Below are positions 1 to 64,000 of a DNA stretch of 64,000 nucleotides, one piece after another. Under the pieces are notes generated by a model. The model saw only the letters and a program-made list of their open reading frames with translations, did not search any database and was not told the DNA's origin. The position numbers and the translations under genes were made by a program. This DNA comes from an uncultured Holophagales bacterium (GTDB taxonomy: Bacteria; Acidobacteriota; Thermoanaerobaculia; Multivoradales; UBA5704): contig CAWJGT010000014.1 in assembly GCA_963842525.1 (NCBI GenBank), positions 196,602 through 260,601 of the forward strand, read 5' to 3'. How positions within the stretch are numbered: position 1 is the first letter of the stretch; each line of letters starts with the position of its first letter.

Positions 1-3
1 GAG

Positions 4-1329
4 GTGATGCAGCGGTTCTTCCGGTCGGAGCTGTCCCGCCGCGACACGCGGCAGATCGTGCGACACCTTCTGGCCCGGTGCCCGGAGTGCCTGGATACGG
101 CTCTGGAGATCGGGAGGGCGGAGGGCTTCAGCTCCGAGGAAGGAGACTTCCACAAAAGGCTGGACCCCGACCGCTATCACGAGAGCTTTCTCCGCATGTT
201 CCGGAGCGCCGACCAGCTCGAGGAGGAGCTGGCGCGTGAGAAGCTGCGCGGTATCGGCCTCTGGGCCTGCCTGGAGAAGCACCCACAGGAACGACGTCTC
301 CTGATGATCCACAACGACTCCCGGATGCAGACCTGGGGGCTCTATGAACGGCTTCTCGACAAGGCTCGCGAGACGGGTTTCCGCGACCCTGCCGAAGCCG
401 TCGATATTGCACATCTGGCCCTCGCTGTCGTGGAAGAGCTCGATCCCGCGCAGCATGGCGAGGAGCGGCTCGCCGACTTTCGGGCGGCGGCTCTGGCGGC
501 TCTCGGAAACTCCCAGAGGCTGGCCTCCGATTTCTCGGGCGCCGAGATGTCGCTCCGCCGAGCCCAGGAGGCCCTCTCCCTGGGAACCGGAGATCCGCTG
601 GAGAAGGCGACGTTGATCTCATACAAGGCGAGTCTGCTCAAGGATCAGGGTGAATTCGAGCAGGCGGTGCGCCTCATGGATCACGCGATCACCATCTACC
701 GGGAGCTGCGGGATCCTCACCTGGAGGGACGTACTCTTCTCCAGCAGGCCGCGACGATCGGCTTCGTGCAACCCGAAAGGGGCGTCGAGCTGGCGGAGAC
801 AGGGCTCGCGCTGATCGACTCCCTGCGCGAGCCCCGCCTGGAGCTCTGTGGTCGACATGCGCTGGCACATTTCCTCAACGATGCCGGCCAGTCCCGCGAG
901 GCCCTCATGATGCTCGAGATGTCACGCCCCATCTATGCCCAGTTCCAGGACACGTGGACCAGAACCCGCCTGCACTGGCTAGAAGGCAAGATCGCCCGCA
1001 GCTTGGGTGACCTCGCCGAGGCAGAAGAGACGCTCCAGCAGCTCTGGCTTGAGTTGCAGGAGCCGTCCTATACCCATGAGCTCACCCTGGTCTCACTCGA
1101 TCTAGCCGATGTCTACGTTGCCCGGGGCAAGCATGACGACGCTGCACACCTTATAGCCGAGTTCCTTCCTATGCTGAGGAGTTGGGGGATGCACGCCGAA
1201 GGGCTGGCGATGTGGCTCCTCCTTCAGAAGGCGGTGCAGACCCGCACGGCCCACGCCGCCACGTTCCGCAGCATGACGGAGTACATGTACCGGGCGTGGT
1301 ACCGGCCGCTCCGGGACAGGATGGGGTGA
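4..1329 (+). CDS. TPR-like helical repeat protein with N-terminal HLxxxCxxC (zinc-finger/anti-sigma-like) motif; may be 5'-truncated by window edge
   Basis: 441-aa ORF, frame open to position 1; HLLARCPEC; repeated A/L-rich TPR-like helices (ALGNSQRLASDFSGAE, LLKDQGEFEQAVRLM, IARSLGDLAEAEETL). Confidence 0.75.
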   Translation: MMQRFFRSELSRRDTRQIVRHLLARCPECLDTALEIGRAEGFSSEEGDFHKRLDPDRYHESFLRMFRSADQLEEELAREKLRGIGLWACLEKHPQERRLLMIHNDSRMQTWGLYERLLDKARETGFRDPAEAVDIAHLALAVVEELDPAQHGEERLADFRAAALAALGNSQRLASDFSGAEMSLRRAQEALSLGTGDPLEKATLISYKASLLKDQGEFEQAVRLMDHAITIYRELRDPHLEGRTLLQQAATIGFVQPERGVELAETGLALIDSLREPRLELCGRHALAHFLNDAGQSREALMMLEMSRPIYAQFQDTWTRTRLHWLEGKIARSLGDLAEAEETLQQLWLELQEPSYTHELTLVSLDLADVYVARGKHDDAAHLIAEFLPMLRSWGMHAEGLAMWLLLQKAVQTRTAHAATFRSMTEYMYRAWYRPLRDRMG

Positions 1330-1339
1330 TCGGCAACAG

Positions 1340-1900
1340 CTATCCTGCTCGGCGGAGGATCTCCTGCCAGATGTCCACAAGCCCGAGGCGGTCGGCCCAA
1401 TCCTCGATGTAGGACCGATCCAAGTCCTTGCCGCTGATCTTTAGAACCCCTGCGATGTCCCGTAGATGCTTGTCGGATCCCCCTTCGCGGTAGGCCTCCA
1501 TCTTCTTGAGGATCACATCCTCCGGCGAGGCGAACGAGACCTCGTAGTCCGCGGCAGGCTTCACTCTCCGCATCCGGGCGAAACGACTGCGATCGAAAGG
1601 CGTGAGTGCCGGGACGATCAGATCCACTTTCAGCCCTGAGGCGGGATGAATGACATTGAATTGGCTACGGCGCCGAACCGCTCGCTGGACCGCCTCCTCG
1701 TCCAGATAGAAATCTGGCGACGGAAAGGCTCGGCAGAGCTCCTGGATGCGATTTGGAGGAAGATCGACGACGATGTCGATATCGTTTGTCAGACGTGGCT
1801 CCCCAAAGAAAATCGTCGCGGTCGAGCCGGTCACGAAATAGGCGAGCCCGAGTTGTTCGAGCACCCCGGCCACAAACCGGAGCAGCTCAGACTGCTCCAT
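1340..1900 (-). CDS. Pol-beta-superfamily nucleotidyltransferase-like protein
   Basis: VTGSTA..TNDIDIVV (GS..DxD), KVDL, SPEDVILKK, KHLRDI motifs. Confidence 0.7.
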   Translation of the reverse strand: MEQSELLRFVAGVLEQLGLAYFVTGSTATIFFGEPRLTNDIDIVVDLPPNRIQELCRAFPSPDFYLDEEAVQRAVRRRSQFNVIHPASGLKVDLIVPALTPFDRSRFARMRRVKPAADYEVSFASPEDVILKKMEAYREGGSDKHLRDIAGVLKISGKDLDRSYIEDWADRLGLVDIWQEILRRAG

Positions 1901-2099
1901 GCGAGATCCTCCGGGACACCTCTCTCTGAACCTCCTCCTCGGTCCACTCGGAGTGCTCCGTCCGCAGATGGCTGGCCATCATCCGCCGTACTGACGAGAA
2001 CATGTCGCTGGCGATCTGCAGCCGTTCGGCTCCGGTCTTCTCCCGGAGCACGCGAGCCATGTCGTCATCCATGACTTCGAAGCGAAGCTCTCTGGCCAT
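1887..2099 (-). CDS. small helical protein (70 aa), putative partner of the nucleotidyltransferase
   Basis: ATG at 2099 preceded by AGGAG; overlaps start of the NTase gene; MARELRFEVMDDDMARVLREKTGAERL... Confidence 0.65.
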   Translation of the reverse strand: MARELRFEVMDDDMARVLREKTGAERLQIASDMFSSVRRMMASHLRTEHSEWTEEEVQREVSRRISHGAV

Positions 2100-2118
2100 T
2101 CGTGGTCTCCTGAGAAGC

Positions 2119-3120
2119 CTACAGATCCAGTTCGATCCCCCGCCCTTCCGCCCGCGCCTTGCGGAGGACGTGGCGGGCGACGGCGAGATCCTCGACGGCA
2201 ATGCCGAGGGACTTGAAGAGGGTGATCTCCTCGGGTGTCCGGCGGCCGGGGATGCGGCCCAGCAGAAGGTCGCCGATCTCGCCTTGGACGTGGTCCTCCC
2301 CTACCGCCCCTTCACGGAGAGGGATGAGGAAGTCTCCAGCCTCGTTGAGGGCCGACTCGCGGCGGTCGACGTACAGGCGTGCGCGGACCACCGCCGCCGT
2401 GTCGAGCTCGCGGGCGGCCGGGGTGCAGGCTCCCACCGCGTTGACGTGCGCGCCGGGCGCGAGCCACTCTCCGGCCAGAACGGGCTCTCGGGCCGAGGTG
2501 ACGGTGCAGACCAGGTCGGCCCCGGCGACCGCTTCTCGCGCCGACGCGGCCGGCTCGACGGACAGATCGTAGCGGGCGGCGGCCTCCTCGGCGAAAAGGC
2601 GGGCGTACCCGGCGTCCCGGCTCCACACGCGGACGCGGCGCAGGGAGCGCACCTCCCGCAAGGCCGCGAGATGGCTGCGGGCCTGGACGCCCGTGCCGAG
2701 GAGAGCCAGGTCGCCGGCGTCCTCCCGCGCCAGCAGGCGCGTGGCGAGAGCGCTCGCGGCGGCAGTGCGGATCGCCGTCACGGAGGCGGCGTCCAGCAGG
2801 GCGATCGGACGTCCCAGATCCGCCTCGAAGAGCAGCACCACCCCGAGGTGGGACTCCACGCCCCGGGCGTGATTGCCCGGGAAGACGGTGATCACCTTGA
2901 GCCCGAGGACTTCCTCCTTCCCCTCCCCGCCGCCGGCCGTGAGGGCGCCCGGCATCACGCCCAGGAGGCCGCGGCGGTCGGGGAGCCAGCAGGCCGAGCG
3001 CAGCGGTTGCACGGCTTCGCCGCGGGCGAGCGCCGCAAGGGCCTCGGCGACGACATCGATGCACTCTCCATAGGGGAGGAGCGCCTCGACCTCGGTGCGA
3101 TTCAGGAAGAGGAGCGACAT
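2119..3120 (-). CDS. ornithine cyclodeaminase / mu-crystallin family protein
   Basis: TAIRTAAASALA, LLGTGVQA Rossmann motif, HVNAVGA, FKSLGIAVEDLA; start taken at MSLLFLN. Confidence 0.9.
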   Translation of the reverse strand: MSLLFLNRTEVEALLPYGECIDVVAEALAALARGEAVQPLRSACWLPDRRGLLGVMPGALTAGGGEGKEEVLGLKVITVFPGNHARGVESHLGVVLLFEADLGRPIALLDAASVTAIRTAAASALATRLLAREDAGDLALLGTGVQARSHLAALREVRSLRRVRVWSRDAGYARLFAEEAAARYDLSVEPAASAREAVAGADLVCTVTSAREPVLAGEWLAPGAHVNAVGACTPAARELDTAAVVRARLYVDRRESALNEAGDFLIPLREGAVGEDHVQGEIGDLLLGRIPGRRTPEEITLFKSLGIAVEDLAVARHVLRKARAEGRGIELDL

Positions 3121-3204
3121 GGGCAGGAGAAGTATAGACGCCGGGCGGAGTAGAATCCGCACCCGAGATCGACGCCGATCCCCTTTTCTGGAGGACTATC
3201 CGCG

Positions 3205-4812
3205 ATGGCCCGAACCGTGCCTGCTCTGCTCGCCGCTCTCCTCGTCCTGGCGCCTGCCCTGCTACCGGCCGAAGAGCCGGTCGACTGGGCGGTCGTGAGC
3301 CGCATCCGCGCCGAGGGGTTCCACCGCTCGAAGATCGTGGAGACCGCCCGCTACCTCACCGACGACATCGGGCCGCGGCTGACCGGCTCGCCGCAGATGA
3401 AGGAGGCCAACGAGTGGACGCGGACCAAGCTCGCCGAGTGGGGCCTGTCCAACGCCCGCCTGGAGAGCTACTCGTTCGGCCGGGGCTGGGAGTTCACACG
3501 GACCGCCGTCCATCTCCTGAAGCCACAGGCCATGCCACTCCAGGCCCTGCCCAAGGGGTGGACCCCAGGTACCGAAGGGCCGGTGCGCGGGTCGGTGGTC
3601 CACATCGAGGCGCTCGACTCCGAGGAGGACTTCGCCAAGGTCAAGGGCAAGCTGGCCGGCAAAGTCGTCCTGCTCGGCAAGGAGCGCGACCTGATGGAGG
3701 AAAAGGACCCGGCGGACATCGAGCCGCGGCGCTATTCGGAAGACGACCTCCGGAAGCTGGGCCAGTACGAGATCCCCGAGGACCGGAGCGAGGACTTCAG
3801 CCAGCGGGCCGGCGTGCGTGCGAAAAAGCGGCGGGCCCTCGGGAAGTTCCTGCGCGAGGAGAAGGTCCTCGCCATCCTTGAGCCGAGCGACCGCAACTGG
3901 GGAGTCCTCCGCGTAGGACGAGGGGCCGACTTCTCCGCCGACGGGGAGCCGGGCGTGACCGCCCTGGTTCTCGCGGCCGAGCAGTTCAACCGCCTTGCGC
4001 GCCTGGCCGCCGATGAGGGCAAGGAAATCGAGCTGGAGGTCGACGTCCAGGCCCGGTTCTTCGATGACGACAAGAACGCCTACAACACCGTCGCCGAGAT
4101 CCCCGGCACGGACAAGAAGGGTGAGGTCGTGCTCCTCGGGGCGCACCTGGATTCCTGGCACACCGGCACCGGAGCCACCGACAACGCCGCCGGCTGCGCC
4201 GTCGTCATGGAGGCGGTACGTATCCTCAAGGCGATCGGGGTGAAGCCACGCCGCACCATCCGGGTCGCGCTCTGGAGCGGCGAGGAGCAGGGCCTCCTCG
4301 GATCGACCGCCTACGTCACCGAGCACTATGGCACTTGGCCTGAACCGGCGGACGAGTCCCAGAAGGACACTCCTGCTTACCGGCGCAAAAACGGGCCGTT
4401 CAAGCCCAGCCCGGACCACGCCAAGCTCGCCGCCTATTTCAACCTGGACAACGGCAGCGGCAAGATCCGCGGCATCTACGCCCAGGAAAACGGAGCCGTG
4501 GTGCCGATCTTCGAAGGCTGGCTGCGCGCCGTCCGCGATCTGGGAGCCGACACCGTGACCTTCCGCAACACCAGCGCCACCGACCATGTCCCCTTCGACG
4601 CCGCCGGCCTGCCCGCCTTCCAGTTCATCCAGGACGAGCTCGACTACTCCTCGCACACTCACCACACCGCCCTCGACGCGTACGACCATCTGGACAAGGA
4701 AGCCCTGAAGCAGGCGGCCGTCGTGATGGCGACGTTTGCCTACCAGGCCGCCATGCGCTCCGAGCCGTTGCCGCGCAAGCCGCTTGCCATCCCTGAGGAG
4801 AAAAGACCATGA
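3205..4812 (+). CDS. secreted M28-family metallopeptidase (carboxypeptidase Q-like)
   Basis: signal peptide; IGPRLTGS, GAHLDSW, GATDNAAG, GEEQGLLGS, NLDNG, TDH, HHT zinc-ligand motifs. Confidence 0.9.
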   Translation: MARTVPALLAALLVLAPALLPAEEPVDWAVVSRIRAEGFHRSKIVETARYLTDDIGPRLTGSPQMKEANEWTRTKLAEWGLSNARLESYSFGRGWEFTRTAVHLLKPQAMPLQALPKGWTPGTEGPVRGSVVHIEALDSEEDFAKVKGKLAGKVVLLGKERDLMEEKDPADIEPRRYSEDDLRKLGQYEIPEDRSEDFSQRAGVRAKKRRALGKFLREEKVLAILEPSDRNWGVLRVGRGADFSADGEPGVTALVLAAEQFNRLARLAADEGKEIELEVDVQARFFDDDKNAYNTVAEIPGTDKKGEVVLLGAHLDSWHTGTGATDNAAGCAVVMEAVRILKAIGVKPRRTIRVALWSGEEQGLLGSTAYVTEHYGTWPEPADESQKDTPAYRRKNGPFKPSPDHAKLAAYFNLDNGSGKIRGIYAQENGAVVPIFEGWLRAVRDLGADTVTFRNTSATDHVPFDAAGLPAFQFIQDELDYSSHTHHTALDAYDHLDKEALKQAAVVMATFAYQAAMRSEPLPRKPLAIPEEKRP

Positions 4813-5042
4813 TCCGCAAACAGAGGCTGGTGACCGTGCGGGTGACAACCGGGAGCGCCGAAAAGGAGCCGAGCATCACGCCCCTGACCGGCGAGCCGCT
4901 CGACGAGCTCCTCCAGGGGTGGAGGATCCTTCAGATGGAAGGGCTCGGACCCCAGGGCGGTGATGGTTACGCCGCCCTCCTCCTGCTCGAGGAGCTGCCG
5001 GCGGAAAGCCGCGGCGGCCCGCTCGGGTTCGCCGTGGAATGA
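4809..5042 (+). CDS. hypothetical small protein
   Basis: 77-aa ORF coupled by ATGA overlap to the peptidase and 3 nt before the next gene. Confidence 0.55.
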   Translation: MIRKQRLVTVRVTTGSAEKEPSITPLTGEPLDELLQGWRILQMEGLGPQGGDGYAALLLLEELPAESRGGPLGFAVE

Positions 5043-5045
5043 GCC

Positions 5046-5450
5046 ATGGAAGAGACCGAATTCGTCGAGCGGTTCGAGAGCTGTGCTCTGCCCGCCTCGG
5101 CCTTCCACCACCGGGACCACGTCCGCCTAGCCTGGATCTACCTGAAGAGGGAGCCTCCGCTCGTGGCGCTCACCCGGTTCGCCGAGGGGCTCCAGCGTTT
5201 CGCCCGGCATCATGGAAAGCACGGCCTCTACCACGAGACCATCACCTGGGCCTTCCTCTTCCTGATCCGGGAGCGGATGGAACGGATGGAACCGGATACC
5301 ATCTGGGAGGAGTTCGAGGCGGCCAACCCTGACCTCCTCACATGGAAGCCGTCGATCCTGGCGAGCTATTACCGCGAAGAGACGCTGGGCTCGGAGCTGG
5401 CGCGGCGGGTGTTCGTGATGCCGGACCGGAGCACGGCCTGCGCCGCGTGA
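5046..5450 (+). CDS. hypothetical protein with His-rich motifs
   Basis: 134 aa, FHHRDHVRLAW..YHETITWAF..YY; protein-like composition; operonic spacing. Confidence 0.7.
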   Translation: MEETEFVERFESCALPASAFHHRDHVRLAWIYLKREPPLVALTRFAEGLQRFARHHGKHGLYHETITWAFLFLIRERMERMEPDTIWEEFEAANPDLLTWKPSILASYYREETLGSELARRVFVMPDRSTACAA

Positions 5451-6847
5451 AAGCCGCACATGCCGTGCACCCCGCCCGAAGGCGGCGTGCTCGATGAGCA
5501 GAGGAAGATCTTCGGGTCCGGCGTGGCGTAGGGTACGAGACGGGCGACCGGCCGCGTGAAGAGCTGGGTCAGGAGGGCGGCGCCGCCGTTGATGTCGCCG
5601 CCTACGAGGTTGGGATCGTAGGCCTCGAGCTGAGCCGTGTTCATGGTGTGGCGCGCCAGGATCAGGTCACGAAAGCCCGGTGCGAAGCGTTCCACCTGGT
5701 CTTCGATCGTCCGGGTCTTGTCCATGGTCGAGCCGTTGGGAACGTGGCAGTAGGCCCAGGCCGTGTGCGAGCCGGCGGGTGCCCGGGACGGATCGAACAG
5801 GCTGGCCTGGCCGAGCAGGACGAAAGGCCGATCGGCCTCGCGGCCCTCCCAGGCGGCGCGCTCCGAGGCCGCGATCTCTTCCAGCGTCCCGCCCAGATGG
5901 ATCGTCCCGGCCCGCCGACAGGCTTCGGCCCGCCAGGGGATCGGCCCCTTCAGGGCCCAGTCGACCTTGAATACGCCCGGGCCGTAGCGGTAGCGCTCCA
6001 ACCGGTGCCGGTAGCCGGACGGCCAGCGGGTCCCACCGAGCCGCAGGAGCTGCGCCGGCGTGAGGTCGAGGAGGCGGACCCGCGAGGACGGCAGCTCGTC
6101 GAGGGAGCGCACCTCCCATCCGGTCTGGATCTCACCGCCGAGCTCGCGCAACAGGCTCGCCATGGCATCCGGGATGTGCTGGGCGCCTCCCGCGGGCTGA
6201 GGCCAGCCTACCGCGTGCCCGGTCGTGGCGAGCACCAGGCCGAAGGCCCCAGTCGGGACAAGCTCAAGAGGCAAGAATGCATGGCCGGCAATGCCGGCGA
6301 TAAGGCCGCGGGCGCGGAATCCCCGAAACCGTCGGCGGGCCAGCCGATCCGCCGGCTGGAGGGCGATCAGGCCGAAGCGAGCCATCAAGAGCGGATGTCG
6401 CGGGAACCGCAGCGGCCCCAGGAATTCGGCGGCGAGCTGCCACCACGCCGACGACAGCGGAGAGAAGAGACGCGTCCAGGCCTGCCCATCAGCCGGCTCG
6501 CCGAAGCTCTCTCCCGTCTCGTCGATGTCCTGAGAGAGCACCGCAGCCGTGCCGTCGTCAAACGGATGGGCCAGCGCCAGCGGCTGGAAAATCCACCGGA
6601 GGCCGTGACGCTTGAGAGGGAGCCGGGAGAGGAACGGCGATCCGACCGCCATGGGGTAGATGGCCGAGCAGGTGTCGTGCACGAAGCCCGGCAGCGTCCA
6701 CTCCGCCGACCGCGCCGCGCCACCCACGGAGTCCCGGGCCTCGACGACCAGGACCGAGCGCCCCTCCTGCGCCAGCGCAATGGCGGCCGCGAGGCCGTTC
6801 GGTCCGGCCCCGACGACGATGGCATCCCGCTCTGTCATCTCCGCCAT
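5369..6847 (-). CDS. phytoene dehydrogenase-like FAD-dependent oxidoreductase
   Basis: VVGAGPNGL..VEARDSVGG dinucleotide-binding start; GGDINGG; TPPSGGVHGMCG; 3' end overlaps the convergent gene by 82 nt. Confidence 0.9.
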   Translation of the reverse strand: MAEMTERDAIVVGAGPNGLAAAIALAQEGRSVLVVEARDSVGGAARSAEWTLPGFVHDTCSAIYPMAVGSPFLSRLPLKRHGLRWIFQPLALAHPFDDGTAAVLSQDIDETGESFGEPADGQAWTRLFSPLSSAWWQLAAEFLGPLRFPRHPLLMARFGLIALQPADRLARRRFRGFRARGLIAGIAGHAFLPLELVPTGAFGLVLATTGHAVGWPQPAGGAQHIPDAMASLLRELGGEIQTGWEVRSLDELPSSRVRLLDLTPAQLLRLGGTRWPSGYRHRLERYRYGPGVFKVDWALKGPIPWRAEACRRAGTIHLGGTLEEIAASERAAWEGREADRPFVLLGQASLFDPSRAPAGSHTAWAYCHVPNGSTMDKTRTIEDQVERFAPGFRDLILARHTMNTAQLEAYDPNLVGGDINGGAALLTQLFTRPVARLVPYATPDPKIFLCSSSTPPSGGVHGMCGFHAAQAVLRSGITNTRRASSEPSVSSR

Positions 6848-6902
6848 GGCAGACGCGAGTCTGTAGCATCTGGCCCAATCGGGTCTAGGTCGGCCCCGAA
6901 TC

Positions 6903-6950
6903 GCCCGGCGATAAATCGCCGGGCTAGAAACAGCGCCCCATGAATGGGGC
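6903..6950. repeat. REP-like double hairpin
   Basis: GCCCGGCGAT-AA-ATCGCCGGGC followed by GCCCCAT-GA-ATGGGGC. Confidence 0.65.
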
Positions 6951-6968
6951 TTGAAGCCGGGTTCACCG

Positions 6969-7325
6969 GAAGCCGATCCGGAGCGGGCGAGCTACGATGA
7001 AACAGGCATTGATGAGCCGAGCACGGTAGGCTGTTTCCCAGGCGGCGCCAGTCCTTGTGGGTGCGAGGAGATGAGCGGCAACGTGTGGGAATGGACGCGG
7101 AGCCTGTGGGGGAAAAGTGGGGATAAGCCGATCGGGTACCCATACGACCCTCGGGACGGCCGTGAGGACCCGACATCCTCCGGTCCCCGTGTGTTGCGGG
7201 GCGGCGCTTGCTACCTCGATTCTTCGAATGTGCGTTGCGCCATCCGCGGCGGGGCCGATCCTGCGGTCCGTAACAGGAACCTAGGATTTCGGGTCGTGCT
7301 GCTCCCATTCTCCTCTGATCTCTGA
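6969..7325 (+). pseudogene. 5'-less copy of an FGE-sulfatase (SUMF1/CLec-fold) C-terminal domain with DGR-like variable region
   Basis: [21 protein letters not shown] motifs; N-terminal part of the domain absent; inverted duplicate of 8316-8703. Confidence 0.8.
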
Positions 7326-7356
7326 ACCCTCTGGCCTCTGATCTCTCTGGACCATG
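6969..7356 (+). repeat. ~390-bp inverted repeat, arm 1 (partner 8316-8703)
   Basis: collinear alignment including the 3' non-coding CTCTGATCTCTGAACyCTCTGGCCTCTG..CTCTGGACCATG tract. Confidence 0.85.
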
Positions 7357-7371
7357 CGATCGGCCATCCTC

Positions 7372-7502
7372 GCCCAGGGTTCACACCCTGGGCTACCCAA
7401 TGGCGCCCTCCGGGCTCAGAAGCCTCCACCACACCAGCCAGAAGAGCGGGTTTCCAGAGCCCGGAGGGCGGCACCCGGTAGCCCAGGGTGTGAACCCTGG
7501 GC
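7372..7502. repeat. REPIN-like element (paired inverted REP palindromes), left of the transposase
   Basis: GCCCAGGGTTCACACCCTGGGCTACC..GCCCTCCGGGCTC / GAGCCCGGAGGGC..GGTAGCCCAGGGTGTGAACCCTGGGC. Confidence 0.85.
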
Positions 7503-7622
7503 GCTGGACGGGGCGCTGGCTGGAAACTCGGCGCTACGTTAAGCTCCCCATCCGATAAAAGGAGTCATCGGAAGACACGACATGCCCCCAACAGCCTCCG
7601 GGGCTCAAGGAGAGGACGTACC

Positions 7623-8093
7623 ATGGCGCACAGCTATACAAACCTGAAGTATCACGTCGTCTTCAGCACCAAGCTCCGTCTGCCTTGGATCTCCGCAGAG
7701 CTGGAACCGGCTCTGTACGGCTACATCGGCAACGTCATTCGCAACAAGGGCGGACAGAGCATCGAGATCGGCGGGATCGAGGATCATGTCCACATCCTGG
7801 CGGGTTTTCCGCAGAGCCGCTCGGTGGCCGCCATGGTGGGCGCGATCAAGTCAAATTCATCGAGCTTCGGCAAGGAGGAGAGCAGTAACACAGCCTTCAG
7901 TTGGCAGGAGGGCTACGCAGCCTTCACAGTGAGCGAATCGCAGGTTTCCCGAGTAAGGCGGTACATCCAGCGCCAGAAAGAGCATCATCGCGTACAGAGC
8001 TATGAAGACGAGGTCCGCGAGCTTTGCCGCCGTCACGGCATCAAGCTCGAGGACTCCTTTTTTGAGGACGACCCGGACGGCGGTATTGGGTGA
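7623..8093 (+). mobile_element. tnpA: IS200/IS605-family Y1 (HUH) transposase, RAYT-like context
   Basis: YHVVFSTK, EDHVHIL (HUH), WQEGY, YIQRQKEHH (catalytic Tyr); flanked by REPINs. Confidence 0.9.
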
Positions 8094-8142
8094 GGCGATG
8101 GGGCCGACGGCGGTAACGAACAATAATGCCTGGCCCATCCCC

Positions 8143-8273
8143 ACCCAGGGTTTACACCCTGGGCTACCCAATGGCGCCCTCCGGGCTCAGAGGCCATCCA
8201 CCCCGCCAGCCTGAAGCGAGGGTTCCCAGAGCCCGGAGGGCGGCACTCGGTAGCCCAGGGTGTGAACCCTGGG
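8143..8273. repeat. REPIN-like element right of the transposase (direct copy of 7372-7502)
   Basis: CCCAGGGTTTACACCCTGGGCTACC... / ...GGTAGCCCAGGGTGTGAACCCTGGGC. Confidence 0.85.
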
Positions 8274-8346
8274 CGATGGCGGGCTGGAGGCCCCCCTCGG
8301 CTCCCCCTCCCATCTCATGGTCCAGAGAACCCAGAGGCCAGAGAGT

Positions 8347-10415
8347 TCAGAGATCAGAGGAGAATGGGAGCAGCACGACCCGAAAGCCTATGAGCCTGAA
8401 ACGGTCCGAAGGATCGTTCCTGAAGCGGATGGCGCAACGCACATACGTAGAATCGTAGAGGTAAGCGCCGCCCCGCAACACACGGGGGCCGGAGGATGTC
8501 GGATCCTCGCGGCCATCCAGCGGATCGTATGGGTAACCGATCGGCTTGTTCCACGCTTTTCCCCACAAGCTCCGCGTCCACTCCCACACGTTGCCGCTCA
8601 TCTCCTCGCAGCCGTACGGACTGGCCCCACCTGGGAAACAACCGACCGGGCTCGGCTCCCCGATCCGGGTTTCGTCGTAATTCGCCCGCTCCGGGTCCGC
8701 CTTCTCGCCCCATGGATACCTGCTCCCCTCTGCCCCCCTTGCTGCCTTCTCCCACTCCGCTTCTGAAGGCACTGCCGCGGTCAGCTCACCGCGGGCGAGC
8801 CGTTCCCGGAATGCTTCACCGCAACATCGTCGACCACGCGCGACTGCGCCAGCTCGCGCAGCCTCCCGGTCAGCCACCGGCCGTAAGCCAGGGCGTCGTG
8901 CCAGGAAACGCCGACAATAGGATGGTTCACCACCCCCTCCAGAGCCTCCGGCGGAACCTCGTGCCCGCTCTGCACCACGAAGGCCCGAAACTGCTCCACC
9001 GTCACCGGATAGCGAGCCATACCAGAACGCACCGGCGGGCACCTCCACGAAACCCATGAAGGGGTCCCGCGGCAGGAACCACCGCTCCGGATCGAACCGC
9101 GAATCGCCCAGCCTCGCCAGCGTCTTGCCGGCCAGCGCCCGCCGTGCCAGGACGGTCCCCCTGGGCGGCGTGGACTTCGAAGGCCAGCTCTTCCAACGCC
9201 TGCCGCAGCTTTTCCTTGCCTACGTCCAGGTACTGCGCCAGGCTTGGCTGGAGCGCCGGCCGGCCCTGGGCGTCGTGGATCACCCGGTGGCGCTCCCAGC
9301 GGTCGAGGAGCAGCTCGACGGTCTCGGCGTAGAGCTCCTCACGTTCTCCGGCAGGTCCGCGCCCCGCCAGGCGTGGAGGCACGCCATCAGCGTCAACAGG
9401 AGAGGCCGGCCGGCCAGCTCGCGCAGGTGCTCGCGGCTGAAGATCGCCTGCCGCAAGTGCGCGGCCTTCCCCTCGACGTCCGCCCGGAGCCTTCCCACCT
9501 GCGCGGAGTGTGCGTACCAGCGGGCGACGAAGCGCTGGATCTGGCCGTCGCTGAACGGGGCGAGCACCGCCTCGGCGAAGCCGCGCAGTTTCCAGTCCTG
9601 CTTCTGGTAGGCATAGGTACGGCTGGTGAGGAGCACCCGGCACTTCCCGAAGCTCCGTGCAAAGTCCTCCACCGCCTCGCGGATCTGCTCCCGGCGTTGC
9701 TCTGCCTCTGGAACCTCGTCGAGGCCGTCCAGCAGGATGAGGCCGCCCGTCTCCTGGAGATGCTTGTACAGGAGGCCGGTACAGCCGCCGAGACTCGCTT
9801 TCGCCAGCGTCCCTGCAACGAAGTCCCACAGATGGCTCGCGGTGGCCTTGACTCCGACCGTCGGCAGGCCCTCGGCCGCGAAGTCCCGCAACACCACACG
9901 TACAGGGAGAAGAGGCCCGTGATCCCAAGGCTGGGGCTCCTTCTCATCCTCCCCCTGGTTGTCCGGCAGCGGTGCCCGCAGGAGGTCGAGCCCAACCTGC
10001 GGCGGGCCCAACGCCTCGCCTGCCAGGCACAGCGCCACAAAGTTGACGAACGTGCTCTTGCCGCTGCCGGGATCGCCCAGCAGCACCAGGCGGGGGTGCC
10101 GGTTGAGCTGCTCCAAGGCCGAGAGGTTCCGCTGCCCACGCTCGAAAGAGGCGGGCAACTCGCGGTCCTCGCGCGGCGCGAGCGTGAGCAGGGCCGTATA
10201 TACGGCGTCGAGGCTCATGCCGGCCTCCCCGTCTCCGCCGGCCGAGGCCTTGTCGATCCCGGCGAGCGACAGCGCCGCGGTCTCCTGGTAGAGGCGGGTG
10301 AGATAGGCCCGGCGCAGCGCCGCGGGATCGACGGCCGAGCCCCGGCCCTCCCGGGGTGCGACGACGAGATCGCCGTGGACGTCTCCGCGGACGATCACGC
10401 TCCCCGCGCCGCAGG
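8347..10415 (-). pseudogene. decayed NACHT NTPase + FGE-sulfatase/CLec gene (DGR-target-like architecture)
   Basis: pieces in several frames: GDPGSGKST (Walker A), LLDGLDEV (Walker B), LTSR, RPLLLTL, then [48 protein letters not shown]; frameshifts, apparent internal deletions, 5' end cut at ~10415. Confidence 0.8.
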
Positions 10416-10416
10416 A

Positions 10417-10718
10417 ACCATCAAGGAGTGGATCAAGATCCGGGCGCGGCAACAGCAGATCGGGGAGCTCCACCCGGGAGATCGAGAGGACGGTGGCGCG
10501 GCTGGAGGCGCGGGAGCAGGAGCTGCTTGATCGGATCCAGAACCTGGAGACCATCGTCGTCGAGCCAGACGTGGAACGCGCTGCATGACACGGGGCTCTC
10601 CGCAGCGGACCGGGAGCTGAAGGTCGCCTCCACGGCCCGGCGCGAGCTGAAGCCCGTGGAGTCCGACGACGCCAACCGCCAGAGGGCCGAGCAGCTCGCC
10701 CGCCGTCTGCAGGGATGA
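10417..10718 (+). pseudogene. 5'-truncated, frameshifted duplicate of gene 15187-15537
   Basis: near-identical DNA to ~15238-15537; one extra G near 10562. Confidence 0.85.
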
Positions 10719-10808
10719 GGCGGCTCTCCCAAGAACCTCACCCCCTGTCCCCCTCGGTCCCAGGCGCCCTTCCGTACCCCCTCGACGTTACGGTAAGCTC
10801 CCCCTCCG

Positions 10809-11999
10809 ATGAAACAGCACCGTCGGAAGACACGACGCCGGGACCGATTCTCACCGCAACAGGAGAGAAAGAACCGACCACCCGAGACATCAAGCGAGCC
10901 CCTGCCGGAGGGCGAGGAATGGGTGGATTGGGGCGGCCAGTTGATCTGGGCCGTCGACTTCACCTCGGGCGGCGCCCCCTACGGTCTGTCCTTCGAAGAA
11001 CACCGCGAGATGGAGACCGATTACGGGTATCGACAGGGCGCCGGGTGGGCCCGGGCGCGGCGGCTTCTCCAGGATGTGTTTGCGCATCCGCCCGGCGACA
11101 GGACCAGGGTCGAAATCGGCCGGGTGAGCTACTTGGGCGAGGGGATCTGGCGCAGGGCCTATACCGCCGAGGTGAACCTCGTGCCAGACCCGGGCCGCCT
11201 CAGCGGACCCTACGTCGTGCTGCTGACCAAGGCGGACGCCGAGCCCTCGTTCGATGACCGGGTGCGGTTCGAAGCCCGGCTGCTCCTCCGCCTCCCTTCT
11301 CTGCGCCTGCCGTTGCGGACACCCCGGCTCCTGGGCCTCCTTCCCAATGCGGGCCGGCCGGCGATCCTGGAATCTGGAGTGGCCGGCGTTCCGCTGGACC
11401 TGCGGGCCGGGCGGCAAGGCGGCGTCCGTCCCTGGGAGGTCGTGGCCCATGTGGCGGCGGCCGTGCACTCCGCCGATCTCCAGCCCCTCGCATCCACGGA
11501 GACTCCCGCCTGGAGCATGCCGGGGTATCCGACCCGCAGAGAGCACGCGCTGGCGGAGCTCACGGCTTTCGAGGATCTGTCCGAGCCTCTGGTCCAAAAG
11601 GCTCATGCCTGGGCCCTGGAGCACCTTCCGCCGGCGGAGCCCTCTGCCCTCATCCACGGCGACCTCCTCGGCCAGAACATCCTGCTCGCTCCGGGACAAC
11701 CTACGGGGCTCATCGACTGGGAAAATGCGCGGCTGGGCGATCCGGCCTATGACCTGGCGATCATCACAAGAGGAGGCCGGCAGCCTTTCAAGATCGACCG
11801 CGGGCTCGACCGGCTGCTGGAAGCCTATGCCACCGGTGCCCCGGAGGTCCGGAAAGAGCACGTGCGTGTCTACGAGCTCTGCCTGCTGACGCGCTGGTAC
11901 CGGGAATCCCTCGACCCGCGCGTCCGCAGCCATCCTCCCGAGGAGCTGCTCGGTCGTCTTCGCAGACACTTCTGCAGAGTGACGGAAGCTCGATCGTAG
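10809..11999 (+). CDS. aminoglycoside phosphotransferase (APH/choline kinase-like) family protein
   Basis: LGEG P-loop-like, IHGDLLGQNILL, IDWE, GDPAYDLA. Confidence 0.8.
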   Translation: MKQHRRKTRRRDRFSPQQERKNRPPETSSEPLPEGEEWVDWGGQLIWAVDFTSGGAPYGLSFEEHREMETDYGYRQGAGWARARRLLQDVFAHPPGDRTRVEIGRVSYLGEGIWRRAYTAEVNLVPDPGRLSGPYVVLLTKADAEPSFDDRVRFEARLLLRLPSLRLPLRTPRLLGLLPNAGRPAILESGVAGVPLDLRAGRQGGVRPWEVVAHVAAAVHSADLQPLASTETPAWSMPGYPTRREHALAELTAFEDLSEPLVQKAHAWALEHLPPAEPSALIHGDLLGQNILLAPGQPTGLIDWENARLGDPAYDLAIITRGGRQPFKIDRGLDRLLEAYATGAPEVRKEHVRVYELCLLTRWYRESLDPRVRSHPPEELLGRLRRHFCRVTEARS

Positions 12000-12092
12000 G
12001 GTGGTTCCCGGGGTGCTACCATTCTCCTCAGCAAAATCAGGAGCCCGGAATGACCCGAGCCTCCAAATCCGGTTCAACGAAAAGGAGCCGTC

Positions 12093-12275
12093 ATGAAGAA
12101 GAACGTCAAGAAGCTGCGCCTTCATCGCGACACCTTGGCTCTCCTTGATCCCAAGGTCGTCGCCGCCCACGTCGGAGGCGCCGCGGCGGTCGTGACCAGT
12201 TGCACCTATCCCTGCAACTGCCCGACCGGCTGTTCGGACGAGCAGATGTGCATCGAGACAGGCCTCCTCGATTAG
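12093..12275 (+). CDS. putative RiPP precursor peptide (KKLxL leader, GG site, Cys/Thr/Ser-rich core)
   Basis: AAAGGAG RBS; MKKNVKKLRLHRDTLALL..VGG|AAAVVTSCTYPCNCPTGCSDEQMCIETGLLD. Confidence 0.7.
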   Translation: MKKNVKKLRLHRDTLALLDPKVVAAHVGGAAAVVTSCTYPCNCPTGCSDEQMCIETGLLD

Positions 12276-12329
12276 CGGACCAGGGGCACCGTCCGGGCTT
12301 CCGACGGCGGCGCTCGGGATCAGGCTGGC

Positions 12330-12900
12330 CTTGGATGCTCCGCGGGTCTCACGGGAGGCGATCCGCGACTCGATAGACGGAAACGGCGTCACACGGAAGG
12401 TGCTGAGGATCTCGCGGTCCGCGATCCGGATGGCATTGACCACGTTCGAGGTCACGTCGTCCGTGGTCCGGCCCGCGGTGCTCGCGTTCCGCAGGGCACT
12501 GCCTGCGGTCAACGGCTCAGGGTACGCGGTCACTGCCACATGGTACGCGAACAACGGCGTGCTGGATGCGTTCCGAGGCCCGTTGTTCGCGGTCCGTGTG
12601 ACGCTGAACGCGATCTGAGGCTCGTTGTCGGCGTCCAAGGGCTCGCGCAACGCGGTCAGCGTCCCGTTGTCCGCGATCCGTGCTCCGTGCGATGCATCCA
12701 ACGAGCCGTTGAACGCGGTCCGCGGCTTGTTGTTCACGGACAACGGCTTGTTGAACACGGTCAGCGTCTCGTGGAACGCGAGCAATGGCTCATTGTCCGG
12801 TGCCGGAGCCTCGTCGCTCGCGGACGGCGGCACGTGGAACACGGTCAGCGTCTCTTGGAACGCGGTCAATGCCTTCCGTAAGATGGGAAACAACGCTCTG
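12330..12900. repeat. degenerate 21-nt tandem array
   Basis: units such as TTGAACGCGGTCCGCGGCTTG, TTGAACACGGTCAGCGTCTCG, TGGAACGCGAGCAATGGCTCA; clearest at 12604-12876. Confidence 0.7.
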
Positions 12901-12989
12901 ATCGCGGTCCGGGTCGAGCGGAGGGCGTCCCGTGGCTCTCTGGAAGGAGACGGAGCCGGGTGGAAGCGAGCCGGTGAGATGAGGAGAGG

Positions 12990-13024
12990 AAAAAGGGAGG
13001 GGGCGTATGGCAGCACGCCCCCTC
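12990..13024 (-). terminator. intrinsic terminator of gene 13035-13445
   Basis: 10-bp stem GAGGGGGCGT/ACGCCCCCTC followed by TTTTT on the minus strand, about 10 nt after the stop. Confidence 0.75.
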
Positions 13025-13034
13025 GGAAGAGGAT

Positions 13035-13445
13035 CTACTTCGCGCCGTCAGGAGCAGGGGTCGAGCTGGTCGTTTCGGTGGCCGCCGTAGGCGGGGTCTC
13101 AGGCTGTTCCGGCTTCTTCTTCTTGATCCGGCCGCGGAAGGGCTGTATGCCAAACTCCACCAGCTTCTCGCTGCGGTTGCCGTAGTGCTCCCGCGCCGCG
13201 GTCCGCACGAGATCCGACAGCGCTTCCCCTTCTCGCAGGATCTGCTGCAGCCTCCTGGTCGCCTCCTGTTTGCTCGCCGTCAGAGCACTCTGCTCGGCGA
13301 TGAGGCTGCGCGCCTCCCCCAGCCGGCTCGTCAGCTTCGCAACCGGCGCCCCCAGGTGCGGCAGGTCGGCCGCATTGGCGATTGCCGCTGCGCACGACTG
13401 CTCCCAGCCATTCGTCACGTTCATATACCGGCGTACACGGGCCAT
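13035..13445 (-). CDS. hypothetical helical/coiled-coil protein (136 aa)
   Basis: ATG at 13445 after GAAAGGAAGGT; SEKLVEFGIQPFRGR and P/T-rich tail; has its own promoter and terminator. Confidence 0.75.
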   Translation of the reverse strand: MARVRRYMNVTNGWEQSCAAAIANAADLPHLGAPVAKLTSRLGEARSLIAEQSALTASKQEATRRLQQILREGEALSDLVRTAAREHYGNRSEKLVEFGIQPFRGRIKKKKPEQPETPPTAATETTSSTPAPDGAK

Positions 13446-13550
13446 ACCTTCCTTCCTTTCTCTCCGTTTCCGGAGAGGAATCCGGCACCCGGAATGGACG
13501 CCGGAAGATACACACCTCGTTCGACAGTGCCCCATCTGTCGAATGAATTC

Positions 13551-13579
13551 ATTCTACGCAGATGTGCGGACTATGTCAA
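13551..13579 (-). promoter_or_regulatory. sigma70-type promoter TTGACA-N17-TAGAAT with overlapping palindrome
   Basis: TGTCAA at 13574-79 and ATTCTA at 13551-56 on + strand; GAATGAATTCATTC palindrome at 13541-54. Confidence 0.7.
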
Positions 13580-13750
13580 CACTCTAGATGCACGACATGC
13601 ATGGATACAGGTGGACACACCTGGACTCGGGTGGCAAGGCGTTGTCAGACGGCGATCCTTCGCGGCGAATCTCTCTTTGGACCTGAGAGGGCGAGGCAAT
13701 GTAACGATTGCATCCCTCGCCTCGCCTGATTCAGGGGCAAGGAGAACATC

Positions 13751-15056
13751 GTGAACGCAACAACTGTCAGACTCCCGGAGCGGTCCGCAAACATCTTCAT
13801 CAACTACCGCCGCGAGGACAGCGCGGGCCACGCGGGGCGGCTCTTCGATGGCCTGAGCGATCACTTCCCCGGCCGCCTGTTCATGGACGTCGATACTCTG
13901 GAGCCCGGCGTCGATTTCGTCGACGCCATCGAGAAGGCGGTCGGCTCGTGCGAGGTGCTGATCGTGGTCATCGGCAGCGAATGGCTGACCCTCACGGATG
14001 CGACCGGGAAACGGCGCCTCGACGATTCCGGAGACTTCGTGCGCCTGGAAGTCGAGTCCGCCCTCGCGCGCAACATCCGGGTCATCCCCGTGCTGGTGCA
14101 GGACACCCCCATGCCGCGTGCCGGGGAGTTGCCGGCTTCTCTCGCCCGGCTGGCCCGGCGCAACGCCATCGAGCTGCAGCGATGCCCGGTGGGCCTACGA
14201 CGTGGACCGCCTCGCACAGACGATCCGGGAGATCCTGCGAGGGAAGGATGACCCGCACCCCGTACTTGAACAGCGGTTGGAGGCGCCACCCCCGGTGCCG
14301 CCTGAAGGTAACGCGAGACCGAGACCCCGGAGGTTCGTCCTCGCCGCCGCCTTGTTGCTATCGGTGGTCGCGCTGGCGTCCGGCGGGTGGATTGGGGGAA
14401 AGACCCTGACGAGCGACGGCGGATCCGCGGAGATCCGCACGGAGGGCGGCGCTAGTAGCGTTAGCGTTCCAGCTCAGCCCGCGACGGTCGATCCCGGCCC
14501 GAGCCCCGAGACCGGCGAACCGATCGGGAATCCCGTCCTCCCCGAAGCCACGGAGCCTGCTCCAAAACGGCGGCCCGCCGAGAAGCCCTATAACCCTCCA
14601 CCTGTTGTGGTTCGCGTTCCTACCGAGCCCACCGGGATCCTTGTGACCGATCCGCCTGTTGCGCCGCCCGTTCACGCTGAGGACGTGCAACCGCCGCAGG
14701 CCACGATCACTTCGCCACGCAACGGAGCCAAGGTCGGCAAGCAGATCCTGGTCGAAGGCGTCCTCTCCGGGCTGAGTACCGGCCAGAGGGTCTTCCTTTG
14801 CGTCAAGTCGATCCAGGACGTCTACTACCCTCAGGGGGAGCTGCCGCCAGCCGATGGCCCATGGTCGATGAAGGCCAACAGCTCGGACCAGGCCTACGAA
14901 ATCTCTGTCGTGCTCGCCACCAGTCCGCAAGCGGTCGCGGCCTTGAACGATCGGAGCAATCGGGAGCAAGGCCTGCGCAACCTGCCCGAGGATGCATCCA
15001 TCCTGCGTGTCGTCAAGGTGGAACGGAAGTGGTGGACGCGAATGAAACCCGCCTGA
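13751..15056 (+). CDS. TIR-domain (TIR_2-like) membrane protein with Pro-rich linker and C-terminal beta domain; frameshift at ~14177
   Basis: IFINYRREDS, FMDVDTLEPGVDF, DFVRLEV, VIPVLV; removing C14177 gives ELSDARW and joins the two ORFs; TM FVLAAALLLSVVALA. Confidence 0.75.
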
Positions 15057-15186
15057 GCGGCAGGCTTCTGGAGTGAAGGGAACGCCCCCCAATGCGATCG
15101 AACGGAGACGGTTTGTGATGCGAGCTCTCTGAAACGGGCGCCATGCCGCGCCGGGAGATACAATGTCCCTCGGGAGGTAGACGACC

Positions 15187-15537
15187 ATGGGCCAATGGGT
15201 GTGGGTGTTGATCCCGATCGTGGCCATCCTGGCGGGCACCATCAAGGAGTGGATCAAGATCCGGTCGCGGCAGCAGCAGATCGGGAGCTCCACCCGGGAG
15301 ATCGAGAGGATGGTGGCGCGGCTGGAGGCGCGGGAGCAGGAGCTGCTTGATCGGATCCAGAACCTGGAGACCATCGTCGTCAGCCAGACGTGGGACGCGC
15401 TCCATGACAAGGGGCTCTCCACGGCGGATCGGGAGCTGAGGGTCGCCTCCACGGCCCGGCGCGAGCTGAAGCCTGTGGAGTCCGACGACGCCAACCGCCA
15501 GAGGGCCGAGCAGCTCGCCCGCCGTCTGCAGGGATGA
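15187..15537 (+). CDS. small membrane-anchored coiled-coil protein
   Basis: GGAGG RBS; N-terminal TM; RIQNLETIV coiled coil. Confidence 0.7.
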   Translation: MGQWVWVLIPIVAILAGTIKEWIKIRSRQQQIGSSTREIERMVARLEAREQELLDRIQNLETIVVSQTWDALHDKGLSTADRELRVASTARRELKPVESDDANRQRAEQLARRLQG

Positions 15538-15554
15538 GGCGGCTCTCCCAAGAA

Positions 15555-15762
15555 CCTCACCCCCTGTCCCCCTCTCCCATCGCCCCCCCGCCGGCCGGGA
15601 GAGGGGGGACGCATGCGAAGCGTTCGAGGCAAGGACGTTCCGATTTCTCCTCCGCCAACTTGCCCGATCGCACTCTGCCAGGTTCGCCGTATATTGCCTC
15701 CTCTACGTCCCCCCTCTCCCGGGGGAAGGGGGGGCGATGGGAGAGGGGGACAGGGGGTGAGG
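15555..15762. repeat. REP-like inverted pair (CCTCACCCC..CCCTCTCCC family)
   Basis: CCTCACCCCCTGTCCCCCTCTCCCATCGCCC ... GGGCGATGGGAGAGGGGGACAGGGGGTGAGG; partial copy at 10736-10755. Confidence 0.85.
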
Positions 15763-15847
15763 CCCCAAAACCCCCGACCCTCCTCGTCCGTATGGGTATA
15801 CTCGAAGAGACCCCCGGGCGCCCGGGGATGTCCGAAGGAGCCGACGA

Positions 15848-16681
15848 GTGGCCAATGAGAGCGCGACCGGGCGGGACATCATCCTCGCCATCGCGGACAA
15901 CATGCGACAGAGCCTCGAGCCGCTGGTCACCGAGACCATCGCGCCGAGCCTGTACCAGGTCTACCTCCACGGTGAGGACTACGACCGCCTGCGCACCCTC
16001 TTCTCCAAGCTGGAGGCCGAGGCCCAGAAGCTGCTCGACGCCGAGCTCGAGCGGCTGAATCACGGCTCGACCCCGGTCTTCAAGCGCCTCCTGGGCCGCA
16101 AGGAGACAGGCGAGCCGTCCATGCGCTACCTGAGCGCCGAAGGCCGGTGGTACATCCGATTCCAGGAGGACCCGAACGGCCGGCTCAACCCGGGCGACGT
16201 CGAGGTGGTCTCCGAGTTTGCCCAGCTCCCGTCGGAGGGCTACGGGTCCGGCTCCAAGACCCGCCGCATCTCGACCACCCGCCGCCTCGGCCAGACGGTC
16301 AGCCGGCGGGAGATGACCGACACGCAGACGGCCTGGGCCCGCATCAATTATCAGGACAACCGCGGGCCGCAGACCTATCTGATGACCAAGGACGAGATCG
16401 TCATCGGCCGCGAGGCTCCGGACGTCTGGGTCGACCTCCGCCTCGACACGCTGCCGGACGTCTCGCGCGAGCACGCCCGCCTGCAGCGCCTCCCTACGGG
16501 TCAGTTCCGCTTGAAGGACCTCTCCAAGCTGGGCACCACGGTGGACCGCGCGCCCATCCCGCGCAGCCTGGAGACGGTGAGCGGCGAGGCGCGCGACCTG
16601 GACCGCTGGCAGGACCTCCCGGGCAAATGCCGCATCGGCCTCGCCGGGGTCGTCTATCTGGACTTCGAGAAGCTGGCATGA
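15848..16681 (+). CDS. FhaA-like protein (N-terminal DUF3662-like region + C-terminal FHA domain)
   Basis: APSLYQVYLHGEDY; IVIGR, DVSREHARL, LKDLSKLGT FHA motifs. Confidence 0.8.
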   Translation: MANESATGRDIILAIADNMRQSLEPLVTETIAPSLYQVYLHGEDYDRLRTLFSKLEAEAQKLLDAELERLNHGSTPVFKRLLGRKETGEPSMRYLSAEGRWYIRFQEDPNGRLNPGDVEVVSEFAQLPSEGYGSGSKTRRISTTRRLGQTVSRREMTDTQTAWARINYQDNRGPQTYLMTKDEIVIGREAPDVWVDLRLDTLPDVSREHARLQRLPTGQFRLKDLSKLGTTVDRAPIPRSLETVSGEARDLDRWQDLPGKCRIGLAGVVYLDFEKLA

Positions 16682-16794
16682 CGACGCTCTATTACGCCCG
16701 CTGGGCGTTCCTGCTCGTCCTCCTGGTCCTGGCGGTGGTGCTCGTCGGCCTGGCGGTCTTGGAACGCGGCGGGAGGAACGGGACACGGCTTTGA
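16678..16794 (+). CDS. 38-aa single-TM microprotein
   Basis: ATGA overlap with the FHA gene and TTGA overlap with the phosphatase; MTTLYYARWAFLLVLLVLAVVLVGLAVLERGGRNGTRL. Confidence 0.6.
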   Translation: MTTLYYARWAFLLVLLVLAVVLVGLAVLERGGRNGTRL

Positions 16795-18557
16795 GCCCGC
16801 GGGGTCCGATCGCCGCGGCCGGCTCGGATGCGGGACGCGAGCGCGACATCAACGAGGACCGCGTCCTCGCCGAGACCGACAAGGGGATCTTCGCGGTCAT
16901 CGACGGCGTGGGCGGCGAGTCCGGCGGCGAGGTGGCCGCGCAGACCGCCCTCGACGTGCTCCGTGCCCGGCTCTCCCGGCGCACCACCGAGGTGGAACGG
17001 CTGGTGCGCGAAGCGATCGCCCAGGCCAACAAGCAGATCTGGGAGCGCGCGCAGGCCGAGCCCGAGCTCGCCGGCATGGCCTGCGTCCTGACCGTCGCGG
17101 TGCTCGACGGCACGGAGGCGACGGTCGGCCACGTCGGCGACAGCCGGCTCTACCTGCTGCGGCGCGGTGAGATCCGCAAGATGACCCGCGACCACTCCCC
17201 GGTGGGCATGCGCGAGGACGCCGGCGAGATCTCCGAGGCCGAGGCCATGCGCCACCCGCGGCGCAACGAGATCTTCCGCGACGTCGGCTCCGCCCCTCAC
17301 GAGCCGGACGAGGAAGGTTTCATCGACGTCCTGCGCGTGCCCTTCGATCCCGAGAGCGCGCTCCTGCTGTGCAGCGACGGCCTTTCCGACCTGGTGCCGT
17401 CGTCCCGCATCCTGGAGGTCGTGGAGCGCCGGGCCGGCAATCCCAAGGCCGCGGTGAAAGAGCTCCTCGCGGACGCCAACGAGGCGGGCGGCAAGGACAA
17501 TATTTCGATTGTGCTGGTCGAAGGGGAGCGCTTCGCCGACAGCATCCGGCGGGGCTCCGGTGATCGCAGAAAAGAAGTGAGCGCCGACACCCGGCGGCTG
17601 GGAGGAGACGACACCGCGGTGACCCCAGGAGTGTCCGGCTCGTCGGGGCCGCGGCCGGTGATCCGCGGCGCGGGGCGGGCCAAGCTCTCGGCAGGGGAGC
17701 GCTGGATCGAGGCGCTCACCGGCCGGACCGCCATCCTCCTCTACATCCTGATCCTGGTGGCCGCGGCCCTGTTCCTCCTGCGCGAGCCGCTGCGGGATGT
17801 AGTGAGCCGCTGGTGGCTCGGCGGTCCAGGCGCGCCGGACGCCCCGGCGCTCCTCCGCATCGGCCCGGGCGCCGCCGACCTGTCCATCACGGATGCCCTG
17901 GCGCAGGCGCAGCCGGGGCAGACGATCCAGGTCATGCCGGGCGAATACCGCGAGACGATCCAGCTCAAGGACGGGGTGCGGCTGGAGAGCGCGACGCCGC
18001 GCGGCGCGGTGATCCGGACCCCGCCGGGCGTCGCCCTGCCCGCGGTCTCGGCCGAGGGGGTCCAGCAGGCCCGCTTCGCCGGGTTCCGCATCGTGGGCAA
18101 TGCCGAGGCCCCGCTCACCGTCGGGCTGCGGCTGGCCGGCTCGGCCGTCGAGGTCGAGGACGTGGAGATCAGCGGGGCCACGACCGCGGGGGTCGAGGTC
18201 TCCGGCGCCGACCGGTCTGCCGTCCAGTTCTCCTTCATCCACGACAACCCCGGGACCGGCGTGATCGTCCGCGACCAGGCGGCACCGCGCCTGCAAAGGA
18301 ACCTGATCGCGAGCAACGGTGGCGGGCAGGGCGCGCAGGGCGATCCGCGGCCGGGTGTCGAAGTCCGCGGTGCGGCCCGGCCGCAGCTCATCGACAACCG
18401 GATCGAGGCCAACGCCGCCGCGGGGGTGTGGGTGCCCTCGGCCGACCGCGTGGACGAGATCTTCGGCTTCAATGCGTTCGGCTCGCTGACCAAGGAAAAG
18501 GCCGTGCGCGTCGCGCCGAAGCCGGGAGAGACGCCGCCGAGGAGGCCAGGACGATGA
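16791..18557 (+). CDS. PP2C/PPM Ser/Thr phosphatase + TM + right-handed beta-helix domain
   Basis: INED, VIDGVGG, HVGDSRLY, TRDHS, LCSDGL, GGKDN; TM; PGEYRETI and parallel beta-helix repeats. Confidence 0.9.
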   Translation: MSPRGPIAAAGSDAGRERDINEDRVLAETDKGIFAVIDGVGGESGGEVAAQTALDVLRARLSRRTTEVERLVREAIAQANKQIWERAQAEPELAGMACVLTVAVLDGTEATVGHVGDSRLYLLRRGEIRKMTRDHSPVGMREDAGEISEAEAMRHPRRNEIFRDVGSAPHEPDEEGFIDVLRVPFDPESALLLCSDGLSDLVPSSRILEVVERRAGNPKAAVKELLADANEAGGKDNISIVLVEGERFADSIRRGSGDRRKEVSADTRRLGGDDTAVTPGVSGSSGPRPVIRGAGRAKLSAGERWIEALTGRTAILLYILILVAAALFLLREPLRDVVSRWWLGGPGAPDAPALLRIGPGAADLSITDALAQAQPGQTIQVMPGEYRETIQLKDGVRLESATPRGAVIRTPPGVALPAVSAEGVQQARFAGFRIVGNAEAPLTVGLRLAGSAVEVEDVEISGATTAGVEVSGADRSAVQFSFIHDNPGTGVIVRDQAAPRLQRNLIASNGGGQGAQGDPRPGVEVRGAARPQLIDNRIEANAAAGVWVPSADRVDEIFGFNAFGSLTKEKAVRVAPKPGETPPRRPGR

Positions 18558-18576
18558 TGCACTGGCGCCGCGAGAG

Positions 18577-18708
18577 CCCCTCACCCCCCTGGCCCCCCTC
18601 TCCCATCCGCACTCCCGCCCGCACGGGAGAGGGGGGAAGGGATCTGTCAAAGCTCCCCTCTCCCGGGGGTTGGGGAGTGCGGATGGGAGAGGGGCCGGGG
18701 GTGAGGGG
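18577..18708. repeat. REP-like inverted pair (CCTCACCCC family)
   Basis: CCCTCACCCC..CCCTCTCCCATCCGCACTCCC / GGGAGTGCGGATGGGAGAGGGG..GGGGTGAGGGG. Confidence 0.8.
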
Positions 18709-18738
18709 TCTGCCCCCACAGGACGAGGTAGAGACGAC

Positions 18739-21042
18739 GTGTTGACGCAGCATCAGGTCGGCCGGTTCGAGATCCGGGACTTCCTCGGCCGCGGAGCCAT
18801 CGGCGACGTCTATCTCGCCTGGGACCCGCAGCGGCAGGGGGAGGTCGCGATCAAGCTCGTCCGCCTCCGCGGGACCGATCCCGAGATGCTGGACGCTGAG
18901 AAGAACGGCCTCCTCCTCCAGCGGCAGCTCGCCGAGGTGGCCTCCCAGGTCGCTTGCGTCTATGAGCAGGGGGAGGACGGTCCGTATTTCTGGGCCTCGA
19001 TGGAGTACGTGGCCGGAACCGATCTCTCGGACATCCTGGAGAATGGACCGCTGCCCGAGGAGCGCGCCGCCCGCATCGCCCACCAGATCTGCAGCCTCCT
19101 GGAGGTCACCCATCAGTTCTCCACCGAAGTTGGCGGGCGCCCGTCCGCGGGAGTGGTCCACGGCGACATCAAGCCGGAGAACATCCGCCTCCAGGACGGC
19201 GACCTAGTGCGCGTCCTGGACTTCGGGATCGCCAAGCACCTCTCGCAGACCCGGAAATTCACGGTCAACCTCTTCGGGAGCCTTCCCTACACGCCGCCCG
19301 AGCGCCTCGACCGCGGCGCGGTGGACTATCACTCGGACCTCTGGGCCGTCGGGGTCGTCCTCTACCGGATGGTGGCCGGGCGGTCGCCCTACTCCGGCAC
19401 CGATCCAGAGGAGCTGGAGAACCGCATCCGGCGCGGCGAGGCCCCCGAGCCGCTGCCGCGCGACGTGGCGCCGGGGCTGCGCCGGATCGTCCAGAAGTGC
19501 CTCGCCTTCCGGGTCGAGAACCGCTATCCCACGGCCGCGGCCTTCCGGGCCGACCTGGAGGCGTGGTTGGAGGGCCGGCCGCTGGCCGCCGAAGCCACTC
19601 CCGCCGAGACGGCCGAGGACCTGAACCTCACCCGCCGGACGGTCCGGCCGCTGGACGACGGCGACCGGACCCATTCGACCGTGGGCAGCGAGACGCGCAG
19701 GACCGACCTCCCGCCGGTCCCCATGGGCCGCGAGGTCGAGACCACCCGCCGCACCGGCGATCCGGACGCCGTGCCGCCGCCTCCTCCGATCCCGTTCTCT
19801 GAACCGGGAGACGCCGCGCCCGTGGAGGAAGCCGCTGCCCCGGAGCCCCGCCGGTACCGGCCCCGCAAGCGATGGCTCGTCGTCGCCGGCGTGCTGCTGA
19901 TGCTGTTCGGCGTTTCGCAGCTCTGGGTGCGCGGCGAGGCGCGGGAGATCCGGCAGATCCTCACGACCGAGAGGGACCCGGACCTCGACGGGCTTCTCGC
20001 CCGGTATCAGGGGATCGCCCGCTGGGACCCGTTCGGCCTGGGCCTCGGCGCCGCACGAGAGGAGCTGCGGGACGCCTTCGTCCGCGCGAGCGAGACCACG
20101 ATGGCCGCCTATCGGGGGGACAGCCCGACGACCACCGAACGCGGCTGGCAGCGCGCCTACGAATATCTGCAAGCGGCGCAGAACATCTCCTATACCGGAG
20201 GGACCCGGACCCATCTGCTCTACATCCGGGCCCAACTCGACCGCATCGAAGCCCAGGCGCTGCGGGCACGCGGCGAGACCGATCCGGCGCAGAAACGGAG
20301 CGAGGAGGCGATCTCCGGCTTCCGCACGGCGGCGCGACGGGACAAGGCCTTCGCCGACCCCTTCCTCGGCCTGGCACGGATTTACGCGTATGACCGCTTC
20401 GACCTCGACAAGCTGCGGGAGTCGCTCACCGAGCTCGAGCGCCGCGGCTACAAGCCCGGCCGGCGCGAGAAGGCCATGCTCGCCGACGGCTACCGCATGA
20501 GGGGGATCGAGATCCAGAACCGGGCCCTCCGCGAGCCGGAGCCCGACGACCAGATCAGCTCCCTGGAGTCGGCGCGCGACCACCTGGTGAAGGCGGTGGA
20601 CCAGTACGACGAGATCGGCGGCTATGCCAACGTCCGCACCAACCGCGCCGATGCCGAGCGGCGGATCGCCGCCATCGACCGGCGGCTCAACGAGCTCGGC
20701 CATCCCGACGTCTGGGACCGTTTCCGCGGCGTTCTCGAAGACCAGATCCTGCCCCAGATCGAAAAGGGGATGCGCAATGGCAGGGTGAAGATGGACACGA
20801 ACGAGAGCAACGACGACCTCGAACGGGAACGCAAGGCGGTCGAGGAGGAAAGGCAGGCGATCGACCGCGAGCGGAGAGCGCTCCAGCAGGCCCGGAGGAG
20901 ACAGCAGAGACAACAGGACCAGAGGCAGCAGCGGCAGGGCGAGGAAGCGGAGATCCCGGACGTCGAGGTCCAGGACGAGACGGGGACCGAAGGGACTCCC
21001 CCGCCTCCCTCGTCGCCGGGACGGGCGATGGCGGCATGCTGA
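18739..21042 (+). CDS. Hanks-type Ser/Thr protein kinase + TM + helical extracytoplasmic domain
   Basis: GRGAIGDVY, VAIK, HGDIKPEN, DFG, YTPPE, DLWAVG; GTG start after GAGGT. Confidence 0.9.
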   Translation: MLTQHQVGRFEIRDFLGRGAIGDVYLAWDPQRQGEVAIKLVRLRGTDPEMLDAEKNGLLLQRQLAEVASQVACVYEQGEDGPYFWASMEYVAGTDLSDILENGPLPEERAARIAHQICSLLEVTHQFSTEVGGRPSAGVVHGDIKPENIRLQDGDLVRVLDFGIAKHLSQTRKFTVNLFGSLPYTPPERLDRGAVDYHSDLWAVGVVLYRMVAGRSPYSGTDPEELENRIRRGEAPEPLPRDVAPGLRRIVQKCLAFRVENRYPTAAAFRADLEAWLEGRPLAAEATPAETAEDLNLTRRTVRPLDDGDRTHSTVGSETRRTDLPPVPMGREVETTRRTGDPDAVPPPPPIPFSEPGDAAPVEEAAAPEPRRYRPRKRWLVVAGVLLMLFGVSQLWVRGEAREIRQILTTERDPDLDGLLARYQGIARWDPFGLGLGAAREELRDAFVRASETTMAAYRGDSPTTTERGWQRAYEYLQAAQNISYTGGTRTHLLYIRAQLDRIEAQALRARGETDPAQKRSEEAISGFRTAARRDKAFADPFLGLARIYAYDRFDLDKLRESLTELERRGYKPGRREKAMLADGYRMRGIEIQNRALREPEPDDQISSLESARDHLVKAVDQYDEIGGYANVRTNRADAERRIAAIDRRLNELGHPDVWDRFRGVLEDQILPQIEKGMRNGRVKMDTNESNDDLERERKAVEEERQAIDRERRALQQARRRQQRQQDQRQQRQGEEAEIPDVEVQDETGTEGTPPPPSSPGRAMAAC

Positions 21043-23039
21043 CACAGCCGAAGGTCGGCCGGTTCGAGGTCCTGGGCCTCCTCGGCCGTGGGGCGGTCGG
21101 GGACGTCCACCTCGCCCGCGACCCCCTGACGGGCTCCGAGGTCGCCCTCAAGCTGATCCACATCGCCGCCGCCGATCCCGAGATGCTACAGGCCGAGAAG
21201 AACGGCGCCGTGCTGCAGAGGCAGCTCGCGGAGGCGGTCCCCCAGGTCGCCGCCGTCTACGACCTGGGCGAGGACGATCCGTACTTCTGGGTCGCCATGG
21301 AGCACGTCTCCGGCGTCGACCTCTCGATGTTGACCGCGGCCGGCCCCGTGCCCGAGGAGCGGGCGGTCCGCATCGCGCTCCAGCTCTGCGCGATCCTCGA
21401 CGCCGCGCACCGCTTCTCCGCCGAGATCGAGGGGGGCCGCGTAGCCTGTATCATCCACGGCGACATCAAGCCGGAGAACATCCGCCTCCAGGACGGCGAT
21501 CGCGTCCGCATCCTCGATTTCGGGATCGCCAAGCAGCTCTCCCAGACCCGCAAGTTCACGGTCAACCTCTTCGGCAGCCTCCCCTACACGTCGCCGGAGC
21601 GGCTGGAGCGCGGGGTGGTCGATCAGGCCTCGGACCTATGGGCCACGGGGGTCGTCCTCTACTGCCTGGTGAGCGGACGGCCTCCCTATGCCGGCCGTAC
21701 CGGCGAGGAGCTGGAGGTGAAGATCCGCCGCGGCGAGCCGATCGAGCCGGTGCCGGAGGCCTCTCCCGAGCTCGGCCGCATTCTCCGCAAGAGCCTCGCC
21801 TTCCGGCCGGAAGACCGCTATCCGACCGCGGCCGCCTTTGGCGCCGACCTCGAGGCCCTCCTCGCAGACCGCCCGGACATGCCCGCGGCCGACCCGGTCC
21901 CGGTCGAGGACCTTCATGCGACGCGGTACACCGCCAAGCCGCCGGAGGCCGCGGCCGGCGTCGAGACCCGCCGGACCGTCCCGCCTGCCGCACCTGCCGC
22001 ACCTGCCACAATGAACGCGGCATCACCCTGGGCCCGCGGAGGCCGGAGACTCTGGGGGTCCGCCCTTCTCCTGCTGCTCCTCGGCCTTGCGGGCACGCAG
22101 GCCTGGGTCCGTAGCGAAACACGGAACATCGAGCGCGAGCTCGCGGTCGAGCCTGTCGCCGATCTCGACGCGACCCTGGCGCGCTATCGCAACGCCGCCC
22201 GGCTCTCCCTCTTCGGCCTGGGCCTCGGTCCGGTGAGCGAGGAGCTCCGGCAGGAGCTGGTCCGAAGCGCCGAGGGGATCTTCGCCGGCTACCGGGGCGA
22301 CGCGCCGACCACGACCGACCGCGATTGGCAGCGGGCCCACGACTATCTGCGGACGGCCCTCGACATCGGCTATGACGATACCGAGGGCAACGCCCGCCTG
22401 ACCTATGTGCGCGCGCACCTCGACCGCCTGGAGGCACAGGCGCTGCGAACGCGCGGCGAGGCCGCAAAGGCCCGTGCAGCGAGCGAGCGGGCGGTCCAGG
22501 GTTTCCAGCAGGCGGCGCAGGCCGACAAGGATTGGCCGGACCCTCACCTGGCCCTGGCGTGGATCTACACCTACGACCGCTTCGACCTCGACCGGCTCCA
22601 GCAGACGATCGGCCATCTCGCGCGCCGCGGCTACCCGCTCGGCAAGCGGGAGACCGAGATGCTCGCCGACGGCTTCCGGACGAGAGGGATCGAGCTCCAG
22701 GAGCACGCCAGTCAGGTGACGAAGCCGGAAGACCGGAAAGCCGACCTCGCCATGGCGCGGGCCTTCCTCGGCCAGGCGCTGGAGTACTACGCCCGCATCC
22801 GCGGCTATTCGAACAGTGAGGCCAACCGCGACGACGCCGCGCGCCGGCTGGCCGAGGTGCGGCGGCGGCTCGCGTCGGGAGCCGCGGACAGGATCCGGAA
22901 CGCGCCTGGGGTTGAAACCCCAGGCTGGGCAGCGTCGCCTCCTCTGGAGGCGAGGGGTGGGCAGGGGGAGTCGCCCGGAGGGGCGAAGTTATCCAGCCTG
23001 GGGTTTCAACCCCAGGCGAGGAGAGATGCATGGGTGTGA
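21036..23039 (+). CDS. Ser/Thr protein kinase, tandem paralog of the previous gene
   Basis: GRGAVGDVH, HGDIKPEN, DFG, YTSPE; same architecture; tail reads through a REP element. Confidence 0.9.
   Translation: MLTQPKVGRFEVLGLLGRGAVGDVHLARDPLTGSEVALKLIHIAAADPEMLQAEKNGAVLQRQLAEAVPQVAAVYDLGEDDPYFWVAMEHVSGVDLSMLTAAGPVPEERAVRIALQLCAILDAAHRFSAEIEGGRVACIIHGDIKPENIRLQDGDRVRILDFGIAKQLSQTRKFTVNLFGSLPYTSPERLERGVVDQASDLWATGVVLYCLVSGRPPYAGRTGEELEVKIRRGEPIEPVPEASPELGRILRKSLAFRPEDRYPTAAAFGADLEALLADRPDMPAADPVPVEDLHATRYTAKPPEAAAGVETRRTVPPAAPAAPATMNAASPWARGGRRLWGSALLLLLLGLAGTQAWVRSETRNIERELAVEPVADLDATLARYRNAARLSLFGLGLGPVSEELRQELVRSAEGIFAGYRGDAPTTTDRDWQRAHDYLRTALDIGYDDTEGNARLTYVRAHLDRLEAQALRTRGEAAKARAASERAVQGFQQAAQADKDWPDPHLALAWIYTYDRFDLDRLQQTIGHLARRGYPLGKRETEMLADGFRTRGIELQEHASQVTKPEDRKADLAMARAFLGQALEYYARIRGYSNSEANRDDAARRLAEVRRRLASGAADRIRNAPGVETPGWAASPPLEARGGQGESPGGAKLSSLGFQPQARRDAWV
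22903..23018. repeat. REPIN-like element inside the kinase 3' end
   Basis: CGCCTGGGGTTGAAACCCCAGGC ... GCCTGGGGTTTCAACCCCAGGCG. Confidence 0.8.
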
Positions 23040-26000
23040 CCCTCAGCACCGCCGCCGAGCGCCGGCGGCGGCAGGCGCCGGCCGGCGTCCCGGGCCTCGG
23101 GCCCGCTCCCCGCGACCGCGAGACCCTGTTGCTCGCCGGCGCCCTGGTGGTCCTCCTCCTGGGCCTGGTCCTGGTCTATAAGGCGGTCACCCACCCGTTC
23201 GCCGAGGCCCAGGCGGCGATCGCCCGGGGGGACATCGTCGACCTCCAGACGCTCCGCCAGCCCGAGCAGCTCCTGCCGCTCCTCGCCTTCCTCGACGAGC
23301 CGGCCGAGCGGACCTTCGTGGCCCGCCGCATCTTCCGCCGCCTCCAGGAAGGGCCGGTGCCCAACGCCGGCGAGCTGGCGAAGATCCGGGTCCCCCTCTC
23401 CGAGATCGCAGACGCATCGAGCCTGCCGGTCCTGAGCAGGCGGGCCGAGGGGGTGCAGGCCCCGACCATTTCCCTGCTCACCTACGCGCAGCTCCGCGAG
23501 CTGAAGCCGCACGTCGTCGTGCGCAGCCCCGGGACCTTCAAATCCCGGTTCTGGCTCTGGGCTCTTCTGCTGCTGGCCGGCTTCCTCGTCCTCCATGTGG
23601 TCTGGCGGGTGAAGCGCTACCCAGGGGACGAGCTGCTGCTGCCGATCGTCTTCATCCTCTCCGGGCTCGGCCTGCTGCTGATGGCGAGCATCCGCGATCC
23701 GCTGCGCGACACCCTCCTCTTCCGGACCTTCGCGCAGGGCGTCCTCGCCGGCTGCGCGCTGCTGCTCGCCGGCAGCTTCCTCGACGTCGAGCGCTCGCCG
23801 CTGCGCCGGACGACTTTCGCCCCCCTCGGCCTGGCCGTCCTCCTCTCCATTCTTCTGATCCTCTTCGGCTCGGGCCCCGGAGGGAGCGACGCCAAGGTCA
23901 ACCTGTTCGGGTTCCAGCCGGTCGAGGCGGTCAAGATCCTGGTCGTCCTCTTCCTCGCGGGCTACTTCTTCGACCGCTGGGAGCTCCTGCGCGAGCTGAC
24001 CGAGCGGCGGGCCGGCCTCTCGGTGCTCCGGCGCTGGGTGCAGGTCCCGAAGATCGAGTACGCGGCGACGCCCATCGCCGCCATCGGCCTGGTGCTCGTC
24101 TTCTTCTTCCTGCAGAAAGACCTGGGCCCGGCGCTGGTGCTCTCGTTCCTCTTCCTCATCCTCTGGACCGTGGCGCGCGGCCGGGGACTGATGTTGGCCG
24201 TCGGAGCCGCCCTGGTGGCCTCGGCCTTCTGGATCGGCTACAAGCTCAACATCCCGCGCACGGTGAGCGGCCGCCTGGCCATGTGGGTTTCGCCGTGGGA
24301 CAACAGCTTCCGAGGCGGCGACCACCTGGCGCAATCGCTCTGGGCCATGGCGACCGGATCGCTGACCGGGACAGGCCTCGGCCTCGGCCAGCCCGGCGTG
24401 GTGCCGGAGGTCCACACCGACATGGTCCTGGCCGCGGTGGGCGAAGAGCTGGGGTTCGTGGGCGTCCTCACGATCCTCGCCCTCTACGTCGTGCTGATCT
24501 GGCGCGGCTTCCGGGCGGCCTACCGGGCGAGCGGGCTCTACAGCTTCTTCCTCGCGCTGGGCCTCACCCTGCTCCTGGCCCTCCAGATGCTGCTGATCGC
24601 GGGCGGCGTCCTCGGGGTCTTCCCGCTCTCGGGCGTGGTCTCGCCGTTCCTGAGCTCCGGCCGGTCGGCCATGCTCGCCAACTTCCTGATCGTGGGCCTC
24701 CTCCTGGCCATCTCGGCGCGGCCCGGCGACGGCTCGGCGGCCCGGCGGTTCCACGGCGCCGTGCGCTGGGTGGCTGTGGGCCTAAGCGTGCTGGCCGTGG
24801 GGATCGTGCTCAAGGCAGCCTTCGTCCAGGTCGTCCGGCCGAACAACTACCTCGTCCGCGGTGCCCTGACCCTGCAGGCGGACGGCTGGCGGCGCTTCCA
24901 GTACAACCCGCGGCTGGCCGAGATCGCGGACACCATCCCGCGCGGCTCGATCCTCGACCGCAACGGCATCCCGCTGGCGACCAGCGAGCCCAAGGAGCTG
25001 GACCGCCACCGGGCGACCTACGAGCGGCTGGGCAGCTCCCTCGAGCGGATCTCCGGCCGGCCGGGCACGCGGCTCTACCCCTTCGGCGGCAAGACCTTCC
25101 ATCTCCTGGGGGACCTCCGCAACCGGGTCAACTGGGCGGCGAGCAACACCTCCTACGCCGAGCGGGACTCGCGCATCCGGCTCCAGGGCTGGGACGACTA
25201 CGCCGCGGTCGTCGAGGTGCGGCAGCCCACGGGCGAGATGTCCGAGCTGGTGCAGGTCGACTACAGCGAGCTGATCCCCCTCATGCGGCACCGCCACCAG
25301 CCCGAGCACCCGGACGTGCAGAAGGTCCTCAAGCGCGACCGCAACCTCCGGATGTCGATCGACATCCGGCTGCAACTGCGGGCCGCCGCGATCCTGGAAC
25401 GCTACGCCGAGCAGTCCGGCCACGGCGCCGCGGCGGTGGTCCTCGACGCCGGCACCGGCGACCTCCTGGCCAGCGTGAGCTATCCCTGGCCGGAGCGGCT
25501 GCCGGTCAAGGCTTCCGAGGACCCGAAGGAGGGGGTCATCGACCGCGCGCGTTACGGTATCTATCCGCCGGGCTCGACCTTCAAGCTCGTCACGGCCATG
25601 GCGGCCTTGCGCAAAGATCCGGCGCTGGCAAGCCAGGTCTTCGAGTGCGTGCCGCTGCCGGACGGACGGGTCGGCAACCGGGTCCGCGGCTTCGGCAAGC
25701 CGATCCGGGACGATCCCAACGTCCATGCGGCGCACGGACGGGTGGACCTGGAGAAGGGCATCCGGGTCTCGTGCAACGCCTACTTCGCACAGCTCGGCAC
25801 CCTGGAGGTGGGCCCCGAGCCGCTCCTGGAGACGGCGAAGCTCTTCGGCATCTCGGTGGCGCAGCCGAACAGCGCGGAGCAGCTCGCGAAGTCGCTCCCC
25901 CAGTCCTCCTACGGCCAGGGGCAGGTGACCGCCACGCCGTTCCAGATGGCGCGGGTGGCCGCGACCGTGGCGAACGGAGGCCGGATGCCGCAAGGCCGCT

Positions 26001-26359
26001 GGGTGATCGACGACAGTAACGAGAGGAAAGCCGAGCCGATCGACGTGCTGACCGGTCCGCCCATCCGCCTCATCGCCCGTTCCATGCGCGGGGTGGTGAC
26101 CACCGGAACGGCCGCCGCTCTGGCGGGCATCCAGCCGCCGGTCGCCGGCAAGACCGGGACCGCCGAAGTGCAGGACAAGCGCTCCCACTCCTGGTTCGTG
26201 GCCTTCGCGCCCTTCGGAGCCTCCACCGAAGGCCAGCCGCCGGGGCGGAAGATCGCGGTGGGCGTGATCGTCGAGCACGGAGGCTATGGCGGCAGGCTCG
26301 CCGTGCCCGCGGCCGGAGAAATCATTCGTGCCGCGGCGGACCTGGGGTTGATACAGTGA
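23030..26359 (+). CDS. SEDS (RodA/FtsW) glycosyltransferase fused to a class-B PBP transpeptidase
   Basis: FQPVEAVK, QKDLGPAL, PEVHTDM, GEELG, PFLSSG; PRGSILDRNG; PGSTFK (SxxK), SCN (SxN), KTGT. Confidence 0.9.
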   Translation: MGVTLSTAAERRRRQAPAGVPGLGPAPRDRETLLLAGALVVLLLGLVLVYKAVTHPFAEAQAAIARGDIVDLQTLRQPEQLLPLLAFLDEPAERTFVARRIFRRLQEGPVPNAGELAKIRVPLSEIADASSLPVLSRRAEGVQAPTISLLTYAQLRELKPHVVVRSPGTFKSRFWLWALLLLAGFLVLHVVWRVKRYPGDELLLPIVFILSGLGLLLMASIRDPLRDTLLFRTFAQGVLAGCALLLAGSFLDVERSPLRRTTFAPLGLAVLLSILLILFGSGPGGSDAKVNLFGFQPVEAVKILVVLFLAGYFFDRWELLRELTERRAGLSVLRRWVQVPKIEYAATPIAAIGLVLVFFFLQKDLGPALVLSFLFLILWTVARGRGLMLAVGAALVASAFWIGYKLNIPRTVSGRLAMWVSPWDNSFRGGDHLAQSLWAMATGSLTGTGLGLGQPGVVPEVHTDMVLAAVGEELGFVGVLTILALYVVLIWRGFRAAYRASGLYSFFLALGLTLLLALQMLLIAGGVLGVFPLSGVVSPFLSSGRSAMLANFLIVGLLLAISARPGDGSAARRFHGAVRWVAVGLSVLAVGIVLKAAFVQVVRPNNYLVRGALTLQADGWRRFQYNPRLAEIADTIPRGSILDRNGIPLATSEPKELDRHRATYERLGSSLERISGRPGTRLYPFGGKTFHLLGDLRNRVNWAASNTSYAERDSRIRLQGWDDYAAVVEVRQPTGEMSELVQVDYSELIPLMRHRHQPEHPDVQKVLKRDRNLRMSIDIRLQLRAAAILERYAEQSGHGAAAVVLDAGTGDLLASVSYPWPERLPVKASEDPKEGVIDRARYGIYPPGSTFKLVTAMAALRKDPALASQVFECVPLPDGRVGNRVRGFGKPIRDDPNVHAAHGRVDLEKGIRVSCNAYFAQLGTLEVGPEPLLETAKLFGISVAQPNSAEQLAKSLPQSSYGQGQVTATPFQMARVAATVANGGRMPQGRWVIDDSNERKAEPIDVLTGPPIRLIARSMRGVVTTGTAAALAGIQPPVAGKTGTAEVQDKRSHSWFVAFAPFGASTEGQPPGRKIAVGVIVEHGGYGGRLAVPAAGEIIRAAADLGLIQ

Positions 26360-26525
26360 CCTCACCCCCTGTCCCCCTCTCCCATCGCCCCCCCTTCCCC
26401 CGGGAGAGGGGGAACGTAGTTGGTGCTCTCTCACAAAAAGCCTCGACCTCGCCTGTAAGCCCGAGCTACGTCCCCCCTCTCCCGGGGGAAGGGGGGGCGA
26501 TGGGAGAGGGGGACAGGGGGTGAGG
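26360..26525. repeat. REP-like inverted pair (same family as 15555-15762)
   Basis: near-identical arms to 15555-15762. Confidence 0.85.
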
Positions 26526-26543
26526 TTCAGATAGGATCAAGCC

Positions 26544-27338
26544 ATGGACAGTTGGATCGACAGAATCCGCGACATCAAAGACCGCGCCCTGCGCCCCTGG
26601 GACCGCGGGACCGAGCCCCTGGAGATCCGCAGGGCCGTCCTGGAGGATGCCGCCTCGCACGTCGTCGCGGCCGGCGGCGGCAAGAGGGTCTTCCCCTTCA
26701 ACCGGGTGCGAGTCCACGTCCTGGCCGGCAGCCCGCAGGAACGCGAAGAGCTCGAAGCCGTCCTCCAGGAAGCCTGGGACCTGCGGACCGACCTGGTCGA
26801 AAGGCTCCGCGAGCGCGACTGCCGTTTCCCTCCGGACCTGGACGTCACCGTCCATGTCGCGGACCAACCGACCGACGCCTTCGGCGACCGACGCTTCCGG
26901 ATCGAGTATCAGAGAGCCGAAGGCGAGCCCGCTCCCGGAGGCGGAGCCCCCCGCTCCGGCCGGCCCATCCTGGAGCTGACCGTCCTCAAAGGGACGGCAG
27001 GCCAGCACGTCTACACCTTCGAGTCGGCCGACCGCGTGACGTTGGGACGCCTCGAAGAGGTCCTGGACGAAGACGGCCGCCTCAAGCGCCGCAACGACGT
27101 GGCCTTCCTCGACGAGGGGGAAGTGAGCGCCACCGTCTCCCGCGAGCACGCCCGCATCCTCTGGGACGAGGACGCCCGCGAATACCGCATCCGCCGCGAG
27201 CCCGGAGCCTCGGGCACCCGCATCCTCCGCGACGGCCGCTCGATCGACGTCAGCGGCCAGGACCGCCGGGGCGTCAGGCTCCAGGCGGGGGACGAGGTGT
27301 GGCTGGGCAAAGCGTGTGTGAAGGTGGGGGTGCGGTAG
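26544..27338 (+). CDS. FHA-domain protein (FhaA-like architecture)
   Basis: VFPFNRVRV; VTLGR, TVSREHARI, ASGT, LQAGDEVWLG. Confidence 0.8.
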   Translation: MDSWIDRIRDIKDRALRPWDRGTEPLEIRRAVLEDAASHVVAAGGGKRVFPFNRVRVHVLAGSPQEREELEAVLQEAWDLRTDLVERLRERDCRFPPDLDVTVHVADQPTDAFGDRRFRIEYQRAEGEPAPGGGAPRSGRPILELTVLKGTAGQHVYTFESADRVTLGRLEEVLDEDGRLKRRNDVAFLDEGEVSATVSREHARILWDEDAREYRIRREPGASGTRILRDGRSIDVSGQDRRGVRLQAGDEVWLGKACVKVGVR

Positions 27339-27365
27339 GGCATCGAGGCCCGACCGCAGCCCGCC

Positions 27366-27683
27366 TCAGGGGTTGACGATCGTATTGCCCGGCTTGCGCG
27401 GCGGATCGTTCCGCGGCCGTTCCGCCACCTTCGGATTGTCGCGGAAGTCCGGGGCCAGCTCGGCGTTGATGGCGGCCCACACAGGGTCCTCGTCCTCCGT
27501 CTCGACGATGGCGCCAATGGGGCACTCGGGCAGGCAGAGACCGCAGTCGATGCACACCTCCGGATCGATGATCATGAATTCCTCACCCTGGTAGTCGCCA
27601 GGGTGGATGCAGTCGACGGGACAGACATCCACACAGGTCGCGTAGCGCTCGCCCAGGCACTTCTCCGTAATCACGTAGGACAT
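27366..27683 (-). CDS. dicluster ferredoxin (FdxA-like)
   Basis: CLGERYATCVDVCPVDC and CIDCGLCLPECP; AAAGGAG RBS. Confidence 0.92.
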   Translation of the reverse strand: MSYVITEKCLGERYATCVDVCPVDCIHPGDYQGEEFMIIDPEVCIDCGLCLPECPIGAIVETEDEDPVWAAINAELAPDFRDNPKVAERPRNDPPRKPGNTIVNP

Positions 27684-27754
27684 GGAAGCTCCTTTCGGCT
27701 TCAGGAAACCGGGGGGATTATAACCTGAGTCCGGGCCGACTTCGGGGCATCAAC

Positions 27755-27840
27755 GGATCTGGCGAGGAAGTCTTCCAAGTCGACATCGGCGTCGTGCAAA
27801 GCCCCCCGCAAGGTGGACCGGTCGATCTCCTGGTGGGAGC
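27755..27840 (-). pseudogene. possible HicA-toxin C-terminal remnant
   Basis: HQEIDRSTLRGALHDADVDLEDFL resembles the HicA C-terminal helices; no N-terminus. Confidence 0.4.
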
Positions 27841-27902
27841 GCGATGACCTCGCGGTTCTCGGGGGCATGAGCCCGCCAGAGTGATAGGCTCTCTCTGTTG
27901 CC

Positions 27903-29471
27903 ATGGCTCGTTTTTTCAATACCGCCGGTCCCTGCGAGCCCTCCAGCCACTACATGCTGCCCCCGGAAAAGCGCCTTCCCGAGGTTGGCAACCTGATTGA
28001 CCGCGCGCAGTACTTCGTCCTGCACGCCCCGCGGCAGTCCGGCAAGACGACCGTGGTCCGCACCCTGGCCCACAGCCTCACCGCGGGAGGCCGCTATGCC
28101 GCCGTCTACACCAACTGTGAGACCGCCCAGCCGGCTGGAGCCGACGTGGAACGGGGCGTCAGCGCGATCCTGGAGGCCCTCGCGGCTCAGGGCGAACGCC
28201 TCGCACCGGAGCTGCGGCCCGATCCCTTGGAGACCTTCCAGGGCGTCAAGGCGGACAGCCGTCTGGGACGATACCTCGCCGCCTGGTGCGAGCGCTCCAC
28301 CCGGCCGGTCGTGCTCTTCCTCGACGAGATCGACGCCCTGCGGGACGAAACCCTGCTTTCCGTCCTGCGTCAGATCCGCGCCGGCTACGCGGAGCGGCCC
28401 GCGCACTTTCCTCACGCCCTGGCCTTGATCGGGTTGCGCGACGTGCGCGACTACCGCATCCGCCTCCGGCCCGAAGCCGAAAGCCTCGGCACCTCCTCGC
28501 CGTTCAACATCAAAGTCCGCTCCCTGACCCTTTCCAACTTCACACGGGACGAGGTCGCCGGGCTCTACGGCCAACACACGGCGGAATCCGGCCAGACCTT
28601 TGCACCCGGCGCCGTCGACCTGGCCTGGGAGCTGACGCGGGGCCAGCCCTGGCTGGTAAATGCCCTCGCCGCCGAAGTGGTCGACGAGCTCTTGCCCGAC
28701 CGGACGGTTACCATCCAGCCGCACCACATCGAACGCGCCAGGGAGATCCTCATCGAGCGCCGGGACACGCACCTGGACTCGCTGATCGACCGCCTGCGCG
28801 AGCCCCGGGTGCGGCGCGTCCTCGAGCCGATCCTGGCCGGCGAATTCCTCCCCCCCGACCTGCCGGACGACGACGTCCAATTCGTGAAGGACCTGGGCCT
28901 CATCGCCTCCGGGCTCCGCGGGCTTGAGATCGCCAATCCGATCTACCGGGAAGTCATCCCACGGGCCCTGACCTGGGTCCTCCAGGAAACCCTGCCGGTG
29001 GCCCGGGCGCCCTTCATCGCTCCGGATGGAAAGCTGCGCACAGACCGCCTCCTCGCCGGCTTCCGCGCCTTCTGGTGTGAGCACGCGGAATTCTTCCTGA
29101 GCCGGCAGCCCTACTCCGAAGCCGCGGCCCAGCTCATCTTCATGGCCTTCCTGCAGCGCATCGTCAACGGCGGCGGGTTCATCGACCGGGAATACGGCGC
29201 CGGCAGGGGCCGGATCGACCTCTACGTCCGTTGGCCTTCGCCGGACGGTCTCCAGCGTTGGGCCATCGAGCTCAAGGTCTGGCGGGACGACCGGCCTGAC
29301 CCGCTGGAAGAAGGCCTGACCCAGCTCTCCGCCTATCTCGACCGGCTGGGCCTCGACTCCGGCACCTTGATCCTCTTCGACAGCCGCTCCAAGGCGCCCC
29401 CACTGCCGGAGCGGTGCTCGATGATGGAGGTCGAGAGAGAAGGGCAGCGCATGACGGTCGTGCGGCTGTAA
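27903..29471 (+). CDS. AAA-like P-loop ATPase with C-terminal PD-(D/E)xK nuclease-like domain
   Basis: FNTAGPC, APRQSGKTT, LFLDEID, GQPWLVN; REYGAGRGRIDL..IELK. Confidence 0.8.
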   Translation: MARFFNTAGPCEPSSHYMLPPEKRLPEVGNLIDRAQYFVLHAPRQSGKTTVVRTLAHSLTAGGRYAAVYTNCETAQPAGADVERGVSAILEALAAQGERLAPELRPDPLETFQGVKADSRLGRYLAAWCERSTRPVVLFLDEIDALRDETLLSVLRQIRAGYAERPAHFPHALALIGLRDVRDYRIRLRPEAESLGTSSPFNIKVRSLTLSNFTRDEVAGLYGQHTAESGQTFAPGAVDLAWELTRGQPWLVNALAAEVVDELLPDRTVTIQPHHIERAREILIERRDTHLDSLIDRLREPRVRRVLEPILAGEFLPPDLPDDDVQFVKDLGLIASGLRGLEIANPIYREVIPRALTWVLQETLPVARAPFIAPDGKLRTDRLLAGFRAFWCEHAEFFLSRQPYSEAAAQLIFMAFLQRIVNGGGFIDREYGAGRGRIDLYVRWPSPDGLQRWAIELKVWRDDRPDPLEEGLTQLSAYLDRLGLDSGTLILFDSRSKAPPLPERCSMMEVEREGQRMTVVRL

Positions 29472-29519
29472 GCTTGACCCAGAGAGTAAAGCTCCCTACG
29501 CTTGATCGAACAAAGAGAA

Positions 29520-29600
29520 ATGAAGACAGCCGTCGATTCCTCCGTCCTCCTGGATGTCCTGGGGGCTGATCCGCAATTCGGAGAGGCTTCGCGATCCAGG
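29520..29600 (+). pseudogene. PIN/VapC toxin N-terminal fragment
   Basis: MKTAVDSSVLLDVLGADPQFG (VDxxVL PIN start), then similarity is lost. Confidence 0.5.
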
Positions 29601-29638
29601 CGGCCGAGGCTGCGGCAGGAACATGGAACGGCAGGCTT

Positions 29639-29765
29639 GATGCAGTCGACGGGGCAGACCGCCACACAGGTCACGTAGCGCTCGCCCAGGCACTTCTCCG
29701 TGATCACGTAGGACATGGAAGCTCCTTTCGGCTTCAGGAAACCGGGGGGATTACAGCCTGGGTCG
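29639..29765 (-). repeat. diverged duplicate of the ferredoxin 5' end and upstream region (27606-27732)
   Basis: MSYVITEKCLGERYVTCVAVCPVDCI, then breaks; identical RBS/upstream tract. Confidence 0.85.
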
Positions 29766-29799
29766 GAGTGGTTCGGCCAAGCGGGTGTGCGACAGGGAA

Positions 29800-32305
29800 T
29801 TACTGCGGGAGCAGCGCTCGATAGATGGCTGCCCGGTCCTGCCTCCCCCAGGCCGAGTAGAGGTCGACGATCCGGCCAAGAGCCGCCTGGGCGTATTTGA
29901 CGCCGTCTCCGTGGTCCCCCTGCAAGGCCTTATAGCTCCGGAGGACGAGCGGCTCGGCCTCGGCGAAGCGCCCCATCCTGGCCAGGCACCCACCGAGGAC
30001 ACTCTCGGCATCAGCGACCCGCCACGACGAGGGATTTGCCTCACGCAAGATCGACACCGCTTCGCGCGCCAGCGGCTCGGCCTGAGCGGCCTTCCCCTGC
30101 GCGAGAAGAGACGTCGCGAGGTTTTTCAGATAGATCGCCCGCTCCGAGTGGTCCTTGCCAAGCCTCTCCTCCGCGATTGAGAGCGCCTCGCGATAGAGCG
30201 GCTCGGCCTCTGCATCCCGCCCCTGGACCTGGAGGGTGAAGGCGAGGTTGTTCAGGCTGCGGGCGACTCGGGGATGCCGAGGCTCGTACAGCTTGCGGCG
30301 CAGCGCCAGGATCTCACGGTACAGGCTCTCCGCCCGCACTGCATCTCCCTGGTCATCGCGGAGAGAGGCCAGGTTACTGAGCGTTGTGGCAACCTCGGGA
30401 TGGTCCGGTCCCAGGAGCTTGCGACGCATCGAGAGCGCATCCTGATAGAACCGCTCCGCCCCTGCGAAATCTCCTCGCGCATGGAGAAGGCGTCCAAGAT
30501 TGTTGAGGCTCCGGGCAACATCCTCGTGCTCGTTCCCGAGGAGGCTTTGCTTGAGCGCCAGGGACTCGCGATAGAGCCTCTCCGCAGCCTCATACTGCTC
30601 CTTCGCTTCGAGGATTGCACCCAGATCGTTGAGCGCCTTGGCGTAATCCAGCGTCTCTGTCGCATCTCGCTGCTGCTGGATACTCATTGCTTCCCGTAAA
30701 AGCGGCTCGGCCGCCGCATCCTCTCCCATTTCCCGCCGCAACACCGCCAGATTCTGGAGGCTGGCAGCGACCAGCAGATCCTTGTTTCCAAAGACTCTTC
30801 GCCGGATTTTCAGGGACTCTTCATTCAGCTTTCTCGCTGGCTCATAAAGCCCCAGATTGCGATAGACCTGCCCCATGGTGTCCATGAGCTGGGCACGGAG
30901 CTTCCGGCTGATCCTGGAGCTCCCTGGAGATCCTTTCCGTGCCACGGTCCAGCACCTCACGCGCGGTGACCGTCTCACCTCGTGACTGGCCAGGATCGGG
31001 GATCTCGAACAGCTCCTGGAGAAACTCGGAAACCGTCGCGGCCCGGTCCCGCTCGCGGACTGCGCGCTGCCAGAAGAGCGTCGCTGTGACGCTGAACCCG
31101 AGGATCAGGACCAGCACCGAAGCCGCCATCATCACTCCGACCTTGTGGCGACCGACGAATTTACGCAACCGGTAGGCGGGTGTGTCTTTGCGGGCGAGGA
31201 CAGGAAGACCGTTCAGATGGCGGTGGATGTCTGCGGCAAGCTGCTCGACCGAGGCATACCGCTCTTGCGGATCCTTGCGCATCGCCATCAGGACGATGTT
31301 GTCGAGGTCGCCGGCCAGCCGGCGGCGGAGCAGACGGGCCTCCCCTTGAGGTCCCCTCCCACCTGGAACCAGACCGGCAACCTCGCTGGGTCGCAGGGGA
31401 TCGTCCTCGCACACCGCACGGATCAGCTCCTCCCCCTCCGGAGAAGGTGAGCCATAGGGAGAACGGCCGGTCAACAGGATGTAGAGCAACACACCGAGGG
31501 CATAGACATCGCTCACGGTGGTCACCTGCTTGCCCCGGAGCTGTTCGGGGCTTGCGTACTGGGGGGTCATGGGCCGCCGGCCCAACACCGTATGAGCCGG
31601 CTCGGTGCGATCGGGGTCCAGGATCTTGGCGATCCCGAAGTCGAGCAGCTTGGGCACCCCGGCGCGGGTGACGAGGATGTTCGCCGGCTTGAGGTCCCGA
31701 TGGACCACCAGGCGCTGATGGGAGAAGTGAACCGCCGAACAGACGTCCAGGAAGAGCTCCAGCCTCTGGGAGATGGAAAGCTCTTCGGCGTCACAATACT
31801 CGTCGATGGACCGTCCCTCGACGTGCTCCATCACGAAATAGGGGCGGCCATCCTCGGTGGTGCCGCCGTCGAGAATCCTGGCAATATTGGGATGATCAAG
31901 CTGAGTGAGGATGCGCCGTTCGGACCGGAAACGTCCCAGGACCTCCTCGGAATCCATGCCCCGCCGGATGATCTTGAGAGCGAACTGCCCTTCGAAATCC
32001 CCTTCGGCCCTCTGGGCTAGATAGACCGAGCCCATGCCGCCACGGCCGATCTCGCGAACGATCCGATAAGCGGGAATCCGCTGCTCCACGGCCGGACCTT
32101 CTTCCTCTCGCACGTGGAGATCGAACAGGGGCTCCTCGATGAAATCCCCGATCTCGGCTTCCGAGGCGAGGAGCGACTCCACCTCCCGGCGCACCTCCGG
32201 GTCGTCCCGGCAGGCACCGTCGAGATAGACCGGACGTTCTGCCGGCCTGTGATCGAGGGCGCCGTCGAGAACGGCCTTGACCTGCTGCCAGCGCTCGGGT
32301 GTCAC
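29800..32305 (-). CDS. Ser/Thr kinase + TM + TPR repeats (ECF-associated type); +1 frameshift at ~30902
   Basis: MTPERWQQV, GRGGMGSVY, HRDLKPAN, DFG, YASPE; repeated SLNNLG TPRs; deleting one base gives DQPELRAQL. Confidence 0.85.
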
Positions 32306-32389
32306 CGTACCCCCGGGGCCCTCGGGCTCCCTGATGATTCTCTACGTCTCAAAACGCGAGAAGCGCGCGAGGGACGGGCCTAAGGTGTC

Positions 32390-32971
32390 CTATTTCTTGC
32401 TCAGCTCCCGATAGAGCCACAAACGGGCCGAGCTCCACTGCCGCTTTACCGTGGTGAGGGAAATCTTGAGGAGCTCGGCGATCTCTTCGTTCTTGAGCCC
32501 GGCGAAAAACCGCAACTCGACGATATGGCTCTGCCGCTTGTCGAGCTCGGCGAGCCGTGCAAGGGCGTCGTCGAGAGCGACCAGATCCAGGTTCTGGGCG
32601 TCCGCAACGTCGAGCGCCTTCTCCAGGGGGACCTTGACCACCCCATCCCCCCGCTTCTTCGTGTGGCGGCCCTTGGCATAGTCCACCAGGATCCGGCGCA
32701 TGAGCATGGCCGCGACGGCGAAGAACTGCTCCCGGTTCTGCCATTGGATCTCCCTCTGGCCCTGGAGCTTGAGGAAGACCTCGCTGACCAGGGCCGTCGG
32801 CTGAAGGGTATGGCCGGACGGCTCGCGGGCGAAGTGGCGGCGCGCCATCTGCCGCAGGTCGTCGAAGACCAGGGGCATGAGGCGCTCAAGGGCATCTGAG
32901 TCGCCGCTGCTCCAGGACTGGAGAAGCCGGGTGACGTCGGCAGAGGGGACGGGGGGAGGGGTCTCGGGCAT
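32390..32971 (-). CDS. ECF sigma-70 factor (kinase-associated, TIGR02999-like)
   Basis: VTRLLQSWSSGD, HTLQPTALV, MRRILVDYA, VELRFFAGL, TVKRQW. Confidence 0.9.
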   Translation of the reverse strand: MPETPPPVPSADVTRLLQSWSSGDSDALERLMPLVFDDLRQMARRHFAREPSGHTLQPTALVSEVFLKLQGQREIQWQNREQFFAVAAMLMRRILVDYAKGRHTKKRGDGVVKVPLEKALDVADAQNLDLVALDDALARLAELDKRQSHIVELRFFAGLKNEEIAELLKISLTTVKRQWSSARLWLYRELSKK

Positions 32972-33176
32972 GGAGGCCCGATTCTAGCAGAGGAGCAGTG
33001 GTCCATTTCACCCCGCTTTCTCGCGTCCGGCCGCCACTTGCCGGGATAGCCGCGGGTTCGCCTCAATCCTGTCTCAACAAAAATCTCCCTTCGGTGTCTC
33101 TCCAAATGAAACCCCGACAGCAGTGCAAGTCAGACACTGACCGCGGACCCCCCAGAGGTCTGCAAAGGAGATCTTC

Positions 33177-33968
33177 ATGCTCTTGAACCCAGAGTCCGAT
33201 CACACCAATGCCTCGTGGATCTGCTGTGCCGCTCTCCTTTCCATCTTCCTTCTATGTCCTCCTGCTCACGGGCAGAATCCCTGTGAGACGGCCATGGCCT
33301 CGCCCGGCAAGATGATCCACCTTTCCCATGAGGTTCCCGTTGTCGAGACGCAGGCCGTGTCGGAGTGGGAGAGCGAGGTGGTCAAATTCAGCGTCTCCCG
33401 TCCTGGCCTGATTGACATCAGCGCCAAAGGGCCTGTCTCTCAGGGAGCCCTCTATGCCGGCATGCCAGCAACCGGCAACTTCCGGCTCATCGATGGCGTG
33501 CCCGTGGGGACCGGACGCAGAGTCGCCAGAACCTATATAGAGCCGGGAGAATACTGCCTGAGAGTGGTTCCCTCACCGGGAGCCGCCGGCAACCTTGGGA
33601 TCAAAATCACCTACTCAGACCTCTGTCGGCTGGGCAAGACCGACGATCATGGCGACAACTTTTCGTGCGCCACTTCAACGGCTCCGGGCAGGATCGAGAC
33701 CGGCGCGGTGACAGCGGCCGACCAGGATCTCTTCATGTTTATGCTGACCTCCCCCGCTACGGTCAAGATCGAGAGCTTGGGAGATACAGATGTCGAGGGA
33801 AACCTCTACTCGGAGGACGGTGAGCTTCTGGTCAGCGACGACGATGGAGGGGCCGGGCTCAACTTCCTTATCCTCCAGACGCTCGCACCCGGCCGATATT
33901 TCGTAGGCGCTGCCGGCACTGACGCTGCGGAGGGCGGCTACACTGTGAGCTTCTCGGCCAAACCCTAA
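33177..33968 (+). CDS. secreted protein with PPC-like (pre-peptidase C-terminal) beta domains
   Basis: signal peptide ending AHG; DDHGD, DQDLF, SDDDGGAGLNF, LAPGRYFV. Confidence 0.7.
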   Translation: MLLNPESDHTNASWICCAALLSIFLLCPPAHGQNPCETAMASPGKMIHLSHEVPVVETQAVSEWESEVVKFSVSRPGLIDISAKGPVSQGALYAGMPATGNFRLIDGVPVGTGRRVARTYIEPGEYCLRVVPSPGAAGNLGIKITYSDLCRLGKTDDHGDNFSCATSTAPGRIETGAVTAADQDLFMFMLTSPATVKIESLGDTDVEGNLYSEDGELLVSDDDGGAGLNFLILQTLAPGRYFVGAAGTDAAEGGYTVSFSAKP

Positions 33969-34313
33969 GGCCCTCCGGGAGTGGGGTCCGGGCTCGTCCC
34001 TGGTCCACTACTTCCCGGTTCTTCGCGTTACTAGATAGAGAGGCTCTCGGACGTGTACCCAGGCATGTCCCGAGGGGGCATTGGTCCAACAGGAGCAAAG
34101 ATGCCGCAGTCCATTGGCTCAGCCCGAAGATACGTCCTGATTCTCATCGGAGGTGCCCACGAGCAGGCTCTGCTCAGCCGCCTTGCCGCCATTCATCGAT
34201 AGCAGGCGGGCGCATCTGAGCGTTCGGCAGGGGGGCAGCGGGGGGTTGCTCGGGTGAACGACGTATCTGGTCTCAGGAGTCGAGTGGATTCCCTACGGAG
34301 AGGAGAGATTATC

Positions 34314-35879
34314 ATGCGCTTGAAGGGCTTAACCGGGTTGGGTTGGACCGTGCTGATTGTGATCGCCATCCTCCTGGGGATAGGCGTCTACCTTCTCGTG
34401 GGAAAGAGACCGCCAAATGGCGAGAATGGTGACGGGACTCCTTCCCTTGTTGCAGTCGACTGCAGCAAGACCCTCCTCGGCCGTCCTTTACGAGTAGGTG
34501 TCGTCACCTGGCCCGGTTACGCCGGCGGAATCGTTGCCAACAACGGCTTCAAGCCGAACGCAGATGGTATATATTTCAGAAATTACAATTTGTGTGTCGA
34601 GTTCATGCTGATGGAGGACGTGGATGTCCGCGCCAAGGCGTTCGCCCGCGGCGGCGCAGACGGCGTCGATGTCGTCTGGTCGACGGTCGACTTCTGGGCC
34701 AATGAGCTGCCCGGCTTTCGGGATACCGATCTGAACGCCAAGGCCATCATGCAGGTCGACTGGTCGCGAGGCGGCGATGCGATCGTAGCCGACGACCGCA
34801 TCAAAAGCATCGAGGACCTGCAGGGGAAGAAGATCTCTCTCGCCTTGTTCACCCCCTCGCACTGGCTCCTTGAGTACAGTCTGCAGAACTCGCGCCTCGA
34901 CGAGGCTCAACAGTCCTCGATCGTGAAGGCGCTGGTCGGCAAGACTGCGTCTCCCGATGCCCGCGCCGATTTCGTGGCGGGACAAGTCGATGCGGCGGTC
35001 GTCTGGGAACCCGATGTCGCCGAGGCGCTCGCCAAACGAGAAAAATCCCACGTCATCCTCTCCACAAAAGAGGCGCGGAAGCTGATCGCCGACATCATGG
35101 TGGCACGGGAAGATTTCATCCGCGACCACCGCGACGTCATCAAGGCCTTCGTCGAGGGGTGGGTCGTGGATGGCACGGTCGAGGCGAACCGCCATCCGGA
35201 GACCGTCGTCCGCCTGCTGATGGAGCACGAGCCGCTGTACAAGGACATCGGCCCCGAGGTGACCCGGCAGAACCTGGCGACGGTGCGGTGGGCCGACCTA
35301 GCGGACAACGTCGAGATGTTCAACCTGGATGGCCGGGACCAGGAGCCTCTGTTCGACCGCATCTTCACCCAGGCGGGCAAGAGCTGGGTGGCCCGCGGGT
35401 ACATCAGCGCTCCGGTTGCCCCGGGCGTGGCGAAGGACGTCAGCTTTCTCCGAGAGATCTACCAGAAGAATCCCGTCGAGAGAAATCCCTTTGAGCTGCC
35501 AGAACCTAAGCCCGAAGTTGCGACCAAGGCACCGATCTCGGTGAAGCCGATCACCGTCAACTTCGCCTCGAACAGCTCCGTGCTGGACGCGGCCGCCCGG
35601 CAGGTGATCGATGAGGTCTCTCTGCTGCCCGAGACGATGTCCGGCGCCTATATCCGGGTGGAAGGCAATACGGACAACGTCGGCAAAGAGGATTACAATC
35701 GCTGGCTCAGCAAACGCCGTGCACAAGCCGTGGTGGACTACCTGATCAGCAGGTATCACCTGTCTGACCATCAGTTTGTGGTCGTCGGCCATGGGCCCGA
35801 CAAGCCCGTCGCGCCCAATGAGACCGACGAAGGCAGGCGCAGCAACCGGCGCACCGATATCAGTGTCGTCCGACGTTGA
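34314..35879 (+). CDS. membrane-anchored NMT1/SsuA-like substrate-binding protein fused to an OmpA-like domain (copy 1)
   Basis: N-terminal TM; VTWPGY, DWSRGGDAIV, DAAVVWEP; VEGNTD, LSKRRAQAV, NRRTDI. Confidence 0.85.
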   Translation: MRLKGLTGLGWTVLIVIAILLGIGVYLLVGKRPPNGENGDGTPSLVAVDCSKTLLGRPLRVGVVTWPGYAGGIVANNGFKPNADGIYFRNYNLCVEFMLMEDVDVRAKAFARGGADGVDVVWSTVDFWANELPGFRDTDLNAKAIMQVDWSRGGDAIVADDRIKSIEDLQGKKISLALFTPSHWLLEYSLQNSRLDEAQQSSIVKALVGKTASPDARADFVAGQVDAAVVWEPDVAEALAKREKSHVILSTKEARKLIADIMVAREDFIRDHRDVIKAFVEGWVVDGTVEANRHPETVVRLLMEHEPLYKDIGPEVTRQNLATVRWADLADNVEMFNLDGRDQEPLFDRIFTQAGKSWVARGYISAPVAPGVAKDVSFLREIYQKNPVERNPFELPEPKPEVATKAPISVKPITVNFASNSSVLDAAARQVIDEVSLLPETMSGAYIRVEGNTDNVGKEDYNRWLSKRRAQAVVDYLISRYHLSDHQFVVVGHGPDKPVAPNETDEGRRSNRRTDISVVRR

Positions 35880-35909
35880 CCCGCGCCATGAAGTGGCCTT
35901 CTAGAGGGG

Positions 35910-37493
35910 ATGGTCATTGTGCACTTGACGGGCTGGGGTAAGGCCGCGGTGGTCCTTGTCCTGGGGGGAGGCGCCTTCCTGGGGTGGTGGTCGATTCGGG
36001 GGGGGCACCGGCAGGGTATCGTCGATCCCCCTCCCCCATCTCCGCCCCCTGAGGCCGACTGCGGCAAGACCCTCCTCGGCCGTCCTCTGCGGGTCGGTGT
36101 CGTCACATGGCCGGGTTACGCCGGCGGGATCGTCGCCAACAACGGTTTCAAGCCGGACCCGGAGAGCATCTATTACAAAAAATACAATCTCTGCGTCGAG
36201 TTCATGCTGATGGAGGATGTGGACACCCGTGCGAAGGCATTCGCACGCGGTGGTGCGGACGGCGTCGATGTCGTCTGGTCCACGGTCGACTTCTGGGCCA
36301 ATGAGCTGCCCGGTTTCCTGGAGAATCATTTGAAGGCCCGGGCCATTATGCAGGTCGACTGGTCGCGCGGCGGCGATGCGATTGTGGCTGACAGCAGCAT
36401 TAAAAGTATCGAAGACCTGCACGGGAAGAGAATCTCCCTTGCCTTGTTCACTCCTTCGCACTGGCTCCTGGAGTACAGCCTGCAGAGCTCACAGCTCGAC
36501 GAAGACCAGCAAAATGCCGTCGTGAGAGCGCTGGTCGGTAAGAATGCTTCTCCCGATGCCCGCGTCGATTTCGTGGCTGGGGAAGTCGATGCGGCGGTCG
36601 TTTGGGAACCCGATGTCGCCGCGGCGCTCGCCAAGCGAGAGAATTCCCACATCCTCGTCTCCACGAAAGAGGCACGGAAGCTGATCGCCGACATCATGGT
36701 GGCACGGGAAGATTTCATTCGCGACCACGGCCCCGTGATCCGGGCATTCGTCGAGGGGTGGGTTGTGGATGGCACGGTCGAGGCGAACCGCCACCCGGAC
36801 ACGGTTGCCCGATTGCTGATGGACAACGAGCCTCTGTACAAGGACCTCGGCCGCGAGGTGACCCTGCAGAATCTGGCGACGGTGAAGTGGGCCAGCCTGG
36901 CGGACAATGTGGAGATGTTCAACCTGGACGGCAAGGACGAGGAGCCGCTGTTCGACAGCATCTTCAGCCAGGCGGCCAGGAGTTGGGTCTCCCGGGGCTA
37001 CATCAGCGCTCCCGTCGACCCGGCCGCGGCGCGGGATATCAGCTTTCTCAGAGAGATCTACCGGAGCAAACCCGTCGAGCGAGATGTCTATGTCCCGCCA
37101 CAACCTCCACCCGAGGTGGCCACGGAGCCGGCGTTCAACGTAAAAACGATCACCGTCAACTTCACGCCGAATAGCGCCGTGCTGGACGCGACAGCCCGCC
37201 AGGTCATTGGCGACCAGGTCTCCCTGCTTGCCAAGGCCATGTCCGGCGCCTATCTCCGGGTCGAGGGTAATACGGACAACCTTGGCAATCCTGAGTACAA
37301 TCGCGAGCTCAGTCTCCACCGGGCGCAGGCCGTGGTGGACTACCTGGTCAGCCAGTACCACCTGCCCGAGACCGAATTTGTTCCCATTGGCAACGGGCCC
37401 GACAAGCCCGTCGCCTCCAACGACACAGTCGACGGCAGGGCCAAGAATCGGCGCACCGACATCAGTCTCGTCAAAGGCTCACCTGCGTCATGA
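35910..37493 (+). CDS. SBP-OmpA fusion (copy 2)
   Basis: same motifs; highly similar DNA to copy 1. Confidence 0.85.
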   Translation: MVIVHLTGWGKAAVVLVLGGGAFLGWWSIRGGHRQGIVDPPPPSPPPEADCGKTLLGRPLRVGVVTWPGYAGGIVANNGFKPDPESIYYKKYNLCVEFMLMEDVDTRAKAFARGGADGVDVVWSTVDFWANELPGFLENHLKARAIMQVDWSRGGDAIVADSSIKSIEDLHGKRISLALFTPSHWLLEYSLQSSQLDEDQQNAVVRALVGKNASPDARVDFVAGEVDAAVVWEPDVAAALAKRENSHILVSTKEARKLIADIMVAREDFIRDHGPVIRAFVEGWVVDGTVEANRHPDTVARLLMDNEPLYKDLGREVTLQNLATVKWASLADNVEMFNLDGKDEEPLFDSIFSQAARSWVSRGYISAPVDPAAARDISFLREIYRSKPVERDVYVPPQPPPEVATEPAFNVKTITVNFTPNSAVLDATARQVIGDQVSLLAKAMSGAYLRVEGNTDNLGNPEYNRELSLHRAQAVVDYLVSQYHLPETEFVPIGNGPDKPVASNDTVDGRAKNRRTDISLVKGSPAS

Positions 37494-38269
37494 AGCTGTC
37501 GATTCGCCGCCCACTGCGCCCTCACGCTGAATTCATCCTTGGAGTGGCCGGAGTGGGCGTGTTCATCGCTGTCTGGTGCTTCCTGACGTACGGTGGCGTG
37601 GTCCGCGAGATCTTTCTTCCCACGCCGACCAAGATGTGGAAAGGATTGCTGGAATACGACAGAAACGGTTGGCTGTGGCTATCCATCTGGCGGAGCTTCA
37701 CCCGGGTCTCTAAGGCTCTCGGCCTGGTGATCCTGGTGGGTGTCCCCATCGGTGTCTTCATGGGATCCTTCAGGCCGGTCGACGCCTTTCTGCAAAAGAT
37801 TGTCAACGGCGCGAAGAGCGTGCCCACGACGGCGCTCACCGGTGTTGTCGTGCTCTGGTTCGGCCTCTACGAGTTCGGCAAGATCGTCTTTCTCTTCCTC
37901 GGCGCGATCTTCTTCATGATCATTCTAGTGAGGAATGCGGTCGCCGGAGTGCCGGATGACTACGTCCTGGTGGCCCTCGACCTCGGAGCAAATCGCCTCC
38001 AGCTGATCACGCGGGTTCTGCTGCCCAGTGCTCTGCCACAGATCTGGGACGCGATCGTCGTCTGTAACGGGATCATGTGGACATACATCGTGCTGGCGGA
38101 GTTCCTGGGCAGCAATCAGGAGGAAATGGGGCTCGGTTATCTCTTGCAACTCGGCAGCCGGACGCAGAATCCGGGGAAGGTGTTTGCGACACTCGTGGTC
38201 ATCGCGCTGATCTCGGCCACCACCGATCACGCATTACACGCGTTCCGCCGGCGCTTCTTGAAGTGGTGA
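37490..38269 (+). CDS. ABC transporter permease (SsuC/TauC-like)
   Basis: FLPTP, multiple TMs, EAA-like ALDLGA, LPSALP, WTYIVLAE, GLGY. Confidence 0.9.
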   Translation: MKLSIRRPLRPHAEFILGVAGVGVFIAVWCFLTYGGVVREIFLPTPTKMWKGLLEYDRNGWLWLSIWRSFTRVSKALGLVILVGVPIGVFMGSFRPVDAFLQKIVNGAKSVPTTALTGVVVLWFGLYEFGKIVFLFLGAIFFMIILVRNAVAGVPDDYVLVALDLGANRLQLITRVLLPSALPQIWDAIVVCNGIMWTYIVLAEFLGSNQEEMGLGYLLQLGSRTQNPGKVFATLVVIALISATTDHALHAFRRRFLKW

Positions 38270-38273
38270 CGCC

Positions 38274-39098
38274 ATGATGAATCAAGGCCCACCCGTCATC
38301 GTGCTGCACGAGGTCAGCAAGACGTTCCCTGCGACTCGAAATGGAGACGAGGTGCGCGTTCTGAACAAAGTGTCGCTCACTATCGACGCAAAGGGATCGG
38401 GCTCGGAGAAGGAGTCAGGCAGTTTTGTCGTGTTGCTCGGACCTTCGGGTTGTGGCAAGAGCACGATCCTGAGCATTATCGCCGGTCTGACGCTCCCAGA
38501 TGAGGGCGAGGTGCTCGTCTATGGAAAGCCCGTGGCCGGGCCCCGCCTGCACTCGGCCACGGTCCCTCAGGCCTACACGTGTTTCCCTTGGCTGACTGCG
38601 TTGGAAAATGTGGAGTTCGGATTGCGTTTGAAGGGAGTTCCCGAGGCGGAACGGGTCGCCGAGGAGTACCTGAGCAAGGTGGATCTCGCCGCCTTTGCCA
38701 ATGCCTATCCTGATGAGCTGTCAGGAGGCATGAAGCAGCGGGTGGCCATTGCGCGGACCCTGGCGATGAAGCGGCGAATCGTGCTAATGGATGAGCCCTT
38801 CGGAGCACTCGACGCCCAGACCCGGGCGGACATGCAGGAGATGCTCATTCAACTCTGGGAAGCCGAGAGTAATACGATCGTCTTCGTCACTCACGACATC
38901 ACCGAGGCTCTACTCCTTGCCGACAGAATCGTCGTCCTCTCCTCCCGTCCGGCGGAGATCCTAAAGGACATGCAGGTCCCTTTTTCCAGGCCGCGGGATG
39001 TGTACGCCCTGGAATTCAGACAGCGTGCGGAAAACCTGCGAGACCTCCTGCAAAAGCGTCGCGAGATCGCCGAGCCGTTGCCGCCGGCGGAGGTATAA
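38274..39098 (+). CDS. ABC transporter ATP-binding protein (SsuB/TauB-like)
   Basis: GPSGCGKST, LSGGMKQR, LMDEPFGALD, VTHD. Confidence 0.95.
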   Translation: MMNQGPPVIVLHEVSKTFPATRNGDEVRVLNKVSLTIDAKGSGSEKESGSFVVLLGPSGCGKSTILSIIAGLTLPDEGEVLVYGKPVAGPRLHSATVPQAYTCFPWLTALENVEFGLRLKGVPEAERVAEEYLSKVDLAAFANAYPDELSGGMKQRVAIARTLAMKRRIVLMDEPFGALDAQTRADMQEMLIQLWEAESNTIVFVTHDITEALLLADRIVVLSSRPAEILKDMQVPFSRPRDVYALEFRQRAENLRDLLQKRREIAEPLPPAEV

Positions 39099-39101
39099 TC
39101 T

Positions 39102-39617
39102 ATGGGACTGCGTGAGCTGCTTGAAAAATTCGTTGTCTTCGACGAGGCAAGCACAAATTATTTCCGCCGGCCTAAAGAGCGGGAGGAGGGAGTGCCTTCC
39201 CCCACTCCGTCGCCGGACTTCGATCTGTCAGATGTCTACCGACAGAGGGGAATCTCGCCCGTTCCTTTCTCCGCCGAGCAGGCGCTGGCTCTCCTCGACT
39301 CTCTGCCGAAGGGAATCCGCCCCGAGACAAGGCGTCAGGCGTTCATCGATCTATTGGAAGGAATTTCGACGTCGCCTGCGGCGGTCAAGGAAGATGCACG
39401 GGGCAAGGTCGACGCGCTGACCGCCCAAGCCGATGATGCTTCCGGGGAATTTGCCGAGTTTATAACAAACACAGAGGAGGAGATCGCCGGGCTCGAGAAG
39501 GAGATCCGGGACAAGCAGGAGGCCCTCGAGCACGCCAGGGCGGCGGAGGAGCAGGTCACCCAACAGTGTCGAGCCGAGGCGGAACGACTGAAGACCTTGC
39601 TGCAAATTCTGGGCTGA
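39102..39617 (+). CDS. hypothetical coiled-coil protein
   Basis: 171 aa; long heptad C-terminus; operonic spacing. Confidence 0.7.
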   Translation: MGLRELLEKFVVFDEASTNYFRRPKEREEGVPSPTPSPDFDLSDVYRQRGISPVPFSAEQALALLDSLPKGIRPETRRQAFIDLLEGISTSPAAVKEDARGKVDALTAQADDASGEFAEFITNTEEEIAGLEKEIRDKQEALEHARAAEEQVTQQCRAEAERLKTLLQILG

Positions 39618-39636
39618 GCGCTCGGAAAGGGGCCCA

Positions 39637-40560
39637 ATGACATCACGAATCGCCTACAACAATCCGGACTCGAACGGCGCTCTGGGCCTGCCGTACCATT
39701 ACGAGATGCTGGCCGACCGGCGCCGTCTCGATCCCCTGCGGCGGGCGATCCAGCTCGTCGCCCAGGGAAAGCGTGTGCTCGAAAGCGGCGCTGGCTCTGG
39801 CGTCCTGAGCCTCCTCGCCGCGAGAGCCGGAGCCCGCCAGGTCTATGCGGTCGAGAGAGACCCAGCGATCGCCCGATTTCTCCGGCGGAACGTGGAGAAC
39901 GCTCCCTGCGGAGGGCTGATCCGCGTTCTCGAAAGGGACACCCGGGATGTGACCCTGGCCGACCTCGATGGAGAGCCGGTGGACGTCGTCATCTCCGAGC
40001 ATCTCAGCACCTGGCAGGTGACGGAGCCGCAGACGTCGGTGATAAACCATGTCAACCGGCATCTGGCCGGCGAGTCGGCGGTGTGGATTCCGGGATGCGC
40101 GTTCAACCGCGTGGAGCTGGCGAGCTCGCAATACCGTTTCGAGGACGTCGTGGAGCTCCGGGTCCATTACTTCGGCTTCACCGGCATCCGCCAGCCGGAG
40201 GTCTTGTCCGAGCCTGCGCTCTTCCAGGAGGTCGACTTCCGGCTGATCAACGAGACGGCGATCGACCACGAAATCGAGGTGGTGGCGAACCGCGACGGCG
40301 TGCTCAACAGCCTGCGGCTGACCTCGCCGTTGCGGGTTTTTGACGGCATCGTCTTTGACTCCTCGGACAGCCTCATGCCGCCGGTCATCGTGCCGCTCGA
40401 GAGGGACCTGGAAATCGTCGCGGGCGATGTCGTGCTCGTTCGTTTCCGCTATCGATGTGAAACCGATTGGAATCGTGTCCATTGCGAAGCCATAGCGATA
40501 CCGCGGCAAGGTATGGCCCAGATGCAGGACCTAATTGCGGTGGAGAATCCAACCGACTGA
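39637..40560 (+). CDS. SAM-dependent methyltransferase, PRMT-like
   Basis: HYEMLADRRR, VLESGAGSG, VYAVE, VDVVISE..E, beta-rich C-terminus. Confidence 0.8.
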   Translation: MTSRIAYNNPDSNGALGLPYHYEMLADRRRLDPLRRAIQLVAQGKRVLESGAGSGVLSLLAARAGARQVYAVERDPAIARFLRRNVENAPCGGLIRVLERDTRDVTLADLDGEPVDVVISEHLSTWQVTEPQTSVINHVNRHLAGESAVWIPGCAFNRVELASSQYRFEDVVELRVHYFGFTGIRQPEVLSEPALFQEVDFRLINETAIDHEIEVVANRDGVLNSLRLTSPLRVFDGIVFDSSDSLMPPVIVPLERDLEIVAGDVVLVRFRYRCETDWNRVHCEAIAIPRQGMAQMQDLIAVENPTD

Positions 40561-40569
40561 CCGATCACC

Positions 40570-42561
40570 GTGGAGGTAATTCGTATGATCGGCGGGCAGC
40601 GAGGCGCGGTGAACAAGCACATCCTCGAGCCGGATCTGGAGCTGGACGGATGGTGGTTGACCATGGTCGTTCTGGGCATGGTCATCGTCGTACTTTTTGG
40701 TTTTTTCTTTTGTATCGGCCCAAATGGATGGCTGGTCTCCCGTACAGACGCTTGCGCGGACCACTGGCGGAGCTGGGAAATGGGCGCGGTTCTCTGGGCT
40801 ATCCTGTTTGGAGTCTACTATTTTATTCGTTTCCCGCAGTTGCAAGAGGGAAGGCACACCAAGATCATCTGTGCGCTCATCTTCCTGGGCTCGATTGTCG
40901 CCAATTTCTTTGCTGCCTACTACATCATGATTTTGAGGCCCGCGGTGTGGCACGTCGGTGCCGTCATTGCCGGCAGTATTCTTTTCATGGTGGCGGACTA
41001 TTTCCTTTATAAGTGGTTGAATAACGAACGCCAGAGATGCAGCTTCTTCGAGGGTTTGTTGCTCGCAGATCTTCCGATGGTGGCAGGGTTGGCAATTCTG
41101 ATGGTTTATCTTCTCACCCATCCCAGCGAAGGTAAAAGCCATGAGCTTATGGAGGCTTTCGCCGGCGGGGCCATCAGCTTCCAGTTGATTGCGGCGAACG
41201 TGATCTTTGTTTTGAGCCAAGGAGGATTTATCCGGTGGGTGTGGAAGGGTAGCGAGGAGAAATCCAAGCTCAGAAAGAGGATCAAAGGGCCGCTGGAGCA
41301 AAATCTATGGGCTGGCATTGCGCTGACGTTTGCGCTGGTGGGATCCATGTTGCCTTTCGCCCGGGCCGTCGACGCCTCTTGGAGCCCATGGCTTGGCGCG
41401 GTCGGGCTGATTGCAATTATCGCCGGTTTTAAGGGCTTCTACACTGCCAACAAGCATCCAGATCGCGTCGGTGAGGGGCCGGCCCGGGCCTCAATGGTGC
41501 TAGGCGTGTTCGGCCTGGCCGCCATGGTGTTTGTGACGCCGCAAGGATCGATGTTCTTTTCGACTGCACAGGAGTTGCCGGCGATTCCGGCCGAGCCTGT
41601 TACTGAACGGGTGACGGCGGTGGCGTTGTCCCCAGATGGAAGCATAGTGGCGCGCGGCAGCGACACCGAAGAGACGCTCAAGATCTTCGATGCGCGGAGC
41701 GGGAAGCTCATCGAGGAAATGGAGGTCGAGGGTGGGCCGGTTCTCGCCCTGGCCTTCTCGCCGGATGGAAAGACCCTGGCAAGCGGCGGAAAGGATCTGA
41801 CCCTCATGTTGTGGGACACGAAAGACTGGCAATATCGCAAGGCGCAAAGCGCGGAGGATCGACAGGCCGGAGCAGCCGACGAACAAGCCGAATGGATCAA
41901 CCGGGAACCGGACGTGCTTTGCCTCGCGTTCTCTCCCGAGGGGAGACTGTTGGCTGGAGGGCTCAGCGACAATTCCATTCGATTTTGGGATACGGCAAAG
42001 GAGAGAAGGCTGGAAACGACTCTGAGGAAGCACGATCGGGCAGTACACGCGCTTGCCTTCTCGGCGGACGGCAAGTGGCTGGTGAGCGGAGGCGACGACA
42101 AGGTGGCGCGCTGGGGTGTCACGAAAAAATGGCTGGTGAGCGACCACCACGAAGACGAAGAGAGCAAGGAGCTCTGGGACATCAACATCGGGGACGAGAT
42201 CTTTCATGGGGTTGGAAGGAGAGTGGTCAAGTCTGTTGCGATCACCCGGCACGGAGAGACCTGGGCGGCGGGCCTGGATGACGGGGCGGTTCAGGTCTGG
42301 GATCAAACGAGTCCTCAACCGCCGAGGTTGGAGGGTTCGAGCAAGGAGCCGGTGCTCGCCCTGCGTTTTTCGGACAACGCGCTGGTTCTGGCGAGCGCAT
42401 CGAGGAATCCAGGTGTCACTTTGTGGGACATGCCGTCGCGCAGCAAGAAGAGGTTCTTGCAAGTGCATGGAGCGGCCACCGTCATGGACTTTTCGCGGGA
42501 CGCCTCGGCGTTGGCCGGCGGGTCCGATGGAGGAGCCCTGACCGTCTGGTGGGCTCACTAG
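40570..42561 (+). CDS. multi-TM membrane protein with C-terminal WD40 repeats
   Basis: many hydrophobic helices, then VLALAFSPDGKTLASGGKDLTLMLWD-type repeats; start may be 40585. Confidence 0.8.
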   Translation: MEVIRMIGGQRGAVNKHILEPDLELDGWWLTMVVLGMVIVVLFGFFFCIGPNGWLVSRTDACADHWRSWEMGAVLWAILFGVYYFIRFPQLQEGRHTKIICALIFLGSIVANFFAAYYIMILRPAVWHVGAVIAGSILFMVADYFLYKWLNNERQRCSFFEGLLLADLPMVAGLAILMVYLLTHPSEGKSHELMEAFAGGAISFQLIAANVIFVLSQGGFIRWVWKGSEEKSKLRKRIKGPLEQNLWAGIALTFALVGSMLPFARAVDASWSPWLGAVGLIAIIAGFKGFYTANKHPDRVGEGPARASMVLGVFGLAAMVFVTPQGSMFFSTAQELPAIPAEPVTERVTAVALSPDGSIVARGSDTEETLKIFDARSGKLIEEMEVEGGPVLALAFSPDGKTLASGGKDLTLMLWDTKDWQYRKAQSAEDRQAGAADEQAEWINREPDVLCLAFSPEGRLLAGGLSDNSIRFWDTAKERRLETTLRKHDRAVHALAFSADGKWLVSGGDDKVARWGVTKKWLVSDHHEDEESKELWDINIGDEIFHGVGRRVVKSVAITRHGETWAAGLDDGAVQVWDQTSPQPPRLEGSSKEPVLALRFSDNALVLASASRNPGVTLWDMPSRSKKRFLQVHGAATVMDFSRDASALAGGSDGGALTVWWAH

Positions 42562-42628
42562 ATGAGCCTCACGAAAGCGGTGGTTTCTTTTTTGTATCGG
42601 TCAGTAAGCTTCTCCTGGGGGACATGGC

Positions 42629-43690
42629 ATGAGGGATTCCAGAGTCTTTATTGCATCCAGCGAACCGCATAAGGATACGGCGGAGTCGCTCGCGTCCAAG
42701 ATTAGAAAAGTGCGGCCCAAAAACGGCAAAGTCATCGTTCGCTTATGGTGGAGCAGCTTCGATCCTGGAAAGAACTTTCTCGCGGTATTGAGCGAGGAGT
42801 GCAGGCGGTCAGATTTCGCCGTGGTGTTTTTGACGAAGGATGATCTATTGCAGAGAAATCAGGCGCTTTACACGGTGCCGCGCGACAATTGTGTCTTCGA
42901 GGCCGGATTATTTATTGGGGCTTTCGCCACCAGAGGGAAAGGGGGGCGAGGAGAGACGGAGCGATGCCACTTGGTTACGTCGCTTACCTCTGAAGAATTA
43001 CCTTCTGATTTGCAGGGTATCAGCGTTCATCGTTTCGAGCAAGCCGGAATTTTGGATGGCGTTGCGGAGAAGATTGGGGCCACAATCCGCAGACTCGGTC
43101 CTGCAATCAAGCCTGAGCTTGAGTGTTATAATCAACGAGAGCTACTGGAAATCGAGCGCATTGAACCAAGAGGCCATCTAGTTCGCGGTGCGCACGTCTT
43201 GATCAATCTTAGGCAACCACTTGAGCTGAAGAAGTCAAAATACGCTGATCGAGTGGTCGCGAACCTGCGGGCGAACTTGCGCTACAGATATCTATTTTCT
43301 GCCGAAGAAGAGAACGCTCGATTGATCGCGGAGCTGCTCCACTCTCTTGTAGGGGAGGACCGAGAAAGCAGTGAGGGTCGCTTGTTCTGCTTGCAGAAAC
43401 AAATAAAGATAAACCTTATTCAGCCAGGGAGACCATTTGAATTCTGTATTCATAATTCCGATCGGGAGAGGGCGGCGGTTTGCTACTTGCTCCGTCCGGA
43501 CGGAAGCTTTGTCGAATGTTGCAGCGGCAGGAAGGCGATGGACGTAGCGCATGATGCAAGCTTGTGGCCGGCTTGCACCGAAGACGGGCACTGGCGACAG
43601 AGACTCAAGGAGGAGATCAACAATATTTTCGGCGACGACACTGTGTACGCGAGGCTTTCACAATGCTTTTCGAAGAGCGGGATTGCATGA
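42629..43690 (+). CDS. TIR-like (Cap12/Pycsar-type) domain protein
   Basis: VFIASS, SDFAVVFLTKDD, PRDNCVFEAGLFIG, LPSDLQGI; visibly AT-richer than neighbours. Confidence 0.75.
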   Translation: MRDSRVFIASSEPHKDTAESLASKIRKVRPKNGKVIVRLWWSSFDPGKNFLAVLSEECRRSDFAVVFLTKDDLLQRNQALYTVPRDNCVFEAGLFIGAFATRGKGGRGETERCHLVTSLTSEELPSDLQGISVHRFEQAGILDGVAEKIGATIRRLGPAIKPELECYNQRELLEIERIEPRGHLVRGAHVLINLRQPLELKKSKYADRVVANLRANLRYRYLFSAEEENARLIAELLHSLVGEDRESSEGRLFCLQKQIKINLIQPGRPFEFCIHNSDRERAAVCYLLRPDGSFVECCSGRKAMDVAHDASLWPACTEDGHWRQRLKEEINNIFGDDTVYARLSQCFSKSGIA

Positions 43691-43693
43691 GCC

Positions 43694-45295
43694 ATGAGCA
43701 GGATCCTCGTTCTCGGCTGTGGTGAGCTGGCCTGGGGGAGGCCTTCAACTTCCTCCCTGTTCGGTCGGCAATGGACGCGCGGACGGCTCGCCGATGGGAT
43801 CTCTTTCGGACCCGAGGGCCCGATCCCCGGCGAGTCTCCAGGGCTGGACTGGGGGACGCTCGCCGGAGAGCTGGACCGGCAGGCGGCCTGGCAGCCGGAC
43901 AGGACGCTCGGACCCTCCCCGGCGATCACCCTGTCCCGCGGAGAGCCGGCCCAGGCGCCGGTCCTGCCGGCCTGGCCGGAGTTGGCCAGGCTCCAGGCGC
44001 ACCAGACGACTCGGGAGCTCGGTGGAGCGGGCGTCCTGGTCGCTCCCAGAGAATGGTTGGACCTGGGGCAGGGATGCCAGCTCCTCGAAGCCTGGGCCGC
44101 CGAAGGTTGGCGCTGGGCGCCTCTGGAAGAGGTGCTCGCCCGGCGGGGTCCCGCGGACGCTCGCTTCATCTGCGCTTCCGAGAGCTGGCTCCGCGTGATC
44201 CAACCCGAAGGTGGATTCCTCTTTGCGAACGGCCCCGAGACCCACCTGGCCCTGGAGATGATTCCAGCCGTCCTCGACCGCGTTCTGGAGAAGCTAGGCG
44301 CCGAACTGGCCGGCCGCTGGAAACACGAGGAAGAGCCCGTGAGCGGCTGGTATGTGTATCAACAACTGACGCAAAAGATCGTCAAGGCTCTGCGCCAGGG
44401 GCGGCCGAAGGTCGAGCTGGGCGGCGGCGCCCTCTTCCATGTCTCGAAGGAAGGTCGGATGATCATCGACTCGCGCGGCACGAGCGGCGTCCTCTTCCGG
44501 TTCTCCAGCGCCGAGGCGCAGACCAGGTACCAGGCGCTCTCCGCCTTGCGCATCACGGTGGAGCTGCCCGCGCCGCCGGCCCAATGGTGGGATCAGGTCA
44601 CCCGTCCCGGCTTCCTCAAGAGGGCCGCGCGAGCCTTCCCTACGGAGTTTCGTTGGGATCGTCGCAAGACCGTCCTGCTCGAAGGAGTCGAGACCCGCCA
44701 ACTCTCCAAGTACCTGTCGGGCCACGGGCTGCGGTGGGAGGAAGTCGATCCGGCCCGTCTGGAGGAGGCCCTCGCGCTCGGCTCTCCCCTCTCCGTCCCC
44801 CCCAAGGAAACAGCGAGGACACCTCCTGCGGAGCCGATCGAGGCGCCGGCACGGCACGATGTGACGGCTGGAGCTTCTGCTCCTGCGGGGCTCACCGAGC
44901 CGGGCCCTCTGCATCCGATGGACACCGGCCTCGCGGTGCTCGATAGCGTTGTCCCTCCGAAGGCCCAGACCGGCGAAGCTTCGAGCCAGCCATCTGCGGT
45001 GATGATGGGCGCGGAGCCGGCTCCCCAACAGGGCCTCCCGCAGCCCGACCAGCCCCCGAGCATCGGCCCGGCGCCGGAGGCGAAAACGGAAAGGACGCTC
45101 GCCGATTTTCGGCCCAACCAGTTCACGTTGGATGAAGCCCATCATCCGGACCGGGTCAAGGTCTGGCTCAACGGCACGATGATCGAACAGGCCAACGTGC
45201 GCCGCTCCGCCCAGGGCCTGTACACGATCGAGGGGATCGCCGTGCCGCACGGCGCGATCGTGCGGGTCGACTTCGAGCCTTTCAAGGATCTGTAG
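43694..45295 (+). CDS. hypothetical protein with Pro/Ala-rich linker and small C-terminal beta domain
   Basis: 533-aa ORF, 3 nt and 2 nt from its neighbours. Confidence 0.65.
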   Translation: MSRILVLGCGELAWGRPSTSSLFGRQWTRGRLADGISFGPEGPIPGESPGLDWGTLAGELDRQAAWQPDRTLGPSPAITLSRGEPAQAPVLPAWPELARLQAHQTTRELGGAGVLVAPREWLDLGQGCQLLEAWAAEGWRWAPLEEVLARRGPADARFICASESWLRVIQPEGGFLFANGPETHLALEMIPAVLDRVLEKLGAELAGRWKHEEEPVSGWYVYQQLTQKIVKALRQGRPKVELGGGALFHVSKEGRMIIDSRGTSGVLFRFSSAEAQTRYQALSALRITVELPAPPAQWWDQVTRPGFLKRAARAFPTEFRWDRRKTVLLEGVETRQLSKYLSGHGLRWEEVDPARLEEALALGSPLSVPPKETARTPPAEPIEAPARHDVTAGASAPAGLTEPGPLHPMDTGLAVLDSVVPPKAQTGEASSQPSAVMMGAEPAPQQGLPQPDQPPSIGPAPEAKTERTLADFRPNQFTLDEAHHPDRVKVWLNGTMIEQANVRRSAQGLYTIEGIAVPHGAIVRVDFEPFKDL

Positions 45296-45297
45296 AA

Positions 45298-48200
45298 ATG
45301 TCGTACTCTCCACTCTTCTGCCCGATCTGTCAGGCCGAGGTCAGCGAGTTCGACCAGTATTGTGGAGTCTGCGGCACCGTGCTCGCGCACCTGCGCTGGC
45401 GCTCGCCGGACGAGGAGAGCTGGCATTCGGGGGACGGCCATCTCGCGGTGCGCGTAGGCGCGCAGCAGGCGTACGTGCGCTTCCGCAACGAAGGCGTGGT
45501 GGCGGCGATGCTCGTTCTGCGCGCCGAGGACATCGCGCTGCTGCCGGACTGGGTGGACCGCGACAAGCTCAAGGAGCAGATCCTGGTCTCGCCGCCGGGC
45601 TCCAATGAGACGCAGCTCGTCATCCCGCTCGTTCCCTCCCGGCTCGAGCCGGTCTTCGAGTCGCCGGACAACGCTCCTCCGGGCCATCTGCAACGCGAGG
45701 CCCATCTGCCCTTCTTCACGCATCTGAACGAGCTGCGGGACGGGCGCTGGACGTCGCGCCCCTTCAAGCTGACCCTGCTCGCCGCCCGCCTGCCCTGGGT
45801 TGCGCCGGCCTCCTCGTTCTATCCATTCCTGCCGGTCGAGCGTCTGGCGGGTAAGGGCATCGAGCAACAGATCGAGGTGCACAACGAGACCATCCAGGCT
45901 CTTGAGCTCTCCAAGATCTGGATCTCCGACGAGCGTTCCGACTCCGACGAGCTACCGGCCGAGGCCGTCCTGAGCTATGAGCTTCCCGAGCAACGACGGA
46001 TCGAAGCCGGCGGGACCTGGAGCCATGTCCTGCGGCTTTCCATTCCCGCGTCGTATGACGCGGTTGGACAGTTCTCCGGCAGGATCGAGTACCTGTGGGA
46101 GAGCGCCGACCGGCGTGAGAGCCATCGTCTCTGCTACTGCGTGCGCGGGCGCGTCGGCCGCGGGCCCACGCTCCAAGTCAAGGGACCTGCGAGCCTGGCC
46201 GTGCCGCAGACTCGGATTTCCGCGGAGCATGGCTTCTCCATGGAAAATCCTGGCCACATCCCCGTGCGGGTCGAGTCGATCGAAGTGTTGCGCGAGCGGG
46301 GCGGCAAGGAGGAGCCCGCGGCCGATCGCGACTGGCTATCGCTCGCCGGTCTTACCGGGGGGGACGTGCTCAGGCCCAAGGAGGTCCGCACGCTTTCCGT
46401 ACGGATCGATCCCTCGCGCCGCCCGCAAGACGAGTTGGAGGAGGAGTATTGCCAGCGGAGCATCCGCATCCGGCACGACGGCATGCCGAGCCCGATCGAG
46501 CGGTCGGTCGATCTCGCGGTCTCCGTCCGCTTCGGCAGGGCCAGGGAGTTTACTGCGGGCATCGACTTCGGCACGACCAACTCCGTGGTCTGCATTGGCG
46601 ATTTCACACAGGCCTACCCGTTGCGGCTCGAGACCACTGCCGCCAGCGAGCGGAACCGCATCCGCTCGTTGATCTATTTCGACAGCGATGCCGGTAGCAC
46701 CGACGAACAGTTCCTTTTCGGCGAAGTGGCCGTCAGATCCGCGGCGATCCGCCCGGAGAACCTCGTGCGCAGCATCAAGACGGTCGTCGCCCGCGATCTC
46801 AAGACGAAGTATGTTTTTCACAAGCTCATCTCGGGGCAGGGCGACCAGCAGGTGGCCAAGACGCCGCAAGACCTCCTCGATCTGTTCATCGCCGAGCTGC
46901 GGTCCCGGGGCGAGATCGGAGTGAACCATCTGGCAGTGGAGGCTCTCGATGCCCTGGGGCTCGACATCGGAACCCGGATCACGCTCAGCCGAGCGGTCTT
47001 CAGCCATCCGGTCGAGACGACCGAGGAGGGACAGCGGGCGCTCCTGGCGGCGGCCCACGGCGCCGGCATCAACGTGTCGGTGAAAGATGTCGAAGACTTC
47101 TTCGAGCAGTGCTGCATTGACGAGGCGACGGCCGCCGTTCTCGCCTATGTGGCGGGCCGAGTCCAGGAGTCGCCGATCCTCGACCTGCCGCCGGCCGACT
47201 GCGAGCGGGTGCTCTGCTTCGACATGGGTGGGGGCACGACCGACCTCGCCACCGTGGAGGTGCTCCAGATGGCCTCGTTCCTTACCGATCCTTCAGGCGA
47301 GACCCGCGTGATCGTGAACTTGGAGAACAAGGGTGGCTCTCGCTTCGGCGGCGACGATCTGGACGAGATGCTCGCCTCCATGATCCTCGCCGAGGTCAAA
47401 CGGCAGAGCGAGGAGCGTGGCGCTCCCGTGATCGCCGAGGACATCGAGCGCGCCATCAAGGCCCATTCCTATTCGGACTTCAAGAGCGACTTCCACCACC
47501 GGCATGCTCCGGCGGGCGAGCAGGACCCGACCGCGGAGGAGACGAGAGCCGAGGACGAGGCGCTCGGCATCTACAAGCTGGCGACCGAGATCCTGAAAAA
47601 GGCCGAGGAGGCCAAGTGCAAGCTTTCCGCGACGTCGAAGCCCGACCTCATCGTGCTGCCGGGCACCGGCTGGCCGCGCCAGGGGCCGGATGCACAGGCG
47701 GCCGCCGCCGAGAACTTCAATATCGAGCTGCGCCGGGACGACTTCGAGGTGAAGGTGCGGAATGAGGTGCGCAAGCAGCTCCTGCCCCGTCTCGACAGCG
47801 TAGTGAGCGGAGCCGAATGGGATTGGCCTTCGGTCACCACCCTCCTCTTCACCGGCCAGAGCTCTCGCGTCCCGGTGATCCGGCAGGAGGTGACGGCTCA
47901 CGTCAAGCAGAGGCGAGGCTCCGAGGCGCCGCCTCTCCTTCTCCTCGAGCCCGGGCAGGAGAGGTTCGATCCCAAGAACTGTGTGGCCATCGGTGCCGCC
48001 ATCTGGGGGAGCAACCGGACTGCGGGCTCCTGGCTGGATATCCGCAACCGCGTCCGCGAGCGCCTGACCTTCGATCTGGTCACCAGGATCGGACCCCGCT
48101 TCCGGCCGGTGCGGGGGCTCAACAAAGGCCAAAGTCTGCCCGCGCAAGGTGTGGTCCCGGTCCAGAAGGGAGTGAATGTGCTGACGCTGCACCGGGATGG

Positions 48201-48336
48201 GAGCCGAGAGCCCTATGTGAGATTCCGCTTCCCACCGTTGCGGGAGACCGGCGAGCTCACGGTCCGGGTCAACGGACCAAGCGAATACACCCTTGTCGTG
48301 GATGGATACGAAGTCAAGGGAGAGGTGAGGCCATGA
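45298..48336 (+). CDS. Zn-ribbon + Ig-like domains + Hsp70/actin-fold ATPase
   Basis: CPIC..CGVC; GIDFGTTNS, IDEATAA, FDMGGGTTD, FGGDDLD, TGQSSRVP, VAIGAA. Confidence 0.85.
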   Translation: MSYSPLFCPICQAEVSEFDQYCGVCGTVLAHLRWRSPDEESWHSGDGHLAVRVGAQQAYVRFRNEGVVAAMLVLRAEDIALLPDWVDRDKLKEQILVSPPGSNETQLVIPLVPSRLEPVFESPDNAPPGHLQREAHLPFFTHLNELRDGRWTSRPFKLTLLAARLPWVAPASSFYPFLPVERLAGKGIEQQIEVHNETIQALELSKIWISDERSDSDELPAEAVLSYELPEQRRIEAGGTWSHVLRLSIPASYDAVGQFSGRIEYLWESADRRESHRLCYCVRGRVGRGPTLQVKGPASLAVPQTRISAEHGFSMENPGHIPVRVESIEVLRERGGKEEPAADRDWLSLAGLTGGDVLRPKEVRTLSVRIDPSRRPQDELEEEYCQRSIRIRHDGMPSPIERSVDLAVSVRFGRAREFTAGIDFGTTNSVVCIGDFTQAYPLRLETTAASERNRIRSLIYFDSDAGSTDEQFLFGEVAVRSAAIRPENLVRSIKTVVARDLKTKYVFHKLISGQGDQQVAKTPQDLLDLFIAELRSRGEIGVNHLAVEALDALGLDIGTRITLSRAVFSHPVETTEEGQRALLAAAHGAGINVSVKDVEDFFEQCCIDEATAAVLAYVAGRVQESPILDLPPADCERVLCFDMGGGTTDLATVEVLQMASFLTDPSGETRVIVNLENKGGSRFGGDDLDEMLASMILAEVKRQSEERGAPVIAEDIERAIKAHSYSDFKSDFHHRHAPAGEQDPTAEETRAEDEALGIYKLATEILKKAEEAKCKLSATSKPDLIVLPGTGWPRQGPDAQAAAAENFNIELRRDDFEVKVRNEVRKQLLPRLDSVVSGAEWDWPSVTTLLFTGQSSRVPVIRQEVTAHVKQRRGSEAPPLLLLEPGQERFDPKNCVAIGAAIWGSNRTAGSWLDIRNRVRERLTFDLVTRIGPRFRPVRGLNKGQSLPAQGVVPVQKGVNVLTLHRDGSREPYVRFRFPPLRETGELTVRVNGPSEYTLVVDGYEVKGEVRP

Positions 48337-49457
48337 AGCACTCCGTTTGCCTGGGACTCGGTACAGCCCTCTTCCTGCTGGTCTCGACGTTCGCTGCGGC
48401 GCAGCCAGCGCGATCGGGGCCGCCAGCACCGGATGCAACGAACGCCGCCGCCGCCCCTGCGGCTGCCGAGGACCCCGCCTCGGCGGCCCAGCGCAAGCTC
48501 CAGCAGGATGTCAACCAGGCGCGGCAACGCGTCGAGAAGCTCATGCGCCAGCTCCAGACCGCTTCCGCGGCGCAGGTCGAAACGGTTCTGGACAACCAGC
48601 GGCGCCTGGAAGCGCTGGCAGGGACGGCTCTAGGGCTCCTCGCCTTGACCGTCCTGCTCTCCTCCGCAGGCCTGGTGCTCGCCCTGCAGCAGCGCAGGGC
48701 CCTCCAGTCCCTGGCGCGGGAGGAGAGAGGCCGCGGCGCAGAGATCCCGGCGGCGCCCGCCTCGGAGGCAGACGCGGGCCCGGGAAAAGGCGCTTCCGGC
48801 GATCTCCCCTCCACTCCCGGATCAGGAGCGGCCACAGCCGGCGGCGACCCGGCGCCTCCGGCGCAGGACACCGGACAGCTCGCTGCGGTGTCCGAAGATG
48901 AGGAAGAGACGCTGTCCTCGTTGCCTCCCGGGATGCGCCATCGCGAGGTCGCCCTCCTGCTGGCCGGGTTGTGCCGGGAGGCTCCCCGGCTCGCCGAGCG
49001 CTTCGCCAGCAGCGAGCTGCGCAAACAGTTCCGCGGCGAGCTCGACGCGCCCGTGCACGCCCGGCTGGACCGGTTGATAGCCCTCTCCGAACAGGACGAC
49101 GGCCTGTTGCAGGAGCGCTGGCTGGGTCCCGACCTGGTGACCACGCTCGACGCGCTGGCCCGCTTCTACTCCGCTGCCGTGGTCGAGGAGAGGAACGGCC
49201 ACGGCGCGGGCCTCGCCCGCGATCTGCACCGCTGGCTTTACGATGCCTTCGGCGCCGCCTGCCGCGACGAAGGCTGGTTCGCCATCGATCCGATCGAGCC
49301 CTACAAGACGAAGTTCAATCCGCAGATCCATTGCGCCGTGGGCGGCCGCGACGTCGACGGAGCCAAAGGACAGATCATCGCTATTCGCGCGATCGGCCAG
49401 CGCGACGCCAGGACCGACGCCGTGAAGCACCCGGCGGAAGTCATCGTGGGACGCTGA
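48333..49457 (+). CDS. signal peptide + coiled coil + TM + GrpE-like C-terminal domain
   Basis: ATGA overlap with the Hsp70-like gene; KFNPQIHCAV..GQIIAIRAIG..PAEVIV matches the GrpE head pattern. Confidence 0.65.
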   Translation: MKHSVCLGLGTALFLLVSTFAAAQPARSGPPAPDATNAAAAPAAAEDPASAAQRKLQQDVNQARQRVEKLMRQLQTASAAQVETVLDNQRRLEALAGTALGLLALTVLLSSAGLVLALQQRRALQSLAREERGRGAEIPAAPASEADAGPGKGASGDLPSTPGSGAATAGGDPAPPAQDTGQLAAVSEDEEETLSSLPPGMRHREVALLLAGLCREAPRLAERFASSELRKQFRGELDAPVHARLDRLIALSEQDDGLLQERWLGPDLVTTLDALARFYSAAVVEERNGHGAGLARDLHRWLYDAFGAACRDEGWFAIDPIEPYKTKFNPQIHCAVGGRDVDGAKGQIIAIRAIGQRDARTDAVKHPAEVIVGR

Positions 49458-49459
49458 GC

Positions 49460-51114
49460 ATGGCCGAGCCTCGCCAAATCGCCTGAATGGGATCGCTGGG
49501 ACCGCGACAACCAGCGGTTCACCACGCCGAGCCGGTGCCCGTATCCGGATTGCGCGGAGCCGGTCGACCCGATCCATGCCGTCGAGCCGACGCTCGGATG
49601 GTGCGCCGCCTGCAACCGGCCGTACGAGATCGCGCCGTTCCGGCCCACCGCCGACGATGCGCCGATCGAGCTCAACCGCCGTCCGGCGAGCGCCTACTGC
49701 ACCTACAACGGCCAACTCCTCACCGCGCATTCGGTGCTCGACTGGGGCGAGGCCGGCGGCGAGCCCGGCCGGAGCTATTGCCTGGAAGATGCGCGGGGCG
49801 CGGTCTTCGGCTCCCCCTCGATGCGGCGGATCCTCCGCATCAAAGAGGACTGGAGCCAGCCTTCGATCCTGAGCTCCCGCGGCGACGACGACGACTTTGT
49901 CTCCTCGGTCTCCGTGGTGCGCGGCAAGGTCGTGGCCGTGACGGCCCGCGGCTGGGTCGGCCTGTTCGATGCCGCGAGCGGCGATCCGGCGCGGGGACCG
50001 GGAGACGGAGACCTGCCGGTCCGCCCGCTCGCTTGGCCGACCGGCTCCACCGACCCGCTGGACCCCCTACGGGCCGTCCGCCATCCTCCCGCCTTCCGCG
50101 GGACCCAGATGGTGCTGGCCGCACCGCACGAGGCCCAGTTCCGCGAGCTCAAGACCGCGCTCTTTCCTGGCCGCGGCGTTGCCGCGCGCGGGCATCGGAT
50201 GGTCACCCCCGAAGCGGGTCTCTACTTCCTCGGCCCGCCGCTCGGCATCGACGGCCTGGAGAGCCGCCTCATTTTCTGTCTGCTCGAAGGGCGCGAGAAC
50301 TCCGAGACGAAGACCATCGAGGAAGCGAAGCTGCGCTTTTTCGATGAAACCGGCCAGGAGATCGCGCGCTGCCCCGCACCCGGCATCGCGCGCCCACCCG
50401 TGTTCGAACCGGCGCCTCGGACGAATCATTTGGGTCGACGAGCAAGGCGCCCTCTCGACGTTCGCGAGCCGCGAGATCGGCCGCCAGGGAGCCCTCCCGG
50501 AGATGACCGGACTCCCGGATCCGATCCTCGCGGTGGAGGCCAACCTCCGTCCGACCTTCGCCGTCGCGCGGAATGCCCAGGGGCGCTCGGAGGTCTGGCT
50601 GACGACCACGCGTCCGGACGGGGGGGTCGATTTCCAGCGCACAATGCTCGACGAGGCGCCGGCCCGCCGGTCTGCGGTCTTTGGCTGGCAGACGCAGAGC
50701 CTGCCCGGCATCGGCCAGGTCATGGGCTTCGCCGCGGGGATCGGATCGAGCCACCGCAACAATGCGGCGAGCCAACTGGTCGCCGTGGCCACTGATCGGC
50801 AGGTGCTGACGCTCGATCGCTCCAACCTCGCGGGAGTTCTCCGGGTGCCGATGGAAGGTCCCGAAGCCCTCGGCGTGCGGGGGTCGTATGATGTGCCCAT
50901 CATCTGCTCGGCCGGGGTGATCGCCCGTCTCCAGGGGAGTGTCTCGATCGATTTCCAGGGTCTCGGCTGGAGCGACGAGACGTTCCAACCGAAAGCGACC
51001 GTTCCCGGCCTCTACCAGAGGGCGCAGGGGATGGCGATGTTCGGACGCCGGATCTATATCGGCCACGGGATGGGAGTGCGCAGCTATCTCGTCCTCGTCG
51101 AGGAGATCCCATGA
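49460..51114 (+). CDS. Zn-ribbon + beta-propeller-like protein, apparently broken by +1 indels at ~49462 and ~50408
   Basis: frame open from 49458 (CPYPDC..CAAC..CTYNG); removing one A near 50408 gives VFDRRLGRIIWVDE and joins the ORFs. Confidence 0.55.
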
Positions 51115-53126
51115 GAGGCCGGCCCCTCCTCCCGTTGTTGTCCCTGACGGGGCTCGCGCTGCTGATCGTCGCGCAGGGCTGCGTCGGCAAGGGCCCGTTG
51201 CCGTCCTGCCCAGGCGAGGAGGCGGGCACGCTCGCGGGCGGAAACCTTCCCGAGGTTCCGCCGCAGGCCGTTTCCGATCCCACCGCTGGTGGCGTTCTGC
51301 ACGGCCGGTCCACGCGGCGCGACGGACCGCATAAGATGATCCTGCTGCTCGACTACTCGGGGAGCATGTACGGCGGCTACGGCAAGCCCCAGGTTGCCGG
51401 CTGCGCCCGCTGCGCCGCCGGGCTCGTGGACGGCCGGCCGTCGCGCTCCACGCAGCCGTACTACGTCGCGACCCCCAAGCTCCAGGAGTTTCTCGCCCGC
51501 TGGCTCGATGCCGCGACCCCCGCCGCCGGGGATCTCGGGCTCGAGATCCTCCTCTTCAACGGCCAGGTCTTCCGTCTCGGCGAGAGCGGTGTGGAGCCCT
51601 TCGCGCCGTCGACGGAGCTGCGCTTCGCGCGGCGGATCTCGCAGGCGAGCTCCGAGGAAATCGCCTCCTGGCTGCGCCATATCCCGGGCAATCCCTACAA
51701 GGTGGACCCCCAGGCGCCCAACACCACCGACAGCCGTGCCGCCCTGGAAGCTGCTCTCGCGGCGGTCTCGGACGACGAGGCGATCCTCTGGCTGATCAGC
51801 GACAACATCGTCGATACCGGAGGCGGGACCGTCGCCGATCCGGAAGCCCGGCTCACCACCGAGTTCTACCGCGCGCTGGATGCCGATCCCCGAGTGCAGA
51901 TGATCTCGGCCTATCCGATCTTCCGCGCCGAGAGCTGCTCCTGGATGTGCAGCACCTCTCTCTTCGCCTACGGCATGTACGTCTCCCCGTTCGAGCGGCC
52001 GCCGAGCGCTGAGTTCCATCGCCTGGGCGGCACGACGGGGGGCGGCCCTACCGCCGACGGGTTGCTGTGGAACGAGGCCATGCGGCAACTCGCCATCGAG
52101 TACAGCGGCGAGGCGGCCAGTGTCGGGCGGGGGGATCTGGCCGGCGTCCCCATCCGCCTCAAGCCGATCGATACCGAAACCCTCACGATCGCATTTGGGC
52201 GCCCGGCGCTGCGCTGCGCGCGCGCCGAGTTCGGACAGGACCTGCGCTGCCGGGCGCGCATCGAGGTGCAGAACGCCCTGCGCCATCAGACGGTCGACTC
52301 GGCCCGGCTCAGCCTCTCGAACGAGATCCTCCGGCCGCGCAAGGAACGCAGGAAAGACCGCCTCTCCTGGGCGTCGGCCGTCTGCGCGGGCCAGGTCCAG
52401 ACCCTCTCCTGGCGAACCCTGGACGGCCGCCAGGGCCGCGGCGACGAGCCAATCGAGATCGGACCTCTCGAACCCCTCCAGAAATCAACCGTCGAGGTGA
52501 GCTTCAGGCTTCCGCCCGTCCAGGTGGACATGGCGCGCCGCTCGACTCTGTTCAACGTGGCCTTCACCAACCAGATCTTCCTCGACGGTCAACTCCGCGC
52601 GGACATCGAGGACTTCCGTACGTCACTGACGATCCACCCGAGCCGCTTTGCCAGCGTCTACGGCTCCGCTCAGCTTCCGGCCATCTTCCGCAAGCGCGAG
52701 GTCGGCTCGGCGAGCACTACCTACCGCATCCAGGCTCTGCTCGCCAACGACGGCCAGGCGCTCGCCCTGCTCGTGCTGATCGCCGGCGGCGGCCTTGCCG
52801 CCCTGGTCGCCTTGGTGGCGATGCGCTTCCAGAGGAAGCAGCTCACCGTCGTCGTCGACGGCGTCGAGACCGCGCGGCTCAGCCTGCCGCGGTGGAGCCG
52901 CCGCGAGGTGGAGATCGGGGGCACGGTGCGGGCCTTCATTCATCGCGGTTGGGGAGCCGACTACAAGATCGTTCCCAAGCGAGGCGTTCGCCTCCGACGG
53001 GACGGTGCGGCGTGGATCCTCAAGATCGGCGACGATATCGGCCAGGAGCATCGGCTGGAGATCCGGCGCGGCTGGTCGTCCGCCAGACCGAAAACGCAGC
53101 TCGGAAGCCGGATGGACAACTGGTGA
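51111..53126 (+). CDS. exported vWA-like protein with C-terminal TM and cytoplasmic beta domain
   Basis: signal/lipobox-like N-terminus; LLLDYSGSM (MIDAS DxSxS), TDS, WLISD; TM ALLVLIAGGGLAALVALVAM. Confidence 0.7.
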   Translation: MRGRPLLPLLSLTGLALLIVAQGCVGKGPLPSCPGEEAGTLAGGNLPEVPPQAVSDPTAGGVLHGRSTRRDGPHKMILLLDYSGSMYGGYGKPQVAGCARCAAGLVDGRPSRSTQPYYVATPKLQEFLARWLDAATPAAGDLGLEILLFNGQVFRLGESGVEPFAPSTELRFARRISQASSEEIASWLRHIPGNPYKVDPQAPNTTDSRAALEAALAAVSDDEAILWLISDNIVDTGGGTVADPEARLTTEFYRALDADPRVQMISAYPIFRAESCSWMCSTSLFAYGMYVSPFERPPSAEFHRLGGTTGGGPTADGLLWNEAMRQLAIEYSGEAASVGRGDLAGVPIRLKPIDTETLTIAFGRPALRCARAEFGQDLRCRARIEVQNALRHQTVDSARLSLSNEILRPRKERRKDRLSWASAVCAGQVQTLSWRTLDGRQGRGDEPIEIGPLEPLQKSTVEVSFRLPPVQVDMARRSTLFNVAFTNQIFLDGQLRADIEDFRTSLTIHPSRFASVYGSAQLPAIFRKREVGSASTTYRIQALLANDGQALALLVLIAGGGLAALVALVAMRFQRKQLTVVVDGVETARLSLPRWSRREVEIGGTVRAFIHRGWGADYKIVPKRGVRLRRDGAAWILKIGDDIGQEHRLEIRRGWSSARPKTQLGSRMDNW

Positions 53127-53195
53127 ACGAGGATCCGATATGCGGTTTAACAATTTCCAGATGATTGGGTCTAATCTTAAAGGAGAGCTCTTGCC

Positions 53196-53705
53196 ATGAC
53201 CGAGACTCGACTCGTCCGGCGCCGCGGCGCCGCACAGCTCCGGGCGGCCCTGCCGGCCGCCCTGCTCCTCTTCCTGGTCGCGGCGTGGATCTTGCCGGTC
53301 CAAGTCCGGGCCCAGGAGCCGGACCCCGGCTCGGAGACGGCGGCGGTGGAACCGGACGACACCGCCGGCGTGGACGAATCGACCGAGCCGGAGGAAGAGT
53401 GTCTGCCGCCCTCGACCCAGGAGTGGGTGTTGATCGCGGCTGGCACGGTCGTCATCTTTCTCGTCTGTTTCTTCCTCCTGGTGCGGGTGGTGCAGCGGTA
53501 TTTCATCCGCCGCGACTGGAGCGCCACTCTCGGGCGCCACTCGGGCATCTCCCTGATCCTTTTCCTCAGCTCGTTGGGGATGCTCCCCCTCGGCTACCTG
53601 GTCACCGGCTGTGTCCATCCGCAGTTTTGGGTGTGGCTCCTCTTTCCCCTGGCCTTGTGGGTGATCCACGGCCTGTACGTTCTGGTAGTCGTCCGCAGCG
53701 AGTGA
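53196..53705 (+). CDS. small membrane protein (signal peptide, acidic linker, 3 TM)
   Basis: AAGGAG RBS; hydrophobicity pattern. Confidence 0.75.
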   Translation: MTETRLVRRRGAAQLRAALPAALLLFLVAAWILPVQVRAQEPDPGSETAAVEPDDTAGVDESTEPEEECLPPSTQEWVLIAAGTVVIFLVCFFLLVRVVQRYFIRRDWSATLGRHSGISLILFLSSLGMLPLGYLVTGCVHPQFWVWLLFPLALWVIHGLYVLVVVRSE

Positions 53706-53730
53706 ACCGTGATCGAAGGGAGGACATCCC

Positions 53731-56700
53731 ATGGTTGAAACATCTGTGATGACTAGGCGCATCATCGGCGGCGTCAGCGAAGCCGAAGAGGCCGATTACA
53801 CCAAGCGTCTCGAGGAAGAGGCCAGGAAGCGGGAGCGCGGGATCTACCCGCGCACCATCTTCATTGCGCTCGGCGGCACCGGCGCCAAAGCGCTGATGCA
53901 TATGCGCCGGATGGTCATCGAACGCTTCGGCGGCCTCGACAGCCTCGAAGGCGTCGCCTACCTTTCGATCGACACCGATGTCCGCTCGCAGGAGCCGTCG
54001 CCCGAAGAGGAAAAGAAAAGTCCGCTCGACAAAGCGATCAGCTTTGCCAAGGACGAGCGGGTCAACGTCAAGGTCGACTTCAAGAACTACGTCGGCCCCA
54101 ATCTCATCCATCATCCCCAGATCCGCGAGTGGTGGGACGAGGCTGCCCTGCCCAACACCGAATTCAACCTGGAAATTGGGGCCGGCCAGATCCGCCAGCT
54201 TTCTCGCCTCGCTTTCTTCACCAATCGCGATGAGATCCAGGAAGGCATCGGCCGCGCCTATCGCAAGGTGACCTCGATCAGCGTCGAGGGCAGTCGCGTC
54301 GACACCGCCAGCAAGGTGAGGATCGTCATCGTCGCCGGCCTCGCCGGCGGCACCGGCTCGGGCATGCTCTTCGACCTCGCGGCCCAGCTCCAAGACCAGC
54401 TCGGTCATCATGAGACGCCAAGCCTCGAGGCCTTTCTGGTCCTGCCCGGCGGCTTCAGCACGGTCGAGCAGGGGAAGAACTATCCGAAAATCGCAGCCAA
54501 CGGCTTCGCTACCCTGAAGGAGCTGAACCATTACCTCGTCCACCCCTTCAGCGTCCGCTGGCAGGCTCAGTCGCTGCCCATCGAGGTGCTCGGCCTGTTC
54601 GAGCGGTACGTGCTTTTCTCTGGCACCAACGCCTCCAACGAGCACTTGAGCGATCTCGCGGATTGCTATCGGGCGATCGGAGAGATTCTCTTCCTCGACT
54701 TCGGCGCCGGGCCGATGGCCGGCTGGATTCAGGGCGTGCGGGTCAATCGCCAGCAATACCTGAGAAGCGCGATCACCAACACCTACCGGCTGTCGAGGCC
54801 CGACGGCGGCAGTCTGGAAACCCACGCGGATCAGTGGAAGACCGCCTTTTCGAGCGCCGGTGTCAGCAAGCTCGTCTTCCCCTCCTGGCGGCTGATCAAC
54901 AAGGCCAAATACGAGCTGGCGGCACAGATGGTCGCCCTCATGGACCCCGGCCGCATCTCCAAGCTCGCCGACATCCTCAATACCCACCGCGACCGCTTCC
55001 TTTTCGATTGCGGCTTCCTGCAGGGAGACCGGCAGACCGATCAAGGGCGCGAGACGCACTCGCAGGTGCGCGACCGGCTGGCCAAGCAGCTCAACGCCGG
55101 CCTTGAGGTCAACAACGTCTACGAGCATATCCAGAAATATCAGGAGGAGCTGGTCGGCCTCGCCGAGAACATGTACACGGAGAAGAACACGGTCGAGATG
55201 GGAGCCGAGGTGTGGAAGAAGTTGGCTAGCCTCTGGGGTGATCCCTACTCCAAGGGTAACGAGGGGGACTGGCCGAAACAGATCTGGGAGAACCGGCGGG
55301 CCCTGGCAAAGGAGGTGCATGAGCGCCTGCCGGCGGTGATCGAAGACTATCGCCGCAAGCCGGCGGTGGGATTGTCCGGCGTCATGGCGCTCCTCAAAGA
55401 GATTCTCCAGCTCCTCGAAAGGCCGGCGGAGCAGGCCCGTTACTCCGACTGGTTCCGGCAGCAGCGGCAATCGCTCAAACGGACGATGGACGAGAGCCAG
55501 ACCCTCTGGGACAAACGTCTGCGCAATGCGGACCGCGCCTCCCGCGGCATCGGCTCCAATAAGGACAACCACCAAGCCGCCGTACGCCAGGCCGCCGATG
55601 CTCTGGGCGACTACTCGCGCGCCCGCGTCAACGACTATATCTGCGATCAGGCGCCGGAGGCTCTGCGAGCCATTCGCGCCTCGCTCGCTGAGCAGCTCGG
55701 CCGGCTCGAGCGGATTTCCGAGAAAATGATGGCTCTCGAATCGGAATACCTGAGCTTCTCCCGCTTTTACGACGCTCCTCAGCGGTCGTTCATCGTCCAC
55801 GAGATCGCTCCTCCGGCCAATCTCGGGGACCTGCTCGAGCCGTATCTGGGCCGCCAACCGGAAGAACGCGCCGAACGCCTGCAGCGGCTTCTCGACAAGG
55901 GCTTGCGCCAGATGAACCTCAACGCGCTGGAGGACATCGGAGAAAAGCTGTCTGGCGAGTTTGAAAAGTTCCGCGACAACCTGGCGGCCCAGGCCTTCTA
56001 CGCCCTCCGGGGCGAAGGGGGGCGCACGGCGGCCTTCGTCGAGAACCCGGATGACGCGGTCCCCGGATTCATCGAGCGGTATTCCGTTTTCAAAGTCCTG
56101 AAAGAGAATTACAACGCGGAACAGCGCCGCGAGATGTTCGGACAACTCTTCCGAAAAGGTTTACCGTGGGCTCAGCAGAACCGCTCGGAGGCAATCGTCG
56201 TCGAGTACCGGCCTCACGGGGATGCCTTCCTCGGCTATGTCGCGGAAGAGTACCAGGACATCGCTCGGGAGATGCTCGCGCAGATGCAGGCCGGTGCCTC
56301 GACTCTCTTTTTGCCCCGGCCGGTGCGCGCCTATGATCCGTCGGAGATCATCTTCTACTCGGAGCTGACAGCCTTCCCGGCGTACTACTTGAGCGAGCTG
56401 TCGGACCTCAAGCGCCACTACGAAACCCTCCTCAACGACACCAAGAGCGTCACGCCGCTCCACATCGATCAGGACTTTCACCAGTTCCAGCCGCTCATGC
56501 CCTTTAATCCGGGGCAGCTCAGCAGCTATAAGCACGCCTGGCAACTGTTCGTCCAGGCCCAGATGCTGGGACTCGTCCGCAGCCTGCGGCTGCGCGCCGA
56601 CGACGACGTCCGTCTGGTCTATCAATGGCGGCGCAAGGTGGGGGCTTTCGACGTGCAGTGGACGGACCTCGGTGCGGAGGGGCGTGCCATTGAACGCCTC

Positions 56701-57720
56701 ATGCTCGCCCCTGATCTGCGCAATCGCCTGCAGACCGATATCCAGAACGAGAGGGAGCGTTTCCTTGCCACTCCCGAAGGGAGCCTCTATCATCTGATTG
56801 CGCTCGCCGACTACTACGCCTACTGCATCTTCCCGGTGCGCAAAGCCGCAGGGGCGGGACAAGGAATGATCATTCCCTTAGGCTCGATGCAGAACCTCGT
56901 GTGCCATGAGCTGCGAGCGGAGTGGCGGACCGAGCAGAAGCGCAACGAGCCCAATGCCAAACGTCTCGAGGAAGAGGTCCGCCGGGTGCTCCAGAGCCTC
57001 GCAACCTGGAGCAAGCCGGCTTACCGCGACCAGCGGCAGATCGTGCCCGGCACGCCCGAAATGCCCGAGAGCGAGCGCCTGGAAGAGTGGGGATTGCTCA
57101 ATCTTGCCGCCGGGGCTGTCCGGTCCTTCGTCGCCGACGGGCTCATTCCGCAGACCCGCGATCGCCTGGGCAATCTGATCCTGCGTTTTCCCCGGCTGGC
57201 CCTCGACTGGCCCTGGTTCGAAAAGGAGGCGGAGAAGCCGGCGACGCCGAGCGTGAGCTGGTCCTACCGTGGCGACGCAGGGCAGGAGCAAGGGCTCTCA
57301 GCCGACGAGATCGCCGAGCGCGTGAGGCGCAAGCCTGGAGAGACGCATCGCGTCTGGTCGAAAGGTATGGACAACTGGAGGAATGCCCAGGAGGTTCCGG
57401 AGATCGCGCAGCTCCTCGCGACGCCCGACGGACCGCCGGTCGACACAGTGGACTCAGAGAAGACATCACCTCCTCCCGACGATGGCGAGATGCCTCCACC
57501 CTTGGTGGAGCCCGGGGATGGCGAACCGCTCTTCTTCTATGCCTGTGACGATCGGCAGATGGGAAAGCTCTCGGCCGACGAAATCGCCCTGCGTGTCGCC
57601 GAGACACCTGGAAGCGTCCATCGGGTCTGGACCAAATCGTTCGGATCGAGCTGGAAAGCGGCTCTGGACGTTCCGGAGATCGCCACCAGGATGCCGGACC
57701 TGCCCCCGCCGCTTTCGTGA
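53731..57720 (+). CDS. large tubulin/FtsZ-like GTPase (Tubulin_2 / FtsZl1 type) with coiled coils and two C-terminal GYF_2-like domains
   Basis: IALGGTG, IDTD, GAGQIRQLSR, LAGGTGSG, ANGFATLKEL; RVWSKGMDNWRNAQEVPEI and RVWTKSFGSSWKAALDVPEI. Confidence 0.85.
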   Translation: MVETSVMTRRIIGGVSEAEEADYTKRLEEEARKRERGIYPRTIFIALGGTGAKALMHMRRMVIERFGGLDSLEGVAYLSIDTDVRSQEPSPEEEKKSPLDKAISFAKDERVNVKVDFKNYVGPNLIHHPQIREWWDEAALPNTEFNLEIGAGQIRQLSRLAFFTNRDEIQEGIGRAYRKVTSISVEGSRVDTASKVRIVIVAGLAGGTGSGMLFDLAAQLQDQLGHHETPSLEAFLVLPGGFSTVEQGKNYPKIAANGFATLKELNHYLVHPFSVRWQAQSLPIEVLGLFERYVLFSGTNASNEHLSDLADCYRAIGEILFLDFGAGPMAGWIQGVRVNRQQYLRSAITNTYRLSRPDGGSLETHADQWKTAFSSAGVSKLVFPSWRLINKAKYELAAQMVALMDPGRISKLADILNTHRDRFLFDCGFLQGDRQTDQGRETHSQVRDRLAKQLNAGLEVNNVYEHIQKYQEELVGLAENMYTEKNTVEMGAEVWKKLASLWGDPYSKGNEGDWPKQIWENRRALAKEVHERLPAVIEDYRRKPAVGLSGVMALLKEILQLLERPAEQARYSDWFRQQRQSLKRTMDESQTLWDKRLRNADRASRGIGSNKDNHQAAVRQAADALGDYSRARVNDYICDQAPEALRAIRASLAEQLGRLERISEKMMALESEYLSFSRFYDAPQRSFIVHEIAPPANLGDLLEPYLGRQPEERAERLQRLLDKGLRQMNLNALEDIGEKLSGEFEKFRDNLAAQAFYALRGEGGRTAAFVENPDDAVPGFIERYSVFKVLKENYNAEQRREMFGQLFRKGLPWAQQNRSEAIVVEYRPHGDAFLGYVAEEYQDIAREMLAQMQAGASTLFLPRPVRAYDPSEIIFYSELTAFPAYYLSELSDLKRHYETLLNDTKSVTPLHIDQDFHQFQPLMPFNPGQLSSYKHAWQLFVQAQMLGLVRSLRLRADDDVRLVYQWRRKVGAFDVQWTDLGAEGRAIERLMLAPDLRNRLQTDIQNERERFLATPEGSLYHLIALADYYAYCIFPVRKAAGAGQGMIIPLGSMQNLVCHELRAEWRTEQKRNEPNAKRLEEEVRRVLQSLATWSKPAYRDQRQIVPGTPEMPESERLEEWGLLNLAAGAVRSFVADGLIPQTRDRLGNLILRFPRLALDWPWFEKEAEKPATPSVSWSYRGDAGQEQGLSADEIAERVRRKPGETHRVWSKGMDNWRNAQEVPEIAQLLATPDGPPVDTVDSEKTSPPPDDGEMPPPLVEPGDGEPLFFYACDDRQMGKLSADEIALRVAETPGSVHRVWTKSFGSSWKAALDVPEIATRMPDLPPPLS

Positions 57721-57738
57721 TAAGGAAGGAGGTGCTCC

Positions 57739-59793
57739 ATGTCTGGCATCCGCGATTGGAGGCGTCTCTGGCGATTCCTCGCGTTGCCTCTTGTCCTGGC
57801 CCTTCTCGCGTGCTCGGACGAGCCCGGGCGCCGAGGACAGCGGCGCATCTCGTCCGTACCGCGGGTGGCCTACCGGGGCCACAGTCCAGATTTTCCGTTG
57901 CAGGCAGTCTCGCTGGCGGCGCTCCAACGGCGCCTCGCCTCCTGCGCAGCCCGGCGGCACGCCTGCCCCGCCGAAGCCGTGAGCCTGGGGGGCCTCACCC
58001 GCCTCCTGGGCTACACGGTGGATGCCGCCCGTCACGACATCGTGCTCCTGGGGCTCGTGGATCCGGCAGCACCACCGATCCACACTGCCGACTTCGTCAT
58101 CGCCTTGCGCAACGCCTGGTTCCGGTATGCTCCTCTCAAAGGAAATGTGCGGGAGTATTCCTATCCCGGCTGTGACATCCGTCCGGGCCAGGAAGCCGCC
58201 CAGCAGCTCACACGGCTCGAAAAGGAAATCTCCTCACACACCTCACCGGATTCCTTCAAAAGCGACGCAGAAAAGTGGCGCCGGGTCTGCCGGTTGCGGC
58301 AGCGGGTGAGCGTCATCGGTGTACCTCATGACAGCCATTTCGGGCACGTCATGGTGATCGCGGATTACCACATGAAAAAGCTGGCCGACGGCTCCGACGA
58401 TCTGGCAATCCCCGGCCTTGCGAGCCTGTCGGATCTCCGGATGGCGGAAGCCCGTCAAGCTGTCCTGGCCGGGCGCTCCGGCAGCTTCGGCTCCAGCATG
58501 AATCGATTCTGGTTGTCCCCCGGCGAGAACGAGTACGCCGGGACGGAAGGCACTTTTTTCCTGCAATGGTCGCCCGTCCAGGTGCGGACTCACTCCTCGG
58601 GGATCGACTCCGCGGGCAACGTCCGGGATACCGAAGGAACAGACGCTCTGGCGGAGGATTTCGCTCTGCGCTTTTCCCTGCTCTACGAGCAGGTAGCTCA
58701 GCGGCGGCCGGTTTATCGCGAGCTGGAGAGCTTGTTCCATCTCGTGGCCCTCTCCAAGGCGATGCACAGCAATCAGGCGGACCGCTCAGCGGGCCTCTCG
58801 CTTAGATATCTTCTTCACAAGTTTCCCTTGGTGAAGCAGCCTGTCCCCCAGGAAGTTCCCGGACGGCCCAGGGTCAGGGAATTCCAGCATCGCCAAGAGA
58901 CACCTGACGGTGCGACGACCGTTTATCTGCAGATGCCCAGTTGCGGCGGCGTCGACATTCGCCTCGAGCCCGAGCCTGTCCAGCCGCTCCCTTCCGAGCA
59001 GGCGAGACTCCGAGACAACGCCCTGCAGAACCATCCCCAGAATGCCATCGCCTGGCCGGTAGAGATCAATCCCGCCGTTCAGACCAGCCTCCAGACCAAC
59101 CGCCGTCTGCGCCGCATCAACCGCACCAACAAACCCCTGGTCCTTGTGGTCGAGGACGCAGGCTCGGCCTATCGACTCCACGACGGTACGACATCCGTAG
59201 CCTACACGGACTTCGATGTGTCGAAGATCCTCCAGCGCGCCTCGGATCTGGCGCGGGGCAAGGAAACGAGCAGCATATACATCGAGACGAAGGGTTTTTC
59301 CGCGGACAGGAAGAGCGCTTTCGACGAGAGCTGCCGCGTCCAGCTCGCGCGGATGGATACAGACTTCAGATTGCACACCCTCCACGATGCTCCTGGAACC
59401 TTGAGCGAAGAGGCTCTTTTCTCTCGCAGTGTCCGGATCGAGCTTCCTTCCGGTCCCGCCGTGCAGATCACCGAGGGTCCTCACCGCGGCTTCTTTAAAA
59501 AGGCTTGCCACGCTGTCGTGACCCTCGGCAAAGGGTCCGTGAAGGTGACGTTGACCGTCATCGCCCGCAGCGCGGAGATCCTGGACCGCTTCTTCGAGCT
59601 GCTAGGCCTTCGTCTCTCGTTGGCTGACAGCCTGCCGTTCAGCCTGCTCGACGTCACCGATCAAGTGTGGCGTGACCTGAAGGAGGAGTATCCGGACGTG
59701 ACAGATGACGACCTCAAGATCCTCATCGAGGATCAAACCGGCAACACGTATGTGGTGTCTGTCGAGACACCGAGAAGCGAGGCGGCGGCTTGA
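57739..59793 (+). CDS. lipoprotein with DUF1598-like domain
   Basis: LLAC lipobox; GGLTRL, DIVLLG, FVIALR, GCDIRP, GVPHDSHF, ADYHMK, NRFW. Confidence 0.6.
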   Translation: MSGIRDWRRLWRFLALPLVLALLACSDEPGRRGQRRISSVPRVAYRGHSPDFPLQAVSLAALQRRLASCAARRHACPAEAVSLGGLTRLLGYTVDAARHDIVLLGLVDPAAPPIHTADFVIALRNAWFRYAPLKGNVREYSYPGCDIRPGQEAAQQLTRLEKEISSHTSPDSFKSDAEKWRRVCRLRQRVSVIGVPHDSHFGHVMVIADYHMKKLADGSDDLAIPGLASLSDLRMAEARQAVLAGRSGSFGSSMNRFWLSPGENEYAGTEGTFFLQWSPVQVRTHSSGIDSAGNVRDTEGTDALAEDFALRFSLLYEQVAQRRPVYRELESLFHLVALSKAMHSNQADRSAGLSLRYLLHKFPLVKQPVPQEVPGRPRVREFQHRQETPDGATTVYLQMPSCGGVDIRLEPEPVQPLPSEQARLRDNALQNHPQNAIAWPVEINPAVQTSLQTNRRLRRINRTNKPLVLVVEDAGSAYRLHDGTTSVAYTDFDVSKILQRASDLARGKETSSIYIETKGFSADRKSAFDESCRVQLARMDTDFRLHTLHDAPGTLSEEALFSRSVRIELPSGPAVQITEGPHRGFFKKACHAVVTLGKGSVKVTLTVIARSAEILDRFFELLGLRLSLADSLPFSLLDVTDQVWRDLKEEYPDVTDDDLKILIEDQTGNTYVVSVETPRSEAAA

Positions 59794-60404
59794 CCGCTGA
59801 GGGACTCGCCGATCGGGTCTCGCGGCCGCGGGACTGCGCCTTCGCAGTGGGTATCCCGACGTCCGAGGATGGATACCGGCGGAGTCTCCATTCTCCCGAG
59901 GAAAGCTTTGTGAGGCGCCACGGCACCTATGACCGGTATTGGCACGAGATCGTGCGTCCGTTCCAATTGCTTGCGCACGATGTCAAGAGGTTCGGCGTAC
60001 GCCTGGTTCGGGACCTCACCCTTGATCATTTTGGATCTCTCTGTCGCGACGAGGACGTGCATGTCGTGATCCTCTTCTCGCACTGGGACGAAAGCGGCGT
60101 CGAGCTCTATGACGGCTTCGCGTCGACGGACAGGATCATCGAACGCGTGCCCGACCAGGGCTCGGCTGTCCTCGACCTCTGCGTCTGCCATCCTTGCGAG
60201 CTGGTGTCCCGGCTCCATGCCGAACGGAATGCCTACCTGATCTACTTCCGGAACATCGAGGCGAAGCCCCGATTCTGGTTGCGCTTCTATCCGGCCCTGT
60301 TCCGTTCCCTCCACCGGCGCCCGAACAACTATCTCAAGGCGTTCACCGAACTACAGATCAGCCTTCTCCAGCGGTACCGAGCTTCCGCGACAGGTGCAAG
60401 ATGA
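59790..60404 (+). CDS. hypothetical protein, possibly divergent caspase/CHAT-fold
   Basis: overlaps both neighbours by 4 nt; VVILFSHW..VELYDG..VLDLCVC. Confidence 0.55.
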   Translation: MTAEGLADRVSRPRDCAFAVGIPTSEDGYRRSLHSPEESFVRRHGTYDRYWHEIVRPFQLLAHDVKRFGVRLVRDLTLDHFGSLCRDEDVHVVILFSHWDESGVELYDGFASTDRIIERVPDQGSAVLDLCVCHPCELVSRLHAERNAYLIYFRNIEAKPRFWLRFYPALFRSLHRRPNNYLKAFTELQISLLQRYRASATGAR

Positions 60405-62455
60405 CCGACGCTTCGAAACCGATTGCGAGACCCACTCTGCGGCAGAGCCTTGAAGCGTACCTGGCAAGCCTCGATCGCCTGGAGGAGCCGGGCCTCGGCC
60501 CGCGCGGGAAAGCTCCGCGTTCAGCGACCTCCGCGGACAGTACCTGGCTCCGGGCCTCCCTGCGGGAAGTCAAAGCCAGCCAGCGCCGTCTCTTTGCTCT
60601 CTGCGTCGCCGTCCTCTGCGTGATCTTTGCGATCCAGGTGGGCCTCCTGCTGTACAGCCTCCTGGCAAAGAACCCGGTCGGCAGCGCGATCGGCGGTGGA
60701 GTGGTCGTGTTCCTGCCGGTTCTCTGGTGGTTGCGCCGGCTGTGGATCGACAACTTCATCCTGCATCTCGCCGAGAAGATCATCGTCGAGCTGCCACCCG
60801 AGCAACAGGTCAAAACGATCGAGCTCCTCTATTGGGGTTCCCTGATGCCGAAAGGTAAGAAGCCTGCAGGAGCTGGTCTGAAATGCAGTGATCTTGACTC
60901 TCGTCGGCGTCAGCCAGAGAGATTGGAGGAAGTAGTGGAGAGCACTAATTCGGAGAAAGAGGCCAGCACAGGTACGCCCGTTTCTCTCAAAGATCGTTTT
61001 GCGGTCCAGGCACGCGATGTTGTGCTCATTGGCGTCGTCGTCCTACTCATCGGCGCTTGGGTCATCGTGCGCGGCAATCAAGCGTCCGCGGGTCTGCTCG
61101 GCCGCCCACTCCGCGTTGGCATTGTGCCCTGGCCGGGCTACGCCGGCGGTCTTGTCGCCAACAACGGGCTGCGAGCTAATAAGGATTCGGATTTCTGGAG
61201 AAACCACAACCTGCTCGTGCAGTTCGCGATCGTTCCCGACGAGGCGCAACTGCGTAAGGATTTCGCGCGCGGTGGAGAGAAAGGTGGAGTCGACATCATG
61301 TGGTCCACCGTCGACTCGCTGGCCCAACAGTTTCCAAGTTTTGCGAAGGAAGATCTCAAACCCCGTGCCATTATGCAGGTCGACTGGTCTCGCGGCGGCG
61401 ACGCGATCATCGCAAGCGCGGGAATTGAACGCATCGAGGATCTGAGGGGAAAGAAGATTGCCGTTTCCATGGCCGCCTCGCAATGGCTACTCGAGTACAG
61501 CCTCGAGAACTCGAGCCTGACCGGCGCCGAGCGGACGGAGATCCGAAACCGCCGTCTCACGACCAGCGGCTCACAGGAAGCTCGCGACCTGTTCGTCAAC
61601 GGCGACGTCGACGCCGCCGTCCTCTGGGAACCCGACGTCACTGAGGCCATCAACCGGCGACCCGGGGCGAACAAGCTGATCGACACAAGCGCAGCGGCCA
61701 ATCTGATCGCAGACGTCATGGTTGCGAAGGAAGAGTTCATCCGGGAACACCCCAAGGTCATCGACGCCTTCATCCGAGGTTGGCTCCTCGACGGGACGAC
61801 GAAGGCGATCGGCAATCCGATGCTGGCCGTCAAGGCGTTGCTGGAGGAGCCGGACTTCGAGAGACTGGGTGAGAAGACGACTCACAAGCTGCTCGGAACG
61901 GTGGCGTTCGCCACGCTGGACGAGAATGCGAGGATGTTTGGCCTGTCAGACGGCGACCCCCTCTTTGGACCTCTTTTCAACGAAGCCGGTCAGCTCTGGC
62001 TGAGAAACGGCTACATCACGGCCCAGGCGATCGCTGAGCAGGCGCAGGACATTCGCTCGCTGCGGGAGATTCACAGCGCGGAACTGGGGTCTCTGGCGGC
62101 AAGAGCGGTCTGCGGCTCGGAGCGCATGACGAAGGAGCTCTCCGTCGTCTTCCCTCCAGGCAAGGCGGAGCTGAGCCCGGAGGCGCAGCGCAGCCTCGAC
62201 GACGAGATCTCGCTCCTCGTCCGGACGTTGTCCGAGTTCCGCTTCTGCATTGAGGCTGTCAAGGCTGCAGGGGAAGATCCTCAGCGTGACCTCGAGCTCA
62301 GAAAGGCTCGCGAGGCCGAAGTCATCAAGCATCTGGTTGAACGTTACAATTTATCACGGAGCCGGTTCGTTTCCGTGAGCGCCGGTATCCCCGAAACTGC
62401 CAACGGCGGGAAAGCTTCACAATACATACGCCTGAGGTTGGTCAGCGGGGATTAG
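60401..62455 (+). CDS. N-terminal membrane domain + SBP + degenerate OmpA-like domain (copy 3)
   Basis: ATG at 60401; GRPLRVGIVPWPGY, DWSRGGDAII, DAAVLWEP; OmpA motifs eroded. Confidence 0.8.
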   Translation: MTDASKPIARPTLRQSLEAYLASLDRLEEPGLGPRGKAPRSATSADSTWLRASLREVKASQRRLFALCVAVLCVIFAIQVGLLLYSLLAKNPVGSAIGGGVVVFLPVLWWLRRLWIDNFILHLAEKIIVELPPEQQVKTIELLYWGSLMPKGKKPAGAGLKCSDLDSRRRQPERLEEVVESTNSEKEASTGTPVSLKDRFAVQARDVVLIGVVVLLIGAWVIVRGNQASAGLLGRPLRVGIVPWPGYAGGLVANNGLRANKDSDFWRNHNLLVQFAIVPDEAQLRKDFARGGEKGGVDIMWSTVDSLAQQFPSFAKEDLKPRAIMQVDWSRGGDAIIASAGIERIEDLRGKKIAVSMAASQWLLEYSLENSSLTGAERTEIRNRRLTTSGSQEARDLFVNGDVDAAVLWEPDVTEAINRRPGANKLIDTSAAANLIADVMVAKEEFIREHPKVIDAFIRGWLLDGTTKAIGNPMLAVKALLEEPDFERLGEKTTHKLLGTVAFATLDENARMFGLSDGDPLFGPLFNEAGQLWLRNGYITAQAIAEQAQDIRSLREIHSAELGSLAARAVCGSERMTKELSVVFPPGKAELSPEAQRSLDDEISLLVRTLSEFRFCIEAVKAAGEDPQRDLELRKAREAEVIKHLVERYNLSRSRFVSVSAGIPETANGGKASQYIRLRLVSGD

Positions 62456-62476
62456 AACTGGGAGGACGGTTACTGT

Positions 62477-63316
62477 ATGAGCCTTTCGAAGTGGTGGTAT
62501 CCTGGCCTCAGGGCAATCGTGGAAACCGCGAATCTGGTAGCATTGGCCATCCTTTGCGTAGCATCCTTCCTCACGATCGATTGGGTGCTCTTCGGCGTCG
62601 GTATCGCGCTGGAGGCGACCTATCTGGGTTGGCGGTCCAGATCACCCCATTACAGGAGGCAACTTGAATTGCGGGCGGAGTCTGGCAAGCCTGATCTGGA
62701 CCCTCTGGATCCCCTGCTTCTAGTGGTCACCGTCACGGGCTTTGTAGTCATCCTGTTCTTCGGATTTGGAAAGCATCTGCTGAACCATCGCTTCCCGGAC
62801 CTGACGCATGCGGAAGGCTGGGAGGCTGGCGCGATCGTATGGACGGGTCTATTCCTTCTTTACTACCTCGTCAAGTTTCGTGCGACCGGCAACTTTATCG
62901 TTGACAAGTTTGTCATCGTGATCATCGCGTTCTTGGGCGCCGTGCTGCTCATCCTGGCATGGAGCTCGATGGGGAGGTGGGCCGACCACATTCCGTTCGT
63001 CATGGCGATCGGCTTCTGCTTTCTCATCATCGATGGCTTGAGCATGCTTTTTCACCCCGACGAAAAGGAGAAGATGCTGTCCAGAAATTCCTTATGGTGG
63101 GTCGATGTCCCGATGGTCTTCGCATTTGCGGTGCTCTGGGGGTATCTCTTGATGCACCGTGACACGGAGAATCCCGATGTTTTCGTCTCTGGAGTCATCT
63201 CATGCCAGCTCCTGATTTCGAACGCGGCCTTCGTCGTCATGGAGTTCGGGCTGCTCCAACCTCCTCACGTAGCAAGCGCCGATGAGGTCGCGAGTTCCAA
63301 GAGCGCGGAGGAGTGA
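62477..63316 (+). CDS. multi-TM membrane protein, homologous to the N-terminus of 40570-42561
   Basis: GGAGG RBS; WEAGAIVW..YY, DVPMV, GVISCQLLISN shared motifs. Confidence 0.75.
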   Translation: MSLSKWWYPGLRAIVETANLVALAILCVASFLTIDWVLFGVGIALEATYLGWRSRSPHYRRQLELRAESGKPDLDPLDPLLLVVTVTGFVVILFFGFGKHLLNHRFPDLTHAEGWEAGAIVWTGLFLLYYLVKFRATGNFIVDKFVIVIIAFLGAVLLILAWSSMGRWADHIPFVMAIGFCFLIIDGLSMLFHPDEKEKMLSRNSLWWVDVPMVFAFAVLWGYLLMHRDTENPDVFVSGVISCQLLISNAAFVVMEFGLLQPPHVASADEVASSKSAEE

Positions 63317-63869
63317 GCTCCTCTGAGCTCCTGCAGCGCCTGGATCCGATCCGAAGGTTCGGCCCGATATACTCGAAAGCTCGGCGCCGTAGCCGGTACT
63401 TCAGTGCCGTCGAGGTGTCAGTCCCCACAGACCAGATGACCCAGCGTTCGGGCCGTAGTGTGTCGTTCCGCGGGCTAAGCGAGATGCTCTTCTCCTTTTG
63501 GGGCCGGGCAGAAGGCCAAGCGCGTGCCGGCGCGGCAGGCATACTCCATGTGGCGTGGGTACCACGGCGCGAGAAGATAGAAGAAGAGGCATATAATCAT
63601 CGCCGACACTGCGAAGAATTCCGCGCCGATAGGGACATACTTCTCGAACCAGATCAGTTGTTGGTCGGATGTTGGGGGCGTGTCCATGCTCCATCCCTTT
63701 CCATCGCTCTCTGGGCGATGCATTCGAGCCTCTGTGCTCGTGGAGCTTGCCCATCTCCGAATAGACACGATCCGCGGAAGAAAGTTGAGATCCATCCGCT
63801 CCACCCAAGGTGACTCGAATGCTCACAAATACCGTCGCCCGTTTTTCTGGATGTTGTCGGCTGTTCTGT

Positions 63870-63943
63870 CGGATCTTCTTCCCGAGACACCGTCTCCCAC
63901 GGAGAGCTCCGTATCCGAATGGGAGAGCGAAGTCATCAAATGA
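63870..63943 (+). pseudogene. short remnant similar to the PPC gene 33177-33968
   Basis: VSEWESEVIK* versus VSEWESEVVK. Confidence 0.45.
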
Positions 63944-64000
63944 CAGAAGCGGGGGCGATCAGGGCGGGGGGCCTTACCCCTCCCCGCCCGCCTCCACCCC

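Follow-up and report, generated by a model that had tools for sequence, protein, structure and literature searches.

A Co-directional Array of 19 Genes

We have analyzed a 64,000-nucleotide stretch of a contig from an uncultured Holophagales bacterium (the window), in which 19 consecutive genes, g1 to g19, occupy positions 34314–63316. Lists of open reading frames, a GC3 frame plot and the mapping of starts place all of them on the + strand, to which all coordinates below refer. Among the gaps at the junctions the widest is 69 nt, at g13/g14, followed by 67 nt at g7/g8, and there are 4-nt overlaps at g2/g3, g10/g11, g12/g13, g16/g17 and g17/g18; g1 is preceded by a gap of 345 nt. The ORF lists and junction coordinates agree with the initial annotation, which had described 19 + strand genes with gaps not above about 70 nt and five such overlaps. 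For random orientation the chance of a same-strand run of 19 genes is 0.5^18 by plain arithmetic, and the spacing and single orientation of the array are far from random. The edge of the window is the end of the contig, so the array may run on past it.

Scanning the array for promoters and terminators gave nothing clearly above shuffled controls, and no terminator-like site between genes stands out, their counts being close to the shuffled expectation. The GC content of the 12 flanking genes is low in every case (0.52–0.63) compared with 0.66–0.71 for g9–g14 and a genome mean of 0.678, suggesting that flanks and core have different histories. Nearly all the domains originally named were recovered by Pfam (three SBP-OmpA proteins, ABC permease and ATPase, TM-WD40, TIR, Zn/Hsp70, Tubulin_2-GYF_2 and DUF1598), and the PRMT-like, membrane GrpE-like, propeller-like and vWA-TM assignments were upheld by PDB profile matches, hhalign and fold matches.

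Genes Flanking the Core

The array opens with an ABC transporter. The g1 protein (34314–35879) has an N-terminal TM anchor, an SBP domain of the NMT1/SsuA-like type and an OmpA-like domain (Pfam OmpA 1e-17 and NMT1 2.1e-07; NCBIfam SsuA_fam 5.1e-19), and g2 (35910–37493) is its tandem SBP-OmpA paralogue by Pfam, with 77% identity (G000:C14:232634-234076). They are followed by the TauC/SsuC-like permease g3 (37490–38269; PF00528 2.1e-23; NCBIfam TauC 2.9e-30, under that model's cut-off) and the ATPase g4 (38274–39098; PF00005 7.8e-30), the sole Walker A protein in a scan of the array. A third paralogue, g18 (60401–62455; 44% identity to g1), lies near the other end; it has three TM segments by hydropathy, an SBP domain (NMT1 9.8e-07) and a degenerate OmpA-like domain (OmpA 0.0029).

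Ten loci of relatives were sampled, and in all 10 the full-length homologues of g1 are accompanied by just a permease and an ATPase. This three-gene module is found in most relatives. In none of the other genomes examined is it, with its NMT1-type SBP-OmpA protein, linked to a tubulin locus; where a genome has both, the SBP-OmpA gene is on another contig or megabases from the tubulin gene. On this comparison of sequences, g1–g4 are a widespread, independent SBP-OmpA ABC transporter that lies upstream of the core by chance.

The remaining flanking genes are diverse. The small, lineage-specific g5 protein (39102–39617) is probably a coiled coil as first proposed, with weak matches of that type (ATG16 in Pfam, 0.0043; JetC in PADLOC, 0.0012). 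A PRMT-like SAM methyltransferase is encoded by g6 (39637–40560): it has generic methyltransferase matches in Pfam, and all 60 PDB matches listed are protein arginine methyltransferases, the best being PRMT7 (1.7e-13). By hydropathy g7 (40570–42561) has about eight TM segments ahead of a WD40 propeller (4.9e-38). Its N-terminal TM region is paralogous to the six-TM protein g19 (62477–63316; BLASTP E 6e-15), whose family was found in one of 61 genomes searched, this one alone. The paralogy between the two ends that had been noticed initially is therefore borne out by both g1/g18 and g7/g19. The g8 protein (42629–43690) comprises a Cap12/Pycsar-type TIR domain (PF10137 4.6e-16; PADLOC TIR effector 4.8e-22; Cap12 structure 7un8 3.9e-12, matching the TIR part only) and a C-terminal region of about 200 aa without assignment. 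Its GC content of 0.52 is at the 0.3 percentile of 2-kb windows of the genome. Downstream of the core, g16 (57739–59793) is a lineage-specific DUF1598 protein with a lipoprotein-like N-terminus (PF07643 6.8e-11). The small g17 protein (59790–60404) has no match in Pfam, PADLOC or NCBIfam; the earlier description as CHAT-like is reduced to a lead from the Atlas, where CHAT-named clusters appear at ranks 7 and 15 (score 0.91), so that g17 is possibly CHAT/caspase-like.

A Seven-Gene Core Conserved in Order

A tblastn search recovered g9–g15 (43694–57720), in unchanged order, at the two orthologous loci that have full flanks, G030 and G037. Four partial tier-1 contigs (L028, L029, L031 and L032) carry the consecutive genes expected. 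In the more distant, tier-2 sister subfamily the order is retained for six of the seven genes, g10–g15, the small TM gene included, and the succession of Hsp70-like, GrpE-like, Zn-ribbon propeller, vWA and tubulin genes is the same in all 11 loci having at least 9 kb upstream. The propeller gene g12 is kept wherever a tier-1 or tier-2 locus extends over its position, and the remaining six core genes of the window have their full length, aligning end to end with their orthologues.

The core is sparsely distributed. Orthologues of its tubulin were found in four of 61 related genomes, this one counted, and in none of five genomes of the same genus. Sampling 401 genomes from across the phylum turned up the g13 family in three, a rarity that may be overstated because only three candidates were scored per genome; at E <= 1e-30 it has 97 representatives among 1.84 billion.

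Neighbors of the core differ between loci. A trypsin-like peptidase gene lies downstream in nine of the 11 tier-2 loci, in place of the TIR gene; radical-SAM-TIR and kinase-TPR genes are found in G022 and G057, and a NACHT-type NTPase gene beside the G030 locus. No recognizable effector adjoins the core at G030 or G037, where the neighbors have no Pfam match or only a weak transglutaminase-like one. At these two loci no orthologues of g5–g8 or g16–g19 were found, and at E <= 1e-5 tblastn matched none of g1–g8 and g16–g19, except for OmpA-domain matches of g1/g2 at one locus. Judged by gene order, then, g9–g15 is a rare, conserved, seven-gene membrane-associated module and the array a mosaic around it; the order is kept across genera and at least two phyla, as phyla are given in the sequence records. 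The remaining genes are a common transporter and variable cargo.

Do all 19 genes nevertheless constitute one trans-envelope system, as initially suggested, in which wall-anchored SBPs and the ABC transporter feed a chaperone-controlled GTPase and effectors? The close spacing with five overlaps extends over the full array, uninterrupted by any outstanding terminator-like site, and since g18 and g19 resemble g1 and the N-terminus of g7, members of one gene family stand on both sides of the core. Moreover, an OmpA-anchored SBP adjoins the core in G030, although it is a non-orthologous one (PBP_like_2+OmpA). Against this stand the flanking genes unmatched at G030 and G037 save for OmpA domains, the transporter that in relatives keeps its own company far from the tubulin gene, the confinement of g19 to a single genome and the lower GC content of the flanks. 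We consider a single 19-gene system very unlikely.

Proteins of the Core

The first core gene, g9 (43694–45295), is confined to tier 1 and recognized by synteny with G030 and G037. Its product contains a linker rich in proline and ends in a beta domain. Among 5.8 billion proteins its relatives form 19 clusters, none with a Pfam domain and all named 'hypothetical protein'; AF2 gave a low-quality model (pLDDT 47), and no fold could be assigned. An equivalence with the gene upstream of the core in tier 2 was rejected, the two genes being unrelated on comparison.

The next two genes encode a putative chaperone pair. The g10 protein (45298–48336) has a Zn-ribbon (Zn_Ribbon_1), Ig-like domains and an Hsp70-like ATPase (PF00012 5.8e-15). 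In an alignment of 12 sequences the invariant columns include the four Zn-ribbon cysteines and, as we read them, the putative motif residues of the Hsp70 NBD; the tier-2 orthologues have Ig-like Pfam matches. By profile and hydropathy, g11 (48333–49457) has a signal/TM segment, a helical region, a TM segment and a cytoplasmic GrpE-like domain. PF01025 did not detect this domain directly, but all four PDB matches of the family profile are GrpE (3a6m 0.0013; 1dkg 0.0014), and hhalign aligned it with the genome's own GrpE with E 1.3e-4. Modeling the GrpE-like domain in complex with the g10 NBD gave a score of 0.78 compared with 0.01 for the best control, passing a mark that 58 of 80 solved complexes and two of 110 mismatched pairs attained. 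Contacts agree to at least 89% between runs, and the pLDDT of the partner is at least 84. The model supports binding of g11 to the g10 NBD, although its success may merely reflect likeness to DnaK-GrpE complexes, which have been solved (1dkg). The modeled arrangement places an inner-membrane-tethered GrpE-like domain on the Hsp70-like NBD as GrpE is placed on DnaK.

The fifth core gene, g13 (51111–53126), encodes a protein with a signal- or lipoprotein-like N-terminus, followed by a vWA domain, a beta-sandwich, a TM segment (residues 549–572) and a small cytoplasmic beta domain. No sequence profile recognizes the vWA domain, which emerged from fold matches of the AF2 model (pLDDT 77.5). Residues 69–307 match the Sec23/24 trunk (1m2v, Z 8.7; 3eh1, Z 8.3) and a vWA pilin (Z 8.2); these are middling matches (Z 8.2–8.7, rmsd approximately 4.1–4.2 Å). 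The MIDAS is intact, D81, S83, S85, T206 and D231 being invariant in 17 sequences. Residues 347–546 match beta-sandwiches with Z up to 9.8, including ArnB (5a8j, Z 8.3) and ArnAB (8s05, Z 7.9). Topology prediction places the vWA domain on the periplasmic side.

By hydropathy the small membrane protein encoded by g14 (53196–53705) carries three TM segments besides a signal-like segment, and it has syntenic orthologues. The last core gene, g15 (53731–57720), encodes an FtsZl1/Tubulin_2 GTPase (PF13809 3.9e-55) with a long helical region and a C-terminal GYF_2 domain (1.6e-07). It is single-copy in the genome, and its orthologues in G030, G052 and G037 have 58–62% identity.

Relation to Described Systems and Possible Function

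No PADLOC system matches the core, the hits being confined to a single TIR effector model and to generic domains. The combination had been thought undescribed, and this is true of PADLOC systems. However, its themes have been described: FtsZl1, vWA and OmpA operons in 2010 (PMC2875224), and tubulin with vWA and HSP70 with GrpE in 2020, in NTP-dependent DO-GTPase conflict systems (PMC7159879). These nearest described systems are defined by the DO-GTPase, whereas g9–g15 have none. The proposed linkage of a chaperone pair to a tubulin-like GTPase and vWA-TM protein does recur across loci, and the differing neighbors of the core include effector-type genes.

We favor, at about an even chance, the view that the core is an FtsZl1-vWA module acting in the manner of an NTPase-gated conflict system whose effectors are exchangeable; a role in defense for FtsZl1 systems is inferred from the 'grammar' of gene neighborhoods alone. 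By sequence g8 is a candidate effector, and probably an NADase. The vWA ectodomain would bind an extracytoplasmic ligand or sense perturbation of the envelope, and the TM helix and cytoplasmic tail of the same protein would relay the signal to the tubulin-like GTPase, which would polymerize at the membrane. The Hsp70/GrpE-like pair might remodel the assembly, setting a threshold or resetting it. The propeller and Ig domains would provide scaffolding, and the tubulin might grip the proline-rich linkers in g9 and g11 through its GYF domains. Such an assembly could then concentrate or activate the locally encoded effector, the g8 TIR protein here and the trypsin-like peptidase in the sister subfamily, such that an invaded cell would stop growing or die.

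Alternatively the core could be an envelope- or membrane-remodeling machine and not an immune system, following the idea argued for FtsZl1 operons by Makarova and Koonin in the 2010 paper (PMC2875224). In this view a tubulin-like polymer anchored in the membrane would mold the inner membrane or bud vesicles from it, with the vWA/beta-sandwich protein serving as a coat-like aid alongside the propeller and an uncoating-type Hsp70, and the SBP-OmpA proteins would link the machine to the cell wall. Of the seven core proteins, five have a membrane anchor of their own or act on partners that do, g13 couples a Sec23/24-like vWA domain with an ArnB/ArnAB-like beta-sandwich, and OmpA-SBP fusions adjoin the core both in the window and, non-orthologous, in G030. 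However, the predictions put the vWA domain in the periplasm and the propeller in the cytoplasm, so that the two could not form a single coat layer; the NMT1-type transporter is unlinked to tubulin loci elsewhere, and the neighbors are of effector type (TIR, trypsin-like peptidase, NACHT). The very patchy distribution, extending to absence from the five same-genus genomes, suits an accessory function, with which remodeling is still compatible. We regard remodeling as rather unlikely.

The Propeller Gene Is Interrupted in This Genome

The fourth core gene, g12 (49460–51114), corresponds to a Zn-ribbon and a beta-propeller, its family profile matching beta-propellers. It is not one open frame: the frame switches at approximately 50398–50408, and there is no in-frame ATG, GTG or TTG before 49734. 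Compared with metagenomic relatives of about 90–98% identity it carries two 1-nt insertions, at approximately 49469–49471 and at 50407. Near the start, relatives X2 (depth 8.8) and X4 (depth 2) are one base short at 49469 and 49471, respectively; at 50407, X2 (depth 8.8) and X3 (depth 5.9) are. The gene is intact as a single ORF of 526–539 aa in L027, L029 and L031.

With g12 broken twice, the copy of the module here may be defective and may not work at all, which counts against our favored reading as an effector-linked conflict module. Is the locus a decaying remnant, conserved DNA without a working system? A gene that is universal in covering loci is disrupted, and no second copy was found in the genome. 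Both lesions fall within this one gene of 1.65 kb, no frame break being seen in the other 18 genes by ORF list and GC3 frame plot. Yet the six other core genes are full length, two separately translated g12 fragments might still work, and the insertions could be assembly errors. Among the sequencing runs checked, the best contained 0.12 of the words, and the sole metagenomic piece of 100% identity stops at 50406, before the second insertion. We judge a non-functional remnant to be distinctly unlikely. The frameshift in g12 had been missed in the initial annotation.

Results

A Co-directional Array of Mosaic Composition

The window contains 19 consecutive genes on the + strand (34314–63316; numbered here g1 to g19), as found from ORF lists, a GC3 frame plot and start mapping. 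Every junction was measured; the largest gaps are 69 nt (between g13 and g14) and 67 nt (between g7 and g8), and there are five overlaps of 4 nt (g2/g3, g10/g11, g12/g13, g16/g17 and g17/g18). These approaches together bear out the 19-gene co-directional array described in the initial annotation. The first gene is preceded by a gap of 345 nt. The last is followed by just one 166-aa + strand ORF without a family (63313–64000), after which the window ends together with the contig, so that the array may continue past the available sequence. Consensus scans gave three promoter-like sites where about 3.3 were expected, and 14 and 15 terminator-like sites compared with expectations of 11.0 and 8.6; none of these lies within the intergenic gaps of the array.

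The array is a mosaic. The GC content of the genome is 0.678, and that of g9–g14 is 0.66–0.71, compared with 0.52–0.63 for g0–g8 and 0.56–0.63 for g15–g19. The TIR gene g8, at 0.52, lies at the 0.3 percentile of 2-kb windows of the genome.

Upstream of the array there is a small + strand ORF without any family (33177–33968), and divergent from this an ECF sigma factor (PF07638, E = 5.6e-53) with a Ser/Thr kinase on the − strand (30842–32971). About 5 kb upstream of the array (27903–29471, +) is a gene whose 522-aa product combines an AAA_16 ATPase domain with a nuclease-superfamily domain, PDDEXK_9. Further upstream is a run of five co-directional + strand genes (15848–26359), encoding an FHA protein, a PP2C phosphatase with a beta-helix, two Ser/Thr kinases and a 1109-aa protein in which an FtsW/RodA/SpoVE (SEDS) domain is fused to a penicillin-binding transpeptidase domain. 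ARAGORN placed an 88-nt tRNA-Asp at 22843–22930, but we rejected it as an island boundary; it falls inside the ORF of the second kinase (21036–23039) and is probably a false positive.

A Seven-Gene Module Is Conserved within the Array

The tubulin gene g15 is single-copy in the genome. Full-length orthologues of its product (58%–62% identity) were found in 4 of 61 related genomes, namely the genome under study (G000), G030, G052 and G037, and in none of five genomes of the same genus. The 50-kb neighborhoods in G030 and G037 were searched by tblastn with 20 translated pieces. All seven genes from g9 to g15 (43694–57720) are present in both, in identical order. For g1–g8 and g16–g19 the sole matches were those of g1 and g2 to an OmpA-domain region in G030. 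Scanning genome and metagenome contigs with an alignment of g13 gave four further partial loci of this orthologous group (tier 1; L028, L029, L031 and L032), each with the expected consecutive genes. The vWA-TM gene g13 is represented by two tandem paralogues in G037 (contig L030), L029 and L031, and by one gene in the window and in G030.

The same module exists as a more distant subfamily (tier 2), in which the tubulins are about 27%–30% identical and about 1320 aa in length. The order is Ig-Hsp70-like, GrpE-like (one or two genes), Zn-ribbon propeller, vWA, small TM protein and tubulin, and is kept in all 11 loci having at least 9 kb of sequence upstream (G022, G048, G057, G149, L034, L035, L036, L037, L039, L042 and L044, with L037 and L039 nearly identical to each other). 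These maps were made with a crude ORF caller, and missing genes were rechecked by tblastn. The module is followed by a trypsin-like peptidase in nine of the 11 loci, usually with a CarboxypepD_reg/PEGA protein. It is preceded by a glycine-zipper protein in three of six loci scanned, and a Ser/Thr kinase lies upstream at four loci.

The two tiers differ at the C terminus of the tubulin, which carries GYF_2 in tier 1 (57280–57720 in the window) and a double Zn-ribbon in tier 2 (L037:15590–15740). The GYF_2 tubulins are accompanied by the proline-rich protein g9, and those with the double Zn-ribbon occur without it, so the end domain and its partner may co-vary. The g9 family is specific to tier 1 and rare, with 19 clusters in 5.8 billion proteins; compared with the family of the tier-2 upstream gene it gave an hhalign probability of 0.04.

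Records carrying the module are named Acidobacteriota, Thermoanaerobaculia and Myxococcota. In a sample of 401 genomes from across the phylum, with no more than three candidates scored in each, three genomes showed a member of the g13 family. A search of 1.84 billion entries at E ≤ 1e-30 recovered 97 representatives of it. We conclude that the tubulin/Hsp70/GrpE/vWA module is a conserved, uncharacterized, membrane-type module with variable neighbors. The array had been interpreted as a trans-envelope NTPase/conflict system of 19 genes. Half of this stands, i.e., there is a conserved module in a variable setting, but it comprises seven genes and not 19. The unit of study thereby contracts from 29 kb to about 14 kb.

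The Flanking Genes

The matches of Pfam, PADLOC and NCBIfam models identify g1, g2 and g18 as fusions of a substrate-binding protein (SBP; NMT1/SsuA) to an OmpA domain, g3 as an ABC permease, g4 as an ABC ATPase, g7 as a TM-WD40 protein, g8 as a Cap12/Pycsar-type TIR protein and g16 as DUF1598. Some match to g1 exists in 58 of the 61 genomes, many to the OmpA domain only, and a full-length SBP-OmpA protein is found in most relatives. At all ten loci sampled, the SBP-OmpA gene is accompanied by a g3-like permease and a g4-like ATPase and by nothing else of the array, and in genomes having both, the transporter and the tubulin gene are on separate contigs or megabases apart. We therefore take g1–g4 to be an independent transporter. 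Its genes are those of TauABC/SsuABC importers in the usual order (an NMT1/SsuA-family SBP, a TauC/SsuC-like permease of the BPD_transp_1 family and an ATPase of the ABC_tran family), but the SBP differs in being anchored by an N-terminal TM segment, in ending with an OmpA-like domain of the peptidoglycan-binding type, and in being present in three copies. Since all scores fall below the equivalog cut-offs, no substrate is assigned.

It is highly improbable that the whole 19-gene array is one system. The transporter is unlinked to the tubulin gene in relatives, and the g19 family was found in none of the other genomes among the 61. In favor of a single system, the core is bracketed by paralogous genes: g18 is 44% identical to g1, and g19 is a paralogue of the N-terminal TM region of g7 (E = 6e-15). 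An OmpA-anchored periplasmic protein may be a recurrent accessory of the core, given that another such fusion (PBP_like_2+OmpA) is the divergent neighbor of the core in G030 and that OmpA-like partners are described for related operons (Makarova and Koonin, 2010). No OmpA-domain gene was found beside the G037 locus. A sigma-70 region 2 gene is also present near the core in G030.

All 60 PDB matches listed for g6 (39637–40560) are protein arginine methyltransferases; these are of eukaryote type, g6 is a bacterial protein, and it was not found at the orthologous loci. For g17, ESM Atlas clusters named CHAT appear at 0.91 (ranks 7 and 15), a lead that this protein could be CHAT-like.

Domains and Predicted Folds of the Core Proteins

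The domain calls of the initial annotation proved remarkably accurate, both where Pfam, PADLOC and NCBIfam have models and where calls missed by Pfam were put to separate tests (PRMT-like for g6, GrpE-like for g11, propeller-like for g12 and vWA-TM for g13). In the core, the libraries identify a Zn-ribbon and Hsp70 in g10, and Tubulin_2 and GYF_2 in g15. The Tubulin_2 model PF13809 aligns with g15 from position 1 to 355 of its 356, at E = 3.9e-55 and 188 bits (cut-off, 27). A Walker A scan found no motif in any of g5–g19; the core has as its NTPases g10, which is Hsp70-like, and the tubulin-like GTPase g15. The four Zn-ribbon cysteines of g10 and the residues read as Hsp70 nucleotide-binding domain (NBD) motifs are invariant in 12 sequences.

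The Pfam GrpE model PF01025 does not reach g11, but finds the canonical GrpE elsewhere in the genome. An initial alignment of g11 (A2) gave only coiled-coil noise against the PDB, such as spike HR1, and a trimmed, deeper alignment (A6) was needed for the signal to emerge. With a profile of 14 family members covering the C-terminal 200 residues, all four matches at E ≤ 10 in the whole PDB were GrpE, the best being 3a6m (0.0013) and 1dkg (0.0014). Aligned with the canonical GrpE of the same genome, g11 gave an hhalign E = 1.3e-4 across the beta domain. The canonical gene is on contig C32; another ORF of the GrpE family, 223 aa long, occurs on C3 (G000:C3:170817–171062) and scores above the Pfam cut-off, at 51.3 bits.

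We modeled the g10 NBD in complex with the C-terminal domain of g11. The score was 0.78, with 0.01 for the best control; this mark is reached by 58 of 80 solved complexes and by 2 of 110 mismatched pairs. Agreement between runs was 89% of contacts or higher, and the partner pLDDT is at least 84. The model supports binding of g11 by the g10 NBD, although the pass may reflect mere likeness, since a DnaK–GrpE complex has already been solved (1dkg).

The family profile of g12 matches beta-propellers in the PDB (designed, WD40 and BamB-type; best E = 2.4e-13), and Zn-ribbon models match its tier-2 orthologues. In g13, residues D81, S83, S85, T206 and D231 are invariant in 17 sequences, and may be read as an intact MIDAS pattern. 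No Pfam vWA model matches g13, and a profile search of the PDB with alignment A1 was likewise without a match. An AF2 model (pLDDT 77.5) was compared using VIA-align; residues 69–307 aligned over 174 residues with Sec23/24 trunk domains (Z = 8.7, rmsd 4.1), and a vWA pilin was matched at Z = 8.2. As scores of this size are middling, the vWA assignment leans heavily on the motif. The putative vWA region is followed by beta-sandwiches (Z up to 9.8), which dominate the Foldseek matches of the whole model, then by a TM helix (549–572) and a small C-terminal beta domain.

Hydropathy indicates two hydrophobic segments in g11, and in g13 an N-terminal signal-like segment and a C-proximal TM segment. 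This predicts a periplasmic location for the vWA domain and a cytoplasmic one for the GrpE-like domain. The fold of g9 could not be assigned using Pfam or the ESM Atlas, which gave no usable match, and an AF2 model from a three-sequence alignment (pLDDT 47) was too poor for a fold search.

The Propeller Gene Is Broken as Assembled

The reading frame of g12 switches at about 50398–50408, and there is no in-frame start codon before 49734. In L027, L029 and L031 the orthologous gene is one uninterrupted ORF (526–539 aa). Among the sequencing runs searched, the largest share of sampled words present in any one run was 0.12, and no RNA run was listed. Contigs from four soil-metagenome runs (X1–X4) were aligned to 49400–51200, with X1 and X4 lacking cover over parts. 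At 50407 there is one base fewer in both X2 (depth 8.8) and X3 (depth 5.9), which are relatives of about 90%–92% identity. One base fewer is also seen at 49469 in X2, and at 49471 in a piece of X4 (about 98% identity, depth 2); either deletion would bring the ATG at 49460 into frame with the body of g12. The remaining indels listed within the gene sum to multiples of three in each contig. By comparison with these relatives g12 has two frame-disrupting extra bases as assembled, and on its sequence this copy is a broken gene; there is no second copy in the genome. The locus could on this evidence be a dead remnant in this genome, which we consider improbable, and which would in any case be compatible with the other readings of the module.

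Relation to Described Systems

No system-level match to the array was returned by PADLOC. The view that the combination is wholly undescribed does not survive comparison with the literature, because its kind was already outlined in two papers, of 2010 and 2020. Our literature search found no later description of this exact module.

The first of these papers defined the FtsZl1 family and its operons with vWA proteins (with intact MIDAS). Further partners named in the main text are OmpA-like proteins, in several genomes, and, as frequent components, a protein kinase, a diverged P-loop GTPase or both; a role in membrane remodeling was put forward (Makarova and Koonin, 2010; PMC2875224). Hsp70 is mentioned nowhere in that main text. 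The associated families A1–A2 and B1–B9 are defined in its supplements, and some of g9–g14 may already be among them. The present locus resembles these operons, as the main text presents them, in having an FtsZl1-family GTPase and a MIDAS-intact vWA protein with TM and signal segments in one predicted operon, with OmpA-domain proteins nearby (g1, g2 and g18) and many lineage-specific membrane proteins as neighbors. It differs in that the P-loop GTPase, a frequent partner there, is missing here, there being no Walker A motif in g5–g19. By Pfam none of the 19 genes encodes a kinase; the Ser/Thr kinase gene upstream of the array (30842–32305) is on the − strand.

The second paper describes GAP1-N2-type DO-GTPase conflict systems, with one or two DO-GTPases of the TRAFAC clade and a GAP1 protein (GAP1-N2, -M, -C). 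Their themes, a tubulin with a TM-vWA protein and an HSP70 with GrpE, are presented there as non-overlapping and as mainly found in Firmicutes and Actinobacteria (Kaur, Burroughs, Iyer and Aravind, 2020; PMC7159879). The likeness extends to a tubulin homologue with a TM protein bearing an extracellular vWA domain, an HSP70 with GrpE, constant NTPase components with variable effectors (TIR, peptidases), and zinc ribbons on core proteins. The difference from those accounts is that both themes are joined here in one operon, at loci with records named Acidobacteriota, Thermoanaerobaculia or Myxococcota. Nor was a DO-GTPase found: no Walker A motif occurs in the core proteins and no GTPase family appears among the Pfam and NCBIfam matches. 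No GAP1 was detected either, Pfam giving no match for g9, g11, g12, g13 or g17 and only a sub-threshold one for g14; the g9 model was unusable. The Pfam library presumably includes GAP1 models. The locus may work like the DO-GTPase/GAP1-N2 systems without being a member.

The resemblance to DnaK–GrpE (1dkg) lies in the Hsp70 NBD motifs, the GrpE-type helical bundle and beta domain, and the modeled interface. However, g10 scores 71.8 bits against a DnaK equivalog cut-off of 648 and has N-terminal Zn-ribbon and Ig-like domains, and g11 is membrane-anchored by two predicted TM segments, with the canonical GrpE encoded elsewhere. Together with the absence of any DnaJ-type partner from the array by Pfam, this excludes a canonical DnaK system. 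The N-terminal TIR domain of g8 is of the subfamily (PF10137) found in Cap12 and PycTIR, the effectors of CBASS and Pycsar, and its length is comparable (353 aa against 311–331 aa for Cap12). The relation is confined to the TIR part; the 200-aa C-terminal part matches nothing, and so no SAVED domain is assigned. No nucleotide cyclase model in Pfam or PADLOC matches any of the 20 translated pieces, and in the absence of a CD-NTase or pyrimidine cyclase, membership of CBASS or Pycsar is ruled out. Zorya, marked by a MotAB-like pair of ZorA and ZorB, is also ruled out, as the ZorB models match just the OmpA-like C terminus of g1 and g2, and ZorA has no match. The Hsp70-like context of CoCoNuT is a different one (PMC11090510), and a further paper (PMC8195603) does not mention tubulin.

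Discussion

What might the module do? Effector-type proteins are encoded near several cores: a radical SAM–TIR protein in G022, a kinase-TPR protein in G057, a NACHT-type NTPase near the core in G030, and the trypsin-like peptidase of tier 2. Two tier-1 loci have no recognizable effector near the core, and the evidence is contextual throughout. These neighbors, and a very patchy distribution that fits an accessory function, lead us to favor a reading in which the core is an FtsZl1-vWA module acting as a conflict-type, effector-linked system, to which we give an even chance. In such a system the periplasmic MIDAS receptor would report an external ligand or envelope damage, and the tubulin-like GTPase would assemble at the membrane. 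The private Hsp70/GrpE pair would remodel or reset the assembly. Scaffolding would fall to the propeller and to the Ig domains, and the proline-rich linkers of g9 and g11 might be bound by the GYF domains. Finally, an effector encoded at the locus would be activated, in this case perhaps the TIR protein g8.

The membrane segments of the core, and the role proposed in 2010 for FtsZl1 operons, would also suit a membrane-remodeling machine. The patchy distribution and the effector-type neighbors fit a conflict-type function, and we consider remodeling unlikely. Were it correct, the module would be a bacterial cytoskeletal device with a dedicated chaperone; were the conflict reading correct, bacterial immunity would gain a mechanism that couples a tubulin to a chaperone and dispenses with the P-loop GTPase known from the systems already described.

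A more specific form of the conflict reading is offered tentatively, and we think it rather doubtful as a whole. The core might be an unrecognized immune or stress scaffold, in which a membrane tubulin polymer, licensed or reset by a private, membrane-tethered Hsp70/GrpE pair, activates interchangeable effectors such as a TIR NADase or a trypsin-like protease through induced proximity. Assembly would be triggered from outside the cell by the periplasmic vWA-MIDAS receptor. Such a scaffold would parallel, in prokaryotes, the filament-based signaling platforms of eukaryotes, and would assign a first function to FtsZl1 (Tubulin_2), for which, since its description in 2010, our literature search found no experimentally shown function.

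The compact, recurring module of six to seven genes provides FtsZl1 with concrete partners, which are a MIDAS ectodomain receptor, a small membrane protein, a propeller, and an Hsp70-like ATPase paired with a nucleotide-exchange factor specific to it. There are two subfamilies, one with a GYF end domain and associated here with g9 and TIR, the other with a double Zn-ribbon and a trypsin-like peptidase. The module is small enough for transfer into a model host.

Further genes were observed beside tier-2 loci. The radical SAM protein of G022, a 797-aa protein that includes TIR_2, is encoded just upstream of the locus (L019:3683–6076). A T6SS Tle1-like phospholipase lies beside another (L044:18834–20072, − strand), and a VWA_2 protein together with an eCIS-core-domain protein beside a third (L034:17921–20085).
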